The notes under the pieces were generated by a model, which did no database searches, was not told the DNA's origin, and worked only from the letters and a program-made list of their open reading frames with translations. The position numbers and the translations under genes were made by a program. A stretch of 64,000 nucleotides of DNA from Camelus ferus (taxonomy: Eukaryota), in NCBI RefSeq assembly GCF_009834535.1, contig NC_045707.1, forward strand, positions 19,406,001-19,470,000, given 5' to 3'. This document shows positions 1 through 64,000 of the stretch, in pieces. How positions within the stretch are numbered: the stretch's first letter is position 1; each line of letters opens with the position of its first letter.

Positions 1-844
1 CAAATAAACAAACATATACCTTGAAATTAAATATTCTATTACAAAAGCTTCTCTCCTGACATTGCAATGTAAACCTTACCATTTAATGAGAAGTCACAGA
101 ATGAGTGATATGAAAATGAATAAACTGGTTCAATTTACTGAGGGAAATCTTAGCTTCCTTTTAAAATAAATGCATTGTTATTATTCCTGTTATTCAGGAA
201 GGCAAACGGCTTTCATTGCTATTTTATGGATTATTCCAATAAGCTGACAAAATGTAGCTTCCATTAAGTGAATCCTTGTGTAAATAAGAGGCAAAATATA
301 AAAATATAATGTGGGATAGAGAGAGGGAGAGAATAATAAAATAATTTAGCTGGGAGAAATGTTGAAGAAAAGTTGTTTCATGGAAGATAACGTTTTATTT
401 TAGACATTTGTACAGTTTGGTGTCCTTAGCCTATGATGTAGATCCAACCTACCCAATGTCCACTCAGCCTCCTTTCTACCCTGGACTCGCTAATATCTGA
501 GGAAGTCATGGCAATAAATCCATTATCTGTGGCTTCAGAGGAGGAGCAGGAGGTTGGGAAAGTGAACATGAGAGTGGAAACTCAGAAACCTGTCACGTTG
601 TTAAAGATTTAACTCCAATGACTTTCAGATTTGGGAGACATACTCATTTAAGTGACTTTTCTCCTGACACATCTGGCTTTTCTAAATTACACTAGAGAAA
701 AATAATACAAGAATTTGGGTGATAAAAATTAGGAAATGAGATACTTATATTGGGATTGAGGAAGAAAAGACAAGGTGTTTCCCAATGGGAAGGGAAATTT
801 GGGTGGCATTTCTATTCCAGTATGTCTTAGGTTTCAGAAAAAAA

Positions 845-985
845 CTAGATTAAAATCCCTGCTCTTCCCATTTAGGTTCTGCGATTTGGATACGAGTTTT
901 AAAAATCGTTTTAGCCTGTTTACAATCTGTCAAATAGGGATTTTATAAAGAAATATTCTATGTGAAACAGACTCTGGCATATGGT
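845..985 (+). mobile_element. MIR fragment (paralogous copy at ~18637-18790, minus strand)
   Basis: AAATCCCTGCTCTTCCCATTTAGG...ATCTGTCAAATAGGGAT resembles the MIR core. Confidence 0.5.
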
Positions 986-1173
986 AAAAATCTTACTTTA
1001 AAACATGTCATCTAGTTTCATTAACTTGTTTAAAAATCTCCTAAATTAAATTAGCATGACATAATAGTTGACTTCCAGAGGCAAATTCCAATTCTATCTG
1101 TGGGTAATCCTCTTTTCTTTAAGTCTTCTCTTTGTGTTTCCTCTTGTAGTTGACACAAGAGAAGAGAAAACAA

Positions 1174-2113
1174 ATGAGGAACTACACAGTAATAAGAGAG
1201 TTCATCCTCCTGGGACTGTCCTGATGACCCACAGCTTCAGGCTGTCATCTTCATCTTTCTGCTCATCACCTACATGCTCAGCATCACTGGGAACCTGACC
1301 ATTATCACCCTGACCCTGCTGGACTCCCACCTCCAGACCCCCATGTATTTCTTCCTCAGAAACTTCTCCTTACTAGAGGTGTCATTCACAACTGTCACTA
1401 TACCCAGGTTCCTGAGCACCATTGTTACAGGAGATAAAACCATTTCCTTTGATGACTGTATGGCTCAGTTATTTTTTTTCATTCTCCTGGGAGTCACTGA
1501 ATTTTACCTATTGGCCGCCATGTCCTATGACCGCTATGTTGCCATCTGCAAACCTCTGCATTACTTGACCATCATGAACCAGAGAGTCTGCATACTGCTT
1601 GTCTTTGCTTCTTGGCTGGCTTCATTCTTAATTATATTCCCATCACTCATGCTATTTATACAGCTTGATTACTGTAAGACCAATGTCATTGACCATTTTA
1701 CTTGTGATTATTTTCCTTTATTACACCTTTCCTGTTCAGACACCAAATTCCTAGAGACAATGGGTTTTTCCTGTGCTGTGTTCACTCTAATGATCACTTT
1801 GGCACTGATATTCCTGTCCTACATATATATCATCAGCACAATTGTGCGGATTCCTTCTACCAGTCAGAGGACAAAGGCCTTTTCCACGTGTTCCTCCCAC
1901 ATGATTGTCATCTCCATCTCCTATGGCAGCTGCATCTTCATGTACATTAATCCATCAGCAAAGGATAGAGTGTCTTTGAGCAAGGGTGTGGCTGTGCTCA
2001 ACACCTCAGTAGCCCCCATGCTGAACCCCTTTATTTACAGCCTAAGGAATCAGCAAGTGAAACGAGCCTTCATGCACATGGCAAGGAAGATTGTATTTTT
2101 CTCAAGCAAATGA
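1174..2113 (+). pseudogene. OR6C1: OR6C1-like olfactory receptor pseudogene, +1 frameshift after codon 16
   Basis: ATG at 1174 reads [16 protein letters not shown] then TGA (1222-1224). The intact paralogue at 16588(-) has CTG TCC GAT GAC where this copy has CTG TCC TGA TGA. The rest of the receptor ([46 protein letters not shown]) continues in the +1 frame, which is the 279-aa ORF from 1274. Confidence 0.88.
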
Positions 2114-3639
2114 AAAAACAAATGTGCTGTTTCATAAATCAGAGGCATAATGAGAGCAATTAAATGAAAATCACGGCCTTTCAAAATCTGTTAATTTCCA
2201 CATAGCCTCCCATGAGTTATTTTTCATTGCGTATAATTTTATTGCCAGTGTGTTATCAAGAATATTTGTACATGTATATATTTTTCTTTTTTTCCTTTCA
2301 AATTCTTCATCTATATATATATTTATTCATTTTCCTTTTAAATTCTCTTCCTTCTCTCATGCACTTCCCTTCCTTTGGGCTGGTCTTTCCACTCAGTAAC
2401 TATGAGACTAAACTCAGTGCATTTTTGAAATCTTTTTTAATTCCAATTTTTCAGAATAATTTTTAGAAAATGAAAGAAAGACAGAAAGAGTTGCGGCAAG
2501 AGCACACAAGAGAGAACTGCGTCTTATGGTTCACCAGGACACACCCTTTCTAGAAATTGAGGAAATATTAAATCACGTTTAACATTATTTTTAATTTAGT
2601 ACCCAATGACCATGAACAAAGTCTGACAGTCTTCCTAGAATGTAACACATACTATCCCCGCCACATTGTGGACCGCTTAGTAAGTATGTGAAAAACAGGA
2701 CAACTGAAAGAATAACGTAATTATATTTTTTTGAGAAATCAAAAAACATTGCTCACTACTAAGTTTAAATTTTCTGTGCCGTATAATTTATCAATTCGAA
2801 AAACAATTATGACTTCATAATTGCTTAAGGAAAACTATGAAATAGCCCCTCCATTTTGGAACTCCATAATTCATTTATATACCATAAAAATTCTTAATAA
2901 AATCCTGAAGAAATAAATATTAATGGATACCAAGTATGACTATGTTTGCTGTGGCTCTGTGGTATATTTAAATAAATGATTAATGTTAAACTGGTTTTTT
3001 AATAATCAATAGCTAAGAGTTTTATAACTTTCTCATGTTTGTGGCTCTTTTGCTATAATGGCTTACACATACAATTTATTTAATTGCCTGCTTAAATGAC
3101 ACACCTAATTAATAGAAAGGAAGGCGCAGACAATGGCAAAGTTGTACTGTATTTAAAACTGAGTTTTTTTGTTAAAAAGCTTATGTTCTGTCTATTTGAA
3201 GCATCGCATTGGACAATTTACTGATTAGAAATTATATGACAATCATTACAAAATCATGCAGTTCTGGACCTGAACTTTTTTTTTTCTGTTTTCCATGAAG
3301 TCAGAAGCTGAAATAATAATGATGGTTACTTAAAATCATCCTAAATTTTTTTAACCATTTTTCTTCAAAACAAAGGCTGTAATTGTAACTCATTGAGCCA
3401 AATTCTTATTGATATTAATATACTATACACAATTCAGAGACCTACATCTATGATTTGCAAAAAAATAAAACAAAACAACTTATAGAAAAAGTACTGTGGA
3501 GACTTCCAGTTTGTAGGCAGGTCATGGAATTACTATTTCCTTCCTTCATACTGAAACTATAGTTCCTAAACTAACTGGAAACATTCAAAAATAATGAAGT
3601 TTAGACTTGATTGAAGATTGTAGGTTCTTAAGTACTCAA

Positions 3640-5210
3640 TAAAAATATACCATAAAATGCAGACGAGTATAGATCTGAGAATTAAAAGAACTGTAAAACT
3701 ATTACAAAAGATACGAAGGAGTTTATGCTGGTATTTTCAGATGATACAGCCCTCTGTATAACTCTATACAAACTCATTAGTGGTTATTACACGTTTTGAA
3801 TCTGTATCAGGATTTTGATTGTCAATACTAGAGGTCAACAAACTTTTTCTGTAAAGGGCAATATATTCATAATTTAGATTTTGCAGGTCATAGTGTCTCC
3901 CATGCAGCTCTCCCCCTCTGTAGTATCTCTGTAGCTATAAAAAAATTGTAAATGAATGAGATTAAGTATTTTCTGATAAACTGTTGAACAAAAATAGGTG
4001 GTGGGACAAATTTGGCCCATGGACCATAGTTTGTCCACCCTTGTCTTAGACTTTTCTGTGAACACTGGTCCACATATTATCTCATTTAATATAATTTGAC
4101 TAAAATGCGAAAATTCAATAATAGATGTAAGATGTTAACATTTTTAACTCCAATTTTTATTTTTTACTTTGAACTTGAATGAAAGCAATCTTACAAAACA
4201 TGTCCAGAGGAAAAAAAGAGGTAAATGTTTCTAAATCATTTTTGGATGTTTGTATAATTCTTAATGTCAAATGATAATATGAGAAATGAAAAAATCACCA
4301 GCAATTTGATTCATAAATTCGAAGATAAAATAGTAAAAGAAATTAGCAAAACTCCTATGTCATGTTGAGAACAATTTTATCCCAAAGGTAATTTATCTCT
4401 AAAAAGTCTATTTGTGGTATTTACCACATTAAAAGAGTAAAGATGGGGAAAAAAAGGTTAAAGAGAGAAAATCACACATTCTGTTAAAATCAAATGCTCA
4501 TTTATCATTTTAAAAAAATCTCTTAGTAAAATAGAACAAAACATTGTTTGAGTAGCATAAAGACCTGACTAGATCATCACAATCAGGTATGCTATATGCT
4601 CCTTAATTGGCTCTAATTTGAACAAGTCAACTATAAAATGGTATTTTGGGAAAATTGGGGACATAAGAGTTTGAGCAAAGTGATAAATAATATCAAAGAT
4701 TTTTTGTTAATTTTGCTAGCTTGAAAATTGCATTGTGGTTAAGCAAGAATACAAACATGTATTTTAGGAATTCATTCTGAAAATACACAGGAGTGAAAAG
4801 GTATGATGTTTAGGTGTTGCTTTGAAATACACCAACAAAAGAAAAATAAACTTTTAAAAAGACAGCTAAAATAATTTTTTAAACTTCATATTGTTTGAAT
4901 CTGCTTGATCTGTATGAGAAATTCATTTCTCCACTTTCCTATCTTAGTGTATATTTGAAAATATTCATAATAAAAATTACAGCAAGGATCATGCTTAATT
5001 TTTTAATCAGTAGCAACAGCCTTGGTAAAATCAGCTACAAATGAGAATGACCACTGTCTCTGCTTTTATTCAGTGCTCTGCTGTAGGTTCTATCCAGGGC
5101 ACTAGCACAAGAAAACAATATATTCAAAAGTATTGGAAAGGGGGAAACAACAACAAAAAAAGCCTTCTCTGCAAGTAACATGATTTTTCTCCCAGGGCCT
5201 TAGTATATTT
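3640..5210 (+). mobile_element. Old L1 (L1ME-like) ORF2 and 3' fragments, mirrored in arm B at ~12560-14110
   Basis: Degenerate ORF2-like and 3'UTR-like A-rich sequence with no open frame. Confidence 0.55.
3829..4043 (-). mobile_element. MER58A-like hAT-Charlie MITE (arm A copy)
   Basis: Degenerate terminal inverted repeats; reverse complement of the 13714 copy. Confidence 0.8.
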
Positions 5211-5270
5211 ACATTAAATGTTTCTTTTACCAGCAAATCTCCTCTCCCAGATATCTGCATGGTTAACACC

Positions 5271-5790
5271 CTCCCCTTCGTCAGGTCTCTGTCTAAACGT
5301 CACTTCCATAATGCCCACCCACTATTGAAAATCATACCAGCTCTCCACTTCCAAGGCTCTTCAGTTTCTTCTCCTTCACAAAATACTTATTAATGTATAA
5401 AATACCATATAATTCACTAGTCAATGATGTTCATGCCTATTGTCTATAACCTCTCACAGCCCTTACCCCATGGAAGCAGGAATCTTTGTCTCCTGCACAA
5501 AGTGATGCACTCCCAGCAGTGGTGTGCTGGAGCCCACCCAGAACACTTCCCAGTAGTCAGTTGTGCATGTCTCTCCTCAATTCTGAGGTCAGTAAGGGCA
5601 CACTGGGAGCTGGAAGCCTGCCATGGTGGGGAAGACTTTAATCATAGAAATTGACAAACTCAGCCCCTCTACTCCACCCTCCTGAGAGGCAGTTAGTTGT
5701 TCAACATTTACCAGAAGCCACTAATTCTCCTCATGTAGAACATGCATCTGCCACGTAGTGGGTACTCAATAAATATTTTTGAATAAACAA
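5271..5790 (+). mobile_element. L2 3' terminal fragment, split by MER63A
   Basis: CCATGGAAGCAGGAATCTTTGTC...GTAGTGGGTACTCAATAAATATTTTTGAATAAA resembles the L2 tail. Confidence 0.65.
5517..5723 (+). mobile_element. MER63A-like hAT-Blackjack MITE inserted in an L2 3' end
   Basis: CAGTGGTGTGCTGGAGCC...GTTGTTCAACATTTACCAGAAGCCACT termini. The arm B copy (~12335-12498) lacks the 5' end. Confidence 0.75.
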
Positions 5791-6749
5791 ATATTTTGAA
5801 ATAATTTAGAATGTTTCCAATGTCACATCAATCAGAAGCATTAACTAAATATTTTATCCAGAATAAACACATAAAATTTATAGGACAATGTAGATAACAT
5901 TGATTTAACTTTTTAAATAATGTTCAAATACAACGTTTCATCATAGCTGGATAATTTTGTATAACAAAGAAGTGATTATTTACATCTTTTCTATGGTATT
6001 TGGGGTTCATTTTTCTTCTTTTGTTTTACATTAGGCCATTTGACAATTTTTTTATTTATACTCATTTTTTGAAGTCAGTAATAATTCTTATTATGGTTTG
6101 CATTTTGAGCTAAGCTTTCTAATGGCAGGAATTTCTAAAGGATCTGAATGAACATTTATTTGTTTCCTAAAGAATTATTTTAACTATCTGGGTTATGCCC
6201 AGAGTCGTATGTGATCCAACATCATCTATGAGTTAAATACACTTCTGAAATTACAGATTCAGTTGATAGAATAATAACACAATTAAGTGATAGTATTCAG
6301 TAAGTGGCAAGCCAATCAGACATCATGCTGAGGGGCTTACCTATGAAGGATAATATCACTGGAATTAATTAGAAACATACATTGGGATTATTCAGTAATA
6401 TTCTGCCAATTCAGGTTTAAAGTTTTAAAATATTCTTATCTTTAACACTTTGATGTACTAAATGTTATTTTGGGATTCTAAACATGTTAAAGCAAAATAT
6501 ACTTGTAATTGAATTCTTCCTCCACTCTCTAAGGAGAGTAAAAGCTGGTAGCTGAACTATGTATGTTTCGTTAGCCTAAAACATAATCACTCATCAACCT
6601 CAGAATACTCGAAATAATTGGACACATTATTAAAAAGCAGCTGTCCTATTAGCTTGTGGATAGGAGTGTAATAGAGATAAATCAGTCTAAATTAAAAGTC
6701 AATTAATATGAGGCCTAGAGAAAAGCTAGAGAGCTATTAGGATCCAGGA

Positions 6750-6868
6750 ATAGGAAGGAAGGAAGGGATGGGAGGGAAGAAAGGAAGAAAGAAAGAAAAA
6801 GAAAGGAAGAAGGAAGGAAGGATAGAAGGAAGGAAGGGAGGGAGGGAGGGAAAAGAAAGAAAAGAGAC
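6750..6868 (+). repeat. Purine-rich compound microsatellite (GGAA/GAAA/GGGA)n
   Basis: Seen directly. Confidence 0.95.
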
Positions 6869-7019
6869 AATTCAGCACCTGGGAGGCTAAGAAAAAATAT
6901 AATGGAGAAGAAACTAAGGATTTTTCAAATGAAATGCAGAGCTTTGTAAGATAGAAATCAACTCCCTTTTTCTCTAAAATCAATAAAAACCACATTGCTC
7001 ACAAATACACATGTGCTGG

Positions 7020-7160
7020 AGATTAAATACTTAACTTCTTTCTGCTTCAAAGTCTTTATCTGAATAGTAATAATACTCACCTCATACAGGTTTTTTGGTT
7101 GCTGTTTGTTTAGAAAAATGAGATAAATGATATATAGTCAGTATCTGGTAATCAATAAAA
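7020..7160 (+). mobile_element. MIR fragment
   Basis: ATCTGAATAGTAATAATACTCACCTCATACAGG resembles the MIR core. Confidence 0.45.
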
Positions 7161-7939
7161 TCTCAAACACTGATGGCTACATGTATTATTGTTACAGAGT
7201 TTAAGAAACAAAATATGAAAAGAATCACTATTTGAATATAAAAATAAAGGCAAAGGATAAGAATTTTCATCAGTAGGAAATCAGTTTCAGTGAAATGTGT
7301 TGAATAAATATTTTCAATCTGTATTTTAACATGTATCAATTTGTAAAACAAATTCAGCCCACCTCAATGTCTATCTATGTATTGCCCTGTGTGTTAATTA
7401 GTTTTTTATTCATCCTTTCCTACTGTTTTTTTCTGTCCTACTTTCAAATACTTTCATCTTTCAATCCTATAAATAATCTGCACTCCTAGCAATGAAGGCA
7501 TACGTGCTTTACATTCATATTTATAACTGTGAAGAAAATAAATTGTAAAATGTTAAATTTATATTACATATATGTGTTTATATAGTATATGTGATGTGTA
7601 TTGTATTCTTTTAGTAATAAAATTTCCATCTCTCATAGAAGCAAATGTGGAAATCAAGTTAAAAATATCCAATATCCAATGCCAGACTTCCAAATATTTA
7701 TATTCTTGGTTCATAAATATTCCCATAAAGAGATGTCATACGTACAAATAGAAACTGAGGATGAGTCCAGCATTTATGGGAGAAAAATAGGGACTTGTTA
7801 TACAATCATAGAAAAGTCAGATTCTAAATCGAACTTTCACACACTCAGCATCACAGGTTGTTTATGAATTTGCCTCATTTACCTCAATCATTTTGCTTTT
7901 TTTATATTTTCTTAACCATATTTATAAAATGATTTATCT

Positions 7940-7995
7940 GTGTCTTTTAATGATGCCTCACTTGGCACTCTGTTTACTTAATGAATTCCCCTGAG
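7940..7995 (+). promoter_or_regulatory. Candidate OR promoter: two homeodomain (Lhx2-type) sites next to an O/E (Ebf) site
   Basis: CTTTTAATGA (7944-7953), CTTAATGA (7977-7984) and TCCCCTGAG (7987-7995, fits TCCCNNGRG), 1.7 kb upstream of the 9701 ATG. Confidence 0.5.
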
Positions 7996-8580
7996 CGAGC
8001 AAGAAAAACACAGATAAAAGAAGGCCAGTTCCATATGTATGACATACACAGAGAACATTCCTATTTTCTATTTTTTGAAGAAGCATTTAGGGAAAAATAT
8101 AATAGTTTTTGAAGCCTAAGGAAAATATTACTTATATTTTATACCTGTATAACCACAGAATTGCAAAAGCTCACTTAAAATATTTATATTAATACAAAGA
8201 AACATGTCTTAATAAATAGTGTTTTGTGTTATATGAAAAGGGTCAAATGTAAGAGTACTATACTAGTTCACTCAGGTATTAATGAATTTGTACATGGAGC
8301 TTCAGTAGGAGACAAAAAGCAAGTATGAATTCTATTATAAGAAAATATGCCCCAAAATTTGCAATAACAGGAATGAAGGATATTGTGGGTCAATTATCAG
8401 TCTAATAATGAGAACTATAATCCTAGAGAGCTATGACAAAGTTAACCACCACACTTGCTTTGAGAGTATGACAGAAATCAAAAACATCGCTAACTCAATT
8501 TACCAGCCCTGAAATTATATAAATATGGAAACAAATCAGATAATAAAATTTGAGACTGAATCATCAAGAAGAACCAGGAC

Positions 8581-9654
8581 GTAAGTAAACTTGTTATTAT
8601 TATTGTTATTATTATTCAGTATAATATACATTATTCTATCTCATTTAAATGTTTAAAGTATTATTCACATATGTGTTTGTGAACTTTCAACTCTTTTCAT
8701 ATTAAAAATTAAATGCTTGTTTCCTCCCAAGAAGACTATTAATGGAGTCCTAAAGAGGCAGCACAGCAATAAGTCTTGGGTTGGTCATTAATTTTTTTCT
8801 AAGTTAAATGGCATGCTCTTACAGAAATAGGATTATAAAAAAGACATTCTCCATTGGAAAAATATGTGCTTCCCAGTAAATGTTATTTGGACCATTTACT
8901 TGTTCATTTGCTAAAGTAATGTTGTTTTTTAAAAAAAAAAAAACTGCATTATGCATTGTATGAATTAAGTTGTTTCTAGGCAACTATTTATTTTAGTATT
9001 AGAAGCTGCCCTTTCTTGTCTTTTGGCCTTTTTATCAGAAAAGGAAAAAAATTTTGATGTCAATCAAAGCCTTAAGAAAGAAATTTAGGAAAGAATGCCA
9101 GCAAAACATTCCCATGGATAAGTACATAAGTTCTAAAGTGAGATGATTACTATGTTGACTTGTTTAAACTTGTGAAAGTATCCTAAACTATGTGGGCCTC
9201 AGTTTCTCAAAATGTAAAGTGTGGAGGGAGGACTGCACAACTTCCTGTAAACTTTCGAATTCTATATTTAGGTTATCTGCAATCCATATTGGTTTTCATA
9301 ATACTGAGGAAAGAAAAAGAATCAATGAGAATATTTTTGTATTTTTTTACAAAAGAAGCTAAATATTTTAAAGAATAATTTCAAGCTTAATTTTAAAGAA
9401 ACGTTAGAAGAAATAGTTTCTGCTTAAATGTTATCATAAGTTTTTATTTTATCCACAGCCTGTGATAATGTATTTACAAAGGTGAGAGATCAATAGTTAA
9501 CTTCATTACTCAAATGAAAGGTCGAATGGAAATTGGAAAGAGTTATTGAAGGGGACCCACATTTTTAAATTGCATAGATTATTCATTATCATTGATACTT
9601 TAAAAATTTTATATTCTATCCTCAGACTTATTTTAACTTTTTTATGTTCTATAG
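8581..9654 (+). other. Putative 5'UTR intron of the 9701 OR
   Basis: Donor GAC|GTAAGT at 8581 and pyrimidine-rich acceptor ...ttctatAG at 9653-9654. The pairing is inferred. Confidence 0.45.
9150..9270 (+). mobile_element. MIR fragment
   Basis: GGGCCTCAGTTTCTCAAAATGTAAAGTG matches the MIR core. Confidence 0.55.
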
Positions 9655-9700
9655 GGGGAAGGTAAATTTTCTGTTCTAAAGTAGGGGAGAAGGATCAGCA

Positions 9701-10639
9701 ATGAAAAATCACACAGTACCCACAGAATTCATTCTTCTAGGACTAGCCAATGACCCAGAGCTTCAGATTGTGATTTTTCTCTTTTTAATCATCACATATA
9801 TATTAAGCGTCACTGGAAATTTGACCATCATCGCTCTCACCTTGGTGGACTCCCATCTACAGACCCCTATGTATTTCTTTCTCAGGAACTTCTCTGTATT
9901 AGAAATTTCATTTACCACTGTCTGTATCCCTAGATTTCTGGGCACAATTATCACCAGGGACAAAACTATTTCATACAACAATTGTACCACTCAGTTGTTT
10001 TTCTTTATCTTCATGGGTATAACTGAATTTTATCTTCTAACTGCCATGTCCTATGATCGTTACGTGGCTATCTGCAAACCCCTGCATTACACAACCATCA
10101 TGAATAAAAGAGTCTGCATATTGCTTGTCTTTTTTGCTTGGCTGGCAGGATTCCTAAATATTTTCCCTCCAGTTATTCTTTTTCTCCAGTTAGATTACTG
10201 TGGCTCCAATATTATTGATCACTTTGCTTGTGACTATTTCCCCCTCTTGCAATTGTCCTGCTCAGACACGTGGCTCCTAGAAGTGATTGGTTTTTACTCT
10301 GCAATCGTGATTCTGCTTTTCACTTTGGCCTTAATAATTCTATCCTACATGTTCATCATTAAGACAATTCTGAAACTGCCTTCTGCTAGTCAGAGAAAAA
10401 AGGCATTTTCTACATGCTCCTCTCACATGATCGTCATTTCCATCTCTTATGGAAGCTGCATCTTCATGTATGCCAACCCTTCAGCAAAAGAAAAGGCATC
10501 CTTGACAAAAGGAGTAGCTATTTTGAATACTTCTGTTGCTCCTATGATGAATCCATTTATATATACCCTGAGGAACCAGCAAGTGAAGCAAGCATTTAAG
10601 GATACCATCCAAAAGGTCATGTTTTATTCTAGTAAATGA
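9701..10639 (+). CDS. Olfactory receptor, OR6C subfamily, OR6C3-like paralogue (312 aa)
   Basis: Intact single-exon ORF with N-glycosylation site [42 protein letters not shown] and [12 protein letters not shown]. Its closest relative in the window is the 29024 gene (shared [22 protein letters not shown] and [11 protein letters not shown]). Confidence 0.95.
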
Positions 10640-11870
10640 AAGTATTTGTAGCATTAAAAGAATAAAATTTTGTCAATGCATTCTATTATTCACACTCTCT
10701 CCAAACTCTCTTTCCTTCACTATTTACATTATATATATTTGGTTATGTATTTTTTCCCTCTTGTTTATTCCCATATAAAATCTCCCCCATTATGAACCCA
10801 ATAAATTTGACAAAGCTAAATATTGCCTCAGAACTTTTCTGTAAATTGTATTATTTAAATGCATTTGGATGAAGTGAAAAGCACAGGTTAATGTTACAGT
10901 TTTGAGTAGAAGTGGTTTGCTTTTGAGGAGACATAGGCCATTTAGTTTGATGGAAAGAGTGTTAGAATAGAATAGAAGTGGATCTTTGAACTTTTCATTC
11001 ATACTAGGTAATACAAAGGAAAGTTACTAGGAATTTTTTATTCTATTTGGCAATTCCATGAAATCAAATAACCACGATCACCAGAGGGTTTGAAATAAAA
11101 TATAAGTAGCTACTCAAACATTTTTAAAAGATCAGAAACTCATATATATTCAAGTTCTTTATGCTATTAATAGTATCTATGATAATAATGAGAAGGAGGA
11201 GAAGGAAGAGGTAGAGGGGTAGAAGATAACATTTTTTCAGCAATTACCATATTCCAGATCTATTCTAACTGTTTTCTGCATGTTGGCTCATTGAATTCTG
11301 CCAACAACTTTATGAGGTACCTATAATTGTTATTCTCTTTCAGTGAGAGGTGTTTTTCTTTAGGTAGATCTAACATCTCAAAAAATTAAAAACAGAGAAC
11401 AGATAATGTAAAATAATGTCAAGTAAAATGGATGAAAAATGGTGAGAGTTCAGCTTTCTGGAGAAACAAGTTTTAATCTGAGAGTCTAGAAATGCCTTTA
11501 GGGTTTTGGGAAGCAGAGAAAAACAGCATCTGTTGATACTATTCTGAACAGTATTAGATACGTCATATGCAATATTCATTTTGCAAAACCTCTTAGAGAG
11601 TGAGTGTTACAGTTCCTACTACACAGGTGTATAGAATGAAACTGAGGTTGAGAGTTCAATGTCACAGAGATATACCTTTCTGAACTGAAATTTAAATCTA
11701 CTTTTTTTTTTTAACATCAAAATCAAGACTAGTAGGGGTACTGTCACTTGAACAATGACTTTCATTTGTAACAATTTATGAATAGAAATTTATGTTAAAT
11801 ATTAGAACTGTTAAAGGGTTTTCTCATTCTGGCTTTACTATGATCAAATAAAATATGCCTCAAAAAACAG

Positions 11871-11974
11871 GGAGGGGAGGGTATAGCTCAGTGGTAGATT
11901 GTGTGCTTAGCATGCACAAGGTACTAGGTCCTATCCCTACCTTCATTAATAAATAAACAAACAAACAAATAAAT
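11871..11974 (+). mobile_element. tRNA-derived SINE resembling camelid Vic-1
   Basis: GGGGAGGGTATAGCTCAGTGGTAG (A box), degenerate B box, (AAAT/AAAC)n tail, and 8-bp TSD AAAAACAG (11863-11870 and 11975-11982). Confidence 0.8.
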
Positions 11975-13713
11975 AAAAACAGTTGTTAAGTGGCATAATA
12001 TAAAATAAAAAAGAAAAATGAACACTAAAAAAAAAATACCTTAAATATATCCAATTCATTATTTCTTTGTCATACTAAGTTGTCTAGCCATGATGAAAAT
12101 ACACATTTATTTGAACACTATTTTAAAAGCTAAATCAATGTTGTGTATGTTATTATATAAATTATATGTGTTTATTTTGGGTAAAATGTTTTTTTTAAAT
12201 GTTTTTTTTAAAGCTGCTGATTACCGTGACATTGGAACCATTCTAAATTATTTTAAAGTATTTATTTATTTAAAAAAAATTTATTGAGTATCTACTACAT
12301 GGTAGATGCATGTTCTGCACAAGGAGGATTAGTGACTTCTGGTAAATGTTTAACAACTGCCTGTTGGCAGATGGAGAAGAGGAGCTGATTTGTAGAGTTT
12401 GTCAGTTTCTATGATGGTCTCTCACCATAGCAGATTTCAAGCTACAAATGTGCCCTTGACTGACCACAAAATTGAGTAGACTTGCACAATTGGCTTCTGG
12501 TGTTAACCATGCAGATACCTGGGAGAGGAGACTTGCCAGTGTAAGAACATTTAGTGTAAATACACTAAGGTTTTAGGAGGAAAATCATGTCATTTGCAAA
12601 GAAAGATTTTTTTTGTTTCCCTCTTTCCAATAATTTTAAATATATTTGTTTTCTTATGCTAGTGCCCTGAATAGAACCTCCAGCAGAGCACTGAATAAAA
12701 GCAGTGACAGTGGTCATTCTCTTCTTGTAGCTGATTTTACCAAGGCTGTTACTATTGTTTAAATAAATTAGGCATATTTGCTGTAATTTTTAAATCATAT
12801 GCTAGGATAGAGAACTGGAAAAGTAAATCTCATGTACAGATCAAGCAGATTCAAAAACTATGAAGATTTTTAAAAATACTTGCTTTAACTGTCTTTTTAA
12901 AATTTCTTAAAAATTTGTTGACATATTATAAACCAGAACTTAAACATATCTTTCACTCCTGTATACTTTCAGTATGAAATTCCTAAAATACAAGCTTGTT
13001 TTCTTGCTTAACTACAGTGCAATTTCCAAGCTAGGAAAATTGACATGCACACACACACAAAATTTTGTTGTCATTTATCACCTTGCCCTTACTGACATAT
13101 CCCCAGTCGTTCCAAAATATCATTTTATACTTGACTTGTTCAAATTAGAGCCAAACAAGGAACATACAGCCTACCTGGCTGTGATGATTGAGTCATGTCT
13201 TTAATGCTACTGAAACAATGTTCTGTTCTATTTTACTAAGAGATTTTTAAAAATCATGAATGGCATTACATTTTATCAAAGGAGGTGTGATTTTCTTTTT
13301 TTCACTTTTTTTAATCTTTAATTTTTTAATGTTTAAATTCCTCAAGAACGCTTTCTAAATATCAATTACTTTTGGGATAAAATCATATGGAACATGAAAT
13401 AGTAGTTTGCTAATTTCCTTCAGTATTTTATCTCCTAATTTAACAGTCAAGTTGCTGGTGATTTTTCATTTCTCAGATTATCTTTGGATACCAAGAATGA
13501 CATAAAAGAACAAAAATGAGTTAGAAATGTTTACCTCTTCTTTTCTTCTGGAACTGTTTTATAAGATTGCTCTCGTTCATGCTCATTATAAAAAAATTAA
13601 AGTTGGTGTTAAATTTAAAAATCTTACATCTATTACTGAATTTTCACATTTTAGTCAAACTACATTACATTAAATGAGAACATGTGGGTCAATGTTTATA
13701 GAAAAATCTAAGA

Positions 13714-13936
13714 CAGGGGTTGAAAAACTATGGTCCACGGGCCGAATTTGGCCCACCATATATTTGTGTTCAATAGTTTATCAGAACACACCTAAGCCCG
13801 TTCATTTACACGTTGTTTATAGCTGTATTCACACTACAAAGAGGGAGAGTTGAGTAGTTGCATAAGAGACACTATGACCTGCAAAATCTAAATTATTAAT
13901 GTATTGTCCTTTACAGAGAAAGTTTATTAACCTCTC
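13714..13936 (+). mobile_element. MER58A-like hAT-Charlie MITE (arm B copy)
   Basis: CAGGGGTTGAAAAACTATGGTCCACGGGCCGAATTTGGCCC...GAGTTGAGTAGTTGC...CCTTTACAGAGAAAGTTT follows the MER58A consensus. Confidence 0.85.
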
Positions 13937-15649
13937 ATATCGATAATCAAAATGCTCAGATTCCAAACATTTACAATAACCACTAAGGAGGCCGTATAGA
14001 GTGTTACAGAGGGATGCATCGTCTCCTAAGACCAGCATAAACTCCTTCATATCTTTTGTAATAGTTTTACAGTTCTTTTAATTCTCAGATCTATACTTGT
14101 CTGAATTTTATGGTATATTTTTATTGAGTACTTAAGAACCTACAATCATCAATCAAGTCTAAACTTCATTATTTTTGAATGTTTCCAGTTTAGTTTAGGA
14201 ACTGTAGTTTCAGTATGAAGGAAGGAAATAATAACTCCATTACCTCTCTGCAAAATGCAAATGTCACTTTTTAAAATACGTTGTTTTGTTTGTTTTTCAG
14301 CACATCATAGACCTGAGTCTGTCAACTGCATATACTACATGACTATCAAGGAGAATCTGGTTCAATGAATTAACAATTACAGCCTTTGTTTTGCAGAAAA
14401 AATGGTTAAAAAAATTTAGGATGATTTTGAGCAACATTATTATTATTTCAGGTTTTGAATTCATGGAAAATGGGAAAAGAAAAGTTTGGGCCAGAATTGC
14501 ATGATCCTATATGATCATCACAGAAATCCTAATTAGCATGTTTTCCAATATGATGCCATATTCTGATGCTTAAAAAAGAACATAAATTTTTTTTAATTTT
14601 AATTTTATATACAGTGAAACTTTGCCATTGTTAGCTATTTTCTACCAATTTAACTAGGCTTGTCTTTTAAGTAAGCAATTATGTAAATAGTATGTGTAAT
14701 CTATTATATTAAAATAGCCACAAATATGAGAAAGTTACAAAACTCTTAGCTACTGATTATCCAAAGACCAGCTTAACATCAGGCATTTGTTTAAATGCAC
14801 TACTGAGCCACAGCAAATGTAGTCATATTTGGCATCTAGTAATATTTATCTCTCCAGGCTTCTATTAAGAATTGTTATATATGTAAGTTAATTTTGAAGT
14901 TCCAAAAAAAAAATGGGGCGTTTCATACTTTTTCCCTGAGCAACTGTGTATTCAAAACAGTGTTTTGAATTGATAAATTATATGGCACAGAAAATTTTAA
15001 ACTTAGTAGTGAGAAATGTTTTTCATTTCTCAAAAAATATAATTACATTATTCTTTCAGTTGTCCTGTTTTTCACATAGTTACTAAGTGGTCCACAATGT
15101 GGCGGGGATAGTATGTGTAACATTCTAGGAAGACTGTCAGATTTTGCTTATGGTCATTGGGTACTAAATTAAAAATAATGTTAAACATGATTTAATATTT
15201 CCTCAATTTCTAGAAAGGGTGTGTCCTGGTGAACCATAAGACGCAGTTCTCTCTTGTGTGCTCTTGCCCCAACTCTTTCTGTCTTTCTTTCATTTTCTAA
15301 AAATTATTCTGAAAAATTGGAATTAGAAAAGATTTCAAAAATGCACTGAGCTTAGTCTCATAGTTACTGAGTGGAAAGACCAGCCCAAAGGAAGGGAAGT
15401 GCATGAGAGAAGGAAGAGAATTTAAAAGGAAAATGAATAAATATATATACAGATGAAGAATTTGAAAGGAAAAAAAGAAAAATATATACATATACAAATA
15501 TTCTTGATAACACACTGGCAATAAAATTATAAGCAATGAAAAATAACTCTTGGGAGACTATGAGGAAATTAATAGATGTTGAGAACCCTGATTTTCATTT
15601 AATTTCTCTACTTTATGCCTCTAATTTATGGAAGAGCACATTTGTTTTT

Positions 15650-16588
15650 TCATTTGCTTGAGAAAAATACAATCTTCCTTGCCATGTGCATGAAGGCTCG
15701 TTTCACTTGCTGATTCCTTAGGCTGTAAATAAAGGGGTTCAGCATGGGGGCTACTGAGGTGTTGAGCACAGCCACACCCTTGCTCAAAGACAGTCTGTCT
15801 TTTGCTGATGGTTTAATGTACATGAAGATACAGCTACCATAAGAAATGGAGATGACAATCATGTGGGAAAAACACGTGGAAAAGGCCTTTGTCCTCTGAC
15901 TGGTAGAAGGAATCCGCACAATTGTGCTGATGATATATATGTAGGACAGGAATATCAGTGCCAAAGTGAACATTAGAGTGAACACCGCGCAGGAAAAAAG
16001 CATTGTCTCCAGGAATTTGGTGTCTGAACAAGAAAGGTGTAATAAGGGGGAAAAATCGCAAGTAAAATGGTCGATGACATTGGACTTACAGTAATAAAGC
16101 TGTATGGATATCATAAGTAATGGGAATGTGATTAAGAATGAAGCCAGCCAAGAAGCAAAGACAAGCAGTATGCAGACTCTCTGGTTCATGATGGTCAAGT
16201 AATGCAGAGGTTTGCAGATGGCAACATAGCGGTCATAGGACATGGCGGCCAATAGGTAAAATTCAGTGACTCCCAGGAGAATGAAAAAAAATAACTGAGC
16301 CATACAGTCATCAAAGGAAATGGTTTTATCTCCTGTAACAATGGTGCTCAGGAACCTGGGTATAGTGACAGTTGTGAATGACACCTCTAGTAAGGAGAAG
16401 TTTCTGAGGAAGAAATACATGGGGGTCTGGAGGTGGGAGTCCAGCAGGGTCAGGGTGATAATGGTCAGGTTCCCTGTGATGCTGAGCATGTAGGTGATGA
16501 GCAGAAAGATGAAGATGACAGCCTGAAGCTGTGGGTCATCGGACAGTCCCAGGAGGATGAACTCTCTTATTACTGTGTAGTTCCTCAT
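15650..16588 (-). CDS. OR6C1: Olfactory receptor OR6C1-like (312 aa), intact copy
   Basis: The true ATG is at 16588 (MRNYTV...). The track's TTG start at 16615 is the first base after the splice acceptor. All OR motifs are present and the sequence resembles human OR6C1 as I recall it. Confidence 0.93.
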
Positions 16589-16781
16589 TTTTTTTTTTCT
16601 CTTCTCTTGTGTCAACTACAAGAGGAAACACAAAGAGAAGACTTAAAGAAAAGAGGATTACCCACAGATAGCATTGGAATTTGCCTCTGGAAGTCAACTA
16701 TTATGCCATGCTAATTTAATTTAGGAGATTTTTAAAACAAGTTCATGAACATAGATGACATGTTTTAAAGTAAGATTTTTA

Positions 16782-18622
16782 TGAAAGAGCCTATATGATC
16801 AAATAATCAAACTTACCCTGTAAACAAAATTAATCTTGATTTGGCTATATTTAATAAAAATGAAGGTAACATTAAAGAGAAAAAGATTTTATTTTAGTGG
16901 ATATTAAATTCCAGTTTTGTTAATTGAGGTCTGTATTTACTAAGACTCACTTCCCAAATCATTGCTTGCTGTTGTTACATTGCGGCAAAGGTTAATTAAA
17001 TTATTAAAGACACTCTAGGTTTATTTCTGAAGCTCAGTAATCTATCCTTGGTGGAAGATCTGATGCCCCATCACCTTCAACCAGGGGATTATACATACTG
17101 GAACAGGCATGACTTAAAGAACTGTCTCCAACCTGGATGGAAGGACCCTTTATCAGGTACTCTTAACCAGACCATGCACAGTGAAACCTAAAGGAAATTG
17201 ACTTTTGGATTAATTTCCAGTCAGAAAGAGCCCTTGCACTGGCCTACAGAGTAGTGCTCACCTTAAAACAATGCTCAAATGGAGAAGAAGCTACCAGGCC
17301 ACGATGAGAAGACGACAACATCTGAGGTAGACAGTTGACCGAAGACACCAGACCAGGCCTGTTTACCAATTACTTTGATAATTGTTCATACCTTTGATTA
17401 TGAACTAATCCAATTGTTAGGTTTATGGTAAATTACCTATATCTAGTACTTCTGTGTTACCTTGGCGGGTTTCCCTACTCCAAGGCTCTCACAAGATAGC
17501 CCTCAGAAAATTTATTCTAAAAAGAAATTATAGTTCTGTTTAGGCCACTGTTGACATTACAAGGTGGGAGGCCTCACCTGGCCAATTAATAATACCTGCT
17601 CTGAGCCTGACCATGAATATGAATTTTCTTATAAGATCACTCAAGCTCAATCAGAAACACAAGGAAAATTTTAACCCAAAAAGGTAACTTCTCGACTATT
17701 AAATTCTTACTCGTGACTTTATTAACATTACTAGCTGTATTATTGATACCCTGTCTATTTTATAAGATTGTTCTCTCTTACATTTTCCAGTGTGTAACTA
17801 GGCCTCCAACAAGATTGATGATGGCTAAACATCTTGAGGAAAACGATAAAATTTACAAATTTATAACTGCATAGAATAATTTTAATAGTGTGATTCTAGG
17901 TATGGGAATGAGCAACAAGGGGTAAACATTTCCTGGATCATAATACACTAGTAAGACAGGTGATCCAGAGAATTTTTAGTATCAACAGGCCTGATCCAAA
18001 AACTAGCACTTTGAGTGGCATGTCAACAGATACTTCACCAGATATAGGAATGAGCCTTCCTAGCACCATGAGACAAAATTGGTCATGAAATGTCTCCCAA
18101 AATATTGGTCGAATTTAGGACCAAGGGGGAGCACTGTCAACTAAAATACTGCAATCATATCAGTAAACAAAGAATGCTGAAACCAAGTCATCAGCGGCTG
18201 CCACCACCCCCCAGTGAGAACAGGCCTACAGCCCAGCCTCTGTAGCCACTCACAATGGTGCAACTCTGAGGGGACTCAGAATAAGAAAGGACAGGATACT
18301 GGCCCTAGATAGCCAGATGCTTGTCAAAGGAATGAGTTAAATGAGCCCACATGTTTCCTTCCTCCCATACATAGAAAAGCACTAAATTCTTTAACTTGAG
18401 ATGTCTGGTTTTCTTTAGATACCAAGCACTCTTTTATTGTTCAAAATACCTGGTCTTTGTTGTAAAGCTCCTATATATCCAACCTCCTCCCCCACCTCTT
18501 CAGAGCAGTCCCTCAGAGCAATCTGAGGGGCTGTCATCCCGGCTCGAGTCCTCTTGCCAAATAAAACATAACTCTAAAAAATAAATGAATGAATGAATGA
18601 ATGAATGAATGAATTAAAAAAT
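16782..18622 (+). mobile_element. 5'-truncated ERV1 (MER4-group-like) internal fragment plus U3-R LTR and A-rich tail, flanked by a ~15-bp TSD
   Basis: Degraded integrase C-terminus at 17069-17168 (HHLQPGDYTYWNRHDLKNCLQPGWKDP/YQVLLT). Purine tract at ~18123-18131, LTR from TG at 18135, AATAAA at 18560-18565, tail at 18576-18622. TSD AAAGTAAGATTTTTA (16767-16781) versus AAACTGAGATTTTTA (18623-18637). Confidence 0.85.
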
Positions 18623-20190
18623 AAACTGAGATTTTTACCATATGTCAGTGTCTGTTTCAAATATAATGTTTCTTTATAAAATCCCTATTTGACTGAGTGG
18701 AAACAGGTTAAAATGATTTTTAAAAATCCTATCCAAATCACAGAACCTAAATGGGAAGAGCAGGGATTTTAACCTGGGTTTTTCTAAAACCTAGGAATAC
18801 TGGAATACAAATGCTACCTGTTTACTTCTTAAAAGCCTCCCCCTAAATGACTCCCTTCCCAATGGGAAACACCTTGTCTTTTCTTCCACTCCAATAAAAG
18901 CATCTGATTTCCTAATTTTTGTCACCCAAATTCCTGTAATATTATTTCCTAGTGTAATATAGAAAAGCCAGATGTGTCAGGAAAAAGGTCACTCAAATGG
19001 GTATGTCTCCCAAATCTGAAAGTCATTGGAGTTAAATCTTTAACAACGTGACAGCTTTCTGAGTTTCCACTCTCACGGTCACTTTCCCAACCTCCTGCTC
19101 CTCCTCTGAAGCCACAGATAATGGATTTATTGCCATGACTTCCTCAGACTTAGCGAGTCCAAGGGAGAAAGGATGTAGACTAGACACTGAGTTTTGGATC
19201 TGCATTATGGGTCAAGGACACCAAACTGTACAAATGTCTAAAATAAAATGTTACCCTCCATCAAACATTTTTTCTCCAAAATTTCTCACATCTAAGTGAT
19301 ATTAGTATTCTCTCACTCTATATATATTCTACTATCTCATATATTTTTATATTTTGCCTTTTATCTACATCAGGATTCACTTAATAGAAGTTCTATTTTG
19401 TCAGCACATTAGAGTAATCATGAAATAGCAATGAAAACCATTGATTTTGTCTTCCTAAATAACAGTAGTAATAATAATGCATTTATTTTAAAAAGAAACT
19501 AAGTTTCCTCAATAAATTTCCTCAGTACATTTTCATATCAGTAATTCTGTGAATTCGCATTACATGGTCAAGTTTACATTCCAATGTCAGGAGAGAATTT
19601 TCTACAATAGAATGTTTAATTTCAAGATACACGTTTGTTGATTTCTGGTATGTGATACATCGTAATACTATGAAATTTCTCAACTTTGTTTTCTTCCCTT
19701 ACATACGTGAGCTTTCTTTTCACTTACTTCACTTTCTAGCAAAAAACTATTGCTGCTTTCAAATTAAGGAAAATTCCAGTTGAAGTGGATGGTGGCCAAG
19801 GCTACTGCGAGAGCATGTGAAGTTCACAAGAAAATGAACTTATTCTTTCACTATTCCTCAGAGACTAGAGAAAAAGTCTTAACAGCACTTAGAAGAAAAA
19901 CAGACATTATAAATACATATTCTGTGAATAAATTTATGGCCATTCAAGAATGATAGATACTTACAAATGTAAAATTCATTGTTCTCAATGAACAATCTTC
20001 TGGGATTAATAGCTGTGTGTGATTCTTTGATCTGTAAACCATTTCTGGGATGTTTCTGGTAAAGTAATCAATGCTATATCTAAGTCAGTAAGACATCCTT
20101 TCAGACTTTCCTTCCTAACTATTCATTCACATTTTTTCCTAGTCCTATGTGATTTATGATAACAAGCTTCATATTCCTTTCTATTCCTTC

Positions 20191-20201
20191 CTTTTTAATG
20201 A
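20191..20201 (+). promoter_or_regulatory. Homeodomain site CTTTTTAATGA, the core of the H/P-element 13-mer, upstream of OR6C1 arm B
   Basis: Exact 11-mer, lying just beyond a minus-strand donor (GTAAGT at 19964-19959). Confidence 0.35.
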
Positions 20202-20347
20202 ATTCTCATATCTTGGAAATCTCATCATTGAATCAAGCTTGTAGCTCACTGCAAGTGAAAATTAACCTATTCAGCAAGCAAATGCTTGCCCTTGTGTTAA
20301 ATAAAACAACTAGAAATGATTTTCAGGAAACTTCTGCCATTCCACAG

Positions 20348-20405
20348 TAAATCATAACTATGGCTTCATAATAAATCATAATGATGGCTTCACAATAAAT
20401 CATAA
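20348..20405 (+). repeat. 24-bp tandem repeat, ~2.4 copies (TAAATCATAAnnATGGCTTCAnAA)
   Basis: Seen directly. Confidence 0.85.
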
Positions 20406-21599
20406 GGAGAAAAGAAACAGCATTCTACAAATTGTTCAATTTAAAAAGCAACTATATTTCAATGTCCTATCAAAGATCAAGAGATTGTCTTTTCTTATTT
20501 TATATAAATTGTGAGAAGCTCCCTAAATTCCACAATATAACTGGAAACTTAGATTATCTTCCCACATTCTCTATGTGTACTGAATTTTCTCTTCTTATGT
20601 TAAAACTCCTAAGAAGCCATAAGTGAGCTTGTGAACACATATATCCTCAATACAATCTTCACCCTCAACATTACTATACAGTTTTCCAATTCTCTGTCTT
20701 TCCCCTGACGAATCTTTTTCTTGGTGTTAGGTCTGTATGCTAGGTTAATTTGTCAGTGACTAGAACAGAGCGTTGGATTATTTTGATATTTTGGGTTTGG
20801 TTTTATAACAACCCTAATTTTTTTTTTCTAGAATGATTTATTCTACTTCTGACTCTGTTTGCTGAGTAAGAACTCATCATGTAAGAACTTCATTATGACA
20901 GCATGAAAAAAAATTTCAGAAGAATCAATTTAGATTATTTTCAAATTATTACTTTAAGATTATCTTCAAATAGTCCTATAATTTAGAATTCTGTTTCTCT
21001 GAGTGTTTTGAAAGAAAAAAGTGACCTTGCTTTTTGCCTAATGGGAAGGGGGAGGCAGATCAAGTCAGTGAGATCAAAGTACCAACCAGTATGAATAAGA
21101 ATAACGAAAGAAAAAGTGTTGTAACCTAAATCACTCTCAAAATCCATAGGTTTTCAAAGAGATGTTCTCTTTCTCTCCTGATTGTCTCAGTTTGTAAATA
21201 GTATCTATAATTGAAGATAATGTATAACTTCAAAAGGAAAAGCAATTCTCATATGAATTACGGCATCAGGACTTAATTTTAATTTATAATGTGTGTGATT
21301 ATTGGGACAGCCTGCAGGCTTTGCATTCCAAGAGAAATGGATTAAAAATACAACTCTCCCTGAGTTTTAGGTTTGTTTTTTGGTTTTGGGGGGATTTTTT
21401 TTTTCCATCGTGAAAATGAGAATATTTCACAGAACTACTTGTGAGAGCTAATTTAAATATAAAGTAAAATTAAATTATATAAAAATTTTATAGCACATAC
21501 TCCCACACAGTAAACCCATTATCTTCTTTATTCCTAAAAATAAAGTCAATTATCACATTAGAGGCAGATAGTTCCACTATAAAATGATAATAAGGATTT

Positions 21600-21800
21600 T
21601 TGAGGAAACTCATCTGAGAGACAATGCTAATGTTTTACATACTTATCTCATCTACTCATTATGATAACACTGTTACATTTGGAGAAACTTTGACACTGAG
21701 AGGTTAAATAACATAAACAAGATCATGCAGCTAGTTATGGTGAAACTGGAATTCTAAACTCTTCCTGCCTGAAACTGATCATATGCTGCTTATCAAACCT
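21600..21800 (-). mobile_element. MIR
   Basis: GGAGAAACTTTGACACTGAGAGGTTAAATAAC...AAGATCATGCAGCTAG is the reverse MIR core. Confidence 0.6.
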
Positions 21801-22699
21801 ACATGCAATTAGGAGGCTGAAACTCACAGATTAATTCTCTGAAAATTAATAAAGAAATCAATTACTATGACAAACAGGAAATAAACATGCTCAATTTTCA
21901 TAATGCAGAAAGGAATAACAACCTCACATTATTCGAGTCAATTTGATGAAAAATTAAGCTAAGAATTAATAAATCAGAGCTAAGGAAAGGAAAGTTTTCA
22001 CTGGCTTTAACTTCATAATCTTACCTCTATTTGTACAGAGACATCATAGCAGCTGGTTGAAATTACTTTTAAAAAATACTGTCAAGTATTTCAGTTTTAG
22101 GTTAAGAAATCTAGCATTTCTAAAAATCACAGTTTATCAATACATTTGGAATTATTTTATTTCTGTGGCTAATTTTCTTTGATACGTTTTCCATTATAGC
22201 CATGGGAGCAAAAATAGGGAAGAAGAAGGAAGTTATGCAGTTACTTTGAGCCTTTCTGGACATGATTTCTGCAAGGATTATAACCTGCATAAGCCACGTG
22301 TTATTTTATTCACCCTGTATGCCCAGGCTCATGGGAAATACTCCAGTGAACTCAGTCTGTCTACAGGGGCCAAGAGGAAAACACACTAAGGATTATAAAC
22401 ATGATATCAACATTTGTACCAACATTGAAACAAGAAACTTGGGGGACAATGTTCATTGAGACAAGAGGGTGTGAGAAATAGGCCAGAAGCACATGGAATA
22501 TTTGCATACTATCTATGAGGAAATAGCTAAACATGGAAATGTTTTAGAAGAGGTTTCCTGAAATTCCTAAACCAAGATTTCTCTGAGAATAGATCTTTTT
22601 TTTTTCCTTGCTGACTAAAATCCTAGGATGAGTGAATCTCATGTATAAATATTATATTTTGTTTTCTCATATAAAAAATGTCTCTATAAAAGCGGCTCT

Positions 22700-24620
22700 T
22701 TGATAAAGGGTCAATTTTTGAAGAAGACCTAAAAATTCCTAATGACTATGCACCTAACAGCAGATAATCAAACTATGTGAGGTATAAAATAATAGAATTA
22801 CAAAAAGAAATAGATGAATACACTACTACAGTTGCAGAAGTCAACATTCATCCATCAGAAATGAACATACCCAGCAGCAAGTAGAAAATTAGTTAAGGAC
22901 ATTGATAAACTCAGCAATGTCATCAATCAACTAACTAGTTAAAATTGACATCTATAAGGTACTTCACCCAATAACAGCAAAATTCACATTTTTCTCAAGC
23001 ACACATGGAATATTTACCAAGAGAGACTGCATTTTGGGCCATCAAACACACCAAACAAAATTTTAAAATAGAAATAATACAATGTCTGCTCCCAACTGCA
23101 ATGGAATTAAGCGATAAATCAAGAACAAAAACATAACTAGAAAATCCCCAAATACATGGAAATTAAACAACATGCTTCTAAATAATACGTGGAACAAATA
23201 AGTAGTGTCAGAATAAATTTTAAAATATTTTGAAGTAAGTAAAAGTGGAAACACAGCTTGTCAAAATTTGTGGGATACAGTAAAAACAGTGCTTAAAGAT
23301 AAATTTATAACATGGAATAAACATATTAGAACATACGAAGAATCTAAAATTAATCATCTAAATTGCCACCTCAGGAAACTAGAAAAAGAACAGGAAACTA
23401 GAAAAAGGTAAGCAGATAACATAGGATAAAACCTTTATGGTCTTGGGGATAGCAATGACTTCTTAGAAACAACACCAAAGGGTGTCATCCACAAAATAAA
23501 CAGTGGATAAAATGAACTTCATTGAAACTTAAAACTCCTGCTGTGAAAGGGAATGACAAGAGAATTGTAAGAAGAGCCACAGAAGTATTGTAAAAAGAAA
23601 CATCTCATAAAGAACTATTATCGAAAATATGCGAAGAATTCTTAAAACTCATCAATAAAATAACAAAACACCCCAAATAACAAAGGAGCAAAAGATCTTA
23701 GCAGACACTTACCCAAGGAAGATATACAGATGGCAAATAAGCATATGAAAACATGTCCATGAATCCNNNNNNNNNNNNNNNNNNNNNNNNNNNNNNNNNN
23801 NNNNNNNNNNNNNNNNNNNNNNNNNNNNNNNNNNNNNNNNNNNNNNNNNNNNNNNNNNNNNNNNNNNNNNNNNNNNNNNNNNNNNNNNNNNNNNNNGCAG
23901 CAACATGGATGGCCCTGGAGACTGTCATTTTAACAGAAGTGGGTTGGAAACAGAAAGAAAAATGCCATATGATATCACTTATATGTAGAAAAGAAGGAGG
24001 AGGAGAAGAAAAAGATGATGACAAATGAACTAATGATTTACAATTTAGATGATTGATTTCTTGAATATGTGTAAGCACATTTGAGTGTCCTCTGTGACTG
24101 AATTACTGCATTGTGTTGATTCTTACTTTGTGGTTGGCTTTATTCCTTTGATAACTAGTTAAGTTTAAAAAGCTAAAGCTCTAATCTGTTCTTAGAAGCA
24201 ATGATCAGTACATATATGTAAACTAAAAAAATATGTGCAGTATACTGTATATATGTATTTACATGCAATGTAATGTATATGTGCAGTCAAACTGTAATAA
24301 TTCTACCTAATAAAACTGGAAGAAAAAAAAAAAGATGTCCATGAGTCATCAGGGAAATGCAAATTAAAACAAGGAGACTACACTGCCCACCTATCAGAAC
24401 AGCCAAATCTATTCTAAAACTGACAACATCCAGTGCTGATGGGGATGTGGTACAACAGGCAGTCTCATTCACTACTGACAGGAATGCAACATGGGAAAGC
24501 CACTTTGGAAGGCAATTTGACAGTTTCTTCCAAAAGTAACCACACTCGCCCTTCAATCCATCAGCCTTGCTCCTTGGTATTTACTCAAGGGAGTTAAAGA
24601 CAAGTCCTCACAAAAACAGT
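22700..24620 (+). mobile_element. Degraded L1M ORF2 (endonuclease and 3' segments) with a younger L1 3' end nested at 23767-24329
   Basis: Endonuclease-region sequence at 22700-23400 and ORF2 3' sequence at 23420-23766 and 24335-24620. TSD AAAACATGTCCATGAATC (23748-23765) versus AAAAGATGTCCATGAGTC (24330-24347). Confidence 0.8.
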
Positions 24621-24815
24621 GAAACTATTCTTCTCACAGCTTTGTCAATGCTTCTTTGTGCTCCACCAATGTGCTTTATCTTGTCTCTTGGATTCTGCAG
24701 CACTCCTAAAGGTATTTTCTCCTATGGATCCGTTATTAAATTGGTGTTTCTGTTGGAATATGAAGGCTGGGGGTTGGAGCCCCCTATTCTGCCACCTTGC
24801 TGATGTCACTCTTCC
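24620..24815 (-). mobile_element. L1M 5'-end fragment, antisense
   Basis: CTATTCTGCCACCTTGCTGATGTCACTC is the reverse of the old L1 5' terminus GAGTGACGTCAGCAAGATGGCGGAATAG. Confidence 0.6.
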
Positions 24816-25139
24816 CTACATTATTTTATTTTCAAGAACACTTAATAGCTACCAAAACTAACCATATGCCGGATCATAAACTGGTTCATAATCCAAGCAT
24901 CAAAAATGTCAAAGAATTGAAAACATTTCTCACTAGAAAATTATTTAGTTAAAAATCAGTATCAGTCCTAAGTAAGAAGGAGTTCAAAGAAAATATTCCG
25001 AGTATAGGAGCATGATTAGGGCTTCTGGGTATCAGACAATAATCGATTTTTGTTCTTTCTGTTGGTTCCATGTGTTTATATTTTTTTGATGTAAAATTAA
25101 AATTGTTACACATTTATTATCTTCGGATTTTACTTGATG

Positions 25140-26220
25140 GCACATAACTTAAGTAAAAAGTAAAGACAATACTGCCAAGGCAATCTTGAAGAAAAGGGGA
25201 GGGCAAATTACATTACCAGACAGAGCTGAGACAGTGCCTTAGCTGTCCATGGACAGTCAAATAGTCAGTGGGACTGAGGCATCTCAGTACACCATATTAA
25301 GAGGTACTTCACATCAGCTTTAGATTGTCAGCAATGGTAATATTTATTATTTATTAATGTGGTTCTCTACTGTAAAGTTTTCCAATGTAAAGCTACTTTC
25401 CCCCCTGAGAAATTAAAAATTACTCTGTAGTGCAGGGATATTTTGACTGTATGAATATTATATTGCCTAAGAAACTTTTATTGTAATCATTCCTTATTAT
25501 TTGTTCTCTAACCTATTTATTGATGGCAATATATAATAATATAACATTAAAACAAATGTGATTTTTCTAAATCCATTACTCTTTCTACATTTATTAGAAT
25601 TTTACCATAAAGAAAAGCATTTTATTCTCTAATCCTAGTATCAATTTATGCACTTTTTATAGTGTTTTTCTACATAATGTGTTATTGTCTATTTTTATCA
25701 TTATTCAGTTCATTGCTCCAAATGTCTTGATATTGTCAGTGAGAACAACTTCTAAGTGAATCCTTATCTTTTGACTATGTGGCTACATTTTCAGAGCACT
25801 TATATTTTGGAACGATAAGATACTTCAGCTCTTCTTGTCGCTTCAATGTTAAGTCCTGGAATCCACCTGGAGTCAACCATTTCTCCAGTTCTCAGAAGTT
25901 ATTTTCAGCGAGAAATAGTACTCTGAGTTCAAGATCTGGATGCTTTGTGTGGTTCTTCCTATTGAGTTATCATTATTCCTTGGAGCTTGCAGGAAATAGA
26001 GAAAGGAAAAATATTCGGAAAAGGAATGGACTCACAACATTCTTATTCCAGTCCAATAACACAGGATTTTTCACTTCCTCTCTTATACCACATTGTGTCT
26101 CTTTCTCTGCAGTGAGAAACCTGGCTCCAACAAACCGATTCTCCTGTCAGTTACTCAATTCTACAACACATACAGTTTCTAGAATTCTGACACTGCAAGT
26201 ATAAAAACAAACGTACTAAA
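25140..26220. mobile_element. Old L1 fragments (short ORF2 piece on plus; L1MC/ME-like 3'UTR on minus)
   Basis: 25830-25960 is antisense-similar to the L1MC-type 3'UTR at 45780-45960. Confidence 0.5.
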
Positions 26221-27319
26221 AAAGTTCATTCTTCTTTGCAAACCTTGTCCTACTGATGGTCTGTTCAAAATGCTATCTTGAAAACCTACTTGTATCAATT
26301 TTTTGTTCTTCACCCAACAAGCTTGTTTATTTTAAAATTATATTCACTTGTGTGTATTCAATGTTAAGGTTTTTCCCCATTTTTGACCATTTAATTTCAT
26401 CTTTGAAATATGTGAAACAATGAGAATATCTCAAAAGTTAATACTATGCAAATAGGTATACTGAGAATTGTGTCACTTACTTTATTTTACTCTAATAATC
26501 TCTCTCTCTTTTCCTACCTCAGTACCTGTTTTCACTATACAAGCCTTATACTGTATTTTATCTGTATGCTTAAACCTCTCATATTGGCCTTGTTTCTCAA
26601 GATCTCTTGATCATTATTGCATGCCTGTTTCCCACATGAAATTTAGTGCTGGTTTTAGTATTAGTGCTCTTCTACCTTGGCAAATGACCCAGCAATTCCA
26701 GTGCTATTTGAAGTCTCGGTGACAAAGAGGATGCTATAAGGCACTTCCGCTTTCCCACAGGTGGAGATTCAAACTACAAACTTTGATTATGGAAAAATCT
26801 TTTACAGATAAACATTCTCCTTTGAAACAACAAACCTGAGCTTGCCACTGGGTCTTAGTAGAGACTAAAGGCCAAACCACAGAGCATCAACTGACCATTA
26901 CATTAGAGTTCCCATAGTCAACAGAGTGTTACTGGACTTTCTAATTTATAACTTGGTAATTTATAGCAGCGATCTATCATCAAAGGGAGATAGTACTTGG
27001 GAGCTCAGACTTGAGCAGGTCCAGAAGGCAGAAGTAAAGCTTAGAAACAGATGACTCAGACGTCTTCAAAACCAATTTCTCCTGCATTACATCCTCTTCC
27101 TCTGTCCATACGTACGGCACTATTGAGAGTACCTAATAACTAGCTGACCAACGTACAAAGATATGCACCTGGTGACAGACGTTCTGCACAATAGGCTAGC
27201 ATCCACTAATAAGTAAATGACTGATAGAGAAAATATATGCCATGTAAACTACATAGATTTTTAAGTGCTAGTAGAACTATAGCAGTATTAGTCAAGGTAA
27301 ATGTTACAGAAAAAAGTAT

Positions 27320-28370
27320 ACTTCACATGGAGAGGAATCAATGGTTTTTCTTAATGATAAAAAGTTATGTCCAATAAAAAGTAACAATCCCAATTTGCAT
27401 CTGCATAAAAACAGAGTTAATATTTTTAAAAATAAAAACATTGCTACAAAGAGAACAAAAGAACTACAGAGACGCTTTGGAAGATTTAAAGAACTCATTA
27501 ATAACACAAACAGTAGAAGTAGAGATTTAAATCACGTGATTAATGGACTCAAATAGGCGAGCGGACTCAAATAGAACACTGCACTCACCATTACATATAA
27601 TTTTCCAATTCACAAGAAGTGTTTACAAAACTCTGGCCATATTCTAGGCTATGAAGTGAAGCTCAAGTAATTTACAATGATTTAATTTAAAGAAAGTATG
27701 TTTTATAATAGTATAAGAGGATCCTTTTGAAAATCGTACATACCAGCAGACCAATTTCTAGTACTCTGAGGCAAACAACACTCAGTGGCCTCTCCCTCAG
27801 CGTAAGGAAGAAATGTGGAGCACGTGCCCCACATCTGGGCTCTTCAGGGCCTGCTGGAGGACTGCTGTCTCTCTAGCCCATCTTGGGGCCCTTATGGTAC
27901 CTCACATGCTCTAGATGCCCAGAGGCTGCTGAGAACAAAAAGAGCTGTGTGACTTCTTCAAGCAACTGAGTTACAGCAGACAGAAACAGAGCAAGAGATT
28001 ATAGGTTACTGCTGCATAAAATGGGCAAAAATCTTCCGATTAGAAATCTCCAAACACAAATCTGAGAAGACACATCCTCACAAAAGATTTGAGCAGTCCC
28101 CAGAATTTCTAGTGGACAGAATGGGGAAGGTCTTGCCTTTACAAATCCAGTCTAAAAAAAGCTGAGAGATGTGGCTGTTTTCTCAAATTGCAAGCAACAA
28201 CAACACGTTATAAGAAACATGAAGAGACAGGTGAAAGGGGAAAATGTCCCAATGAAACAAATGAATAAATCTCTAAAAACAGACCCTAAAGGAATGGAGA
28301 TGGATGAACACCTGACAAAGAAATCAAAATAACTTATAAAGATGGTCCTTGAGTTCAGGAAAGTGCCAGT
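27320..28370 (+). mobile_element. L1M endonuclease remnant followed by an L1M 5'UTR/ORF1 start
   Basis: AAACATGAAGAGACAGG...AATAAATCTCTAAAAACAGACCCTAAAGGAATGGAGAT...CCTGACAAAGAAATCAAAATAA is typical of an old L1 ORF1 N-terminus. Confidence 0.7.
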
Positions 28371-29023
28371 GTTTAAGTTTTATTGCATTTCTTTTGAACT
28401 TTTTAATATAACTATTTTCTAAAAATGATAGAAAACAGAAAATATAGAAATTATATAAATATAACATAATATCATGAACAACATTTATCATGAAAATATG
28501 CACCAAATTTCACAAAGTATAAATGTCTCCATTTAATGTGTAATACAATAGTACATATTATTTCTTTGGACTGAAGTTAATATATAATAATATGAACATC
28601 TAGATTCTTTACACCTCAAGAAATTATCACTGTTCATCTTCAAAATACACAACAAATTAGACATTAATTCTGGAACTCTACATTTGAAGTACAATGTGAA
28701 ATCATAGGATCCTTTTAGGGACTGATATTTAAGAGAATTAAAATTATTTTCTACCTCCTGCTGTAAAGTATGACTTAAAGAAATACATTTCATCCCCAGA
28801 AAATTCTGTAGGAGAAATATATTTTTAAATGTCAATAAACAATGCACTGGAGAAACTTAAGGCACGGAAGTGGAAGAAATGGATTGGGAAAAGATATTAA
28901 CTGTACCGTGGGCATAAAGCAACTAAAGAGACTATAAACAGCAAGGATAGTTGTATGACATTCAGGAATTCCAAGATTTAATGTAATAGCTCTTCAGAGT
29001 GTCCTTTATTTATGTCAAAAAAT

Positions 29024-29959
29024 TCATTTCTTGGCAGAAAATATTACTTTATAGACCATGTCTTTGAAGGCTTGTTTTACTTGCTGGTTTCTCAGGGTGT
29101 AAATGAAGGGGTTGAGCATGGGGGCAACAGACGTGTTGAGAACAGCTACTCCTTTAGTGACAGATGCCTTTTCTTTGGCCGAGGGATTAGCATACATGAA
29201 TATACAGCTTGCATAAGAGATGGAAATGACAATCATGTGAGAGGAACACATGGAGAAAGCCTTTTTCCTCTGACTGGCAGATGGGATTCTCAAAACAGTC
29301 CTGATGATGTACATATAAGACAAAATCACTAATGCCAAGGTGAACAGCAAACTAACCAAAGCAAAATAAAATCCCATTACTTCTAGGAGCCACGTATCTG
29401 AGCAAGATAATTGCAAAAGGGGAAAATAGTCACATGCAAAGTGATCAATGACATTGGAGGCACAGAAATCCAGCTGGAGGAGAAGCACAACGGGTGGGAA
29501 AATGGTCAGAAAGCCACCCAGCCATGCACACAGCACAAGCAGGCTGCAGACCTTCCTGCTCATGATGGCTGTGTAATGAAGGGGCTTGCAGATGGCAACG
29601 TAGCGGTCGTAGGACATGGCAGTTAGAAGATAAAACTCTGTCACCCCCATAAAAATAAAGAAAAATAGCTGAGCTGCACAACTGTTATAAGAAATAGTCT
29701 TATCTCTGGTGATAATTGCCCCCAGAAACCTAGGGATACATACAGTGGTAAAGGAGACTTCTAGGAAAGAGAAGTTTCGGAGGAAGAAATACATTGGTGT
29801 CTGTAGATGGGAGTCCAGCAAAGTCAGGGTGATGATAGTGAGGTTTCCAGTGACACTTAATACATATGTGATAAACAAAAAGAGGAAAATCACAATCTGA
29901 AGGTCAGGATCATCAGAAAGGCCTAGGAGGACAAACTCTGTGATCCCTGTGTGGTTCAT
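29024..29959 (-). CDS. OR6C3: Olfactory receptor OR6C3 (311 aa)
   Basis: Intact ORF with [41 protein letters not shown] and GFYFALV, matching human OR6C3 as I recall it. The TM6 motif reads KAFSMC. Confidence 0.93.
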
Positions 29960-30849
29960 TTCCCTCTCTCTTTCTCATTTTTCCTTCTTTAAGACATTTA
30001 GATGGAAAGTGTATTAAAGGGAAGAGATGAGGATATAATTCATCATGATCAATATCATCATCATTGATACAATTCTAAAACATTTTCTAGAATCCATGCT
30101 GATGTTATTTTCTCTTGACTATTTTATTTGCATTATATCTTAATACATATTTGTGAGTCCTGCTTTATTTACTCGTTCTCTTATTTAAATCTAGTAGAAG
30201 TTAGGAAATCTTCATAAAGTAAGTCACATTATTGAGAGGTGGCAAATTCAATCAATACTTTTTGCTTTGTCCAATTTATGCAAATCATTGCATTTTTCTC
30301 AAAACAATCATATAAAATACACATTTTTCCTTTTTTATGTGATGTATTTATTATAAGATACTACCAGCTAAAGACAGGAATAGATGATCTCAATTCCATT
30401 AAAAGATGCAAATAAACTTAGAAGACTAAGGCATCAACCCATTACTTTTTATGATGTAAGAACTCAATGAATGATTTTCTTAGGATATAAAATAAATTTA
30501 AAATATTTATTTACTACATAACTTAATTACTCATTTTATTTCAATACTAATATTTCTTGATGTAGCTTTTCAGATAAAATGAAAACACTGCATACAGATT
30601 ATAGAGTAATATATGTATGTATTTAGTAAAAAATAGAATAAATAATCTAACATTTATTTAACAGAGAATATATTACCTTATCACTTGATGATTTTTTTAT
30701 AATTCCATAGAAATCATTAATGTTTGACATCTTCTATAACTTGCTAGAAATGTATATATGGAAACATTTTTATTTTTGAGCTTAAAGGGATATACAGTAT
30801 TTATTCATTTTTCATTTGGCACCGAAGCACAAATTGAAAAATAACTACT

Positions 30850-31200
30850 TGCCTCAGATCTCAGCAGCTCTGTCACCCAGGTTGTAGCCCAGTGCATTTT
30901 CTGTCTGGACATCCTTCATTCACAGCTATTAAGCTTTATGAAAAAATGATTTACTGACTTGGAGTTCTGCCTCACATTTATTTTCACATGTGACACCCTA
31001 TCCATAAGGATATTCCAGAAATGTGTAGGAAAACCTCTCCTTCATCCTAACCTATTCAGTTCATCCCCAGCTGAGCTGGATACACCATTCTCTGTATTTG
31101 GATTGCTAAAATCACGTCAGCTATCTTCTACATATTTCAGACAGCCACAGTTCTGCTGTGCATAATAGACTGGAACATCACTGCTTCTCTGCCAGACACT
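30850..31200 (+). mobile_element. L2 fragment
   Basis: CATCCTAACCTATTCAGTTCATCCCCAGCTGAGCTGGATACACCATTCTC...TTCTGCTGTGCATAATAGACTGG resembles degraded L2 ORF2. Confidence 0.4.
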
Positions 31201-31501
31201 AGCAAAGTCATATTAATTAAGTTTGATTAAACTTTCTCTATTTTATGAACACTCAAGGGAAATAGTTTAGGAAATAAAAATGGAATGTCAGAAACCTTAA
31301 GAAGATCTGGAAATATACTATAGTCCTCTTCAATAATGTTGCTCTAGAAGTTTAATAAAGTTATATTTAAAGAGAGAACTGACAGGGATATGACACTATT
31401 GGGTATTATGAGTACAGATTCTTAAATCTGGTGTCCCTCTGGTTGTACTAATAAATTTTCAAGTCTGGTTGTTTTGAGCTATGAAGAGAGTCATGCATTC
31501 A

Positions 31502-31629
31502 TCTCCTGGGAACAAGGCAAAGTCAGAGCACATCTCTGCCATAATGTAGACCATGAGGGATTTGTGGAAGTCACCCCTGGCATTTTCAGTAGCCTCCTAA
31601 CTCTTCTCTGTCGTGCATCTCCCTTGAGA
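31502..31629 (-). promoter_or_regulatory. Pair of O/E (Ebf)-type sites upstream of OR6C3
   Basis: TCTCCTGGGA (31502-31511; TCCCAGGAGA on the gene strand) and TCCCTTGAGA (31620-31629), both fitting TCCCNNGRGA. Confidence 0.35.
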
Positions 31630-32699
31630 ATGGTTACGTTCATCTTTGTATCCCATAGAGGACCTAAACGTTGACTTATACAAAATAATCATTTCCATTA
31701 ACCACAAGTATTGACTATTTCAAGAATAATCAAAATAGATGTGACATCTTACAAAAACAGAACTCAGTCTAATTTGCACTTGATATACGGAGAGCATATC
31801 CAAGTAATAGACTCCCAAAGCAATTAGAATCTAACCAATAATCAACCTGTGCGGTCTGAAGTCAGCAATGATTTCATTAGACAATGAAACCCTGGTAGTC
31901 TGCATTTACACACTAGCAAGGCAGAGCTCACCTAGGATCAAATCACTACTAAAACAGATTAAAGAAGTTTGCATCATGAATATCTGGCCTATGCAGAGGG
32001 CTGGCTGCTTCCAAATGCATTTGACAGTTTAAAGAAAGAAAACGCAACTTCAATGTATCAATTACCTCGTAACCAAAGAGATGGCACAGCCAATATGAAA
32101 TCCTGTTCCTACAGTTTCCGTAACAGTAAAACTGATGTAATTCACAACCTCTCCATGTGTCTTAGGTGAATGTTAAGGTGTTGATTGGGAAAGAGTAGGG
32201 ACTGAGAATCGGATTGAAGGCATCTGTGGACTCAGATGACTCGGAACATCTGAACATGGAGGCTCCACCTAGACTCCCTTGCCAACAGAAGGATCCTGCT
32301 TCTCTGCTTCGTGAAATTGGTCATGCATTTCTAGAGACTCTGCAATTACCTCACTTAAAGGAGGTAATTTTTCTCACATATGCATTCACTGCTCACAGAG
32401 TATTTTCAAACCTCTAGCATGTATCCAAGTCTGGCATTTTCCAGGAGATGGTAAGCCATGGAAAAGCTAAGAAGGAAGAGCCTTACATATGAAAAGTTTT
32501 ACAAGTTTTTGCTAATTAAAAAAAAAAAAATCATTGGTGGTGATGATGAAACCAAACCAAACCAAAGCAGCAACAACAAAGAAACATCAAAATTACCTTT
32601 GGCCTCTGAAATGCTGGGAGTCAAAATCCCTCCCACCAGAAACAAGCTTAGCACCAGAGCCCCTTACTGATTCACAGACAACATGAGTGAAACGTAAGT

Positions 32700-33000
32700 C
32701 CATTTTACTAAGTGAAAGAATCATTCAAAGGCTGAGCATCATAGGATTCTATGTGTGTGACAATCTGGATCAGCAAATCGATCAGGATAGAAAACAAATC
32801 AGTTGTTGCCAGGGTTGAGAGAGGGATGAAGGGTTGACTGCAATGGGGCAACATAAGGGACTTTGTGAGATGTTACAGCTCTCCTGTGTGGTTCTGTGGG
32901 GGTGGAAACATGACTCCATGCATTTTCAAACACACACAGAGCAGTGAACAGCCCACAGGAAGTGACTTTCGCTAAGTGAAAATTTTTTAAAAATATCTCC
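32700..33000 (+). mobile_element. Old L1 (L1MC/ME-like) 3'UTR fragment
   Basis: ACTAAGTGAAAGAA...GATAGAAAACAAATCAGTTGTTGCCAGGG is an L1M 3'UTR pattern. Confidence 0.65.
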
Positions 33001-33034
33001 CAGGATGTTGCTGAAACTGAAGAGGAACCCATAC

Positions 33035-33593
33035 TGTGACAAGTAAATCTTGAAAGCAGCTTTTTTGCCCCTTTCCTATTTCTGTCCCCCTTATGACCTT
33101 AAAAGAGCCTAATTACAGCAATGTGACCGCTAAGCAATTGAAACTAACTCCTGACTTACACTCTTCTCAATGCACACCACACCTTGTCTAACCTGTTGAT
33201 TCTTTTCCTAGATAAAAAGAAGTAAGGATAAAGAATTAAGCAGTTAAAGAATGATTAGCCCTCTATTCCCAGCAGCCCCCTTAGGCAGATCACGGGGCAA
33301 GATAGCATCTGAATAGTCAGCCAGTCTGCATGTGATGGACACTGAGGCAGAACCAACCTCCTGCCTCAGTGAGTCACTCAGATTCCTCCCCTCACTCAGA
33401 TTCCTCCCCTCCATATTTCCTTTTAGAAACTGTCATGGCTGAGCAGAATCTTCCAAGCTGATCTCCAGACATGAGTCTACCATTTCCCCAGATTGCCAGC
33501 TTTTCTGATTAAAACCTTTCCTGTCTACTGACACTTGCCTCTCGAATTTATTGGCTTTTGAGCAGTGAGCTGCCAAACCTGAGTTTGTTAACA
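33035..33593 (+). mobile_element. Solo LTR, ERV1-like
   Basis: TG...CA ends, ATTAAA signal at ~33508, and U5-like ATTGGCTTTTGAGCAGTGAGC...GTTAACA. It contains a perfect 18-bp tandem duplication (33374-33409). The TSD is poor (ATAC versus ATCT). Confidence 0.7.
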
Positions 33594-34084
33594 ATCTCAC
33601 TGTTTCACAAATTAATGACATGACCAATACTAAAGGGGGCACGTAAGAAATGTATTGGCCTAAGTAATTTTGGAAAACTGCTTTGACTTGATAATCTGAG
33701 GCTGATTTAAAGAAAATCACAAACACTGTAATTCTAGTGACAAATTTGCTTCTCATAGGCATATGGGTTAAAGCAATTCTAAAATTACTCTATATGTTCA
33801 TTAGATTTGAATAAATAAATGTATATATTTTCATAACATGAGCAAGGCTTCTCCCTATCAGGTAAGAAGTTATACAAATGCAAATGAACAGTATCACAAT
33901 AAACTCTGGACTATAGGACTGAAGTTAGAAGTAGCATATGAACTTCTGTGTATTTTACATAAAGTTGATCCATTAATGGACCTGATATTTGCAAATGTGT
34001 CTTCTAAAATGTATTAATAAGCCCCAAATCATACAGGGGGCACTTTCCCAGAGAGAACATACACAGAGAAGAAAAAAAACTGTT

Positions 34085-34250
34085 ATCCTTCATACACTGT
34101 CTCAGCTGAGGTTAGACGAGGTGATGCTCTGTTTTCTTTTTTCAATTCTCATACCTTAAACAAATGCCCTTTTCATGGCCTATTTAATGTCACATTTTTT
34201 ACATTTTTGTGTTTTTTATTGGTGTTTTTACTGCTTAAGATGGTCTTCAA
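34085..34250 (+). mobile_element. Tigger4/Zombi-like DNA transposon fragment
   Basis: CTCATACCTTAAACAAATGCCCTTTTCATGGCCTATTTAATGTCACATTTTT matches the Tigger4 pattern. Confidence 0.6.
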
Positions 34251-34404
34251 AGAACTTTCTTAAAAACATGTATGTTCTTATAATCCATTATTGAATATAC
34301 TTACATAAAAGCAGATTCTACTAAAAACTGAAAGCACATGAATTGCTATGCTCAAGAGAGATATGTTATTGTTTAAGATTGTTATTAGAAGGATTCGTTT
34401 TCAG

Positions 34405-34515
34405 CACTGCCCTGGTTTGCATAGTGCTCTTCAAAAAATTCATGTCCACCTGGAATCTCCAGACATGATCTTATTTGGAAATAGAGTCTTTGCAAATGTA
34501 ATCAAGTTAAGACGA
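34405..34515 (+). mobile_element. MaLR (MLT1/MST-like) LTR 5' fragment
   Basis: ATTCATGTCCACCTGGAATCTCCAGACATGATCTTATTTGGAAATAGAGTCTTTGCAAATGTAATCAAGTTAAGA. Confidence 0.7.
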
Positions 34516-37500
34516 TTTGCTCAGTTTAGTTAATTTTTGATGATTATTTTAATTAAAGTAATTTTCCATGCAGCTTTATTTAATAAAATGTTGTCCAAGA
34601 TGCATAATTTTAAATAACATTTTGGCCTACAGATAAACATCAGATAAATACAATAGCGATGTTTGCAATTAAACGTGAGCATGTTTATGTCACATTAGTC
34701 AAGTTCTTTTTAATAGTCTCTTTCTTCAATATGTCCTGCATTTTGCTTAATCATATACCATGAATAACTTCATCTGTCTCCCAAAGAAACAGTAAGAATA
34801 ACTTAAAAATCTTTGTTCAGAAAGTTTCTTTTATTTTAAGATCATTAAACAGTCCCAATTTCCATTTAATTTAAACTATATGTATGTTTTATGGAACTCC
34901 TGGATTAAATAGCAACAAATATGTCTTGAATAATTAATGTAAGTGGAATATTATATATGTCTTTTCAGATCAAAGTAGTGAGTAGTAAAATAATGCTGGG
35001 AGAGAATATTGCTTGTACTGAACAAGAGAAAGGGAATCTAAGATTTCAAAAATAATGTCGAATTCTCACAATTTTTCTAAGAAGTCAAAATTATGCAAAG
35101 AGCTGTCTTTGTCATCTTTGTATTCTCAGAAAGTAAGCTGGAGCCCAACACATACTAAATTAATTATGGAATGAGTAACTGATAGTGATTCTAGTCACGA
35201 TCAGGTTTTCTATGTCATCATTCAGGGGCAAGATATAAAGCCTTTAGGGCAAGTCTGGTATCTTTTACGGTGTAGAATAATGGAGACCTCAGCCCCAGTC
35301 TCAAACATCACAATGAAGTCTTCATATTTTCCTTATGATTGGAGAAAAACCCACTTTTTCACAACTTAGTCTGCCACCACTTAGAAACTGTTAATCTCGA
35401 ATACCACTTGGTTACTGTTTCTACTCCTTGGGAAGTTATGAATTATTATAAAAAATGTAAATCTTTCTATATATTTTTCTGCTCTGATATCAGGCCACTA
35501 TCACCTAAATATTTTGTTCTAAATTGTGTACTAATTCCGACCATTGTTTAATGCTTAGTGTCTTGAGAACACCAATCTCCACCGTGCCTTTTTTGTTTAT
35601 TCATCAGCTAATCCCCCCGAGTCCATTGTAATGGAGATAAAATTATGGCTAGACTGAGTAACTTTACTTCTGCCCAAAAGATCATATCATCTTGCCCACG
35701 AAGCTTGGAAAGACATTACATCAGCTGTCCTTTCAATTATAACTTATTTCAAGTACCAAGGTGATACTTCTCCAAGTGACAATAGGTAGGATACCACCTA
35801 CCCACCTACAGGCAGGATAAGTGGGAACGCAAACCCTCAGAGAAATTTGGGTTGATGTTCAGAAATGGGTTGATAAATGCTCTTTTTGTAAAAGCTGTAG
35901 AGGAGCTCTGAGAATTAGTCTTTATTATCGATATTTTGGATATTTGGTTATAAATATAAGATGACAGGGGAGAAACAGATTGCGAAGGCTTTTAAAAATC
36001 CCAAAGCACTTAGTTTTCAGAAATTAAAGAAGACATTAGAAATGATATTGACTAAACCAGTCATATTTGCTATAAGAGTAAGTATTTTTTCGACAGTTTC
36101 TTTTAGGAACTTATTTTTTGCTTTAATACTGTGTATTTATGCTTTACACAAGTAATCTCAATTATGAACACTATAAATAAATAAACTACACAATTTATAT
36201 GAAATATATAAATGAAGAAACTTTTAAAGCGACTACAATTTAATAATTTTTGCAACATTTTTGTTTATTATAATATAAATATTTTGTGATTAATAGGACA
36301 TCTATGATTTTTGTGTTCTTGCCTATACATCTTTGCATAATCACTTTTAATATAATTAGTATTAGGACACCTTGTAATCATTTTTGTAGAATATTCAAAA
36401 TAATCTTCTTGATGTATTTTATTCCTGAGGAGATACTTACATTTTACTTTTTCAGAATATGAATTTCATACATAGTGAAGGTTAGCATTCATCATATAAA
36501 GGTAAAAGACAAAAAGAAGATGCATAGCTTATGACCACAAAGAGAACAGATGATTGTAAGTGGGAAAATATCCCTCTCAGTAATTATGTAGGCAAACATT
36601 GTGAGTAAGTTCATTATCCTATTAATTGGCTGATGCTGACAAAATAGTATCACTAAACCTCTGAAGAGTATAAGAAAACAAATGAGGCCTTACACACTTA
36701 GGCAGGCTTTCTGGACATGTAAGTGTTGAAAAATAGTATCTTAGATGACAGCACATCTAAAGCTTCAATGGAAAAGAATAACTTAAAACGGGAGCAAACA
36801 ATTAAATAAATCCTGTACACTACCAAGAATTACATTAGATACCAAATATGGGAAAAAAGAAAAGAAAGACTCTTTGCCTCTCCAAAACTTACCTTGAATG
36901 TCAACTATTCCCTTTTATTATCCCTGAAGGAAAAAATAAGCAATACTGTGGAGAAGTGCAAAACGATTTTGGAAATAAGTAAAAACACTGGCAGTTTATA
37001 AAAATAAAATTAGGACTTAAGTAAAAGTACTACTTTGTATGTTTTCACATACATTTACATATAAATATATTCAGATATTGCACATTGTAGACTCATGATA
37101 GATAAGCAGTTAAGAAAAATATGTTCAAGAAGAGTATATTTACAGTCTTACAAGACACCGTTATAATAGATTAGTAATTAAAACTAGAATGTCTTGCAGT
37201 GTAGACATTGAGATAATTGGGAAAACCCTCTCATCCATTAAATACCTCTATATACTATTCTCTGGGATGCATTACTCTATCAGATGGACAACAGAGTTGT
37301 CTCCGAGGATTATGAAAGTTCATATGGGTAAGGAGAGAGAAGTGCTTATTCAAAAAGTAGAAATATTTACAATGTGTATGAAGAAGAAAGCAACAAAAGA
37401 GTATCTTCAAGAATATTGTGGTAGTTGGAAGGAAGCTCTAAATAAGAATTTTACTTGGGGCTTTAATCTCTATTTTTTTGTTGTTGTTTTCAGGAATATA

Positions 37501-37759
37501 CTCAAACATTCAGAAGACAGACATTTATACTGAAACGTGTGAGAATACAATGAAGGAACTATAGAATAGTGAATTAATATATATCATAATGAATTACAGA
37601 GTTTTTTAAGTATTTTGTTTCTACGTGCTACAAAATAATTTTTCTCTAAAAGCACAAGGCAGCAATATTTTCAAGTGTGCGTGCATGCATGTGTGTGTGT
37701 TTCTTGGCTGGTGCCATAGCTTTCTTTTATCTTCATCTATTTTACAGCTAGAACAAAGA

Positions 37760-38722
37760 ATGTCATTAGAAAGAAGGAAAATACCGAGAAATTACACAGA
37801 AGTAACAGAATTTATTCTTCTTGGATTGACAAATGACCCACAGTGGCAGGTTGCACTTTTCATATTTCTTCTTGTTACCTACATGCTGAGTGTGACTGAG
37901 AACCTGATCATTATCACCCTCACCCTTTCAGATCCCCATCTGCAGGCTCCAATGTATTTCTTCCTTCGAAACTTCTCATTCCTAGAAATATCATTCACGT
38001 CGGTCTGCATTCCCAGATTCCTTGTCACTGTCGTGACGGGGGACAGAACCATTTCTTTTAATGGTTGTGTGCCGCAGTTGTTTTTCTTCATCTTCTTGGG
38101 GGTGACGGAATTTTACCTTCTGGCCGCCATGTCCTATGACCGCTACGTGGCCATCTGCAAACCCCTGCACTACACGACCATCATGAACAGCAGAGTCTGC
38201 ATACTTCTAGTCTTTAGCTCATGGCTCGCAGGATTCCTGATCATCTTTCCACCAATAATCCTGCTGCTGCAGTTGGATTTCTGTGCCTCCAATATAATTG
38301 ATCACTTTATCTGTGATTCTTCTCCAATTCTGCAGCTTTCTTGCACAAGCACTCGCTTTCTAGAACTCATGGCATTTTTTTTAGCTGTGGTAACACTCAT
38401 GGTCACCCTCACACTAGTTATTCCCTCCTACACTTGTATCATCCGGACAATTCTGACGTTTCCCTCCACAGGTCAAAGGAAAAAAGCCTTTTCCATGTGT
38501 TCCTCCCACATGGTAGTTGTCTCCCTCTCTTACGGCAGCTGCATCTTCATGTACATTAAGCCTTCTGCCCAGGAAAGAGTGACTTTAAGCAAAGGAGTAG
38601 CTGTGCTCAACACCTCAGTGGCTCCCCTCTTGAATCCATTTATATACACACTACGAAATCAGCAAGTGAAGCAAACCTTCAAGAACATGGTCCAGAGAAT
38701 GGCCTTCTCTTTAAATAAATGA
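37760..38722 (+). CDS. OR6C75: Olfactory receptor OR6C75 (320 aa from ATG 37760)
   Basis: The first in-frame ATG lies 12 nt after the acceptor ttttacAG (37746-37747); the track's GTG start at 37625 is intronic. [21 protein letters not shown] and the FSLNK C-terminus match OR6C75 as I recall it. Several conserved positions are altered (see findings). Confidence 0.88.
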
Positions 38723-40329
38723 CTGTGATTGTGTAAAAGAAGCACCTCTGAAAACTTAGCTAAATGAAAAACTCTGAGTTTCGCTACATAAATTCTTGAA
38801 GCGCCTCAATTCATTCTTTCAGTTAGACGTATGTATATATCTTCAATGCCCCTTTCTCTTATTAGCCTAAAAACAAGGTCTTATTTTAAGTTATATGGGA
38901 AAAATCAACTTGCATCCATGTAACAAATATTTAGATATCAGTAATCTATATTGTTTCTCATATCAAAGCAAGGTTGACTATGGATTCAAACAAGAATAGA
39001 GATTGCTATAAGAAGCTTACTAAAATCCACATACAAAAATAAATTTTATGTGAAATAAAAATATGTATCTTAATATCTCTAAAATTTCTTCTATGTCAGC
39101 ACGAAAATATGGTATACAGTCTAAAAGCATGATTAAAATATCTCCTTCAACTTATCAATAAAATATAATTAAAATGTGTTGCAAAATTAAATAGACATTT
39201 CAGGTAAAATACGTTTTAAGAATTATTAAACTTGCTATATGAAATGAGGCTGCATTAACTTTTGTATTAGTTTTCCCGGAAAATAATTGCACTTTCTGTG
39301 CAACAGAAGAGATTGAATTTTCCTTATTTTTCCTTTGAAAATATTTCCTAAAAATAGATGATTTAACTGAAGGTTATGCTGTTTTTACCAATTATACTGG
39401 AAAAGGAAAGCCATGGTCTATGAAGGTAAATTAAGCTACCCTGATAAAATTCATATTTATATTCAGGTTCTTTCAATTCATACAAATATGGTCTTTCTTA
39501 CACTCATGAAGAAAATGACAAACTCAGAATCTAAAATGGTGTGAGACAGTGACATTCTAGAGAGTATCTTGGAAAAGATGACATAAGCATAATTTACGTC
39601 TTAGCTTTCCTTTATCTGCACATCTACAATACTGTCTTGATCTTTCCATTGTCTCTTTCACAGAAGGTCCTACATCATTCACTCATATCCAAGAAAATGA
39701 CCCCGGGAGGAAAAATTTGACAACTGTAAAAAATGTGTCCAAGCCCAGTTCCTATAGCTAATGAGCCCCTCGCCTGCAGTGTATCATTAAGAAAATTTGT
39801 TGTCTTGGGACAGTATTATGTCTAACTACGTACAGGCTAAGTGGATTTGACTTTGGCTTCTTGATTTCCAGGTTGGTCTGATATGTAAGTTAATGTAAAG
39901 AGCCCTATGTATTTTGAGTCCACAATAGAAACCCTTTTTCTTATTGCTTATAGACGGGTGTGAGTGTCTGTAGGCACTCACCTATTCTTACCATTGTACT
40001 TTCATAGAATGGGTTACATTTTTTTTTCAAATAGATTTAACATGATACTATCACAAAATAAAAATTAAATGATAACTTTATTTGTTTATGAATTCGTTAC
40101 TGGGGAAGTTTGTAAAGAAATAAAACAATTGCCTTTATAACTTGTAACAAGCAGGCAGAAATACAAAAGGGAAAATTAGGAGTATGGAAAACAACATCCA
40201 AATGTTAACTAAATGAGTAAACACTACATATATGACATATATGACAGCGATGTAGGTAGACAGGAGAGGCAGAGAGACAGGGTAAGGGAAACTTGATCCT
40301 CTCCATTGACAAAAACTTATCTGAAGAAT

Positions 40330-40745
40330 TAAATTTTTCCATTTGCAACAACATGGATGAACCTGGAGGGTATTATGCTCAGTGAAATAAGACAGAGAAA
40401 GACAAATGCTGTATGTTAACACTTATTTGTGAATTCTAAAAAATAAAACAAGCAAGTGAATATAACAAAACAAAGAAAACAGACTTACAGATATAGAGAA
40501 TAAACCAGTGGTGATCAGTGAAGAGAGGAAAGGGGGAAGGGGCAAGATAGGGGTGAGAGATTAAGAGATGCAAACCAGTATGTTAAAATAAATCAGCCAC
40601 AAAGATACGCAATACAACACAGGAAATATAGCTAATATTTTATAACCATAAATGGAATATAACTTTTTAAAATTGTGACTCACTATGTTGTTAACCTGAA
40701 ATATATATTTTCCATCAACTATACCGCACTAAAAAATAAACAAAT
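40330..40745 (+). mobile_element. L1 3' end
   Basis: CCATTTGCAACAACATGGATGAACCTGGAGGGTATTATGCTCAGTGAAATAAG, then 3'UTR and an A-rich end. Confidence 0.85.
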
Positions 40746-41189
40746 ACATTTTAAATGTGAAAAGAGATAATTACTTCTAAATGAATATAAAATTTCAAAA
40801 ACAAAAATAAAGTTAAAAAGGACAATTCTATCTTAAATCCCTCCTTAAACTGAAATCATTACAGTTCCGTTTATGAGAAGAGAGGTACAAGTGGATGAAA
40901 AGGCAGAGGAGGGAACGCCTAACAGCACAGAGAAAGTATCGGTCTTCGCTGTGAATACGGGATTTGGTTGGCTACTCAAATGAAATTTATCACCATTTGA
41001 AATAACACTCAGAGAATATTAGACAAAGCATGGTCTGTTTTCCCCATTCATGGAGTCAAACATACTATTAAAGTTCTATATGAAAATAATTATTAGAAAC
41101 TATGAACTAGGAACTGTGGAAATAGATTTTATAGCACATCGATGGCTCAAATTTTCTACCTGTTCACTAAAAAGATTGTAAAAGTGCTC

Positions 41190-44100
41190 GAAGTCACTAA
41201 TCATCAAAGAAATGCAAATCAAAACCACAATTAGATATCTTCTCATACCTGTTAGAATGAATATTATCAAAAGGCAAATGTTAAGTGTTTGTGAGGATGT
41301 GGAGAAAAGGGAAACCTTGTACTCTGTCCTTGGGATGTAAACTGGTAGTCACTATAGAAAACAGTATGAAGATACCTTTAAAAATTGAAAATAGAACTAC
41401 TATATGACCCAGCAGTTCCACCTCTGAATATATATCTGAAAGAAACAAAATCAGTATCTGAAGAGACAGTCTGTACTGCCATTTTCATTTCAGCATTATT
41501 ATTCACAATACACAAGATATGGAAACAACCTAATTATCCATCAACAGATAGATGGATAAAGAAAGAATACATATATTTGTAATGGAATATTATTCAGCCT
41601 GCCATTGCAACAACATAGATGAACATAGAGGACATTATGCTAAGGAAAATAAGCTAGAGAAAGACAAATATTGTATGGCATCACTTATATCCGGAATCTA
41701 AAAAGTAAATAAATAACTCAAACTCATAGTAAGAGAGAACAGAATGGTGGTTGCCCAGGGATGGAGAGGTCGGGGAAATAGGAAAATGTTATAACTTTCA
41801 GTAAAAAGAATAAGTTCTGAGGAGTTAATATACAGTACAGTGACTATAGTTAATAATACTGTATTCTTGGAATTTGCTAAGAGAATGGATCTTAAGCCTT
41901 CTCAAATTACATACACACTAATTAATTGGAAGTGATGGATATGTTAATTAACTTGACTATGATAATCATTTTACAATGTATATGTGCATCAAATCTTCAC
42001 ACTGTACATTTTAAATAGTTACAGTTTTATTTATCAGTTATAAAACTGGGGGAAACAAAAGATGAAGTGAACTCATTTAAAAAAAAAAAATGGGCAAAAT
42101 CCCAAAGAACGACTACACTAAATGCTGGTTAGAATGTGGAGCAACAGTAATTCTTATTCATTGCTGGCAGGAATGCAAAATGGGACAGCCACTTTGGAAG
42201 AAAGTTTGGCAATTTCTTACATATGGTCCAGTAATCGCACTCCTCAGTATTTACCCAAAGTTGCTGAAAATTATGTCCTCACAAAAAACTGCATACAAAT
42301 ATTTATAACAGCTTTATTAATTAATTGCCAAAATTTGGAAAGCCACCAAGATGTTCTTCAGTAGGTGAATGGATGAATAAACTGTGGTACATCAGACAAT
42401 GGAATATTACTTAGTACTAAAAGAAAATGAGCTATCAAATCATGAAAACACATAAAGGATCATTAAATGCACATTACTAAGTAAAAGATCCAATCCGAAA
42501 AGGCCACACACTATGATTACCACTATCTGACATTCTAGAAAAAGTAGAACTATGGTGATGGTAAAAACATCAGTGTTTGAGGGTTGGGGATAGGGATGAC
42601 TAGGAGGGACACAGAGGATTTTTAGGGCATTGAAAATATTCCGTGTGATACTATAATGATAGATACAAGTCATTTTACTTTTGTCTAAAGTGTAGAATCT
42701 ATAACACCAAGAGTAAACACTAAGGACTTTAGGTGACTTATGTGTTACTATAGGTTCATCAGCTGTGACAATTGTACTGCTCTGGTGGGGCATGTGGAAA
42801 ATTTCTGTATCTTCTCAATTTTGCTATGAACATAAAGGCACTCTTAAAAATAGACTTTAAAAAGGGAAAAGGAAAAATGACTCTAGGCTCAAAAATTTGA
42901 AACCTTTAAATGAAAAAGATCAATTCCTTGAAAGAAAACTATGGAACTCACACAAGGAAAAGGAGATAACCTGAATAGGTCTATATTCATTAAAAAAAAG
43001 TACACTGATAATTAACAACTTTCCAAAAAGCCAGCCCCAGATTCAGACAGTTTCAATGGTGAATTCTACCAAACATAAGAAAGAAGCTATGTTAATTCTC
43101 TAAAAATCTTTTTCAGAAAACAAAAGCAGAGGGGACACTTCCTAACTTATTCCACAAGGCCAGCATTACTCTAATACCAAAACCAGATAAAGTCATGACA
43201 ATAAAAAACTACTGATAAATATCTCCCACAAACATGGAGGAAAGCTTTCTCAACAAAATATTAACAAATCACATTTAACAATGTACAAAATGAATTAAAC
43301 ATCATAAACACATGGGATTTACCCCAGATATCCAGGTCTGGCTCAACATTTGAAAAATCAATGCAAGTAACCCATCATATCAACAGGCTAAAGAAAACAA
43401 GTTATGTTATATCACATGACCTAGAAAGAGCACTTCAACAACAAAACTAATTCATCGTAAAAAGTTTCAGCAAACTGAGAATGAGAAGAAAGTCCTCAAC
43501 TTAAAAAGAACATCTAGAAAAAAAAACATACAGCTAACATCCTACTTAATATTGATGAACTTGATGCTTTACCCCTAAGTTCAGGAACATGGCAATTATT
43601 TCCTCTCTTATCGCTCCTATTCAACATACTACTGGAAGCCTGATTAGTCAAATAAGGCAAGAAAAAAAAATACATACAGATTTGAAAGAGAGAAAACTAT
43701 GTGCAAAATCCTGAAGAACTGACTGGAAAAAAAACCTTCCTGGGATTAATATGTGATTATAGAAATGCTGGGGGACATAGGTTAATACACAAGAATCGGT
43801 AAAAGTCACTTTTCTACCTACATATCAGCAACTAACAAAATTTAGAATCTGAAACAAAAAAAAAAAATTAGAATTTGAAACAAAGTAAACTATTTACAGT
43901 AATGCCAAAAAGAGAAATACTTAGGTATAAATCAAATGAAATATGTATAAAACCTATATGCAGAAAACCACAAAACACTGATGAAAGAAATTGAAAATAT
44001 AAATAAATATTGGTAAGATATCAATTCTCCTCAATTTATTCTGTATATTCTTCACAATACCAGTCAATAGCTCAGCAAGCTACTTTGTAGGCATCAGCAA

Positions 44101-46410
44101 ACTGATTCTGAAGTTTAGGTGGAAATGCAAACACCTAGAATAGCCTAGAATAGTCAACACAATACTTAAGAAGAAAAGAAACAAAGGTCAAAAACTCATA
44201 ATATCCAATTTCAATATTCACAACAAAGATTAACTAATGAATACAGAGTGATATTGGCAAAAGTATAGACACATGGATCAATGGAACAATAGAGATTCTA
44301 GAAATAGAACAACATGCATATAGTCAGTAAATCTTTGACAAAGGAGAAAAGGCAATTTAATTGAGAAAAGTTAATCTTTTTCACAAATAGTACTGGTAGA
44401 AATGGATATTCATATAAAAAACTACCCTAGACACAGACCTTCCACAAATGTTAACTCAAAATGGATCATAGACCTAATTATAAAATACAACACCAAATGA
44501 TATTTATATACAACAATAAATACATAATCTATGAAACAAGTAATTGTTAAGCTTGTCTCATTAAAATGTAAAACTTCTGGTCTGCAATGGCACTATCAAT
44601 ATGTTGAGGACAAGCCACAGACTGGGAGAAGATATTGGAAAAGACATACTTGATAAAGGACTGTTTATCCAAAATTTACCAAAAAAAAAAAAATGTTTAA
44701 CCCTTAAAATTCAACAATAAGAAAATGAACAACCCAATTAAAAATGAGCAAAAGATCCCACAGACATCCCCCCAAAGGTGATACATAGAAGGAAAATAAT
44801 AAGCATATGAAAAGATGTTCAGCATCATTGTCATTAGATAATTGCAAATTAAAACAGCAATGAGCTACCACTATGCACACACTGTAATGACTAAATTGTA
44901 AAACAATGACAACACCAACTGTCAGAGATAAAGCAGAGCAACAGGAACTCTGATACTCTCATTTATGAGCTATCAAGCCAGGAAAAGACATGGGTGAAGC
45001 TTAAATCCATATTTCTAATCTAATGAAGTCAATCTGAAAAGGCAACATACTATATGATTCTGGTTTATGATATCCTAGAAAAAGCAAAACTATATATAAT
45101 ATAAAAAGATCCATGGTTGCCTGAGATTACTGTAAGAAAGCGAAGCTTACAAGGGTGAACTGAATGGGGAATTTAAGGCAAAGAAACTATTCTGTGTACT
45201 ACTGTAATGGTGAATTCACGGTACTATGCATTTGCCAAAATTTATAGAACATTACACTACAAAGAGTAAACCTTAATTTATACAAATGTTTAAAAAATTA
45301 TTTAAGAGGTCAGGGGATCACAGAGTGGAATACAGACTATGATCTCCCAAAATAACTGTATTTTAAATGTATGCAGTTATCTTACTGAAGGGAGTAGAAT
45401 TGAAAGTTGCTGACCTAAATTACTTCAGAAATGATTGAAATATGTAAGACTAAAAACAAATAAAATGTACATAAGTATTGCACTCTAGCTAATAAAGTGG
45501 TTTCCCATCATTGTATAGGTCAATGATTTTGATAACACTATATATGTATATAAAAATTTAACAATTAAGTAAATGGATCGTGGAGCCAAGATTCTCACTT
45601 TTGCAGTGGGAGATGACAGAGAAGCAAGAGAGGGAAACTACAATCCATGTGGTAACGGAGATAACAGTATGGGTTCATTTTTAGCTTAATAATGATCCAA
45701 AAGGTAATAGAGAGGAATATTTATGCATATGTATTTATATAGAGGTTAGTTGGCTCACATATATTTCCTGGTTCTGTCCTCTTAGAGGACCCAGAAGCAA
45801 TGGCACCACGGCAACTATGAACACATCCAGAGGTGAGATTTTGGTTTCTAATACCATTCTCCAATAAAAGGAACCAGGTATCACTGGAGAAGTGTCTGAT
45901 TAGAAGTCTGTGGCAAGGAAGATACAAGATGATCCTGAAGCATCTTAGAGTTCCAGAAAATAAAGAAATAATTTTTTAAAAAGCACAGTGATGGCTGTAT
46001 ATCAAAGGAAACAGTAGCCAACTGAAAGGGGTCCCAATGGCCAAAGATGGAAAAATTTAGCAACAAAGTAAGTTAGCACTGACTGGATATAATCAAAGTA
46101 TAAAATAAATATCCATGAATCCATACCGATATAAATAAATAACTGAATAAATTAATAAATGAGGAAGAGTACACAAATTACCCATCTTATAAAGGAATCC
46201 CAAATAATTTACATAGATACTTCCCCTTCAAGGAGGCAGAGCCATATTCCCACTTTTTCAGTGTGGGCTGCACATGGTGACTTCCTTCCAAAGAATACAG
46301 TGTGGGAAGTGGAGGCTGGGGAGACAGCAACTTTATTTTGGAGAACTCTAACAAAAAGTACCACAGCTCACATCAACAGTGATAAATCATGTTGGTAGTA
46401 GGAATAATTA
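41190..46410 (+). mobile_element. Stack of degraded sense-strand L1s (L1MA-like 41190-42080; L1MB-like 42090-42860; ORF2 RT region 42860-44900; L1MC-like 3'UTR 44950-46410)
   Basis: Recognisable ORF2 C-terminal, RT-region and 3'UTR motifs with many stops, frameshifts and deletions. Confidence 0.85.
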
Positions 46411-46419
46411 ACAATTATA

Positions 46420-47480
46420 GTATAAAAGACAACCTATGGACTGGGAGAAAATATTCACAAATGATGCGACTGACAAGGGCTTAATTTCCAGAACATACAA
46501 ACAGCTCATACAACTCAATAACAAGAAAACAACCCAATCAAAAAAATAGGCNNNNNNNNNNNNNNNNNNNNNNNNNNNNNNNNNNNNNNNNNNNNNNNNN
46601 NNNNNNNNNNNNNNNNNNNNNNNNNNNNNNNNNNNNNNNNNNNNNNNNNNNNNNNNNNNNNNNNNNNNNNNNNNNNNNNNNNNNNGAATGGCTGCTATTT
46701 AAAAGTCCACAAAATAAATGCTAGAGAGGGTGTGGAGAAAAGGGAACTCTCCTACACTGTTCATGGTAATGTAATTTGGTACAGATACTATGGAAAACAA
46801 TATGGGGATTCCTTTAAAAACCCCTAAAAATAGACTTACCCTATTACCCAGCAATCCCACTCCTGGGCATATATCCAGAGGGAACTCGAATTGGAAAAGA
46901 TACACATACACACAATGTTCACAGCAGCACTATATACAATAGNNNNNNNNNNNNNNNNNNNNNNNNNNNNNNNNNNNNNNNNNNNNNNNNNNNNNNNNNN
47001 NNNNNNNNNNNNNNNNNNNNNNNNNNNNNNNNNNNNNNNNNNNNNNNNNNNNNNNNNNNNNNNNNNNNNNNNNNNNNNNNNNNNNNNNNNNNNNNNNNNN
47101 NNNNNNNNNNGTGAAGTAGGTCAGAGACAACTATCATATGACGTCACTTATATGTGGAATCTTAAAAAACGATACAAATGAACTTATTTACAAAAGAAAA
47201 AGAGGCTCACAGATATAGAAAACAAATTTATAGTTATCAAAGAGAAGGGAGGGAAGGAGAAGTAAATAAGGAGTTAGGAATTAATGGATACAAACGGCTA
47301 TATATAAAACAGATAAACAACAAGGTTCTACTGTATAGCACAGGGAACTACATTCAGTATCTTACAATAACCTATAATATAAAGAATTTATACGTATTAT
47401 GTATAACTGAATCACTACATTGTATACTAGAAACTAACACAACACTGCAAATCAACTATACCTCAATAAAAGAAATAAAA
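46420..47480 (+). mobile_element. Younger L1 3' end with two N-gaps
   Basis: AAAAGACAACCTATGGACTGGGAGAAAATATTCACAAATGATGCGACTGACAAGGG...AATCAACTATACCTCAATAAAA; less decayed than its neighbours. Confidence 0.88.
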
Positions 47481-49839
47481 ATGAAACAGTACACAAATTT
47501 TGCCTGCTTCATTTTCTAATGTGAAGGAAGCACTATTTAATGAAATTTTTCAGACAACCAACTTCATGGGTTTTATGTGTGTATTATTAGTCTCTCAGTT
47601 TCTGTTGCATCTTGTTGTATGTGCCTATCCACTAGCTATAGCTTACCTAAAATAGGCGCTCAATATATTTACTAGCAAATTTATAACAAATAAAACCTTT
47701 GAATAGCACATTTTATATTCTTGTGGCCCTTCTCTTGCTATTTTTGGCTTCTTCACAAGTTTACATTTTTAATTAAAATATATTGCCTTGGCAGAAATTA
47801 ATTTCAAGTAAAAATAAAACAACATTGACAATATGAAATCCAAAATTTCAAAGACCGCTATTTCCTCATTGTTGTTCTTTGCATTATACACCTCTCTGAC
47901 ATTTAAGGTTTTTAAAAAATATTTTCCCAAAGATACTTAATTAAAATTATTCAACTAAATTTGGGATGAACTAATCAGCACCATCTCTCTCCAGAGGCAT
48001 TTTAATTGTTTCACTGCGAGAATCCCCTGTGACTGTTTTGAGGGAAAAATGGATAAAACCAGTCTGTTTGTTTCGGAAACAATAGTTAGAAACCCTAGTC
48101 TTCCCACTGGAAAGTAAAGAAAGTAAAACAAAAATTAGAAGCCATCTTTCTTTCAAAAGTTACTCAGAACCAAGGAAGATACTGTATCACTAGGTCTTTC
48201 TTTCATCTAAGGTTAGGACGTTGCCACTGAATGGAAATCTGGGGAAAGGAGAGGGAAATGGCCTTGGGCTGTGCAACTTGGAATTGTTCTTTACATTCCA
48301 AGGATTTTCCTTCTCTCAAATTTCTACTCAAATGCCATGCAGCTCGCCTCTTTTCCACAGCTATTACTTCTTGACTCTCACTCAAGAAGGTCTGAGCTGT
48401 CTCCCTGTGAACTAAGAGCTTCACTTAATTAACCAGCAAAATATATAACTTTAGCACCTCTATTTGCCAGTTTCACTGAAGTAACTACTGCCCTGATGCT
48501 ACTTTTTTTTTTTCTTTTTTTAATCTATTTAGTTTTTTGAGAGTTTTACCCACATTCCAGGAAAGTGTGCTCTCTGGTTCTGCTGTGTAACCAGTTAAAA
48601 CCTTAGGACAGTGGTCCATTTTGCTGCAATTCTCTCCCACTTCCAGGGCTTCTAGCTTTACTCCTAAACAACGAGTTAGTACCAGAGACATTGTTACTCA
48701 ATAAAAAAAACTTTGCAATACTACCTGAGTCTCAGACGTTCAGACTTTACATGAATGGACTACTTGGGACAACCCACAGAGCTTCTGCTACCATGTCACC
48801 AACCCTTTCCTGCAGCACAATCTTCAGAACCTCTTGAATACTCGGCCTGCCATCTGAATGTAACACCTTCTACCAGCTAGTGGGACTATGTCACCTTTCT
48901 GTCTGGGCCTTCTCAACTTCAGGAATAAGCTTTCTCCTGGATTATTCTTTAGTATGTTCCACCTCACTCTATGCAACCAAGATCATTCGGCCAAATTCCA
49001 CCTACACACTGTGTAAGTATGTTATTGCATAAGAAAATCAAAGGCAGGAACAAGTTGTGAAGTCTATGCATACTCCAAAGTTAAAGCACCACACACTGAC
49101 ACACAGTTGAAGTAAAGTAACAGAATATTTGGGTTTGAAAAGTCAAATTGCTACCACATGGGCTTATGTAATGGTAAGCATATTTTTCATGTCTCACCTC
49201 ATTCATTTTTCCATTTTCTAATCAATTTATAACTTAGATCAACTAACTTTGGTTGTAAGAATCTCTTCTTAAAAAGCAATAGATTACTATTTAATTCAGA
49301 AAAGAAAAACTTTAAGTTCTGAGTTTGTTTAGGAGAATATAAATACCAATTTTGATGGCCCTGAGTCTTTCAGAAAGTTATTAATTATCCATGTAGCCAG
49401 GAATAACATTAAAAATTTTGAAAAAACTACAGAAAATAACAAATTTAAAAGGTTTCATATTCAGAAAAATCATTAGAACATGTGGTCACTGAACATTATA
49501 ACATTTTATAGAGCTCTGCTTAATTTCTTCACACATACAACTTTTAAAAGAAAGTAAAACACATTTGATAAGTATATTTTTCTTATTCATATAAGATTAT
49601 TAGACCTATCAAGTGACTTACTCAATATTATATGGCTAGTGATCTACAGATGTAAGAGTTTTTTTTATCCTGGTTTACATATATTTTCAAAATTCAGTAC
49701 AACTTGGTGGTTAATTTATTGGTTCATTATAGTATATATTTCTTAAACCAGCAGAGATGATAAAAAAAGTAACCCTGCACTCACTAAATCTTTGTTTCTT
49801 GTTTGCATTTACAGACCAGGAAGAAGTCAGCAATAAGAA

Positions 49840-50766
49840 ATGAAAAATCACACGTCTGTGAAAGAGTTCATTCTTCTCGGATTAACAGATGACCCAGAGC
49901 TAAATATTCTCATTTTTCTATTTCTATTTTTCACATATACACTGAGTATAACTGGAAACTTGACAATCATCACCCTCACTCTGATAGATTCCCACCTCAA
50001 AACTCCCATGTATTTATTCCTTAGGAATTTCTCTTTCCTAGAAATCTCATTCACAACAGTTTGTATTCCTAGATTTCTGGTCAGCATTGTAACAGGGGAT
50101 ATGACCATTTCCTATAATTCCTGCATGGCCCAGGTGTTTTTTTTCATACTCCTTGGTTCAACGGAATTTTTCCTTTTGACTGCGATGTCCTATGACCGGT
50201 ATGTGGCTATCTGCAAGCCACTGCATTACACAACCATAATGAACAGCAGAATCTGCAACCAGCTTGTCATTGGTTCTTGGCTGGCTGGATTTCTCATCAT
50301 CTTTCCACCTGTGATCATGGGACTTCAGCTGGATTTCTGTGACTCCAACATTGACCACTTCACCTGTGATTCTTCTCCTATGCTACTGATCTCCTGCACG
50401 GACACAGCACTCCTAGAGCTCATGGGATTTTTCCTGGCAGTATTCACGCTCATGGTAACCTTAACATTAGTGATCCTTTCCTATGTATTCATCCTTAAAA
50501 CAATTCTGAGGATTCCCTCTGCTGAGCAAAGGAAAAAGGCCTTTTCTACATGTTCCTCACACATGATCGTTGTCTCCATTTCTTATGGAAGTTGCATTTT
50601 CATGTATGTCAAAACTTCAGCAAAAGAAGGAGTGGCTTTGAACAAGGGTATAGCAGTGCTCAATACCTCTGTTGCCCCAGTGCTAAATCCTTTTATTTAT
50701 TCCCTGAGGAACCAGCAGGTCAAGCAGTCCTTTAAGAACTTGGCCAAAAAAATGCTTCTCAAATAA
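49840..50766 (+). CDS. Olfactory receptor, OR6C subfamily, OR6C65/OR6C76-related (308 aa)
   Basis: Intact ORF with [30 protein letters not shown] and [10 protein letters not shown]. Shares [23 protein letters not shown] and YVKTSAK with the 59332 gene. Confidence 0.93.
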
Positions 50767-51624
50767 ATTTTAATCATAAAGAAATTCATGACCTGAACTT
50801 TAAATGAACCTTATGTCTAACACAATTATTAACATCATTATATTTTTCCATCCACTACTATATTCAACTTCCTTTCCCCTCAGGTTTTATTTTCCATGTA
50901 TCCCATTTTCACCTCATTTGATTCAACTATTTTTCTATATTGAAATGCCCTGAAAAATTTTTAAGCATGAGTGATTTGATGTCACAAAGTGAGAATGACA
51001 TTTAATAAAAATTCCAGAACTGAGTTCTAATAATCACCGAAGAACTTTCCCTTTGGGCATCAATCAAGAGCTAAATAAAAGTTACTGTCACACAATTTGA
51101 AAAAAATTATTTCTCCCAGTACATAAGATTGAAATAAACCTTTCTGTGAGGTAAAGCCTCCTACGTCTAGTGTGCTTCTATTTATCCTTGTATCTTACAT
51201 TATAAATGTTGATCTATGCTATTTGGGGCATAGGGATTATACTCATTGCGAAGTCCATGCTTCAATATTATAACATACTTAGTGTTTTTTTGGACAAAAT
51301 TCCAAAGTTACTACAAGTGTAGTGTTGACATTTCAGTAAAACCCCGATATCCTCACCATGAAGCACCTCTAATGAACTACAGGGATGATTGCTCCATGGC
51401 CCATTATTTTCTTTTAATTTGCCAGTGATGAGTCTGGGGCTCATCTCAGGCTCCTATGGAAAGAACCTGGCATGCCTTTTCCTTCTTAAGATTCAGTTTC
51501 CTCTGATTTTTTTTGGCAATTAAAACCATATGCTTTTTCTCTCCCAGGCAATTTTCAAAATTTCTGATACACTGATGATATCCTAAAGTGTTTTCCAGCA
51601 TTTGTATGATTTCATTCTTTTAAA

Positions 51625-51652
51625 ATATATATATATATATATACACACACAC
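51625..51652. repeat. (TA)n(CA)n microsatellite
   Basis: Seen directly. Confidence 0.9.
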
Positions 51653-52350
51653 GTATATTTCAGAATTTTTACGGACATTGGACGATGTAGATTTAAGAAT
51701 GTTTGCATTGCCCAACTTTGACATAAATCTTTTCTATAAGAAGTTCTTAATTCTAGCTGTATGCTTATAAGAATAAATCTTTGTTTAGTATTTATCCATT
51801 TGCTTCTTTATTACATTGTTCTACAAGGGATGCATGAACACATGAAATAATTTAATTTCAATTAGAACACTTTCCCTTAATGGATTCTCAATGCTTAGGT
51901 CTTTTTCCTTACCATTAAGAAACAAAATGAGTTCTTCTAACAAGTGTTAAGAGAAACAGGATTACACACATAATCAAAAACAGGTGAAAATTAACAAATT
52001 CTGGGTATGAATGTCTAAATCATTCATATATTTACATTTTCATATCTCAGCAAAAACATTTACTACATCTTCTTGTAAAAAGTGTTTTGCTCAATTTGAT
52101 AATAACTTCAGTTAGAACTGGATGTATACTGGACTCTTTTCTTAGGCATCATAGGTGTGAATTTTCTAGCTATTCCAGTATTATGTTTTTGTTTATCTCT
52201 TTGCTTTACAAGACTTTTTATTTTTCAGTTGTTGCTTTGGAGATTCTACATAAATATAAATACTTCCTTTGCACTTGTTGATGTAGATATGACTCAGGTA
52301 ATGTGATGCTCAATAATGTCCAGATCCTTCAGTGCATATGAGTAGAGAAA

Positions 52351-52570
52351 CAGTGTGCTGGTGACTGTTTAACAACCAGTTCTCATAAAAAAATACACAG
52401 ACATATTATAAATTTTACTAATATAATTTACAAATAGTAAAACATACAACAAACTTCATTGCAAATTCTGTGTGCCCAAAGGATTTTCACAGAATGATTT
52501 CATTGATTTTTACCTCACTCATGTCCATAATCAACCTATGGTTGCCAATCAATCACAATTTGACAAATAG
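52351..52570 (-). mobile_element. MER63-like hAT-Blackjack fragment
   Basis: CAGTGTGCTGGTGACTGTTTAACAACCAG terminus and internal CAACCTATGGTTGC. Confidence 0.6.
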
Positions 52571-52619
52571 ATTTGAATTTGACACCACCATTCAAATGCA
52601 CAATTATAGTCATAAGTTT

Positions 52620-55250
52620 CAATACACTCAATAACTGGTAGAAAAAGTTTTTTAAAAATTGTAAATATATGGAAGACTTGAACAACCTTATCAAATGGAC
52701 CTAATTTATATTTTTAGAATATTCCACTCAATATTAAAAGAATACTCAATCTTTCCAATATCACACAAAACATTATCTAATAGACCATACTCTGGGATAC
52801 AAAAGGTCTCAAGAAATTTACAAGATTCAAGCCATACATTGAATGTTTACTGAATACTGTGCAATTAGAAGTCAATATGGAAAACTATGTGGAAAATTCA
52901 CTAATATTTGAAAACAAAATAATATGTTACTATGTAATCTATGGGCTAAAGGAAATCAAAGAAAAATTAAAATACAGTTTAAACAAACTGAACGTGAAAT
53001 AACATATCAAAATTTTTAGAATGCAGCTAAAGCATTATTTACTTTTTAAGATTCTTAATTTGAATTTAAGATTCTAAAATTATATTGGAAAAGAAGGAAA
53101 GTCTCAATCAACGGCCTCACCTTCCACCTCTATGAACTAGAAAAATAAGAGAGTAAATCAAACAGAGTAACCTGATGAAAGGGAATAATACGGATCAGTG
53201 TGGAAATCAATGAAACAGGAAACAGAAAAGTAAATAAGAAAATATCAATAAAAACAAAATCTAGTTCTTTGAGAATATCATTAAAATTGATAAATTTCTA
53301 GATGAGGAAAAATACAAAGATACAAATTACCAGTATCAATGAAGAGTAACTTTGTATCACTGATATTTTATACTTATTGAGGATAACATGGAGATTTTGA
53401 ACAATTTTAGGCGTATTAATTAAAAAATGTAAATGAAATGGGAAAATTCCTTGAAAGACATAATAAAAGCTCACTCAAGAAAAACAATAAGTATAATTGG
53501 CCTATACGTATTGCAGAAATTGAACTTACAATTAAGAAACATTCTACAAAGAAAACTCCACATTCACTGGTAAATGCTACAAAATATTTAAGGAAGTAAT
53601 ACTAGTAATTGTTCACAAATTCTCCCAGAATATATTAGAATAAGGAATGGTTTCCCACTTATCCTTTGAGGACAGAATTATCCTGAGAGCAAAACCAGAA
53701 AACAGACATTATTAGGAAAAAATAGTGGCTAATCTTACTCATGAATATAGTTGAAATACTTAAAAGTAAATGGCAAATAAGTCTAATAATGTGTAAGAGT
53801 TTAATTCATTTTAGTCAACTAGAGTTCATCTCAACAGTTGCAGGAAAACAACTGAAAATGTTTAACATGCCTATCTGACAAAACTCTCAGCAAGTAGATC
53901 TAATAAATGGGAAATAGCAAAGGACATATAAAATACAGTAAAAGAGAAAAAGAAACTATAGCTAACATCTTACTTCACTGTGAAAACCTCAAGCATCTCA
54001 ACCTAAGAAAAAAAATAAGTCACGATGTTCACTCTTACTACTTCTACTTAACATTGTACTGTAGATTCTAATTTATGTAATAAATTAAAAAATAAATAAA
54101 ATATAAAAGCATTCATATTGGAAAGGAAAACATAAAACTGATTTTATTTGCCAACAATGTAAGCACCTTCACAGAAAACTCTATTGACTTCCTGTTTCAG
54201 CTCCAACATGTAAAGAGCTTGGAAAGTGTAACCTCTGCTTTACGAAAAGAAAAAGGTGAAAAACTCAATAATAACTTCATTTGGATCCATCAGAGAAGTA
54301 AAGTTGCTGGGTAAATCGCACCCTGAAATCTGGAGAAACAGGAAATCCAGAGTCACAGTTGAGATCTACTTGCTCAGAACATGTTACTAAAATCGTAAGT
54401 GGGTAGGAACACTACAATAGTAATTGTGACAAATTACTGGAACTGAGCACTTACTGCATGAAAGTAAGAATTACCTAAGGATTATCATAGAAAGGGGTTC
54501 CCCACCAGGTTCTTAAGGTGAAGATCTGAGAAAAGTCTCATCCTGGTTCAGGCAAGAAAGGGAAAGAGTAACCATTCTGAAACAACCTCAGAATATTCTT
54601 CACACAGAGGTCTATACCAATGGAAAAGATTTTACCAGAAACATTTATGAAGGCCCAGAAACACAAGCCCACTAAAAAACTAAGATTTAATCATAGGATC
54701 ATAGAATGCTATCCTCCTGCCGCAATTTAGAACCACACCAACAAAAATCAAAGTATCTCGCCCAAAACACTTAATAATTTCAGAGGGAAATCTTTAGAAT
54801 GGAGATCTAGGAGATACCATTAACCAAGTTTAACAAAGTTAATATCAGTAATAAGATTTACAGATATCATATATCTGACAAACAAAATTGGGATGCATTC
54901 TACAAAATACTTGATCAATACTCTTCAAATACATAAGGTCATGAAAAACAAGGGAAGAATTAGGAACTTTCACAGGTTGGGAAAAGTTAGGAACATGATC
55001 TCTAATACAATGAAGGATTAAGGATCTGATCCTCAACAGATAAAGGGCATTGATCGAAAAACTGACAAAATCCAAGTTAAGTCTGTAATTTAATTATTAG
55101 TATCATACCAAAATTAATTTCTTAGTTTTGATAATATTCTATGGTTAAATAAGATGCTGTACTTAGAGGAAGATGAGTAAAATATATGAAGAAATTCTGT
55201 ACTATTTTTGTGAGTCTTTTAAAACTAAAATTATTGTAAAATAAAGGCTC
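52620..55250 (+). mobile_element. Old L1 pieces: ORF2 EN-to-RT (52620-54180), L1M 5'-end (54187-54830), L1MC/ME-like 3' end (54840-55250)
   Basis: Degenerate L1 motifs with no long open frame. Confidence 0.75.
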
Positions 55251-55384
55251 TTTAAAATCTGGTGCCTAATCCCATCTTCCTAAATGCAAGAAATATTCTA
55301 CTAGTCTTGGATAACCTCATAAAATGGTTTGAGCTGTGGTTACACCACCTCCCTCTTATTCAAAGTCATGTCGGTTGATTCCTT

Positions 55385-56110
55385 ATCCACTCATCCATCA
55401 ATGGACACCTAGGTTGTTACAATGCTTGACTAAATGTAAATAATGCTGCAATAAACACAGGAGTGCAGGTATCTTTTCAAGTTAGTGTTTTTATTTTCTT
55501 CAGATAAATATCCAGAAATAGAATTGCTGGATGGTATGGTAGTTCTATTTTTAGCTTTTGAAGACTTTCCATACGGTTTTCCATAGTGGTTGCATCAATT
55601 TACATTCCCACCAACAGTGCACAAGAGTTCTCTATTCTCTACATCCTCTCCAATAGTGGTTATTTCTTATCTTGTTGATAACANNNNNNNNNNNNNNNNN
55701 NNNNNNNNNNNNNNNNNNNNNNNNNNNNNNNNNNNNNNNNNNNNNNNNNNNNNNNNNNNNNNNNNNNNNNNNNNNNNNNNNNNNNNNNNNNNNNNNNNNN
55801 NNNNNNNNNNNNNNNNNNNNNNNNNACCATTTNNNNNNNNNNNNNNNNNNNNNNNNNNNNNNNNNNNNNNNNNNNNNNNNNNNNNNNNNNNNNNNNNNNN
55901 NNNNNNNNNNNNNNNNNNNNNNNNNNNNNNNNNNNNNNNNNNNNNNNNNNNNNNNNNNNNNNNNNNNNNNNNNNNNNNNNNNNNNNNNNNNNNNNNNNNN
56001 NNNNNNNNNNNNNNNNNNNATTTCTGTTTTTCTTGCTCTGCCAAAAAAGTGTTGCCAAGACCAATGCCAAGGAGCTTTTCCCCTGTTTTCTTCCTTTTCT
56101 TTTATGACTC
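55385..56110 (-). mobile_element. Younger L1 3'/ORF2 fragment, antisense, with N-gaps
   Basis: ATCCACTCATCCATCAATGGACACCTAGGTTG...CATCAATTTACATTCCCACCAACAGTGCACAAG. Confidence 0.88.
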
Positions 56111-56200
56111 ATTTGTGAAAAAGTGACTTTAAAATAATGGACAAAAATACTCTTTCCAAGGGCATTTTTTTTTCAGAGATTCAGTTCTGTACTGCTTCTT

Positions 56201-56269
56201 AAGGGAAGGGAAGGGAAGGGAAGGGAAGGGAAGGGAAGGGAAGGGAAGGGAAGGGAAGGGAAGGGAAGG
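56201..56269 (+). repeat. (AAGGG)13 pentanucleotide microsatellite
   Basis: 13 perfect units followed by AAGG. Confidence 0.97.
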
Positions 56270-58189
56270 AAAAAATTTAAATTCAGTCAAATATCACTGA
56301 GTATATCCACTCTTCAAAGATTAGAGATTTCCTGGTTGATAATGGTGTAAGAGTAACATAACTCCTTCAGAGAAACTCATACTATTAGGTTTTATATTGT
56401 CTTTACCACTGCCTCATAATAGAGCACTATTTACCAAAAGCATTACTTCTAGCCTACAAATCCTCCCTATTATGCAAAGTAACAGCTATTATTTTTAGCT
56501 TTGAGTTTCATTGTAGAGTACAGACCACGTAGTCTGGCATCCCCATGACACTATTAATTGAAGCCTGGAATCCACTATGCTAATGACCTAACTATAATTA
56601 AAGTATAGCATACCCAATCTTGGATCATATAGTTAATCTATTCTAAATCCAAGTATGCAACTATTTATTTTAAGAAATCTGTAATACTTTGTTAAATTTC
56701 TCAACTAAAAATGCATGGCCTTCCCTAAAGAGAAACTCAGTTGTGCTCAACAAAATACTTCTTCATTGTTTGTACTATAGAACCACCTAGATTAGGATTT
56801 CTTCTGAGTCCTAATTAAATTTTGACCTCATATGCATGTTTTCTCATTGAAATTTGCAAGAAAGCCAATGATAGTCTTTCTTCATTTAAAATAATAATCA
56901 GAAAAATAATTTGAAAAATAAGGAAGAGATAATGTTTCCATCCGTTTTTCCCTTTGTTCCATGGAAAGTTCAATATTATAGGTAGAATTCTAAATCCCTC
57001 CAATACTTAATGGCTCCCAAGGGAACTCAATTAAAAAGTGTCACTAAAATTAATTGCATTGTAGATGTACTAGTTTTCCTGTCTCCAGAGAGGTTTCTTT
57101 TATGTTTCCATCAAAAGCAAACTCTTCTGTTAACATTATACTCAAAAATATATAAAATGTGTCTGTTTCTTTTGGAGAAAACCTTTTTGGAAAATCTGTA
57201 TCACTGAGCAGTATCAGAAAAGTCATGAAACACATGACATTTAAAATCCAAAACAAAATATTTTTGCAAGTTTGCTCACTGGATTTTTCTCATCCTCAAA
57301 GATTGAGTATTTGACTGAGAAAAGGATGGTTTATGATAAAGAAAATCTGAATAAAATCTTTACATTTTAAATAGTGAATGCAGAAATGTGAATTAGTTTT
57401 ATAAAATGTGTAAAAATGAGGGAAGCCTTTTCTAAGAAATTATGTTGCTCTTATTATAGATAATTAGAAAAATATTTATGTTTAAGCTATGACTCAGATC
57501 CATCAAGGACTCTCATAAATGTGAGTATGTTTCTTCTTTAGCCACATCTTTAATTATCTTTCTAAATCATGTAACTCTAACAATTGCTCTCTTTGAATTG
57601 TAGCATGAGGGCATTTTGTCAATTCTTGCATTATTTTCTCTGCCTATAGCATCCTAAATTTGTCACAGCCGAACTTATAAATGTATCATAAGCTGCATTC
57701 TGCCTCAGGAGGGAGCCAGGTAGCATATTTTTAGCCAAATCTAAACGTGTGTGACCAAACATAATCACACCAGCCACAGGATCCATTAACCCACACTTTT
57801 GTGACCTGCACATTCCTATTAACACACATTTTGAGTCTGTTATTAAATCAGACTACCCTCATAGTTCATCCAATTACAACCAGTCTGGTTTCTCTCTTTT
57901 TAGTACTAGTAGCAGCACATCACTACACAGATAAATACCTTTCAAGATATTGAGCATCTACCTCACTGGGATTCCAAAACTCTCCTTAGCAAAAGTTCCC
58001 ATTCTTGACACACATGGATATTCGTATCTTTATCTTTCAGGACTGACTGTTTCAGAATAATTGATATATGAATGCAGAGCGAAATACATCCAGCTAAAGA
58101 AACCTCTGGGTTTTGAAGCCAATTCAAATCTGGGCTGCATACACATTATTTGGTCATTAATTTGTTCTTTAATTCATTAAAGAAATTGA

Positions 58190-58435
58190 ATAAGAATCAG
58201 TGTGAAAACATGAGGAATGGTGCAGCAGAAGACAGACATGGAAGCTAACCTATCTGTATATACCTCTTATGTGACCTCAGGTAACCCTTCTGCACAATTT
58301 CCTCATCTGCAAAATGAGTCTCTTTATAGGACCTACCAAAGGCGTTTTTAGGCACAGGGTAAAAGGCTATTTCGATCTTTACTATAATATTAATAATATG
58401 GATAATAATAATAACAATAATAATCAATAATAAAA
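58190..58435 (+). mobile_element. MIR with an (ATA)n-expanded end
   Basis: TGTGACCTCAGGTAACCCTTCTGCACAATTTCCTCATCTGCAAAATGAG is the MIR core. Confidence 0.7.
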
Positions 58436-59331
58436 ATGCATTATATTTTTATATGATTAATTATTGCTATTATTGCTGCTATTATCTTTCTTCTAATATA
58501 CTTTCTTTCCCTATCACATCCTCAGAAACTAGTCTGATAAACAATAAAGTTACCAGATTATTATTATTTTTGAAAGCAGAGCTTGATAAAGGCTGTTATG
58601 CAATAACTTCCTGAAATAATTAATCTTAAAGAAAGTAGTATGATCTTTCATTGTTGACATGATTGATTATATTTAAGGAATCCAACTGGAATTTTTATCC
58701 TATGACTTTATTTATTGATAAGGGTTGGCATTGTACTTATGCCACCTTTAGTCAGAGGAGTGAGTAGAGTCAAGTTGGGATAAAGCAAAAGGGAATTAAT
58801 TTCAATGAACTGCCCATAAATATTGTATTTTCTGTTTAAATTTTTACTATGAGTAGAAACCAAAACCTACAAAAAGACCGCATCCTGATTCAAAAGTAAG
58901 TTTTCCAAAAGCAAAATTAGCATACAGAATTTTATGGGTATTAAGTCTTCAAAAATACTATTTATTCGATATATATTAATCTTCCCAACAAAGTAAACTA
59001 AGTATTTATCATTATTACCTACTTTTATGACTGTAAAAAAACAACTTTATGTATGTTAAGTAAGTAATCAAAAATACACAGCAGAGAATTATCAAAGCTG
59101 AGATTAAACTCTTGAGTTTTTAAAGTAATAAAACATTAATTTTTCCCCATTAAATAAATTCCAATATGAGTTTGCAATTCTGACGGATAAGTATTTTGTC
59201 ACTTCACATTACTGTATGCTTTATTGTTCTTTGTGTAGAATAAGAGCACTACAAATGTATTTGAGATCACACCGGGAGTTGATACCCACTCTTATTTTTA
59301 CCTACAGACCTGCAGAATCCAGAATTTAGTC

Positions 59332-60279
59332 ATGCCAAATAAAACATCCATTAGAGAATTCATTCTTCTGGGACTTACAGATGACCCAGAATTACAAGCT
59401 GTGATATTCTTCTTTATGTTGTTCACCTACTTACTGAGTGTAAGTGGAAACATGACCATCATCATGTTAACACTGTCAAACGTCTGTTTGAAGACTCCCA
59501 TGTATTTCTTCCTCAGCAATTTCTCCTTCTTAGAAATTTCATTCACAACAGTCTGTATTCCTAGGTTTCTGATCAGCATCGCTACAGGAGACACAAGCAT
59601 TTCCTATAATGCTTGTATGACACAAGTATTTTTTTTAATCCTTCTCGGCTCGACAGAGTTTTTTCTTCTGGCTGTGATGTCTTATGATCGCTACGTGGCC
59701 ATCTGCAAACCTCTGCATTACACAACTATCATGAGTAACAAAGTCTGCAACCAGCTTGTAATCAGCTCCTGGCTGGCTGGTTTCCTCATTATCTTTCCCC
59801 CGGTGATAATGGGCCTCCAACTAGATTTCTGTGACTCCAACATCATTGACCACTTCACCTGTGACTCTTCTCCTATGCTGCTGATCGCCTGCACAGACAC
59901 AAAGTTTCTAGAGCTTCTGGCATTTTTCTTAGCAGTATTCACACTCATGGTAACTCTGGCCTTGGTGATTCTCTCGTACACACTCATTCTTAGAACAATT
60001 CTGGAGATCCCCTCTGCCCAGCAAAGGAAAAAGGCATTTTCTACTTGTTCCTCCCATATGATTGTGGTTTCCATTTCTTACGGGAGTTGCATTTTCATGT
60101 ATGTAAAAACATCTGCAAAAGATGGTGTGGCTTTGAGCAAAGGGGTAGCGGTACTCAATACCTCTGTTGCTCCCATGCTCAATCCCTTCATTTACACCTT
60201 AAGGAACCAGCAGGTAAAACAGGCCCTTCGGGATTTTACCAAAAAAATGCTATTATCAAACAAGCACTCATCATCATGA
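59332..60279 (+). CDS. OR6C65: Olfactory receptor OR6C65 (315 aa)
   Basis: Intact ORF; [35 protein letters not shown] and QALRDFTKK match OR6C65 as I recall it. Confidence 0.92.
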
Positions 60280-62379
60280 AATCTGTAGCTAAAACCACAG
60301 ATGAACCACATATAAATACAAATCATTGTTCTAGGTGGTAGGTATACAGAAGGGAATAAAAATAAAGCACACAAAACTCTTGCTATCCTAGATCTTACTT
60401 CTAGTTAGAGAACACACACATTAAACAGCCAACATAATAGAAAAGTAAATTATCTAGGATTTTCGTTAAGTGAAAATGCTATGAACAAAACTGAAATACT
60501 TTAGGGAAAGGAGGGTAGAATTCAAATTAAATAGGGTGGTCAAACATTTCACTTTGTCATTTTATAGCTCCTTTTTAATTTCATTTTTCTACCTCTAATA
60601 AAAGTATTTCTCTGTATTCATTATCTTTTTTTTCCCCTGTAATTTTCCCAGGTCCATGTTTCATCTATTTCACACATGTCAAACATGGGGAGATTGTGCG
60701 GTGTCACTTTTTTTTGAAAAGATAACTAGCAAGCTCTGGATAGCTTACTCAAATCCTAAATGAAAATAAATGGTCCAAAATAAAATTCATGGCAACCCAC
60801 TGGTAATGAATGGTATGGAACCTAACTTCAAGGCTTAGAAAACCATGCTTTATGACTATTTCTATCAAAGGGTTCTGTCCCCCCCTACTCTTATTTCCTT
60901 ATTCTACTTGAGTCAGATATTCAGAATCTGTAAAGGGAAAAACTGATAAGCAATTATCTTCTACTGGGAGGATGGGGCATTTCAAGCTGTCCAGGTCACT
61001 TTCCTCCATCTCTGCTTCATCAGTTCTATTTCTCTATATCTGTCCAGGTTACACACTTCCTATTAAACAATAAACAGGAATCGCTACTAATCATTAATTA
61101 TAAGTGGTTATTAAGAAGTTATTAATTACTAATTATTAGGAATGACTGCTTTTACACTACATGCAGTGACTTTTTTTGACATACCATATTATCAGAAAAC
61201 TTTCACTATTAAATAGACAGAGGTGGGTATTCACAAGATCTCAGTCCATGAAACTACTGCAAATCACTGCAGGATATTTACACACCTCTTTAACATGCAC
61301 ATAAGGATCAGAGAGCACAATTTTATTGGTACTCAAGCAAATAAGGAAAATTCAAAGGCAACTCATGTATCTTGGTTGTTTTCAAACAATCACTCTAAGT
61401 AGCTCATGCTATTTAAATAGGAAGAATGAAAATGTTAGATTAAATATGAAAATCAGTACCCTGAAAATTAAAAATAAAAAATTCAATATGTGAAAAACCT
61501 GAAGAAAACAAAGATGATATGAAATTAATAAAAAATTAAGAAAACAGTAAGATGAAAATAAAAGTTAACACTAAAAAAACTTTGGAATTCTAGTATCATT
61601 TAAAATGTTTAGGTAAACAAAAATATTATAAAGTTATAACATTCTAAATGCTGACAAAACAGTAATATTGTATAATTATATGATACTAGTATAATTATGG
61701 TACTATGTGCAATTATATAAAATACATTCTTGACATTTTTAGGATGTAGTATTATTAGCAAATATTCATGACAATGAATGATCTGAATATATATTTTCAT
61801 TACAAAAGTAGTTACAGAAAAAAACATACAAAGTTTGAAGAGCTGTGGCTCCAAAACATTCCCAAGACTTGTTAATATCTTATTAGGTGCATAAACTTTA
61901 CATAAACCATTTAAAGTTTGTGTGTGCGTGATTCCACAAATTCTAGTTTATTAATGTGTGGCAGAGTTCACTTACCAGAGCACAGTGGAAGGAACTAAAA
62001 ATCCTAGTAAAATGAAAAACTAGGCTTGATGCTTTATATAAGTTTTGACTTTTGATACTTAAAAACAGATTCTGTAATGCTATATTTTTGTAGAACATTG
62101 GTGTGGGGGTATCATTTTTAAATGATTGAGAGGAGTTAAAAATAATTTTCTAGTCTCAAGGATCAAAGTAACTGTAAGTGTTTAGAATAACAGAATTTTC
62201 CATTTAGAGGGGATTACAGATACATTCTCTTTCAGGGATAGCAAAAGAGACATGATGCGACCCTCCCTTCCCTATGGTTATGGCAAATAGTTGCAAATAG
62301 TTTGCATAATTATTTCCTGAAGAATGAAGCTATGACCTCAGAATCCTTCTCAACAACAGTGCCAACATCATAAGAGTCA

Positions 62380-62560
62380 TCAATGAGATGAGATTTATTT
62401 GTACTCTTGATATAGTGCAACTTTCTCACTTGTGAGATAAAGAAAGTGAAACCCAGAAAGGGGAGGGACTTCTCCCAGGGAACTCAGTGAATCAGTGCAA
62501 ATGTAGATCTACATCCCAATTCAGTTAACTTTCCATACACCATGCTGCCTACCAACTTCT
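62380..62560 (-). mobile_element. MIR
   Basis: GATAAAGAAAGTGAAACCCAGAAAGGGGAGGGACTT is the reverse MIR core. Confidence 0.6.
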
Positions 62561-63059
62561 TCCTTGCCTGGTCATGGCTCCTAAAATAATTAATGCTTTC
62601 CAAACAAATCATACATGCCAAAGACTAGGAGCATTTTATAGTAGCACCTAGAACATCAAACCCAGCAAGAAGATGCAAGGTATATAATTTCCCCCAAGTG
62701 GACATAAGAGCATCCTTCTCCCAGTTACCATGAAATGTTTTCTGACAGCCAATCATTATCTTAAACTCATCAGGCTTTTTCTTGGTTATCAGCCTTATTC
62801 TCAATTCCCTGATGTGGCTTCACAGGGCACAGCTGGCAAGAATCCAACAGAAAAATGAGCTTTGCTGAAAGCTCTTCAGGCATCAGACATCCCCTGCCTA
62901 CCGCTGCTTATACCTCAAGGTTGCGCAGATAAAGCTTGGAGCTGCTGGAGATGCACAGTAGGGGTTCTAAATGCTTTAATGCCTCCTCTCTCTTCCTTTA
63001 AGTGCAGCTGTTTGTAGAGTTTCCCAGAGGAGAACAGGAGAGGGGCCCCTTTTGCAAAA

Positions 63060-63590
63060 TTGTGATAAGTACCCTTAACATAAGATCTACCTTCTCACAA
63101 TACACTATTGTCAATTGTAGGTACAAGGCTGTCTAGGAAATCTCCTCCCTGGTTATTAAAATTAGAATAATGTCTCTGAGGTTCATTGATAATGCAGCAT
63201 GTGTCAACATTTCTCTCCTCTTTTTACGGTTGAATACCATTGCATTGTATTGTATACCACATTTTCTTTATCCATTCATTTATAAGTAAACATTTAGATT
63301 TGTTGCCATATTTTTGCTACTGGGAATTAGGCTGCAGTGAACATGGGAGTGCAGATACTTCTTTGAGATTCTGATTTCAATTCCTTGGGGTAATATACTC
63401 CAGAAGCAGAATTGCTGGATTGTACGATAATGCTGTTTATCATGTAAGAAAACAACGTACTGTCATCCATAGCGATTTTACATTTCCATATTACTTTACA
63501 TTCCCACAAGCAATGCACAAGGATTCCAGTTTGGGCTCATTCTCCTCCATGCTTGTTATTTTCTGTTTTTGTACAAGTATATAAGTGGGT
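63060..63590 (-). mobile_element. L1MA-like 3' fragment, antisense
   Basis: GTATACCACATTTTCTTTATCCATTCA...GCTGCAGTGAACATGGGAGTGCAGATA. Confidence 0.85.
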
Positions 63591-64000
63591 GCGGGGGGAG
63601 AAAGGTATTTTATTCTCCATCATATGTGTGAAGGATTGAGTAGTCACTTTCAGTGTGCTGTTTGTGTTAAAAGAGATATTCTTATAAAAGTATGAGATAC
63701 AAACAACCATTTCCCTAGAGAAATATGTAAATATGTATGAAACTGTTAAGAATGCAAAGTTGTGAGTCCTAACTCCTTTTGTGGAAATGTACCCTCAAAA
63801 GATAATAGGACGATCATGACAAGATGTATATGTGTGTCTATGCATTCAAATATTATTTATGATGGGGGAATTTTAAATGCTGAACAAAGAGATATTTTTT
63901 CATTATGGAACATCCATAAAATGAAACTGTATTTAGCCACTAAAACTGATGCTGGAAATGTATACTCTAATATCAAATGACTGCTTAAAATGAAGATTTC

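What the first reader, a model, noticed from the sequence alone, without database searches (positions are those of the whole stretch)
1..19640. Old inverted duplication with patchwork gene conversion between the two OR6C1 arms
Seen: arm A (1-~6050) and arm B (~11985-19640) are colinear reverse complements. By eye most flank is only ~75-85% identical (for example 2810-3500 and 3750-6050). Discrete patches are nearly identical: ~1090-1630 (one synonymous change plus the 1-bp indel across the 5' CDS), ~2225-2800 and ~3530-3740. The 3'UTR start (~2125-2215) drops back to ~87%. Inference: an ancient duplication homogenised repeatedly by intrachromosomal conversion, as in palindrome-arm concerted evolution, here in an OR cluster.
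Basis: partly seen in the sequence, partly recalled or inferred. Interest (0 to 1): 0.75.

Follow-up and report, generated by a model that had tools for sequence, protein, structure and literature searches.

The report
Camel OR6C1 inverted duplicates, patchy gene conversion
Two olfactory-receptor gene copies lying head-to-head in the wild Bactrian camel genome are about 80% alike overall but contain short stretches that have been copied from one to the other (and to a third copy 52 kb away), an ordinary and well-known way in which duplicated genes evolve.

Summary
Window 1-6059 (+) and 19645-11969 (-) are colinear inverted copies, 86.4% identical, each carrying an OR6C1 gene. A 5.9-kb spacer between them holds a third OR gene. 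Identity is strongly patchy: background is 78-82%, and seven tracts of 100-610 bp are 95-100% identical. Shuffles never reproduce this.

Conservation does not explain the tracts. Synonymous divergence is 0-0.04 in converted coding segments against 0.41-0.61 in unconverted ones. Camel-alpaca orthologous divergence is the same inside and outside the tracts.

The window is Camelus ferus. The same mosaic occurs in independent assemblies of C. bactrianus, C. dromedarius and alpaca, so it is not an assembly artefact.

- Only the coding tracts (1029-1632, 1794-2128) cluster by species, with conversion after speciation.
- The non-coding tracts are old conversions that predate the camel-alpaca split.
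- A third copy about 52 kb upstream also takes part in the 5' coding tract.
- The arms extend at least 8.8 kb beyond the window's left edge.
- Two coding islands (1633-1793, 1893-1970) have stayed copy-specific.

This is standard interlocus gene conversion in an OR cluster, not whole-arm palindrome homogenisation. It is a clean example of a known process, of modest interest.

The parts
1..6059 (+). Arm A, the part visible in the window. It continues at least 8.8 kb to the left of the window.
   Evidence: Searches show colinearity with 19645-11969 on the minus strand. One search shows that C. bactrianus and dromedary loci (L006, L007) carry 8.8 kb more of arm A, which matches window 28616-24881 and 22690-18622 on the minus strand at 78-80%.
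1174..2113 (+). Arm A OR6C1 coding sequence. In this assembly it is broken by one extra T at 1222.
   Evidence: The extra T is absent from arm A of C. bactrianus, dromedary and alpaca and from all arm B copies. Arm A is an intact 312 codons in C. bactrianus and dromedary. It is a pseudogene in alpaca, with +1 near 1471 and +4 near 1966.
6060..11968 (.). Unique spacer between the arms.
   Evidence: it has no inverted partner; it lies in the same orientation in all four camelid assemblies.
9701..10639 (+). Intact OR6C3-like gene in the spacer (312 aa).
   Evidence: ORF; closest named homologues are 'olfactory receptor 6C3-like', 90-94% identical; about 73.6% nucleotide identity to the arm genes.
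11969..28618 (-). Arm B. 11969-19645 pairs with the in-window part of arm A, and 19646-28618 pairs with the off-window part of arm A. About 22790-24880 does not align and contains the N run 23767-23896, which was left untouched.
15650..16588 (-). Arm B OR6C1 gene, intact (312 aa).
   Evidence: 100% identical to 'olfactory receptor 6C1-like [Camelus bactrianus]'; intact in all four camelids.
1023..1632 (+). Tract 1, paired with B 16743-16131. It covers 150 bp upstream plus codons 1-153, is 99.3% identical and is still being converted.
   Evidence: dS 0.02; clusters by species; six species-concordant sites at 1268-1567, plus 1510/1511.
1633..1793 (+). Unconverted coding island 1, paired with B 16130-15970. 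Codons about 153-207, 86% identical.
   Evidence: 22 differences. (dS 0.41, 11 amino-acid changes). (18 arm-pattern sites, 0 species). A, B and C form separate clades with 100% support.
1794..1892 (+). Tract 2, paired with B 15969-15871. 100% identical in all three Camelus species.
1893..1970 (+). Unconverted coding island 2, paired with B 15870-15793. Codons about 240-266, 87% identical.
   Evidence: dS 0.61; 9 arm-pattern sites, 0 species.
1971..2128 (+). Tract 3, paired with B 15792-15635. It covers the 3' end of the CDS and the stop codon and is 100% identical.
   Evidence: dS 0.
2129..2213 (+). Unconverted gap just after the stop codon, paired with B 15634-15550. About 85% identical.
   Evidence: 10 arm-pattern sites.
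2214..2731 (+). Tract 4, paired with B 15549-15032. It lies in the 3' flank and is 97.3% identical in C. ferus, 97.9% in C. bactrianus and 98.6% in dromedary. It is an old conversion.
   Evidence: camel vs musk deer site patterns are species:arm:cross 25:0:0, while camel-musk deer identity there is only 0.70-0.75; still splits by arm, with a branch of 0.008.
3534..3732 (+). Tract 5, paired with B 14230-14031. 97.5% identical; an old conversion.
   Evidence: 16:0:0 against musk deer; arm branch 0.017.
496..660 (+). Tract 6, paired with B 19148-18984. 96.4% identical; an older conversion upstream of the gene.
   Evidence: arm branch 0.025.
5015..5125 (+). Tract 7, paired with B 12750-12638. 94.6% identical; the oldest recognisable tract.
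   Evidence: arm branch 0.056.
16782..18637 (+). 1856-bp insertion found only in arm B, about 190 bp upstream of the B start codon. It looks like a degenerate retroviral or retroposed fragment.
   Evidence: gap in A. A-rich tail with (AATG)n and a repeat of AGATTTTTA at both edges; weak match to the MLV integrase C-terminal domain, E = 0.002, below Pfam's cutoff. It is absent from copy C and from musk deer arm B, and present in alpaca.
5269..5549 (+). 281 bp present only in arm A.
   Evidence: It has no other copy in the window and its nature was not determined.
29024..29959 (-). Intact OR6C3-like gene (311 aa) just beyond the last arm-B position that could be checked. It may belong to the distal end of the inverted block.
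   Evidence: 78.8% nucleotide identity to the spacer OR; the horse locus jumps from the equivalent of window 11816 to the equivalent of window 31774.

Best explanation
This is an old inverted segmental duplication in the OR6C cluster of camelids. Its two OR6C1 copies lie tail to tail about 13.5 kb apart, across a 5.9-kb spacer that holds an OR6C3-like gene.

After the arms had diverged to about 80% identity, short stretches (100-610 bp) were copied non-reciprocally from one arm to the other. This is interlocus gene conversion, that is, repair of a break in one copy using the paralogue as template. The events happened at different times. Non-coding tracts at 5015-5125, 496-660, 3534-3732 and 2214-2731 date from before the camel-alpaca split and have been decaying since. 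The coding tracts 1023-1632, 1794-1892 and 1971-2128 are still exchanged.

The 5' coding tract is shared with a third OR6C1 copy about 52 kb upstream on the same strand as arm A. That copy has donated variants to both arms since the dromedary-Bactrian split.

Shown directly: the mosaic, its presence in four species, the absence of reduced evolutionary rate in the tracts, and the post-speciation sharing of derived states.

Inferred: the molecular route (break repair without crossover); that exchange persists around the gene because coding constraint keeps long identical stretches that can seed pairing; and that the two coding islands stay unconverted because of their high mismatch density and/or selection to keep the receptors different.
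For: 1. Geometry and mosaic. Longest identical run 344 bp against a maximum of 101 in 5000 shuffles; dispersion 5.9 against 0.87; HMM mismatch rates 0.012, 0.106 and 0.215.

2. Not constraint:
- dS by coding segment is 0.02, 0.41, 0.04, 0.61 and 0.00.
- Camel-alpaca orthologous identity is 0.96-0.99 in tracts and 0.97-0.98 in background.
- Camel-musk deer identity in tract 2300-2731 is 0.70-0.75, like background, and the musk deer arms are only 0.68 identical to each other there.

3. Not an artefact: the same segment boundaries appear in independent assemblies of C. dromedarius, C. bactrianus, C. ferus and alpaca.

4. Conversion after speciation:
- Six sites where both arms of dromedary differ from both arms of the Bactrian camels all fall in 1268-1567. 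About 0.06 such sites are expected from parallel mutation.
- Polarised with alpaca and copy C: at 1516 and 1525 the Bactrian A and B took the copy-C state. At 1565-1567 the dromedary A and B took the copy-C state. At 1268 a new dromedary state is present in both arms. At 1510-1511 the derived state is in A and C of both Bactrian species but in B of C. ferus only.

5. Trees:
- Background splits by arm, with a branch of 0.236.
- 1029-1632 and 1794-2128 group by species.
- Old tracts split by arm with branches of 0.008-0.056.
- In 1174-1460 the copies A, B and C of all four camelids differ by less than 2%.
- In the islands A, B and C form three clades with 100% support.

6. Tract lengths of 100-610 bp are in the range usually reported for mammalian interlocus conversion (own knowledge). 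The process is well documented for segmental duplications and palindromes (PMC4467073, PMC3723533, PMC2720389).
Against: - No GC enrichment is seen in the non-coding tracts (GC 0.29-0.32, against 0.29 in the flanks), so the GC bias often seen with conversion is not evident. Numbers are small.
- Donor and recipient could be polarised for only a handful of sites.
- Against musk deer, even the 'background' leans to the species pattern (58 species, 18 arm, 23 cross). Either the whole arms were homogenised once after the camelid-ruminant split, or the alignment and long branches mislead. The age of the duplication is therefore not pinned down.
- The mechanism itself (break repair, no crossover) is not observable from sequence.
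Confidence: 0.88

Rival explanations
1. The near-identical patches are conserved functional elements (coding sequence, UTR or regulatory DNA) kept alike by purifying selection. No sequence was transferred.
For: Three of the seven tracts lie in the CDS, and one lies directly upstream of the start codon. Tract 3534-3732 is slightly better conserved between camel and musk deer (0.79-0.82) than its flanks.
Against: - Synonymous divergence falls to 0-0.04 in the tracts and is 0.41-0.61 in neighbouring codons of the same gene.
- Camel-alpaca orthologues diverge as fast in tracts as in flanks.
- Musk deer arms are 68% identical in the equivalent of 2300-2731.
- Derived states are shared between paralogues within species.
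Confidence: 0.03
2. The patches are an assembly artefact. Collapse or consensus bleed-through between paralogous reads made them look identical.
For: The extra T at 1222 and five private substitutions of arm A at 2190-2684 occur only in the C. ferus assembly. Some base-level errors in this assembly are therefore plausible.
Against: The same tract boundaries and nearly the same mismatch sets occur in four assemblies from four species. The differences follow the species tree within each arm.
Confidence: 0.03
3. This is palindrome-type concerted evolution. The whole arms are kept alike by frequent arm-to-arm conversion, as in sex-chromosome palindromes, and the divergent parts are recent escapes.
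For: The geometry is inverted arms of at least 15 kb with a short 5.9-kb spacer. Against musk deer the background leans to the species pattern (58:18:23), which would fit an early phase of whole-arm homogenisation.
Against: - Overall identity is 86%, and 68% of the aligned arm is at about 80%.
- Camel and alpaca arms are strictly orthologous in the background (587 arm-pattern sites against 1 species-pattern site). No whole-arm exchange has therefore occurred since before that split.
- A non-palindromic third copy takes part.
Confidence: 0.06

Closest known systems
Interlocus (non-allelic) gene conversion between paralogues in mammalian segmental duplications and tandem or inverted gene families, including olfactory receptor clusters
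   Same: Short tracts (about 0.1-0.6 kb) of near-identity in otherwise diverged duplicates. Within tracts, paralogues are more alike within a species than orthologues are between species. The process is multi-copy, patchy and of different ages. It is described in general in PMC4467073 and PMC2720389. For OR families, within-species clustering is routinely ascribed to duplication and/or conversion (PMC6969042).
   Different: Nothing in kind. This is a particular, so far undescribed, instance in camelid OR6C1. The literature search found nothing specific on it. The outgroup series here is unusually clean.
Arm-to-arm gene conversion in large palindromes (human Y chromosome P1-P8; PMC3723533)
   Same: Inverted repeat with a short spacer, and intrachromosomal non-reciprocal exchange between arms.
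   Different: Y palindromes have arm identity above 99.9% along the whole arm (PMC3723533 abstract). Here identity is 86% overall and exchange is confined to about a third of the arm. No GC bias was detected. A third, non-palindromic copy takes part.
Mosaic conversion with protected specificity segments in paralogous sensory or immune genes, for example primate long- and middle-wave opsins (own knowledge, not tested here)
   Same: Converted stretches alternate with islands that stay paralogue-specific across speciation. The islands (codons about 153-207 and 240-266) fall in the region of the receptor usually linked to ligand contact (own knowledge of OR topology).
   Different: Selection on the islands is not shown here. 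dN/dS in them is 0.22 and 0.08, which gives no sign of positive selection. A purely mechanical barrier from mismatch density explains them equally well.

Membership tests
Interlocus gene conversion between duplicated genes | Identity between paralogues is significantly heterogeneous along the alignment, with discrete tracts | tested here: met
   run of 344 bp against a maximum of 101 in 5000 shuffles; dispersion 5.9 against 0.87; the HMM improves log-likelihood by 168.
Interlocus gene conversion between duplicated genes | Tracts are not explained by lower substitution rate or constraint | tested here: met
   (dS 0-0.04 against 0.41-0.61). (orthologous identity the same in tracts and flanks). 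(musk deer).
Interlocus gene conversion between duplicated genes | Within tracts, paralogues of one species group together to the exclusion of orthologues, or share derived states | tested here: met
   Met for 1029-1632 and 1794-2128. Not met for the four non-coding tracts, which instead show a much shortened A|B branch, as expected for older events.
Interlocus gene conversion between duplicated genes | Transfer is non-reciprocal (one copy changes, the donor does not) | tested here: inconclusive
   Copy C keeps the same state in all species at 1516, 1525 and 1565-1567 while A and B change. This fits one-way transfer, but rests on only five sites.
Interlocus gene conversion between duplicated genes | GC-biased outcome | tested here: not met
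   non-coding tracts have GC 0.29-0.32 against 0.29 in the flanks. This is a frequent but not obligatory feature, and the power here is low.
Palindrome with whole-arm concerted evolution | Inverted arms separated by a short unique spacer | tested here: met
   arms of at least 15 kb and a spacer of 5.9 kb.
Palindrome with whole-arm concerted evolution | Near-identity (99% or more) along the whole arm | tested here: not met
   86% over the in-window arm, and 76% over all aligned columns of the extension, where the homologous blocks are 78-80% identical by BLAST.
Palindrome with whole-arm concerted evolution | Arms of one species closer to each other than to orthologous arms of a sister species, over the whole arm | tested here: not met
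   background shows 587 arm-pattern sites against 1 species-pattern site; the background tree splits by arm.
Olfactory receptor family 6 subfamily C (OR6C1-like) | Single-exon 7-transmembrane OR of about 312 aa with closest named relatives OR6C1 | tested here: met
   (ORFs). Pfam 7tm_4 / 7tm_1 precomputed on the homologues, which are named OR6C1 or OR6C1-like in many mammals at 84-100% identity.

The most novel reading that the evidence does not exclude
The two coding islands (codons about 153-207 and 240-266) have stayed copy-specific in A, B and C through the whole camelid radiation, while the flanking codons are exchanged freely among three genes. On the most novel reading, selection against conversion keeps these islands distinct because they set odorant specificity. 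The locus would then be a natural domain-swap series that maps the ligand-determining segments of OR6C1. On the same reading, conversion from the intact arm B repeatedly mends arm A, which is a pseudogene in alpaca, frameshifted in this wild-camel assembly, and intact in domestic Bactrian camel and dromedary.
Probability: 0.2. Interest if true: 0.45.

Novelty: new member of a known kind. Interest (0 to 1): 0.3.

Why it matters
It matters mainly as a caution and as a tidy example.

The caution concerns annotation and phylogeny. Trees of camelid OR6C1 genes built from whole coding sequences will be wrong. The 5' half reports species, the islands report paralogue, and three loci are entangled. 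Orthology calls, dN/dS scans and pseudogene counts for this cluster need segment-wise treatment.

As an example, the locus shows conversion tracts of at least four ages side by side, with outgroups that date them. It also shows exchange dying out in non-coding DNA while persisting where coding constraint keeps long identical seeds. It does not reveal a new mechanism.

Tried and rejected
- Constraint as the cause of the patches was rejected by dS and by orthologous rates.
- Assembly artefact was rejected by four assemblies.
- The GC-bias signature was looked for and not found.
- The alpaca protein P0007 could not be looked up because it is not on record. Alpaca was reached instead through cluster members.
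- The search with the spacer OR listed no camelid proteins, because they sit inside 90% clusters. The exact look-up worked instead.
- The left end of arm A could not be reached. The third protein search did not reveal a left-arm OR6C3-like paralogue.
- The horse locus covers only 8.5 kb downstream of the spacer OR, so the absence of arm B in horse is an inference from the jump in homology, not a demonstration.
- Dating by a clock was abandoned. The camel-alpaca rate would put the A/B split absurdly deep, so rates clearly changed along the lineage, and only relative ages are given.
- Pfam on the ORFs of the 1856-bp insertion gave only one sub-threshold hit. An earlier call with a wrong frame failed.
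- The 281-bp arm-A-only segment has no other copy in the window and was not identified.
- The stretch of arm B that contains the N run 23767-23896 does not align to arm A. It was left as it is and nothing was filled in.

Full report
**Source of the window**

The window is Camelus ferus chromosome record CM020779.1 of assembly GCA_009834535.1. Locus L003, fetched by exact protein look-up, is 100% identical to window 1-20639. The arm B protein is identical to a protein named 'olfactory receptor 6C1-like [Camelus bactrianus]'.

N runs lie at 23767-23896 and further right. None was filled or looked up.

Yes. An inverted-repeat scan and blastn find window 2-1000, 985-5270 and 5550-6059 colinear with 19644-18622, 16781-12499 and 12500-11969 on the opposite strand. 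A global alignment gives 86.4% identity over 5730 columns. It has two large indels: 1856 bp only in arm B (16782-18637) and 281 bp only in arm A (5269-5549).

Each arm carries an OR6C1 coding sequence:
- Arm A: 1174-2113 (+), broken by one extra T at 1222.
- Arm B: 15650-16588 (-), intact at 312 codons.

The 5.9-kb spacer carries an intact OR6C3-like gene at 9701-10639.

A sliding-window profile, a list of every difference and a three-state HMM give this mosaic in arm A coordinates:

| Segment | Identity | Class |
|---|---|---|
| 1-495 | 82% | background |
| 496-660 | 96.4% | tract |
| 661-984 | 88% | background |
| 1023-1632 | 99.3% | tract |
| 1633-1793 | 86% | coding island |
| 1794-1892 | 100% | tract |
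| 1893-1970 | 87% | coding island |
| 1971-2128 | 100% | tract |
| 2129-2213 | 85% | background |
| 2214-2731 | 97.3% | tract |
| 2732-3533 | 78% | background |
| 3534-3732 | 97.5% | tract |
| 3733-5014 | 81% | background |
| 5015-5125 | 94.6% | tract |
| 5126-6059 | 81% | background |

Tracts make up 32% of the aligned columns.

The heterogeneity is far beyond chance. The longest mismatch-free run is 344 bp, against a maximum of 101 in 5000 shuffles. The dispersion index is 5.9 against 0.87, and 3.7 against 0.85 for non-coding columns alone. The alternating structure inside the coding sequence was overlooked.

**The structure is larger than the finding**

Arm A is cut by the window start. Loci anchored on the arm A gene in C. 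bactrianus and dromedary (L006, L007) show 8.8 kb more of arm A. This extra sequence matches window 22690-18622 and 28616-24881 on the minus strand at 78-80%. A further zone of raised identity (up to 96-98%) lies at window 28112-27813.

The arms are therefore at least 15 kb (A) and 16.6 kb (B). About 2 kb around the N run does not align and was left alone. In horse, homology jumps from the equivalent of window 11816 to 31774. This hints that the inverted block runs to about 31 kb and includes the OR6C3-like gene at 29024-29959. That inference is unproven.

**Is it an artefact?**

No. Independent assemblies of C. dromedarius (L001), C. bactrianus (L002) and alpaca (L014) are colinear with the window at 99.0%, 99.7% and 96.7%. 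All show the same segment boundaries. In the three Camelus species the mismatch counts per segment are almost the same. In alpaca the tracts are 90-99% identical against 78-81% in the background.

**Is it constraint?**

No.
- Within the coding sequence, synonymous divergence is 0.02, 0.04 and 0.00 in the three tracts, and 0.41 and 0.61 in the two islands.
- Camel-alpaca orthologous identity is 0.96-0.99 in the tracts and 0.97-0.98 in the background, so the tracts do not evolve more slowly.
- In musk deer (L009) inverted A-like and B-like arms flank the orthologous spacer gene, although no OR6C1 coding sequence was found on its A-like side. The equivalents of tract 2300-2731 are only 68% alike there, and camel-musk deer identity is 0.70-0.75, the same as in the flanks. 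All 25 informative sites there group camel A with camel B. The same holds for 16 of 16 sites in 3534-3735.

**When did the exchanges happen?**

With alpaca as outgroup, the five non-coding flank segments of the background show 587 sites where A groups with A and B with B, against one site of the opposite kind. The background tree splits cleanly by arm with a branch of 0.236 substitutions per site. No exchange has therefore touched two thirds of the arm since before the camel-alpaca split.

The non-coding tracts also still split by arm, but with much shorter branches:

| Tract | A\|B branch |
|---|---|
| 2214-2731 | 0.008 |
| 3534-3732 | 0.017 |
| 496-660 | 0.025 |
| 5015-5125 | 0.056 |

These are conversions of four different ages, all older than that split.

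Only 1029-1632 and 1794-2128 group by species. In a six-sequence alignment there are six sites where both dromedary arms differ from all four Bactrian arms, and all lie at 1268-1567. Two more sites (1510, 1511) have the derived state in arm B of C. ferus but not of C. bactrianus. About 0.06 such sites are expected from parallel mutation.

**A third participant**

Copy C is an OR6C1 gene of 313 codons. It lies about 52 kb left of the arm A gene on the same strand (L010). Its relations to the arms are:
- Its 5 kb of upstream DNA is 93.6% identical to arm B's upstream DNA.
- Its coding sequence is 91.8% identical to B and 88% to A.
- Homology stops at the stop codon.

Over window 976-1430 the copies A, B and C are 99-100% alike. 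In a tree of codons 1-96, all A, B and C copies of all four camelids differ by less than 2%. In the two islands A, B and C form three clades with 100% support and branches of 0.12-0.14.

Polarising with alpaca shows the following:
- Bactrian A and B acquired the copy-C state at 1516 and 1525.
- Dromedary A and B acquired the copy-C state at 1565-1567.
- A new dromedary state at 1268 sits in both arms.

The exchange network is therefore at least three-cornered and has been active within the last few million years.

**Age of the duplication**

Alpaca shares everything, including the 1856-bp insertion. Musk deer shares the inverted arrangement but not the insertion.

Against musk deer the background shows no arm-specific orthology: 58 species, 18 arm and 23 cross sites, P about 1e-4 to 1e-7. 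Two explanations remain open. Either the arms were still being homogenised along their length for some time after the camelid-ruminant split, which one genome paper puts at 55-60 million years (PMC3514880 abstract), or long branches and imperfect alignment mislead. I could not decide between these. Only relative ages are claimed.

**Mechanism**

The data fit ordinary interlocus gene conversion: repair of a break in one copy from a paralogous template, without crossover. A crossover between the inverted arms would flip the spacer, but the spacer has the same orientation in all four camelid assemblies and in musk deer and horse.

It is inference, not observation, that exchange persists around the gene because coding constraint preserves long identical stretches for pairing. 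It is also inference that the islands resist because of mismatch density or selection. dN/dS in the islands is 0.22 and 0.08, so positive selection is not indicated. No GC bias was seen.

**Comparison with known systems**

Conversion in segmental duplications, palindromes and long-lived gene pairs is well documented (PMC4467073, PMC3723533, PMC2720389). It is routinely invoked for OR families (PMC6969042). The literature search found nothing specific on camelid OR6C1.

The locus has a palindrome's geometry but fails its defining property of near-identity along the whole arm. It is best filed as interlocus gene conversion in an OR cluster.

**Verdict**

This is a new instance of a known process. 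Interest is 0.3.

Noticed in passing
window 1222 (arm A CDS): The extra T that breaks arm A's reading frame occurs only in this C. ferus assembly. Arm A is intact in C. bactrianus and dromedary. It is independently broken in alpaca (+1 near 1471, +4 near 1966). An older dromedary annotation of the arm A protein is flagged 'LOW QUALITY PROTEIN'. Whether 1222+T is a real private mutation or a consensus error is open.
   Followed up: partly
window 2190, 2231, 2271, 2494, 2684 (arm A): Five substitutions private to C. ferus arm A fall within 500 bp. The two Bactrian assemblies otherwise differ at about 0.12% of sites. None matches arm B or any other camelid copy. Possible causes are polishing errors, a divergent haplotype, or import from an unseen donor copy.
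   Followed up: partly
L011:1-6000 (dromedary) versus L010:1-10000 (C. ferus) and L015 (alpaca): Upstream of copy C's start codon the dromedary sequence is unrelated to that of the Bactrian camels and alpaca. The C-to-A gene distance is 38.8 kb in dromedary against 51.9 kb in the others. Alpaca shares the Bactrian form, so dromedary carries a derived loss of about 13 kb with one breakpoint at the ATG. This would fit unequal recombination between direct OR6C1 copies. DNA 3.5-6 kb downstream of copy C is repeated 10-12 kb upstream of it (about 94% identity), which hints at a tandem unit of about 15 kb.
   Followed up: partly
window 16782-18637: An arm-B-only insertion of 1856 bp has an A-rich, (AATG)n-bearing right end and AGATTTTTA at both edges. 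One short ORF gives a sub-threshold match to the MLV integrase C-terminal domain. It is probably a degenerate retroviral or retroposed fragment. It is present in all four camelids and absent from arm A, copy C and musk deer.
   Followed up: partly
window 29024-29959 (-), and L010:17620-18555 (+): Two intact OR6C3-like genes are 96.8% identical in protein. Their surrounding blocks (window 31246-27984 and L010 16396-19597) are 86.9% identical and in inverted orientation. This is another duplicated pair in the same cluster that may show the same patchy exchange.
   Followed up: no
window 39721-41072 and L010:19595-20942: A 1.35-kb stretch is 97.5% identical between the window and a place about 75 kb away, in opposite orientation. 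It is probably a young interspersed repeat or another recent duplication.
   Followed up: no
window 37625-38722, 49840-50766, 59332-60279 (+): Three further intact OR6C-type ORFs lie in the right half of the window, 70-75% identical in nucleotides to the arm genes. The whole window is an OR6C cluster with seven OR genes.
   Followed up: no
window 27813-28112 (arm B) versus about 8.0-8.3 kb left of the window (arm A, seen in L006): Another zone of 96-98% arm-to-arm identity lies far from the OR6C1 genes, near the distal end of the data. It is probably one more conversion tract, or the approach to a second gene pair.
   Followed up: partly
L008:3544-6174 (horse): Horse has an arm-A-like OR6C1 pseudogene, with about 250 bp of CDS missing, upstream of its orthologue of the spacer OR. 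No arm-B-like DNA is seen in the 8.5 kb downstream.
   Followed up: partly

What the first reader, a model, noticed from the sequence alone, without database searches (positions are those of the whole stretch)
1631..1970. Divergence between the OR6C1 twins survives only over TM4-ECL2-TM5 and TM6-ECL3
Seen: the proteins are identical for ~120 aa (TM1-TM3-ICL2) and for TM7 to the C-terminus. They differ at 13 residues, 10 of them in TM4-TM5 ([52 protein letters not shown]) and 3 in TM6-ECL3. I count ~22 nucleotide differences in ~1631-1794 and ~10 in ~1890-1970, about nine of those in the first island synonymous, so these are retained old sequence rather than only selected point changes. Established: TM3-TM6 and ECL2 line the OR ligand pocket. 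Inference: selection removed conversion events that would erase odorant specificity, leaving a homogenised scaffold with protected specificity islands.
Basis: partly seen in the sequence, partly recalled or inferred. Interest (0 to 1): 0.72.

Follow-up and report, generated by a model that had tools for sequence, protein, structure and literature searches.

The report
Unconverted islands in twin camel odorant receptors
Two neighbouring camel smell-receptor genes keep overwriting each other's DNA, except in two short coding stretches (and one non-coding stretch); the larger coding stretch carries odorant-pocket residues, a known kind of pattern that selection probably helps maintain but that is not proven here.

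Summary
Arm A (1174-2113, +) and arm B (15650-16588, -) differ at 22 nt in 1633-1793, 10 nt in 1893-1970 and 13 residues.

The two genes sit in a ~6 kb inverted duplication whose arms are about 80% identical. A ~1.7 kb patch (985-2731) has been homogenised by interlocus gene conversion.

The same mosaic is fixed in four camelid assemblies and predates the camel/alpaca split. Conversion continues in the scaffold segments.

For selection:
- A third OR6C1 paralog outside the window shows the same islands.
- Between camel and seal, the scaffold groups by species but island 1 groups by paralog.
- Five differences hit pocket positions 4.57, 4.60, 45.52/53 and 5.39.
- Ten of 12 polarised replacements are on the intact B copy.

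Against selection:
- An equally divergent non-coding island lies at 2129-2231.
- A is frameshifted here and broken in alpaca.
- dN/dS is below 1.
- The placement test gives P=0.07.
- Mismatch-blocked conversion alone could freeze the islands.

This is a new example of the known "peak of divergence under gene conversion" pattern.

The parts
1..6059 (+). Arm A of an old inverted duplication
   Evidence: BLAST and MAFFT against the reverse complement of 11969-19644. Background identity is about 78-87%, with converted patches at 534-633, 985-2731, 3530-3728 and 4997-5094.
11969..19644 (-). Arm B of the inverted duplication
   Evidence: Present in full in dromedary, C. bactrianus and alpaca.
1174..2113 (+). 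OR6C1-type gene, arm A copy; one extra base at 1220-1222 shifts the frame after codon 16
   Evidence: The same gene is intact in C. bactrianus (P0005, L006) and dromedary (P0003, L001). In alpaca it is broken by +T at the equivalent of 1471 and +AGAG at 1966.
15650..16588 (-). OR6C1-type gene, arm B copy; intact, 312 aa
   Evidence: Near-identical intact orthologues exist in C. bactrianus, dromedary and alpaca (P0002, P0121, P0122). Gap-free match to consOR6, E=5e-127.
985..2731 (+). Main converted patch on arm A (partner 15032-16781 on arm B)
   Evidence: 95-100% identity against about 80% background. The 5' limit coincides with the 1.8 kb insertion present only in arm B.
1633..1793 (+). Island 1, arm A side (TM4 end, ECL2, TM5 start; residues 154-207)
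   Evidence: 22 substitutions: 11 synonymous, 11 non-synonymous; dS 0.41, dN 0.09. Of the 22 differing positions, 17 are fixed paralog differences in all four camelids; the other five (1679, 1705, 1732, 1777, 1793) vary between species.
15970..16130 (-). Island 1, arm B side
   Evidence: It carries the derived states T154, L157, I160, S161, Y165, F179, S180 and L197. T154, I160, S161, Y165 and L197 occur in 0-1 of 107 non-camelid OR6C1 proteins.
1893..1970 (+). Island 2, arm A side (TM6 to ECL3; residues 240-266)
   Evidence: 10 substitutions: 7 synonymous, 3 non-synonymous; dS 0.61, dN 0.05. Both outermost differences are non-synonymous.
15793..15870 (-). Island 2, arm B side
2129..2231 (+). 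Island 3: non-coding, 16-118 bp past the stop codon (partner 15532-15634)
   Evidence: 14 substitutions and 2 one-base indels. Twelve of the differing positions are fixed paralog differences in all four camelids. Polarised with seal: 5 B-derived, 4 A-derived.
1289..1632 (+). Homogenised scaffold segment 1 (TM1-TM4 start); zero A/B differences
   Evidence: Species-specific states shared by A and B at 1268, 1516, 1525 and 1565-1567 show conversion after the camel lineages split.
1794..1892 (+). Homogenised scaffold segment 2 (TM5 end, ICL3)
   Evidence: 0 differences in Camelus. The alpaca-specific state at 1847 is shared by A and B.
1971..2128 (+). Homogenised scaffold segment 3 (TM7, C-terminus, first 15 bp past the stop)
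   Evidence: 0 differences in Camelus, 1 in alpaca.
16782..18621 (.). 1.8 kb insertion present only in arm B; bounds the converted patch upstream
Evidence: Gap in the arm alignment. Present in all four camelids.
9701..10639 (+). Different OR6C gene in the spacer between the arms (72% nt identity to A/B); used as outgroup

Best explanation
The window comes from a camel OR6C cluster, probably Camelus ferus. An OR6C1-type gene was duplicated in inverted orientation after the camel and carnivore lineages separated but before camels and alpacas split. The arms have since drifted to about 80% identity.

Non-allelic (interlocus) gene conversion then homogenised a ~1.7 kb patch centred on the coding sequence. 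It left three stretches unconverted: island 1 (1633-1793), island 2 (1893-1970) and a non-coding island (2129-2231). Conversion is still running in the scaffold segments. It also involves a third OR6C1 paralog, C, which lies about 39 kb upstream of A in dromedary and shares homology with A/B only over the coding sequence.

The islands are genuinely old sequence. Copy A keeps the ancestral 'A-type' TM4-ECL2-TM5. Copy B acquired about ten amino-acid replacements there, several at odorant-pocket positions, and has since been conserved.

My reading is that two forces acting together keep the coding islands. First, converted alleles that erase pocket residues are removed by selection; this applies to B, and to the older A-type versus C-type difference. 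Second, the resulting ~13% mismatch density makes the recombination machinery reject heteroduplex there.

Shown: the mosaic, its age, the ongoing conversion, and the polarity of the changes. Inferred: that selection on ligand specificity, rather than chance plus a mismatch barrier, decided where the coding islands lie.
For: Conversion:
- Arm identity is about 80% against 95-100% in 985-2731.
- 18 of 19 synonymous differences lie in the islands, P about 1e-10. The longest identical run is 344 nt, P about 5e-6.

Age:
- The islands consist mostly of paralog differences fixed in C. ferus, C. bactrianus, dromedary and alpaca: 17 of 22 positions in island 1, 9 of 10 in island 2 and 12 of 16 in island 3.
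- In the 5' flank, K(A,B)=0.145 against 0.31-0.32 to seal.

Ongoing conversion:
- Eight sites carry lineage-specific states shared by A and B (1221, 1268, 1516, 1525, 1565-1567, 1847). Several match paralog C.

Non-random placement:
- Paralog C shows pS of 0.08-0.10 to A/B in the scaffold, but 0.43-0.47 in island 1 and 0.34-0.42 in island 2.
- In segment trees with grey seal, scaffold 1 groups by species (bootstrap 87 and 97). Island 1 groups by paralog (C camel + C seal 95; camelid A+B 91).
- Quartet sites: 35 species-pattern against 2 paralog-pattern in the scaffold, versus 7 against 12 in island 1; Fisher P=6e-6.
- The other OR6C paralogs are not less alike in the island segments, so a pre-existing identity gradient does not predict the islands.

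Function:
- The protein aligns without gaps to consOR6/OR6A2. Residue 157 is therefore 4.60, the Schiff-base lysine of OR6A2.
- With W147 as 4.50, C177 as 45.50, Y216 as 5.58 and Y257 as 6.55, the differences fall at 4.57, 4.60, 45.52, 45.53 and 5.39. In OR51E2, 4.57, 4.60 and 5.39 contact the ligand, and mutating 4.57 or 4.60 retunes chain-length selectivity.

Polarity:
- Replacements are 10 B-derived against 2 A-derived (P=0.04). Synonymous changes are 9 against 6, and non-coding island 3 is 5 against 4, so both are symmetric.
- B states T154, I160, S161, Y165, L197, F240 and L266 occur in 0-1 of 107 non-camelid homologues.
- Since the camel/alpaca split, B's islands show 1 non-synonymous and 4 synonymous changes, while A's show 4 and 1.
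Against: - Island 3 (2129-2231) is non-coding but as divergent, as sharp-edged and as old as the coding islands. Small converted patches are also scattered through non-coding arm DNA (534-633, 3530-3728, 4997-5094). Patchiness therefore needs no selection on ligand binding.
- Arm A is frameshifted here and carries two indels in alpaca, yet B has not overwritten its islands.
- dN/dS in the islands is 0.22 and 0.08. The lineage N/S contrasts are not significant by Fisher test (P=0.24 and 0.21).
- Random placement of three islands in the converted patch gives the observed overlap with TM3-TM6 at P=0.07. The P=0.01 result uses a region chosen after seeing the data.
- Island 2 has only three replacements. 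One of them (S240F, 6.38) is on the cytoplasmic side, not in the pocket.
- In seal, the synonymous contrast between island and scaffold is weak (pS 0.17 against 0.06-0.14). The ancient paralog-specific core is only about 1606-1685.
- The seven synonymous species-pattern sites of island 1 lie mostly outside that core, at 1699-1787.
- All four camelids inherit one mosaic, so they count as one observation.
Confidence: 0.58

Rival explanations
1. Neutral patchwork. One or a few old, discontinuous conversion events happened to leave three stretches unconverted. Once a stretch is about 13% diverged, heteroduplex rejection and the lack of long identical seeds keep later conversion out of it. The islands then persist indefinitely without any selection on odorant specificity. 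Their overlap with TM4-TM5 and TM6 is coincidence.
For: - The non-coding island 2129-2231 has the same density, sharp edges and age as the coding islands.
- Converted patches are scattered in non-coding arm DNA.
- A's islands persist although A is frameshifted here and broken in alpaca.
- The placement null gives P=0.07.
- dN/dS is below 1.
- All post-split conversion signals lie inside segments that were already identical.
Against: - A third paralog with no flank homology has islands at the same two places.
- Island 1 groups by paralog across camel and seal while the scaffold groups by species. The block has therefore resisted conversion in two orders.
- Unconverted OR6C paralogs are not less alike in these segments; island 2 lies in one of the most conserved stretches.
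- Replacements are concentrated on B (10 against 2) while silent and non-coding changes are symmetric.
- Five differences sit at known pocket positions.
Confidence: 0.34
2. Imported islands. The whole coding sequence was once fully homogenised, and the islands were later written into one copy by short conversion tracts from some other OR6C gene. On this reading the divergence is foreign rather than retained.
For: - Synonymous divergence in the islands (18 differences over 51.6 sites) exceeds the non-coding arm background of about 0.20 (P about 0.01-0.03).
- B looks more derived overall, 19 against 8.
- Paralog C demonstrably donates short tracts to A and B in the scaffold (1565-1567 in dromedary; 1494-1511 in C. 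bactrianus B).
Against: - At 11 sites B's states match none of the five other OR6C genes in the window.
- Seven of B's residues occur in 0-1 of 107 non-camelid OR6C1 proteins.
- B's island is farther from C than A's island is.
- Synonymous changes lie on both lineages (9 against 6).
- Island 3 is non-coding, polarises symmetrically, and lies where C has no homology.
- In the island 1 tree A and B are sisters (bootstrap 91).
Confidence: 0.05
3. Differential constraint only. There is no conversion; the identical parts are simply the most conserved parts of an OR, and the islands are the variable parts.
For: TM4-ECL2-TM5 has a higher replacement density than TM1-TM3 in unconverted OR6C1 paralog pairs of rhinoceros and horse.
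Against: - Silent sites are identical outside the islands (1 synonymous difference over 163 sites, against 18 over 52 inside).
- Identity extends into non-coding flanks that are otherwise about 20% diverged.
- A and B share species-specific substitutions.
- The scaffold tree groups by species.
Confidence: 0.01

Closest known systems
Peak of divergence under interlocus gene conversion: primate red/green opsin exon 5 (Teshima and Innan 2008, as reviewed in PMC3924837)
   Same: Neighbouring duplicates are kept nearly identical by ongoing conversion. There is a short stretch where orthologues are more alike than paralogs, flanked by stretches where paralogs of one species are more alike than orthologues. 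That stretch contains residues that tune ligand (chromophore) specificity in a 7TM receptor.
   Different: - In the opsins the tuning residues are proven experimentally; here function is inferred from homology to solved ORs.
- The duplicates here are inverted rather than tandem, and the gene has a single coding exon, so peak and valleys lie within one exon.
- There is also a peak in non-coding DNA, and one copy is a pseudogene in two of four genomes.
Region-restricted conversion in clustered receptor families, e.g. the protocadherin clusters (Noonan et al. 2004, cited in PMC3924837) and primate OR clusters (Sharon et al. 1999, from my own knowledge; not read here)
   Same: There is concerted evolution among clustered paralogs. 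Some segments are homogenised while the segments that carry specificity stay diverse.
   Different: This locus offers a three-paralog case (A, B, C) dated by four camelid assemblies and a carnivore. I did not find a paper describing it for OR6C1 or camelids in four literature searches that touched on it.
Solved OR structures: consOR6/OR6A2 (9LDV-9LE2) and OR51E2 (8F76)
   Same: The protein aligns without gaps over residues 1-312 to consOR6. The twin differences fall at 4.57, 4.60 and 5.39, which contact ligand in OR51E2. Position 4.60 carries the Schiff-base lysine in OR6A2.
   Different: The camel proteins carry S, L or A at 4.60, not lysine. No ligand is known for any OR6C1. My own AlphaFold model was of low confidence (pLDDT 43.5), so the mapping rests on sequence numbering only.

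Membership tests
Class II odorant receptor, OR6 family / OR6C1 group | Significant full-length similarity to OR6-family receptors and 7tm_4 domain | tested here: met
   Gap-free 1-312 match to consOR6, E=5e-127. Closest database proteins are named OR6C1 or OR6C1-like and carry PF13853.
Class II odorant receptor, OR6 family / OR6C1 group | Intact single-exon ORF of about 310 aa with the OR motifs (MxYDRY, KAFSTCxSH, NPxIY) | tested here: met
   Arm B is intact at 312 aa with MSYDRY and NPFIY; its KAFSTC motif reads KAFSTCFSH because of S240F. Arm A fails in this genome because of the frameshift at 1220-1222.
Interlocus gene conversion / concerted evolution | Silent-site and non-coding identity far above the background divergence of the duplication | tested here: met
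   0-2.6% difference in the scaffold segments of 985-2731 (about 5% over the whole patch, islands included), against about 20% in the rest of the arms. There is 1 synonymous difference outside the islands against 18 inside.
Interlocus gene conversion / concerted evolution | Paralogs of one species more alike than orthologues of different species | tested here: met
   The scaffold 1 tree groups camelid A, B and C together (bootstrap 87) and seal A and C together (97). There are 35 species-pattern sites against 2 paralog-pattern sites.
Interlocus gene conversion / concerted evolution | Lineage-specific substitutions shared by both copies | tested here: met
   Sites 1221, 1268, 1516, 1525, 1565-1567 and 1847.
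Selection-maintained peak of divergence (Teshima-Innan type) | A narrow peak of divergence, silent sites included, flanked by converted sequence | tested here: met
   Island 1 has 22 differences in 161 nt and island 2 has 10 in 78 nt, between runs of 344, 99 and 158 identical nt.
Selection-maintained peak of divergence (Teshima-Innan type) | Inside the peak, orthologues are more alike than paralogs | tested here: met
   For A against B this holds across four camelids. For A-type against C-type it holds across camel and seal in island 1 (bootstrap 95) and at 1951/1954 in island 2.
Selection-maintained peak of divergence (Teshima-Innan type) | Peaks are confined to sites where a functional difference is selected | tested here: not met
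   An equivalent peak lies in non-coding DNA at 2129-2231.
Selection-maintained peak of divergence (Teshima-Innan type) | Both copies functional and under selection | tested here: inconclusive
   B is intact in all four genomes. A is intact in C. bactrianus and dromedary, but frameshifted here and broken in alpaca. The frameshift could not be checked in reads.
Selection-maintained peak of divergence (Teshima-Innan type) | The residues in the peak cause a difference in ligand specificity | not testable with these tools
   There is only positional homology to pocket residues of solved ORs.

The most novel reading that the evidence does not exclude
The TM4-ECL2 block (about 1606-1685, with residues 4.57, 4.60 and neighbours) and the 6.57 site form a specificity cassette. 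It has kept A-type and C-type OR6C1 receptors distinct for the whole time since camels and carnivores separated, while the rest of the gene has been repeatedly homogenised within each lineage. The camelid B copy is a later neofunctionalised offshoot, protected in the same way. If so, silent-site peaks of divergence in concertedly evolving OR paralogs would give a sequence-only map of the residues that set odorant tuning.
Probability: 0.4. Interest if true: 0.6.

Novelty: new member of a known kind. Interest (0 to 1): 0.45.

Why it matters
Odorant receptors are hard to deorphanise, and only a handful of structures exist. A locus where conversion erases everything except what must stay different would point directly at tuning residues. 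Here those residues are 4.57, 4.60, 45.52/53, 5.39 and 6.57 of OR6C1.

The locus also offers a natural three-way swap experiment: A, B and C share a scaffold and differ in their cassettes. It is a clean, dated example for models of neofunctionalisation under gene conversion. The non-coding island serves as an internal neutral control and cautions against reading every such peak as selection.

The principle itself is established for opsins and protocadherins, so the gain is a new case and a testable residue list, not a new mechanism.

Tried and rejected
1. Checking the arm A frameshift in public reads failed. The second (1000-1253) returned only Logan contigs that stop at 1202, so nothing covers 1220-1222. 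The frameshift remains unverified.

2. AlphaFold2 on arm B with a 77-sequence alignment gave mean pLDDT 43.5. I used it only for helix boundaries and ran no fold search. Residue mapping rests on the gap-free alignment to consOR6 and on conserved anchors.

3. I tested whether islands lie where paralogs were already least alike. Among the five other OR6C genes of the window the island segments are not less identical: 0.70 and 0.77, against 0.70-0.75 for the scaffold.

4. I tested for a third-paralog donor of the islands. No in-window paralog and no non-camelid homologue carries B's states.

5. The excess of synonymous species-pattern sites in island 1 looked like evidence that conversion enters the island but replacements are filtered out. 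Most of those sites lie at 1699-1787, outside the ancient core, so the contrast is positional and I do not rely on it.

6. A cluster of alpaca-A-specific states at 1075-1163 looked like proof that later conversion in Camelus overwrote ~9% diverged DNA. Seal matches only 2 of the 8 states, so this is inconclusive.

7. Within-species OR6C1 paralog pairs of seal, bear, hyaena and vampire bat show the same protein-level shape: few N-terminal differences and many at residues 144-207. Only the seal pair was checked at DNA level.
Full report
**What is in the window.** The window holds seven OR6C-type odorant-receptor ORFs.

The finding concerns two of them. Arm A runs 1174-2113 (+) and arm B runs 15650-16588 (-). 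They lie in an inverted duplication whose arms span about 1-6059 and 19644-11969, around a spacer that carries another OR6C gene at 9701-10639.

Arm B holds a 1.8 kb insertion (16782-18621) that arm A lacks. Arm A has one extra base at 1220-1222 that shifts the frame after codon 16, so its longest ORF starts at 1274.

The best database match to arm B carries masked names and sits on a 65.96 Mb contig. That is the length listed for a Camelus ferus protein, so the genome is probably the wild Bactrian camel.

**The observation.**
- There are 22 substitutions in 1633-1793 and 10 in 1893-1970.
- There are none in 1289-1632, 1794-1892 or 1971-2128.
- There are 13 amino-acid differences, ten at residues 154-207 and three at 240-266.
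- Island 1 has 11 synonymous and 11 non-synonymous differences (dS 0.41, dN 0.09).
- Island 2 has 7 synonymous and 3 non-synonymous differences (dS 0.61, dN 0.05).

Eighteen of the 19 synonymous differences lie in islands that hold 24% of the synonymous sites (P about 1e-10). A 344-nt identical run has P about 5e-6.

It lies 16-118 bp past the stop codon (2129-2231) and holds 14 substitutions plus two one-base indels.

**It is gene conversion in an old duplication.** Away from the gene the arms are 65-88% identical per 100 bp, about 80% on average. In contrast, 985-2731 is 95-100% identical. Further small near-identical patches lie at 534-633, 3530-3728 and 4997-5094.

Differential constraint cannot explain identity at silent sites and in the flanks.

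In the 5' flank K(A,B)=0.145, against 0.31-0.32 to the grey seal orthologous region. A-specific and B-specific changes there are symmetric, 58 against 49. The duplication is therefore younger than the camel-carnivore split.

**Age and dynamics.** I fetched both arms from C. bactrianus, C. dromedarius and Vicugna pacos.

The mosaic is the same in all four genomes.
- Most island positions are paralog differences fixed in all four species: 17 of 22 in island 1, 9 of 10 in island 2 and 12 of 16 in island 3. The remainder are later lineage-specific changes.
- Only one such fixed site (1288) lies in the coding scaffold.
- The mosaic therefore predates the camel/alpaca split, and the four genomes count as one observation of island placement.

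Conversion has continued since. Eight sites carry lineage-specific states shared by A and B: 1268 and 1565-1567 in dromedary; 1516 and 1525 in the Bactrian camels; 1221 and 1847 in alpaca.

A is intact in C. bactrianus and dromedary. It is frameshifted here. In alpaca it carries +T at 1471 and +AGAG at 1966.

**A third participant.** Camelids have a third close OR6C1 paralog, C (313 aa). In dromedary it lies about 39 kb upstream of A, outside this window. Its homology to A/B is confined to the coding sequence, at 92.5%.

Silent-site divergence between C and A/B follows the same mosaic:
- pS 0.08-0.10 in the scaffold segments;
- pS 0.43-0.47 at residues 144-207;
- pS 0.34-0.42 at residues 239-266.

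Several of the lineage-specific states shared by A and B match C. So C donates short tracts into the scaffold.

**An independent lineage.** In grey seal, the gene at the A position (L009, flanks homologous to the camel arms) and the C orthologue (L010) are 95% identical over the coding sequence only.

Segment trees:
- Scaffold 1 (1174-1603) groups by species: camelid A+B+C with bootstrap 87, seal A+C with 97.
- Island 1 (1604-1795) groups by paralog: camelid C with seal C at 95; camelid A+B at 91, next to seal A.

Quartet site counts are 35 species-pattern against 2 paralog-pattern in scaffold 1, versus 7 against 12 in island 1 (Fisher P=6e-6).

The ancient paralog-specific core is about 1606-1685, plus 1951/1954, which gives N259 in A-type and K259 in C-type.

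The seal's silent-site contrast is weak, pS 0.17 against 0.06-0.14.

At the protein level, paralog pairs in bear, hyaena and vampire bat show the same shape. I did not check these at DNA level.

**Polarity.** I used seal A, the C genes and two in-window paralogs as outgroups. Nineteen A/B differences are B-derived and eight are A-derived.

| Class of change | B-derived | A-derived | Test |
|---|---|---|---|
| Non-synonymous | 10 | 2 | P=0.04 |
| Synonymous | 9 | 6 | near-symmetric |
| Non-coding island 3 | 5 | 4 | symmetric |

B's states T154, I160, S161, Y165, L197, F240 and L266 occur in 0-1 of 107 non-camelid OR6C1 homologues.

Since the camel/alpaca split, B's islands show 1 non-synonymous and 4 synonymous changes, while A's show 4 and 1. 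The numbers are too small for significance.

So A is the conservative, ancestral-type copy and is being lost in some lineages. B is a diverged copy that is retained everywhere.

**Mapping to the pocket.** The protein aligns without gaps to consOR6 and bmOR6A2. Residue 157 is therefore 4.60, where OR6A2 forms its reversible Schiff base.

I used W147=4.50, C177=45.50, Y216=5.58 and Y257=6.55 as anchors. The A/B differences then sit at these positions:

| Difference | Generic position |
|---|---|
| I154T | 4.57 |
| S157L | 4.60 |
| L160I, F161S | 4.63, 4.64 |
| Y179F, F180S | 45.52, 45.53 |
| G197L | 5.39 |
| I207F | 5.49 |
| S240F | 6.38 |
| N259K | 6.57 |
| V266L | ECL3 |

In OR51E2, 4.57, 4.60 and 5.39 contact propionate, and alanine at 4.57 or 4.60 retunes chain-length selectivity.

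Position 4.60 differs in all three camel paralogs: S in A, L in B and A in C.

My own AlphaFold model was of low confidence (pLDDT 43.5). I used it only to confirm helix boundaries.

**Weighing selection against a neutral mosaic.**

For selection:
- The islands recur in a third paralog and in a second order.
- Orthologues are more alike than paralogs inside island 1.
- Unconverted OR6C paralogs are not less alike in the island segments.
- Replacements are in excess on B at pocket positions.
- Both outermost differences of island 2 are non-synonymous (chance 0.07).

Against selection:
- The non-coding island, and the scattered non-coding converted patches.
- A's islands persist in two pseudogenised copies.
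- dN/dS is well below 1.
- About 13% mismatch is by itself expected to block heteroduplex extension. Once formed, islands would stay. This last point rests on general knowledge of identity-dependent recombination; I did not test it here.

I put about 0.58 on the combined model, in which selection helps place and hold the coding islands and the mismatch barrier then locks them. I put about 0.34 on a purely neutral patchwork, 0.05 on imported islands and about 0.01 on constraint alone.

**Comparison with what is known.** This is the 'peak of divergence under gene conversion' pattern worked out for primate red/green opsins and described for other clustered families (PMC3924837). I did not find this locus, or OR6C1 in general, described in that way in the literature searches I ran. 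That is not proof of absence.

I therefore rate it a new member of a known kind. Its useful extras are a three-paralog system, a dated history and an internal non-coding control.

The scan's own earlier notes on this window (s1-149150, s1-149308) agree with the duplication-and-conversion framework and with the arm B insertion.

Noticed in passing
window 16782-18621: A 1.8 kb insertion is present only in arm B and is shared by dromedary, C. bactrianus and alpaca. The 5' limit of the converted patch (985 on arm A) coincides with it, as if the heterology stops conversion.
   Followed up: partly
outside the window; L005:10001-10942 (dromedary), L004:10001-12135 (alpaca): A third OR6C1 paralog ('C', 313 aa, ending QKQMK) lies about 39 kb upstream of arm A in dromedary. 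It shares only the coding sequence with A/B and exchanges short tracts with them.
   Followed up: yes
window 1565-1567 and 1494-1511 equivalents in L001/L002 (dromedary) and L007 (C. bactrianus): Dromedary A and B both carry the C-type codon at 1565-1567 (L132T). C. bactrianus B alone carries C-type states at 1494, 1510 and 1511 (V107A). These look like recent, short C-to-A/B conversion tracts, some perhaps still polymorphic.
   Followed up: partly
L008 about 1440-2385 (alpaca arm A): Alpaca arm A is a pseudogene with +T in a T-run (equivalent of 1471) and +AGAG (equivalent of 1966). No gene is called there.
   Followed up: partly
window 1893-1933: Six consecutive A/B differences (1893, 1894, 1918, 1921, 1927, 1933) all have C in arm A and T in arm B, none in CpG context by eye. 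Four polarise as C-to-T on B (1893, 1918, 1927, 1933); 1894 and 1921 could not be polarised. The directional run is unexplained.
   Followed up: no
window 1093 (partner 16672): The three camels have A=T and B=G, while alpaca has A=G and B=T. This apparent reciprocal swap at one site could be two independent conversions or a trace of exchange between the inverted arms. Gene order and orientation are the same in alpaca (L008).
   Followed up: partly
window 2614-2621: A mini-island of three fixed paralog differences (2614, 2616, 2621) lies inside the otherwise homogenised 2232-2731 stretch and is shared by all four camelids.
   Followed up: no
window 1288 (partner 16475): A single synonymous A/B difference is fixed in all four camelids in the middle of the homogenised scaffold. 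It has survived although conversion signals lie on both sides.
   Followed up: no
The two 150-178 aa 'ORFs' at 55590-56126 are artefacts of reading through them.
   Followed up: no

Follow-up and report, generated by a model that had tools for sequence, protein, structure and literature searches.

Processed pseudogenes that L1 makes from ordinary cellular mRNAs are frequently truncated at the 5' end. A retroviral counterpart is known from catarrhine primates in the HERV-W (LTR17/HERV17) processed pseudogenes (PMC5016936, PMC5537654, PMC11359688). As described in the examined parts of these papers, such copies have a 3' LTR cut to U3-R, a poly(A) tail, a TT/AAAA-type site and a long target-site duplication (TSD) (PMC5016936); full-length ones begin at R-U5 (PMC5016936, PMC5537654), and spliced ones are known as well (PMC6995185). 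A review, in the portion consulted, names HERV-W as the only group of human ERVs that L1 has mobilised and leaves the reason open (PMC5537654).

Here we analyse a 64,000-nucleotide stretch of Camelus ferus DNA (C12:19406001-19470000, the window), which contains a 1841-bp insert at 16782-18622. We are highly confident that the insert is a 5'-truncated, A-tailed, U3-R-ended ERV1-like copy, likely made by L1 target-primed reverse transcription of an unspliced polyadenylated RNA. Judging by the pattern of target sites and TSDs, LINE-1 would be the mobilising enzyme.

Structure of the insert and its target site

The features of the insert and its surroundings are collected in Table 1. The preliminary description of this DNA, which had taken the insert for an L1-type processed retrocopy, mentioned a purine tract, U3-R and an A-rich (TGAA)n tail, and all three can be read there. 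It had also found neither a 5' LTR nor U5, and comparison with the family bears this out at both ends. Upstream of the insert's 5' junction, more shared family sequence is present in 28/29 other internal-bearing copies and missing here; the insert is thus 5'-truncated, and its ERV internal portion corresponds to about the final 1.35 kb of an internal region that is non-coding and ~6.2 kb long. At the other end, 28/29 other top LTR matches extend for ~34 nt beyond where the insert stops, reaching the end of the LTR. Hence the family LTR does not end naturally at ~18575, as the preliminary description had allowed it might. The insert stops 10 nt after AATAAA (18560-18565), which is 1-2 nt before the modal poly(A) site of tailed copies, and a 47-nt tail follows, laid out as A5-T-AAA-(TGAA)n-TTAAAAAAT; sister copies of the insert have pure A tails. 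Since the family splice acceptor within the insert is unused, the window copy derives from unspliced RNA. For the putative integrase remnant reported earlier, one of three window frames matches the MLVIN_C profile (PF18697) with E 0.087, under the Pfam cut-off, and no integrase match was obtained in any of 12 frames from three other family copies.

Table 1. Positions of features in the window
Feature	Position	Strand	Remark
Empty site in paralogous inverted arm A	985..999	-	15-mer identical to left TSD
Intact 312-codon ORF	15650..16588	-	Olfactory-receptor motifs
Left TSD AAAGTAAGATTTTTA	16767..16781	+	TTTT before it; same letters as arm A empty site
ERV internal region, 3' part, 5'-truncated	16782..18134	+	85-92% to 39 other scored loci
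Family splice acceptor AG	17056..17057	+	Unused in window copy, used in spliced copy L108
Candidate integrase C-terminal remnant, broken	17069..17152	+	PF18697 E 0.087, sub-threshold
Purine tract preceding LTR	18123..18131	+	Read directly from sequence
U3 of 3' LTR, TG start	18135..18501	+	TATA-like box 18472-18477
R region, ending at poly(A) site, without U5	18502..18575	+	Start inferred from 5' ends of 16 retrocopies
A-rich tail decayed into (TGAA)n	18576..18622	+	Read from sequence
Right TSD AAACTGAGATTTTTA	18623..18637	+	13/15 identical to left copy

The flanking 15-bp duplication noted in the preliminary description was verified, as was its single occurrence in arm A, where the 15-mer lies on the reverse strand (999-985), equals the left copy and is preceded by TTTT. 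Arm A (2-5270), which is paralogous to 12499-19644 in inverted orientation, can be aligned with it on either side of the insert. Only five places in the window match the 15-mer at ≤2 mismatches, three of them being the two TSDs and the arm A site. The target reads TTTT/AAAG in both arms, an L1-endonuclease-type sequence. The hallmark of integrase-type insertion, a full LTR with a terminal CA and a TSD of 4 bp, is absent from the insert. The two mismatches between its TSD copies count against the L1 reading. As arm A is cleanly empty, the insertion most likely occurred later than the arm duplication.

The source ERV family

A first look through the 2.09-Gb genome with the LTR gave 3256 candidates; we scored 40 of these and fetched 30. 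The intact LTR end, searched as an exact pattern, occurs 430 times. Among 59 LTR loci examined, 49 could be scored for TSDs: 31 had exact 4-bp duplications, 12 matched at 3/4 positions and 6 at fewer. Two LTRs, 85-98% identical to each other, are carried by 15 of the 21 loci fetched at length, which span 6.5-7.8 kb. A near-consensus splice donor, GG|GTGAGT, is present in 13/16 loci, 164 nt downstream from the poly(A) signal in R, and the acceptor AG in 20/21. The poly(A) signal itself lies only ~55-75 nt beyond the start site.

Searches for gag, pol and env in three forward frames each of two proviruses (L091 and L164), one with 98% identical LTRs, returned no Pfam hit, frameshifts lowering the sensitivity of such searches. 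This ERV1-like family therefore looks non-coding and non-autonomous, in agreement with the non-autonomy proposed earlier. ERV1 clusters without coding domains have been described from alpaca in the part of a camelid survey examined (PMC8605555), their tie to the window family not being established. From the fixation of its copies we infer that the LTR family was transcribed in the germline.

Many family copies are clustered on contigs C11, C14 and C36. At two loci (L171, C11:67.09 Mb; L173, C14:62.74 Mb), primer-binding-site and leader sequence follows the 3' LTR, suggesting tandem proviral arrays.

Tailed copies across the genome

A search for the poly(A) site with A's directly after it found 22 distinct loci (none with the reversed pattern as control). 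Later pattern searches added 17 and then 4 more, and two (L155 and L178) were met incidentally. Three of these 45 candidates were dropped: L127 has no LTR homology, L185 has 14 nt only, and L096 has an ambiguous ~30-40 nt. The 42 kept have ~70 nt or more of LTR homology, and every count of tailed copies given here is a minimum. TSDs were formally tested in 35 copies, a set that omits L127, L096, L112, L113 and six loci analysed later: TSDs of 8-20 bp adjoin the 5' junction in 26/35, as against 8/150 mismatched-pair controls. The other nine have no adjacent TSD, though in L128 a 14-bp TSD lies at a greater distance. An L1-type pyrimidine/purine target is found in 18/26 tailed copies (13% background, 33% at purine-run starts), while 8/26 target sites fall outside the L1 motif. 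With the same core pattern, 15 tailed ends compare with 430 intact ends, ~3% of exact-match LTR 3' ends.

The 42 copies fall into five classes. Four are 5'-truncated with internal sequence (the window copy, L178, L102 and L101), and even the longest of the simple, unspliced truncated copies cover no more than 0.6-2.1 kb out of ~6.8 kb. One, L108, is a full-length spliced copy with a 12-bp TSD, running from the R start through U5, leader and a GT-AG junction to the acceptor, then U3-R and the poly(A) tail; the genome search for a second spliced copy matched L108 only. Twenty have 5' ends scattered in U3 or near R, one of which (L128) holds ~100 nt of other sequence within its TSD. Two are read-through copies in which host DNA from upstream is enclosed by exact TSDs of 13 and 14 bp (L112, 9.2 kb, and L113, ~1 kb, respectively). 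The remaining fifteen consist of R only.

The 9.2-kb tailed insertion L112 (C37:71.62-71.63 Mb) holds a whole provirus with an intact 5' LTR and ends at the 3' poly(A) site. It also includes what we take to be L1-like sequence, and is likely a copy of an L1-ERV read-through RNA. A tailed LTR piece at L110 (C14:49.41 Mb) appears, by eye, to be flanked by a ~65-70-bp duplication, far beyond the usual TSD. In six tailed copies (L100, L103, L110, L120, L125 and L126) the 5' end falls at LTR positions 283-312, which may be either a second region of transcript starts or a hot spot of truncation.

These copies bear on two other accounts of the window insert. That a complete provirus integrated and later lost both ends by deletion, the tail being an unrelated microsatellite, deserves almost no credence. 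The family is indeed old and often rearranged, 6/21 fetched loci being without a second full LTR; however, deletions should remove flank bases, and the junctions instead give back the exact arm A site, with 15 bp duplicated. Integrase copies show 4-bp TSDs, and trimming explains neither the tail nor the dozens of independent tailed copies that share the end base. It is also very improbable that an existing tailed copy supplied the insert at the DNA level, as a fragment used to mend a break or through gene conversion. Such capture might be expected in a duplicated olfactory-receptor cluster with apparent conversion (coding identity 96.5% versus 86-87% in non-coding DNA), but no donor with the same 5' end or tail occurs among the 45 tailed candidates, the TSD fits the local target and the site matches the L1 motif. 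The processed-retrocopy interpretation of the preliminary description accordingly stands on its long TSD, tail and TTTT/AAAG target and on dozens of independent copies sharing the end site; the genome-wide count it had called for yielded at least 42 tailed copies, 26 of the 35 tested having 8-20-bp TSDs.

A provirus and its retrocopy

One tailed copy can be paired with its parent. L178 (C11:69.64 Mb) is identical to the provirus L177 (C3:41.85 Mb) at 2079/2136 columns (97.3%), the next-best match reaching 91.7%, and both contain a private ~240-bp A-tailed insertion with its own TSD. Unlike its provirus parent, L178 carries a tail and a 15-bp TSD. It has diverged from the parent by 2.7%, whereas the parental LTRs differ from each other by 7.4%, which suggests that the provirus was still transcribed long after integration. 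Cleavage in L178 lies a few bases deeper into U5 than the modal site.

Copies confined to R

Among 35 tailed copies with a 5' end inside the LTR (a different set from the 35 of the TSD test), 15 begin within 5 nt of one position, where 0.24-0.31 are expected (Poisson P about 1e-20). The 5-nt interval was picked post hoc and L104 was placed by eye, neither of which affects the result. The R-only copies start at the same position as the spliced copy L108, and the R start lies 30 nt past the TATA-like box in 33/34 intact LTRs. The formal TSD test included 13 R-only copies, 11 of which have adjacent TSDs. Their three R length classes (~71, ~78 and ~90 nt) and a median pairwise identity of 84% (maximum 92%, 105 pairs) point to many sources and no single master, and argue against a SINE-like master-gene family.

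We considered a cap-derived extra G as a further sign of transcript starts. GG precedes the R start in 8/16 R-start copies (by eye) and in 8/47 intact LTRs (Fisher p 0.017); we do not rely on this signal since intact LTRs bear the GG variant too. Of the fetched GGGAGC matches, 28/30 are LTR copies with U3 and no A tail.

Likely, R-only copies come from transcripts begun and polyadenylated within one LTR. In HIV-1 and foamy virus, the poly(A) site of the 5' LTR is suppressed in a U1-dependent manner, and in MoMLV the control is leaky, according to the part of the source examined (PMC3694450). The same text places the HIV-1 donor 195 nt past the signal; in the camelid family, which likewise has a poly(A) signal in R and a donor downstream, the distance is 164 nt. 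By analogy, U1-type suppression may have operated here as well. Solo LTRs, which have no such donor, would then lose suppression; this would be the likely reason why they, or leaky 5' LTRs, gave R-only RNAs. With moderate confidence, we propose that solo LTRs or leaky 5' LTRs produced R-only micro-transcripts, capped and polyadenylated, in the germline, and that L1 fixed these as a distinct, overlooked class of copies of ~80-95 bp. The literature searched (titles and abstract openings, mostly of non-subscription journals) gave no description of R-only or short LTR retrocopies.

R-only copies might instead stem from full-length RNAs or retrocopies, through R-to-R recombination, a reverse transcriptase jump from the 3' R to the 5' R, or nuclease trimming to a hairpin. 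We consider this origin rather unlikely. A full-length RNA does have R at both ends, and R opens with a predicted stable hairpin (–36 kcal/mol over 77 nt, for one copy and with no shuffle control) that could stop 5'-3' decay. However, a stall of reverse transcriptase would be expected at the hairpin's 3' foot and not at its 5' foot, and the short reach of the unspliced truncated copies, given above, speaks against abundant full-length precursors. Collapse from R to R is further disfavoured because only 1/30 leader-bearing loci begins at R, namely the spliced L108, with both R copies kept.

Age and state of the window copy

No source provirus was identified for the window copy: its best match is 90.6% identical (141 mismatches in 1800 columns), hence the copy is old. 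The 5' junction is bridged by contigs from two DNA runs of one organism (A) and by one contig of a second organism (B) with 30 flanking letters, one under threshold, so the insertion is probably common to both. This check covered 4 of 24 listed sequencing runs, one of them RNA; no listed contig in the four runs bridges the 3' junction. At position 16783 the assembly has G and three DNA runs have A, the family base, so that untemplated bases at the 5' junction are excluded; the G is a private variant or an assembly error. In RNA run X15 family sequence is present, with no listed piece specific to the window locus, and contigs cannot reveal RNA ends. Having lost the 5' LTR, PBS and U5, the window copy is most likely inert.

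Judging by its motifs, the window is a cluster of olfactory-receptor-like genes, and on the same grounds we take the neighbouring 312-codon ORF to be an olfactory receptor. The insert sits ~190 nt upstream of this ORF in the opposite orientation. Arms A and B are 86-87% identical in non-coding DNA; the coding regions (1176-2110 versus 15651-16590) are 96.5% identical, which may reflect selection or gene conversion. The olfactory-receptor-like ORF of arm A (1166-2110, +) has a frameshift near its N-terminus, the arm B copy being intact, and may be a pseudogene or contain an assembly error.

Mechanism and comparison with known systems

The following course of events would account for the window insert. 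In germ cells or early embryos, the 5' LTR of a provirus would have driven its transcription, and the RNA would have been cleaved just past AATAAA in the 3' LTR and polyadenylated. L1 ORF2p would then have cut the target and begun, primed on the tail, a copy that broke off after 1.8 kb. Other family RNAs likely went the same way: spliced mRNA (1 copy), LTR-ended read-through RNAs (2-3) and, probably, R-only RNAs of ~75-95 nt (15 copies).

Tailed copies of this kind locate, to the exact base, where an extinct element started its transcripts, spliced them and polyadenylated them, and with the R-only class, genome sequence is all that is needed to test for premature polyadenylation inside LTRs. 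If our reading of that class is true, R-only stubs are a fossil record of where LTRs start transcription and of poly(A) suppression that failed in 5' LTRs, and 'solo R' elements, mislabelled as LTR fragments, are to be expected in other ERV families.

Compared with pseudogenes of cellular mRNAs, the inferred mechanism and the hallmarks are the same; the template here is an ERV RNA, the ends of which map the LTR start and poly(A) site. With HERV-W, as far as the text examined describes it, the camelid family has in common the U3-R end, the tail, the long TSD, a TT/AAAA-like target and a truncated or R-U5 start. It differs in its host lineage and in having no detectable gag, pol or env. The tailed share is 15 versus 430 LTR ends in the camelid family and 135/213 elements in HERV-W, figures that are not directly comparable as solo LTRs are left out of the latter, and R-only copies make up about one third of the camelid tailed copies and are not described for HERV-W in the text examined. 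What is new relative to the HERV-W precedent is the non-coding source family in another order, together with the R-only class. An unrelated, non-coding ERV family of another mammalian order shows HERV-W-like, probably L1-driven mobilisation, though seldom; this suggests that RNA abundant in the germline was captured in the ordinary way and not through a special signal. On their shared hallmarks, the window copy belongs with the HERV-W-type processed pseudogenes.
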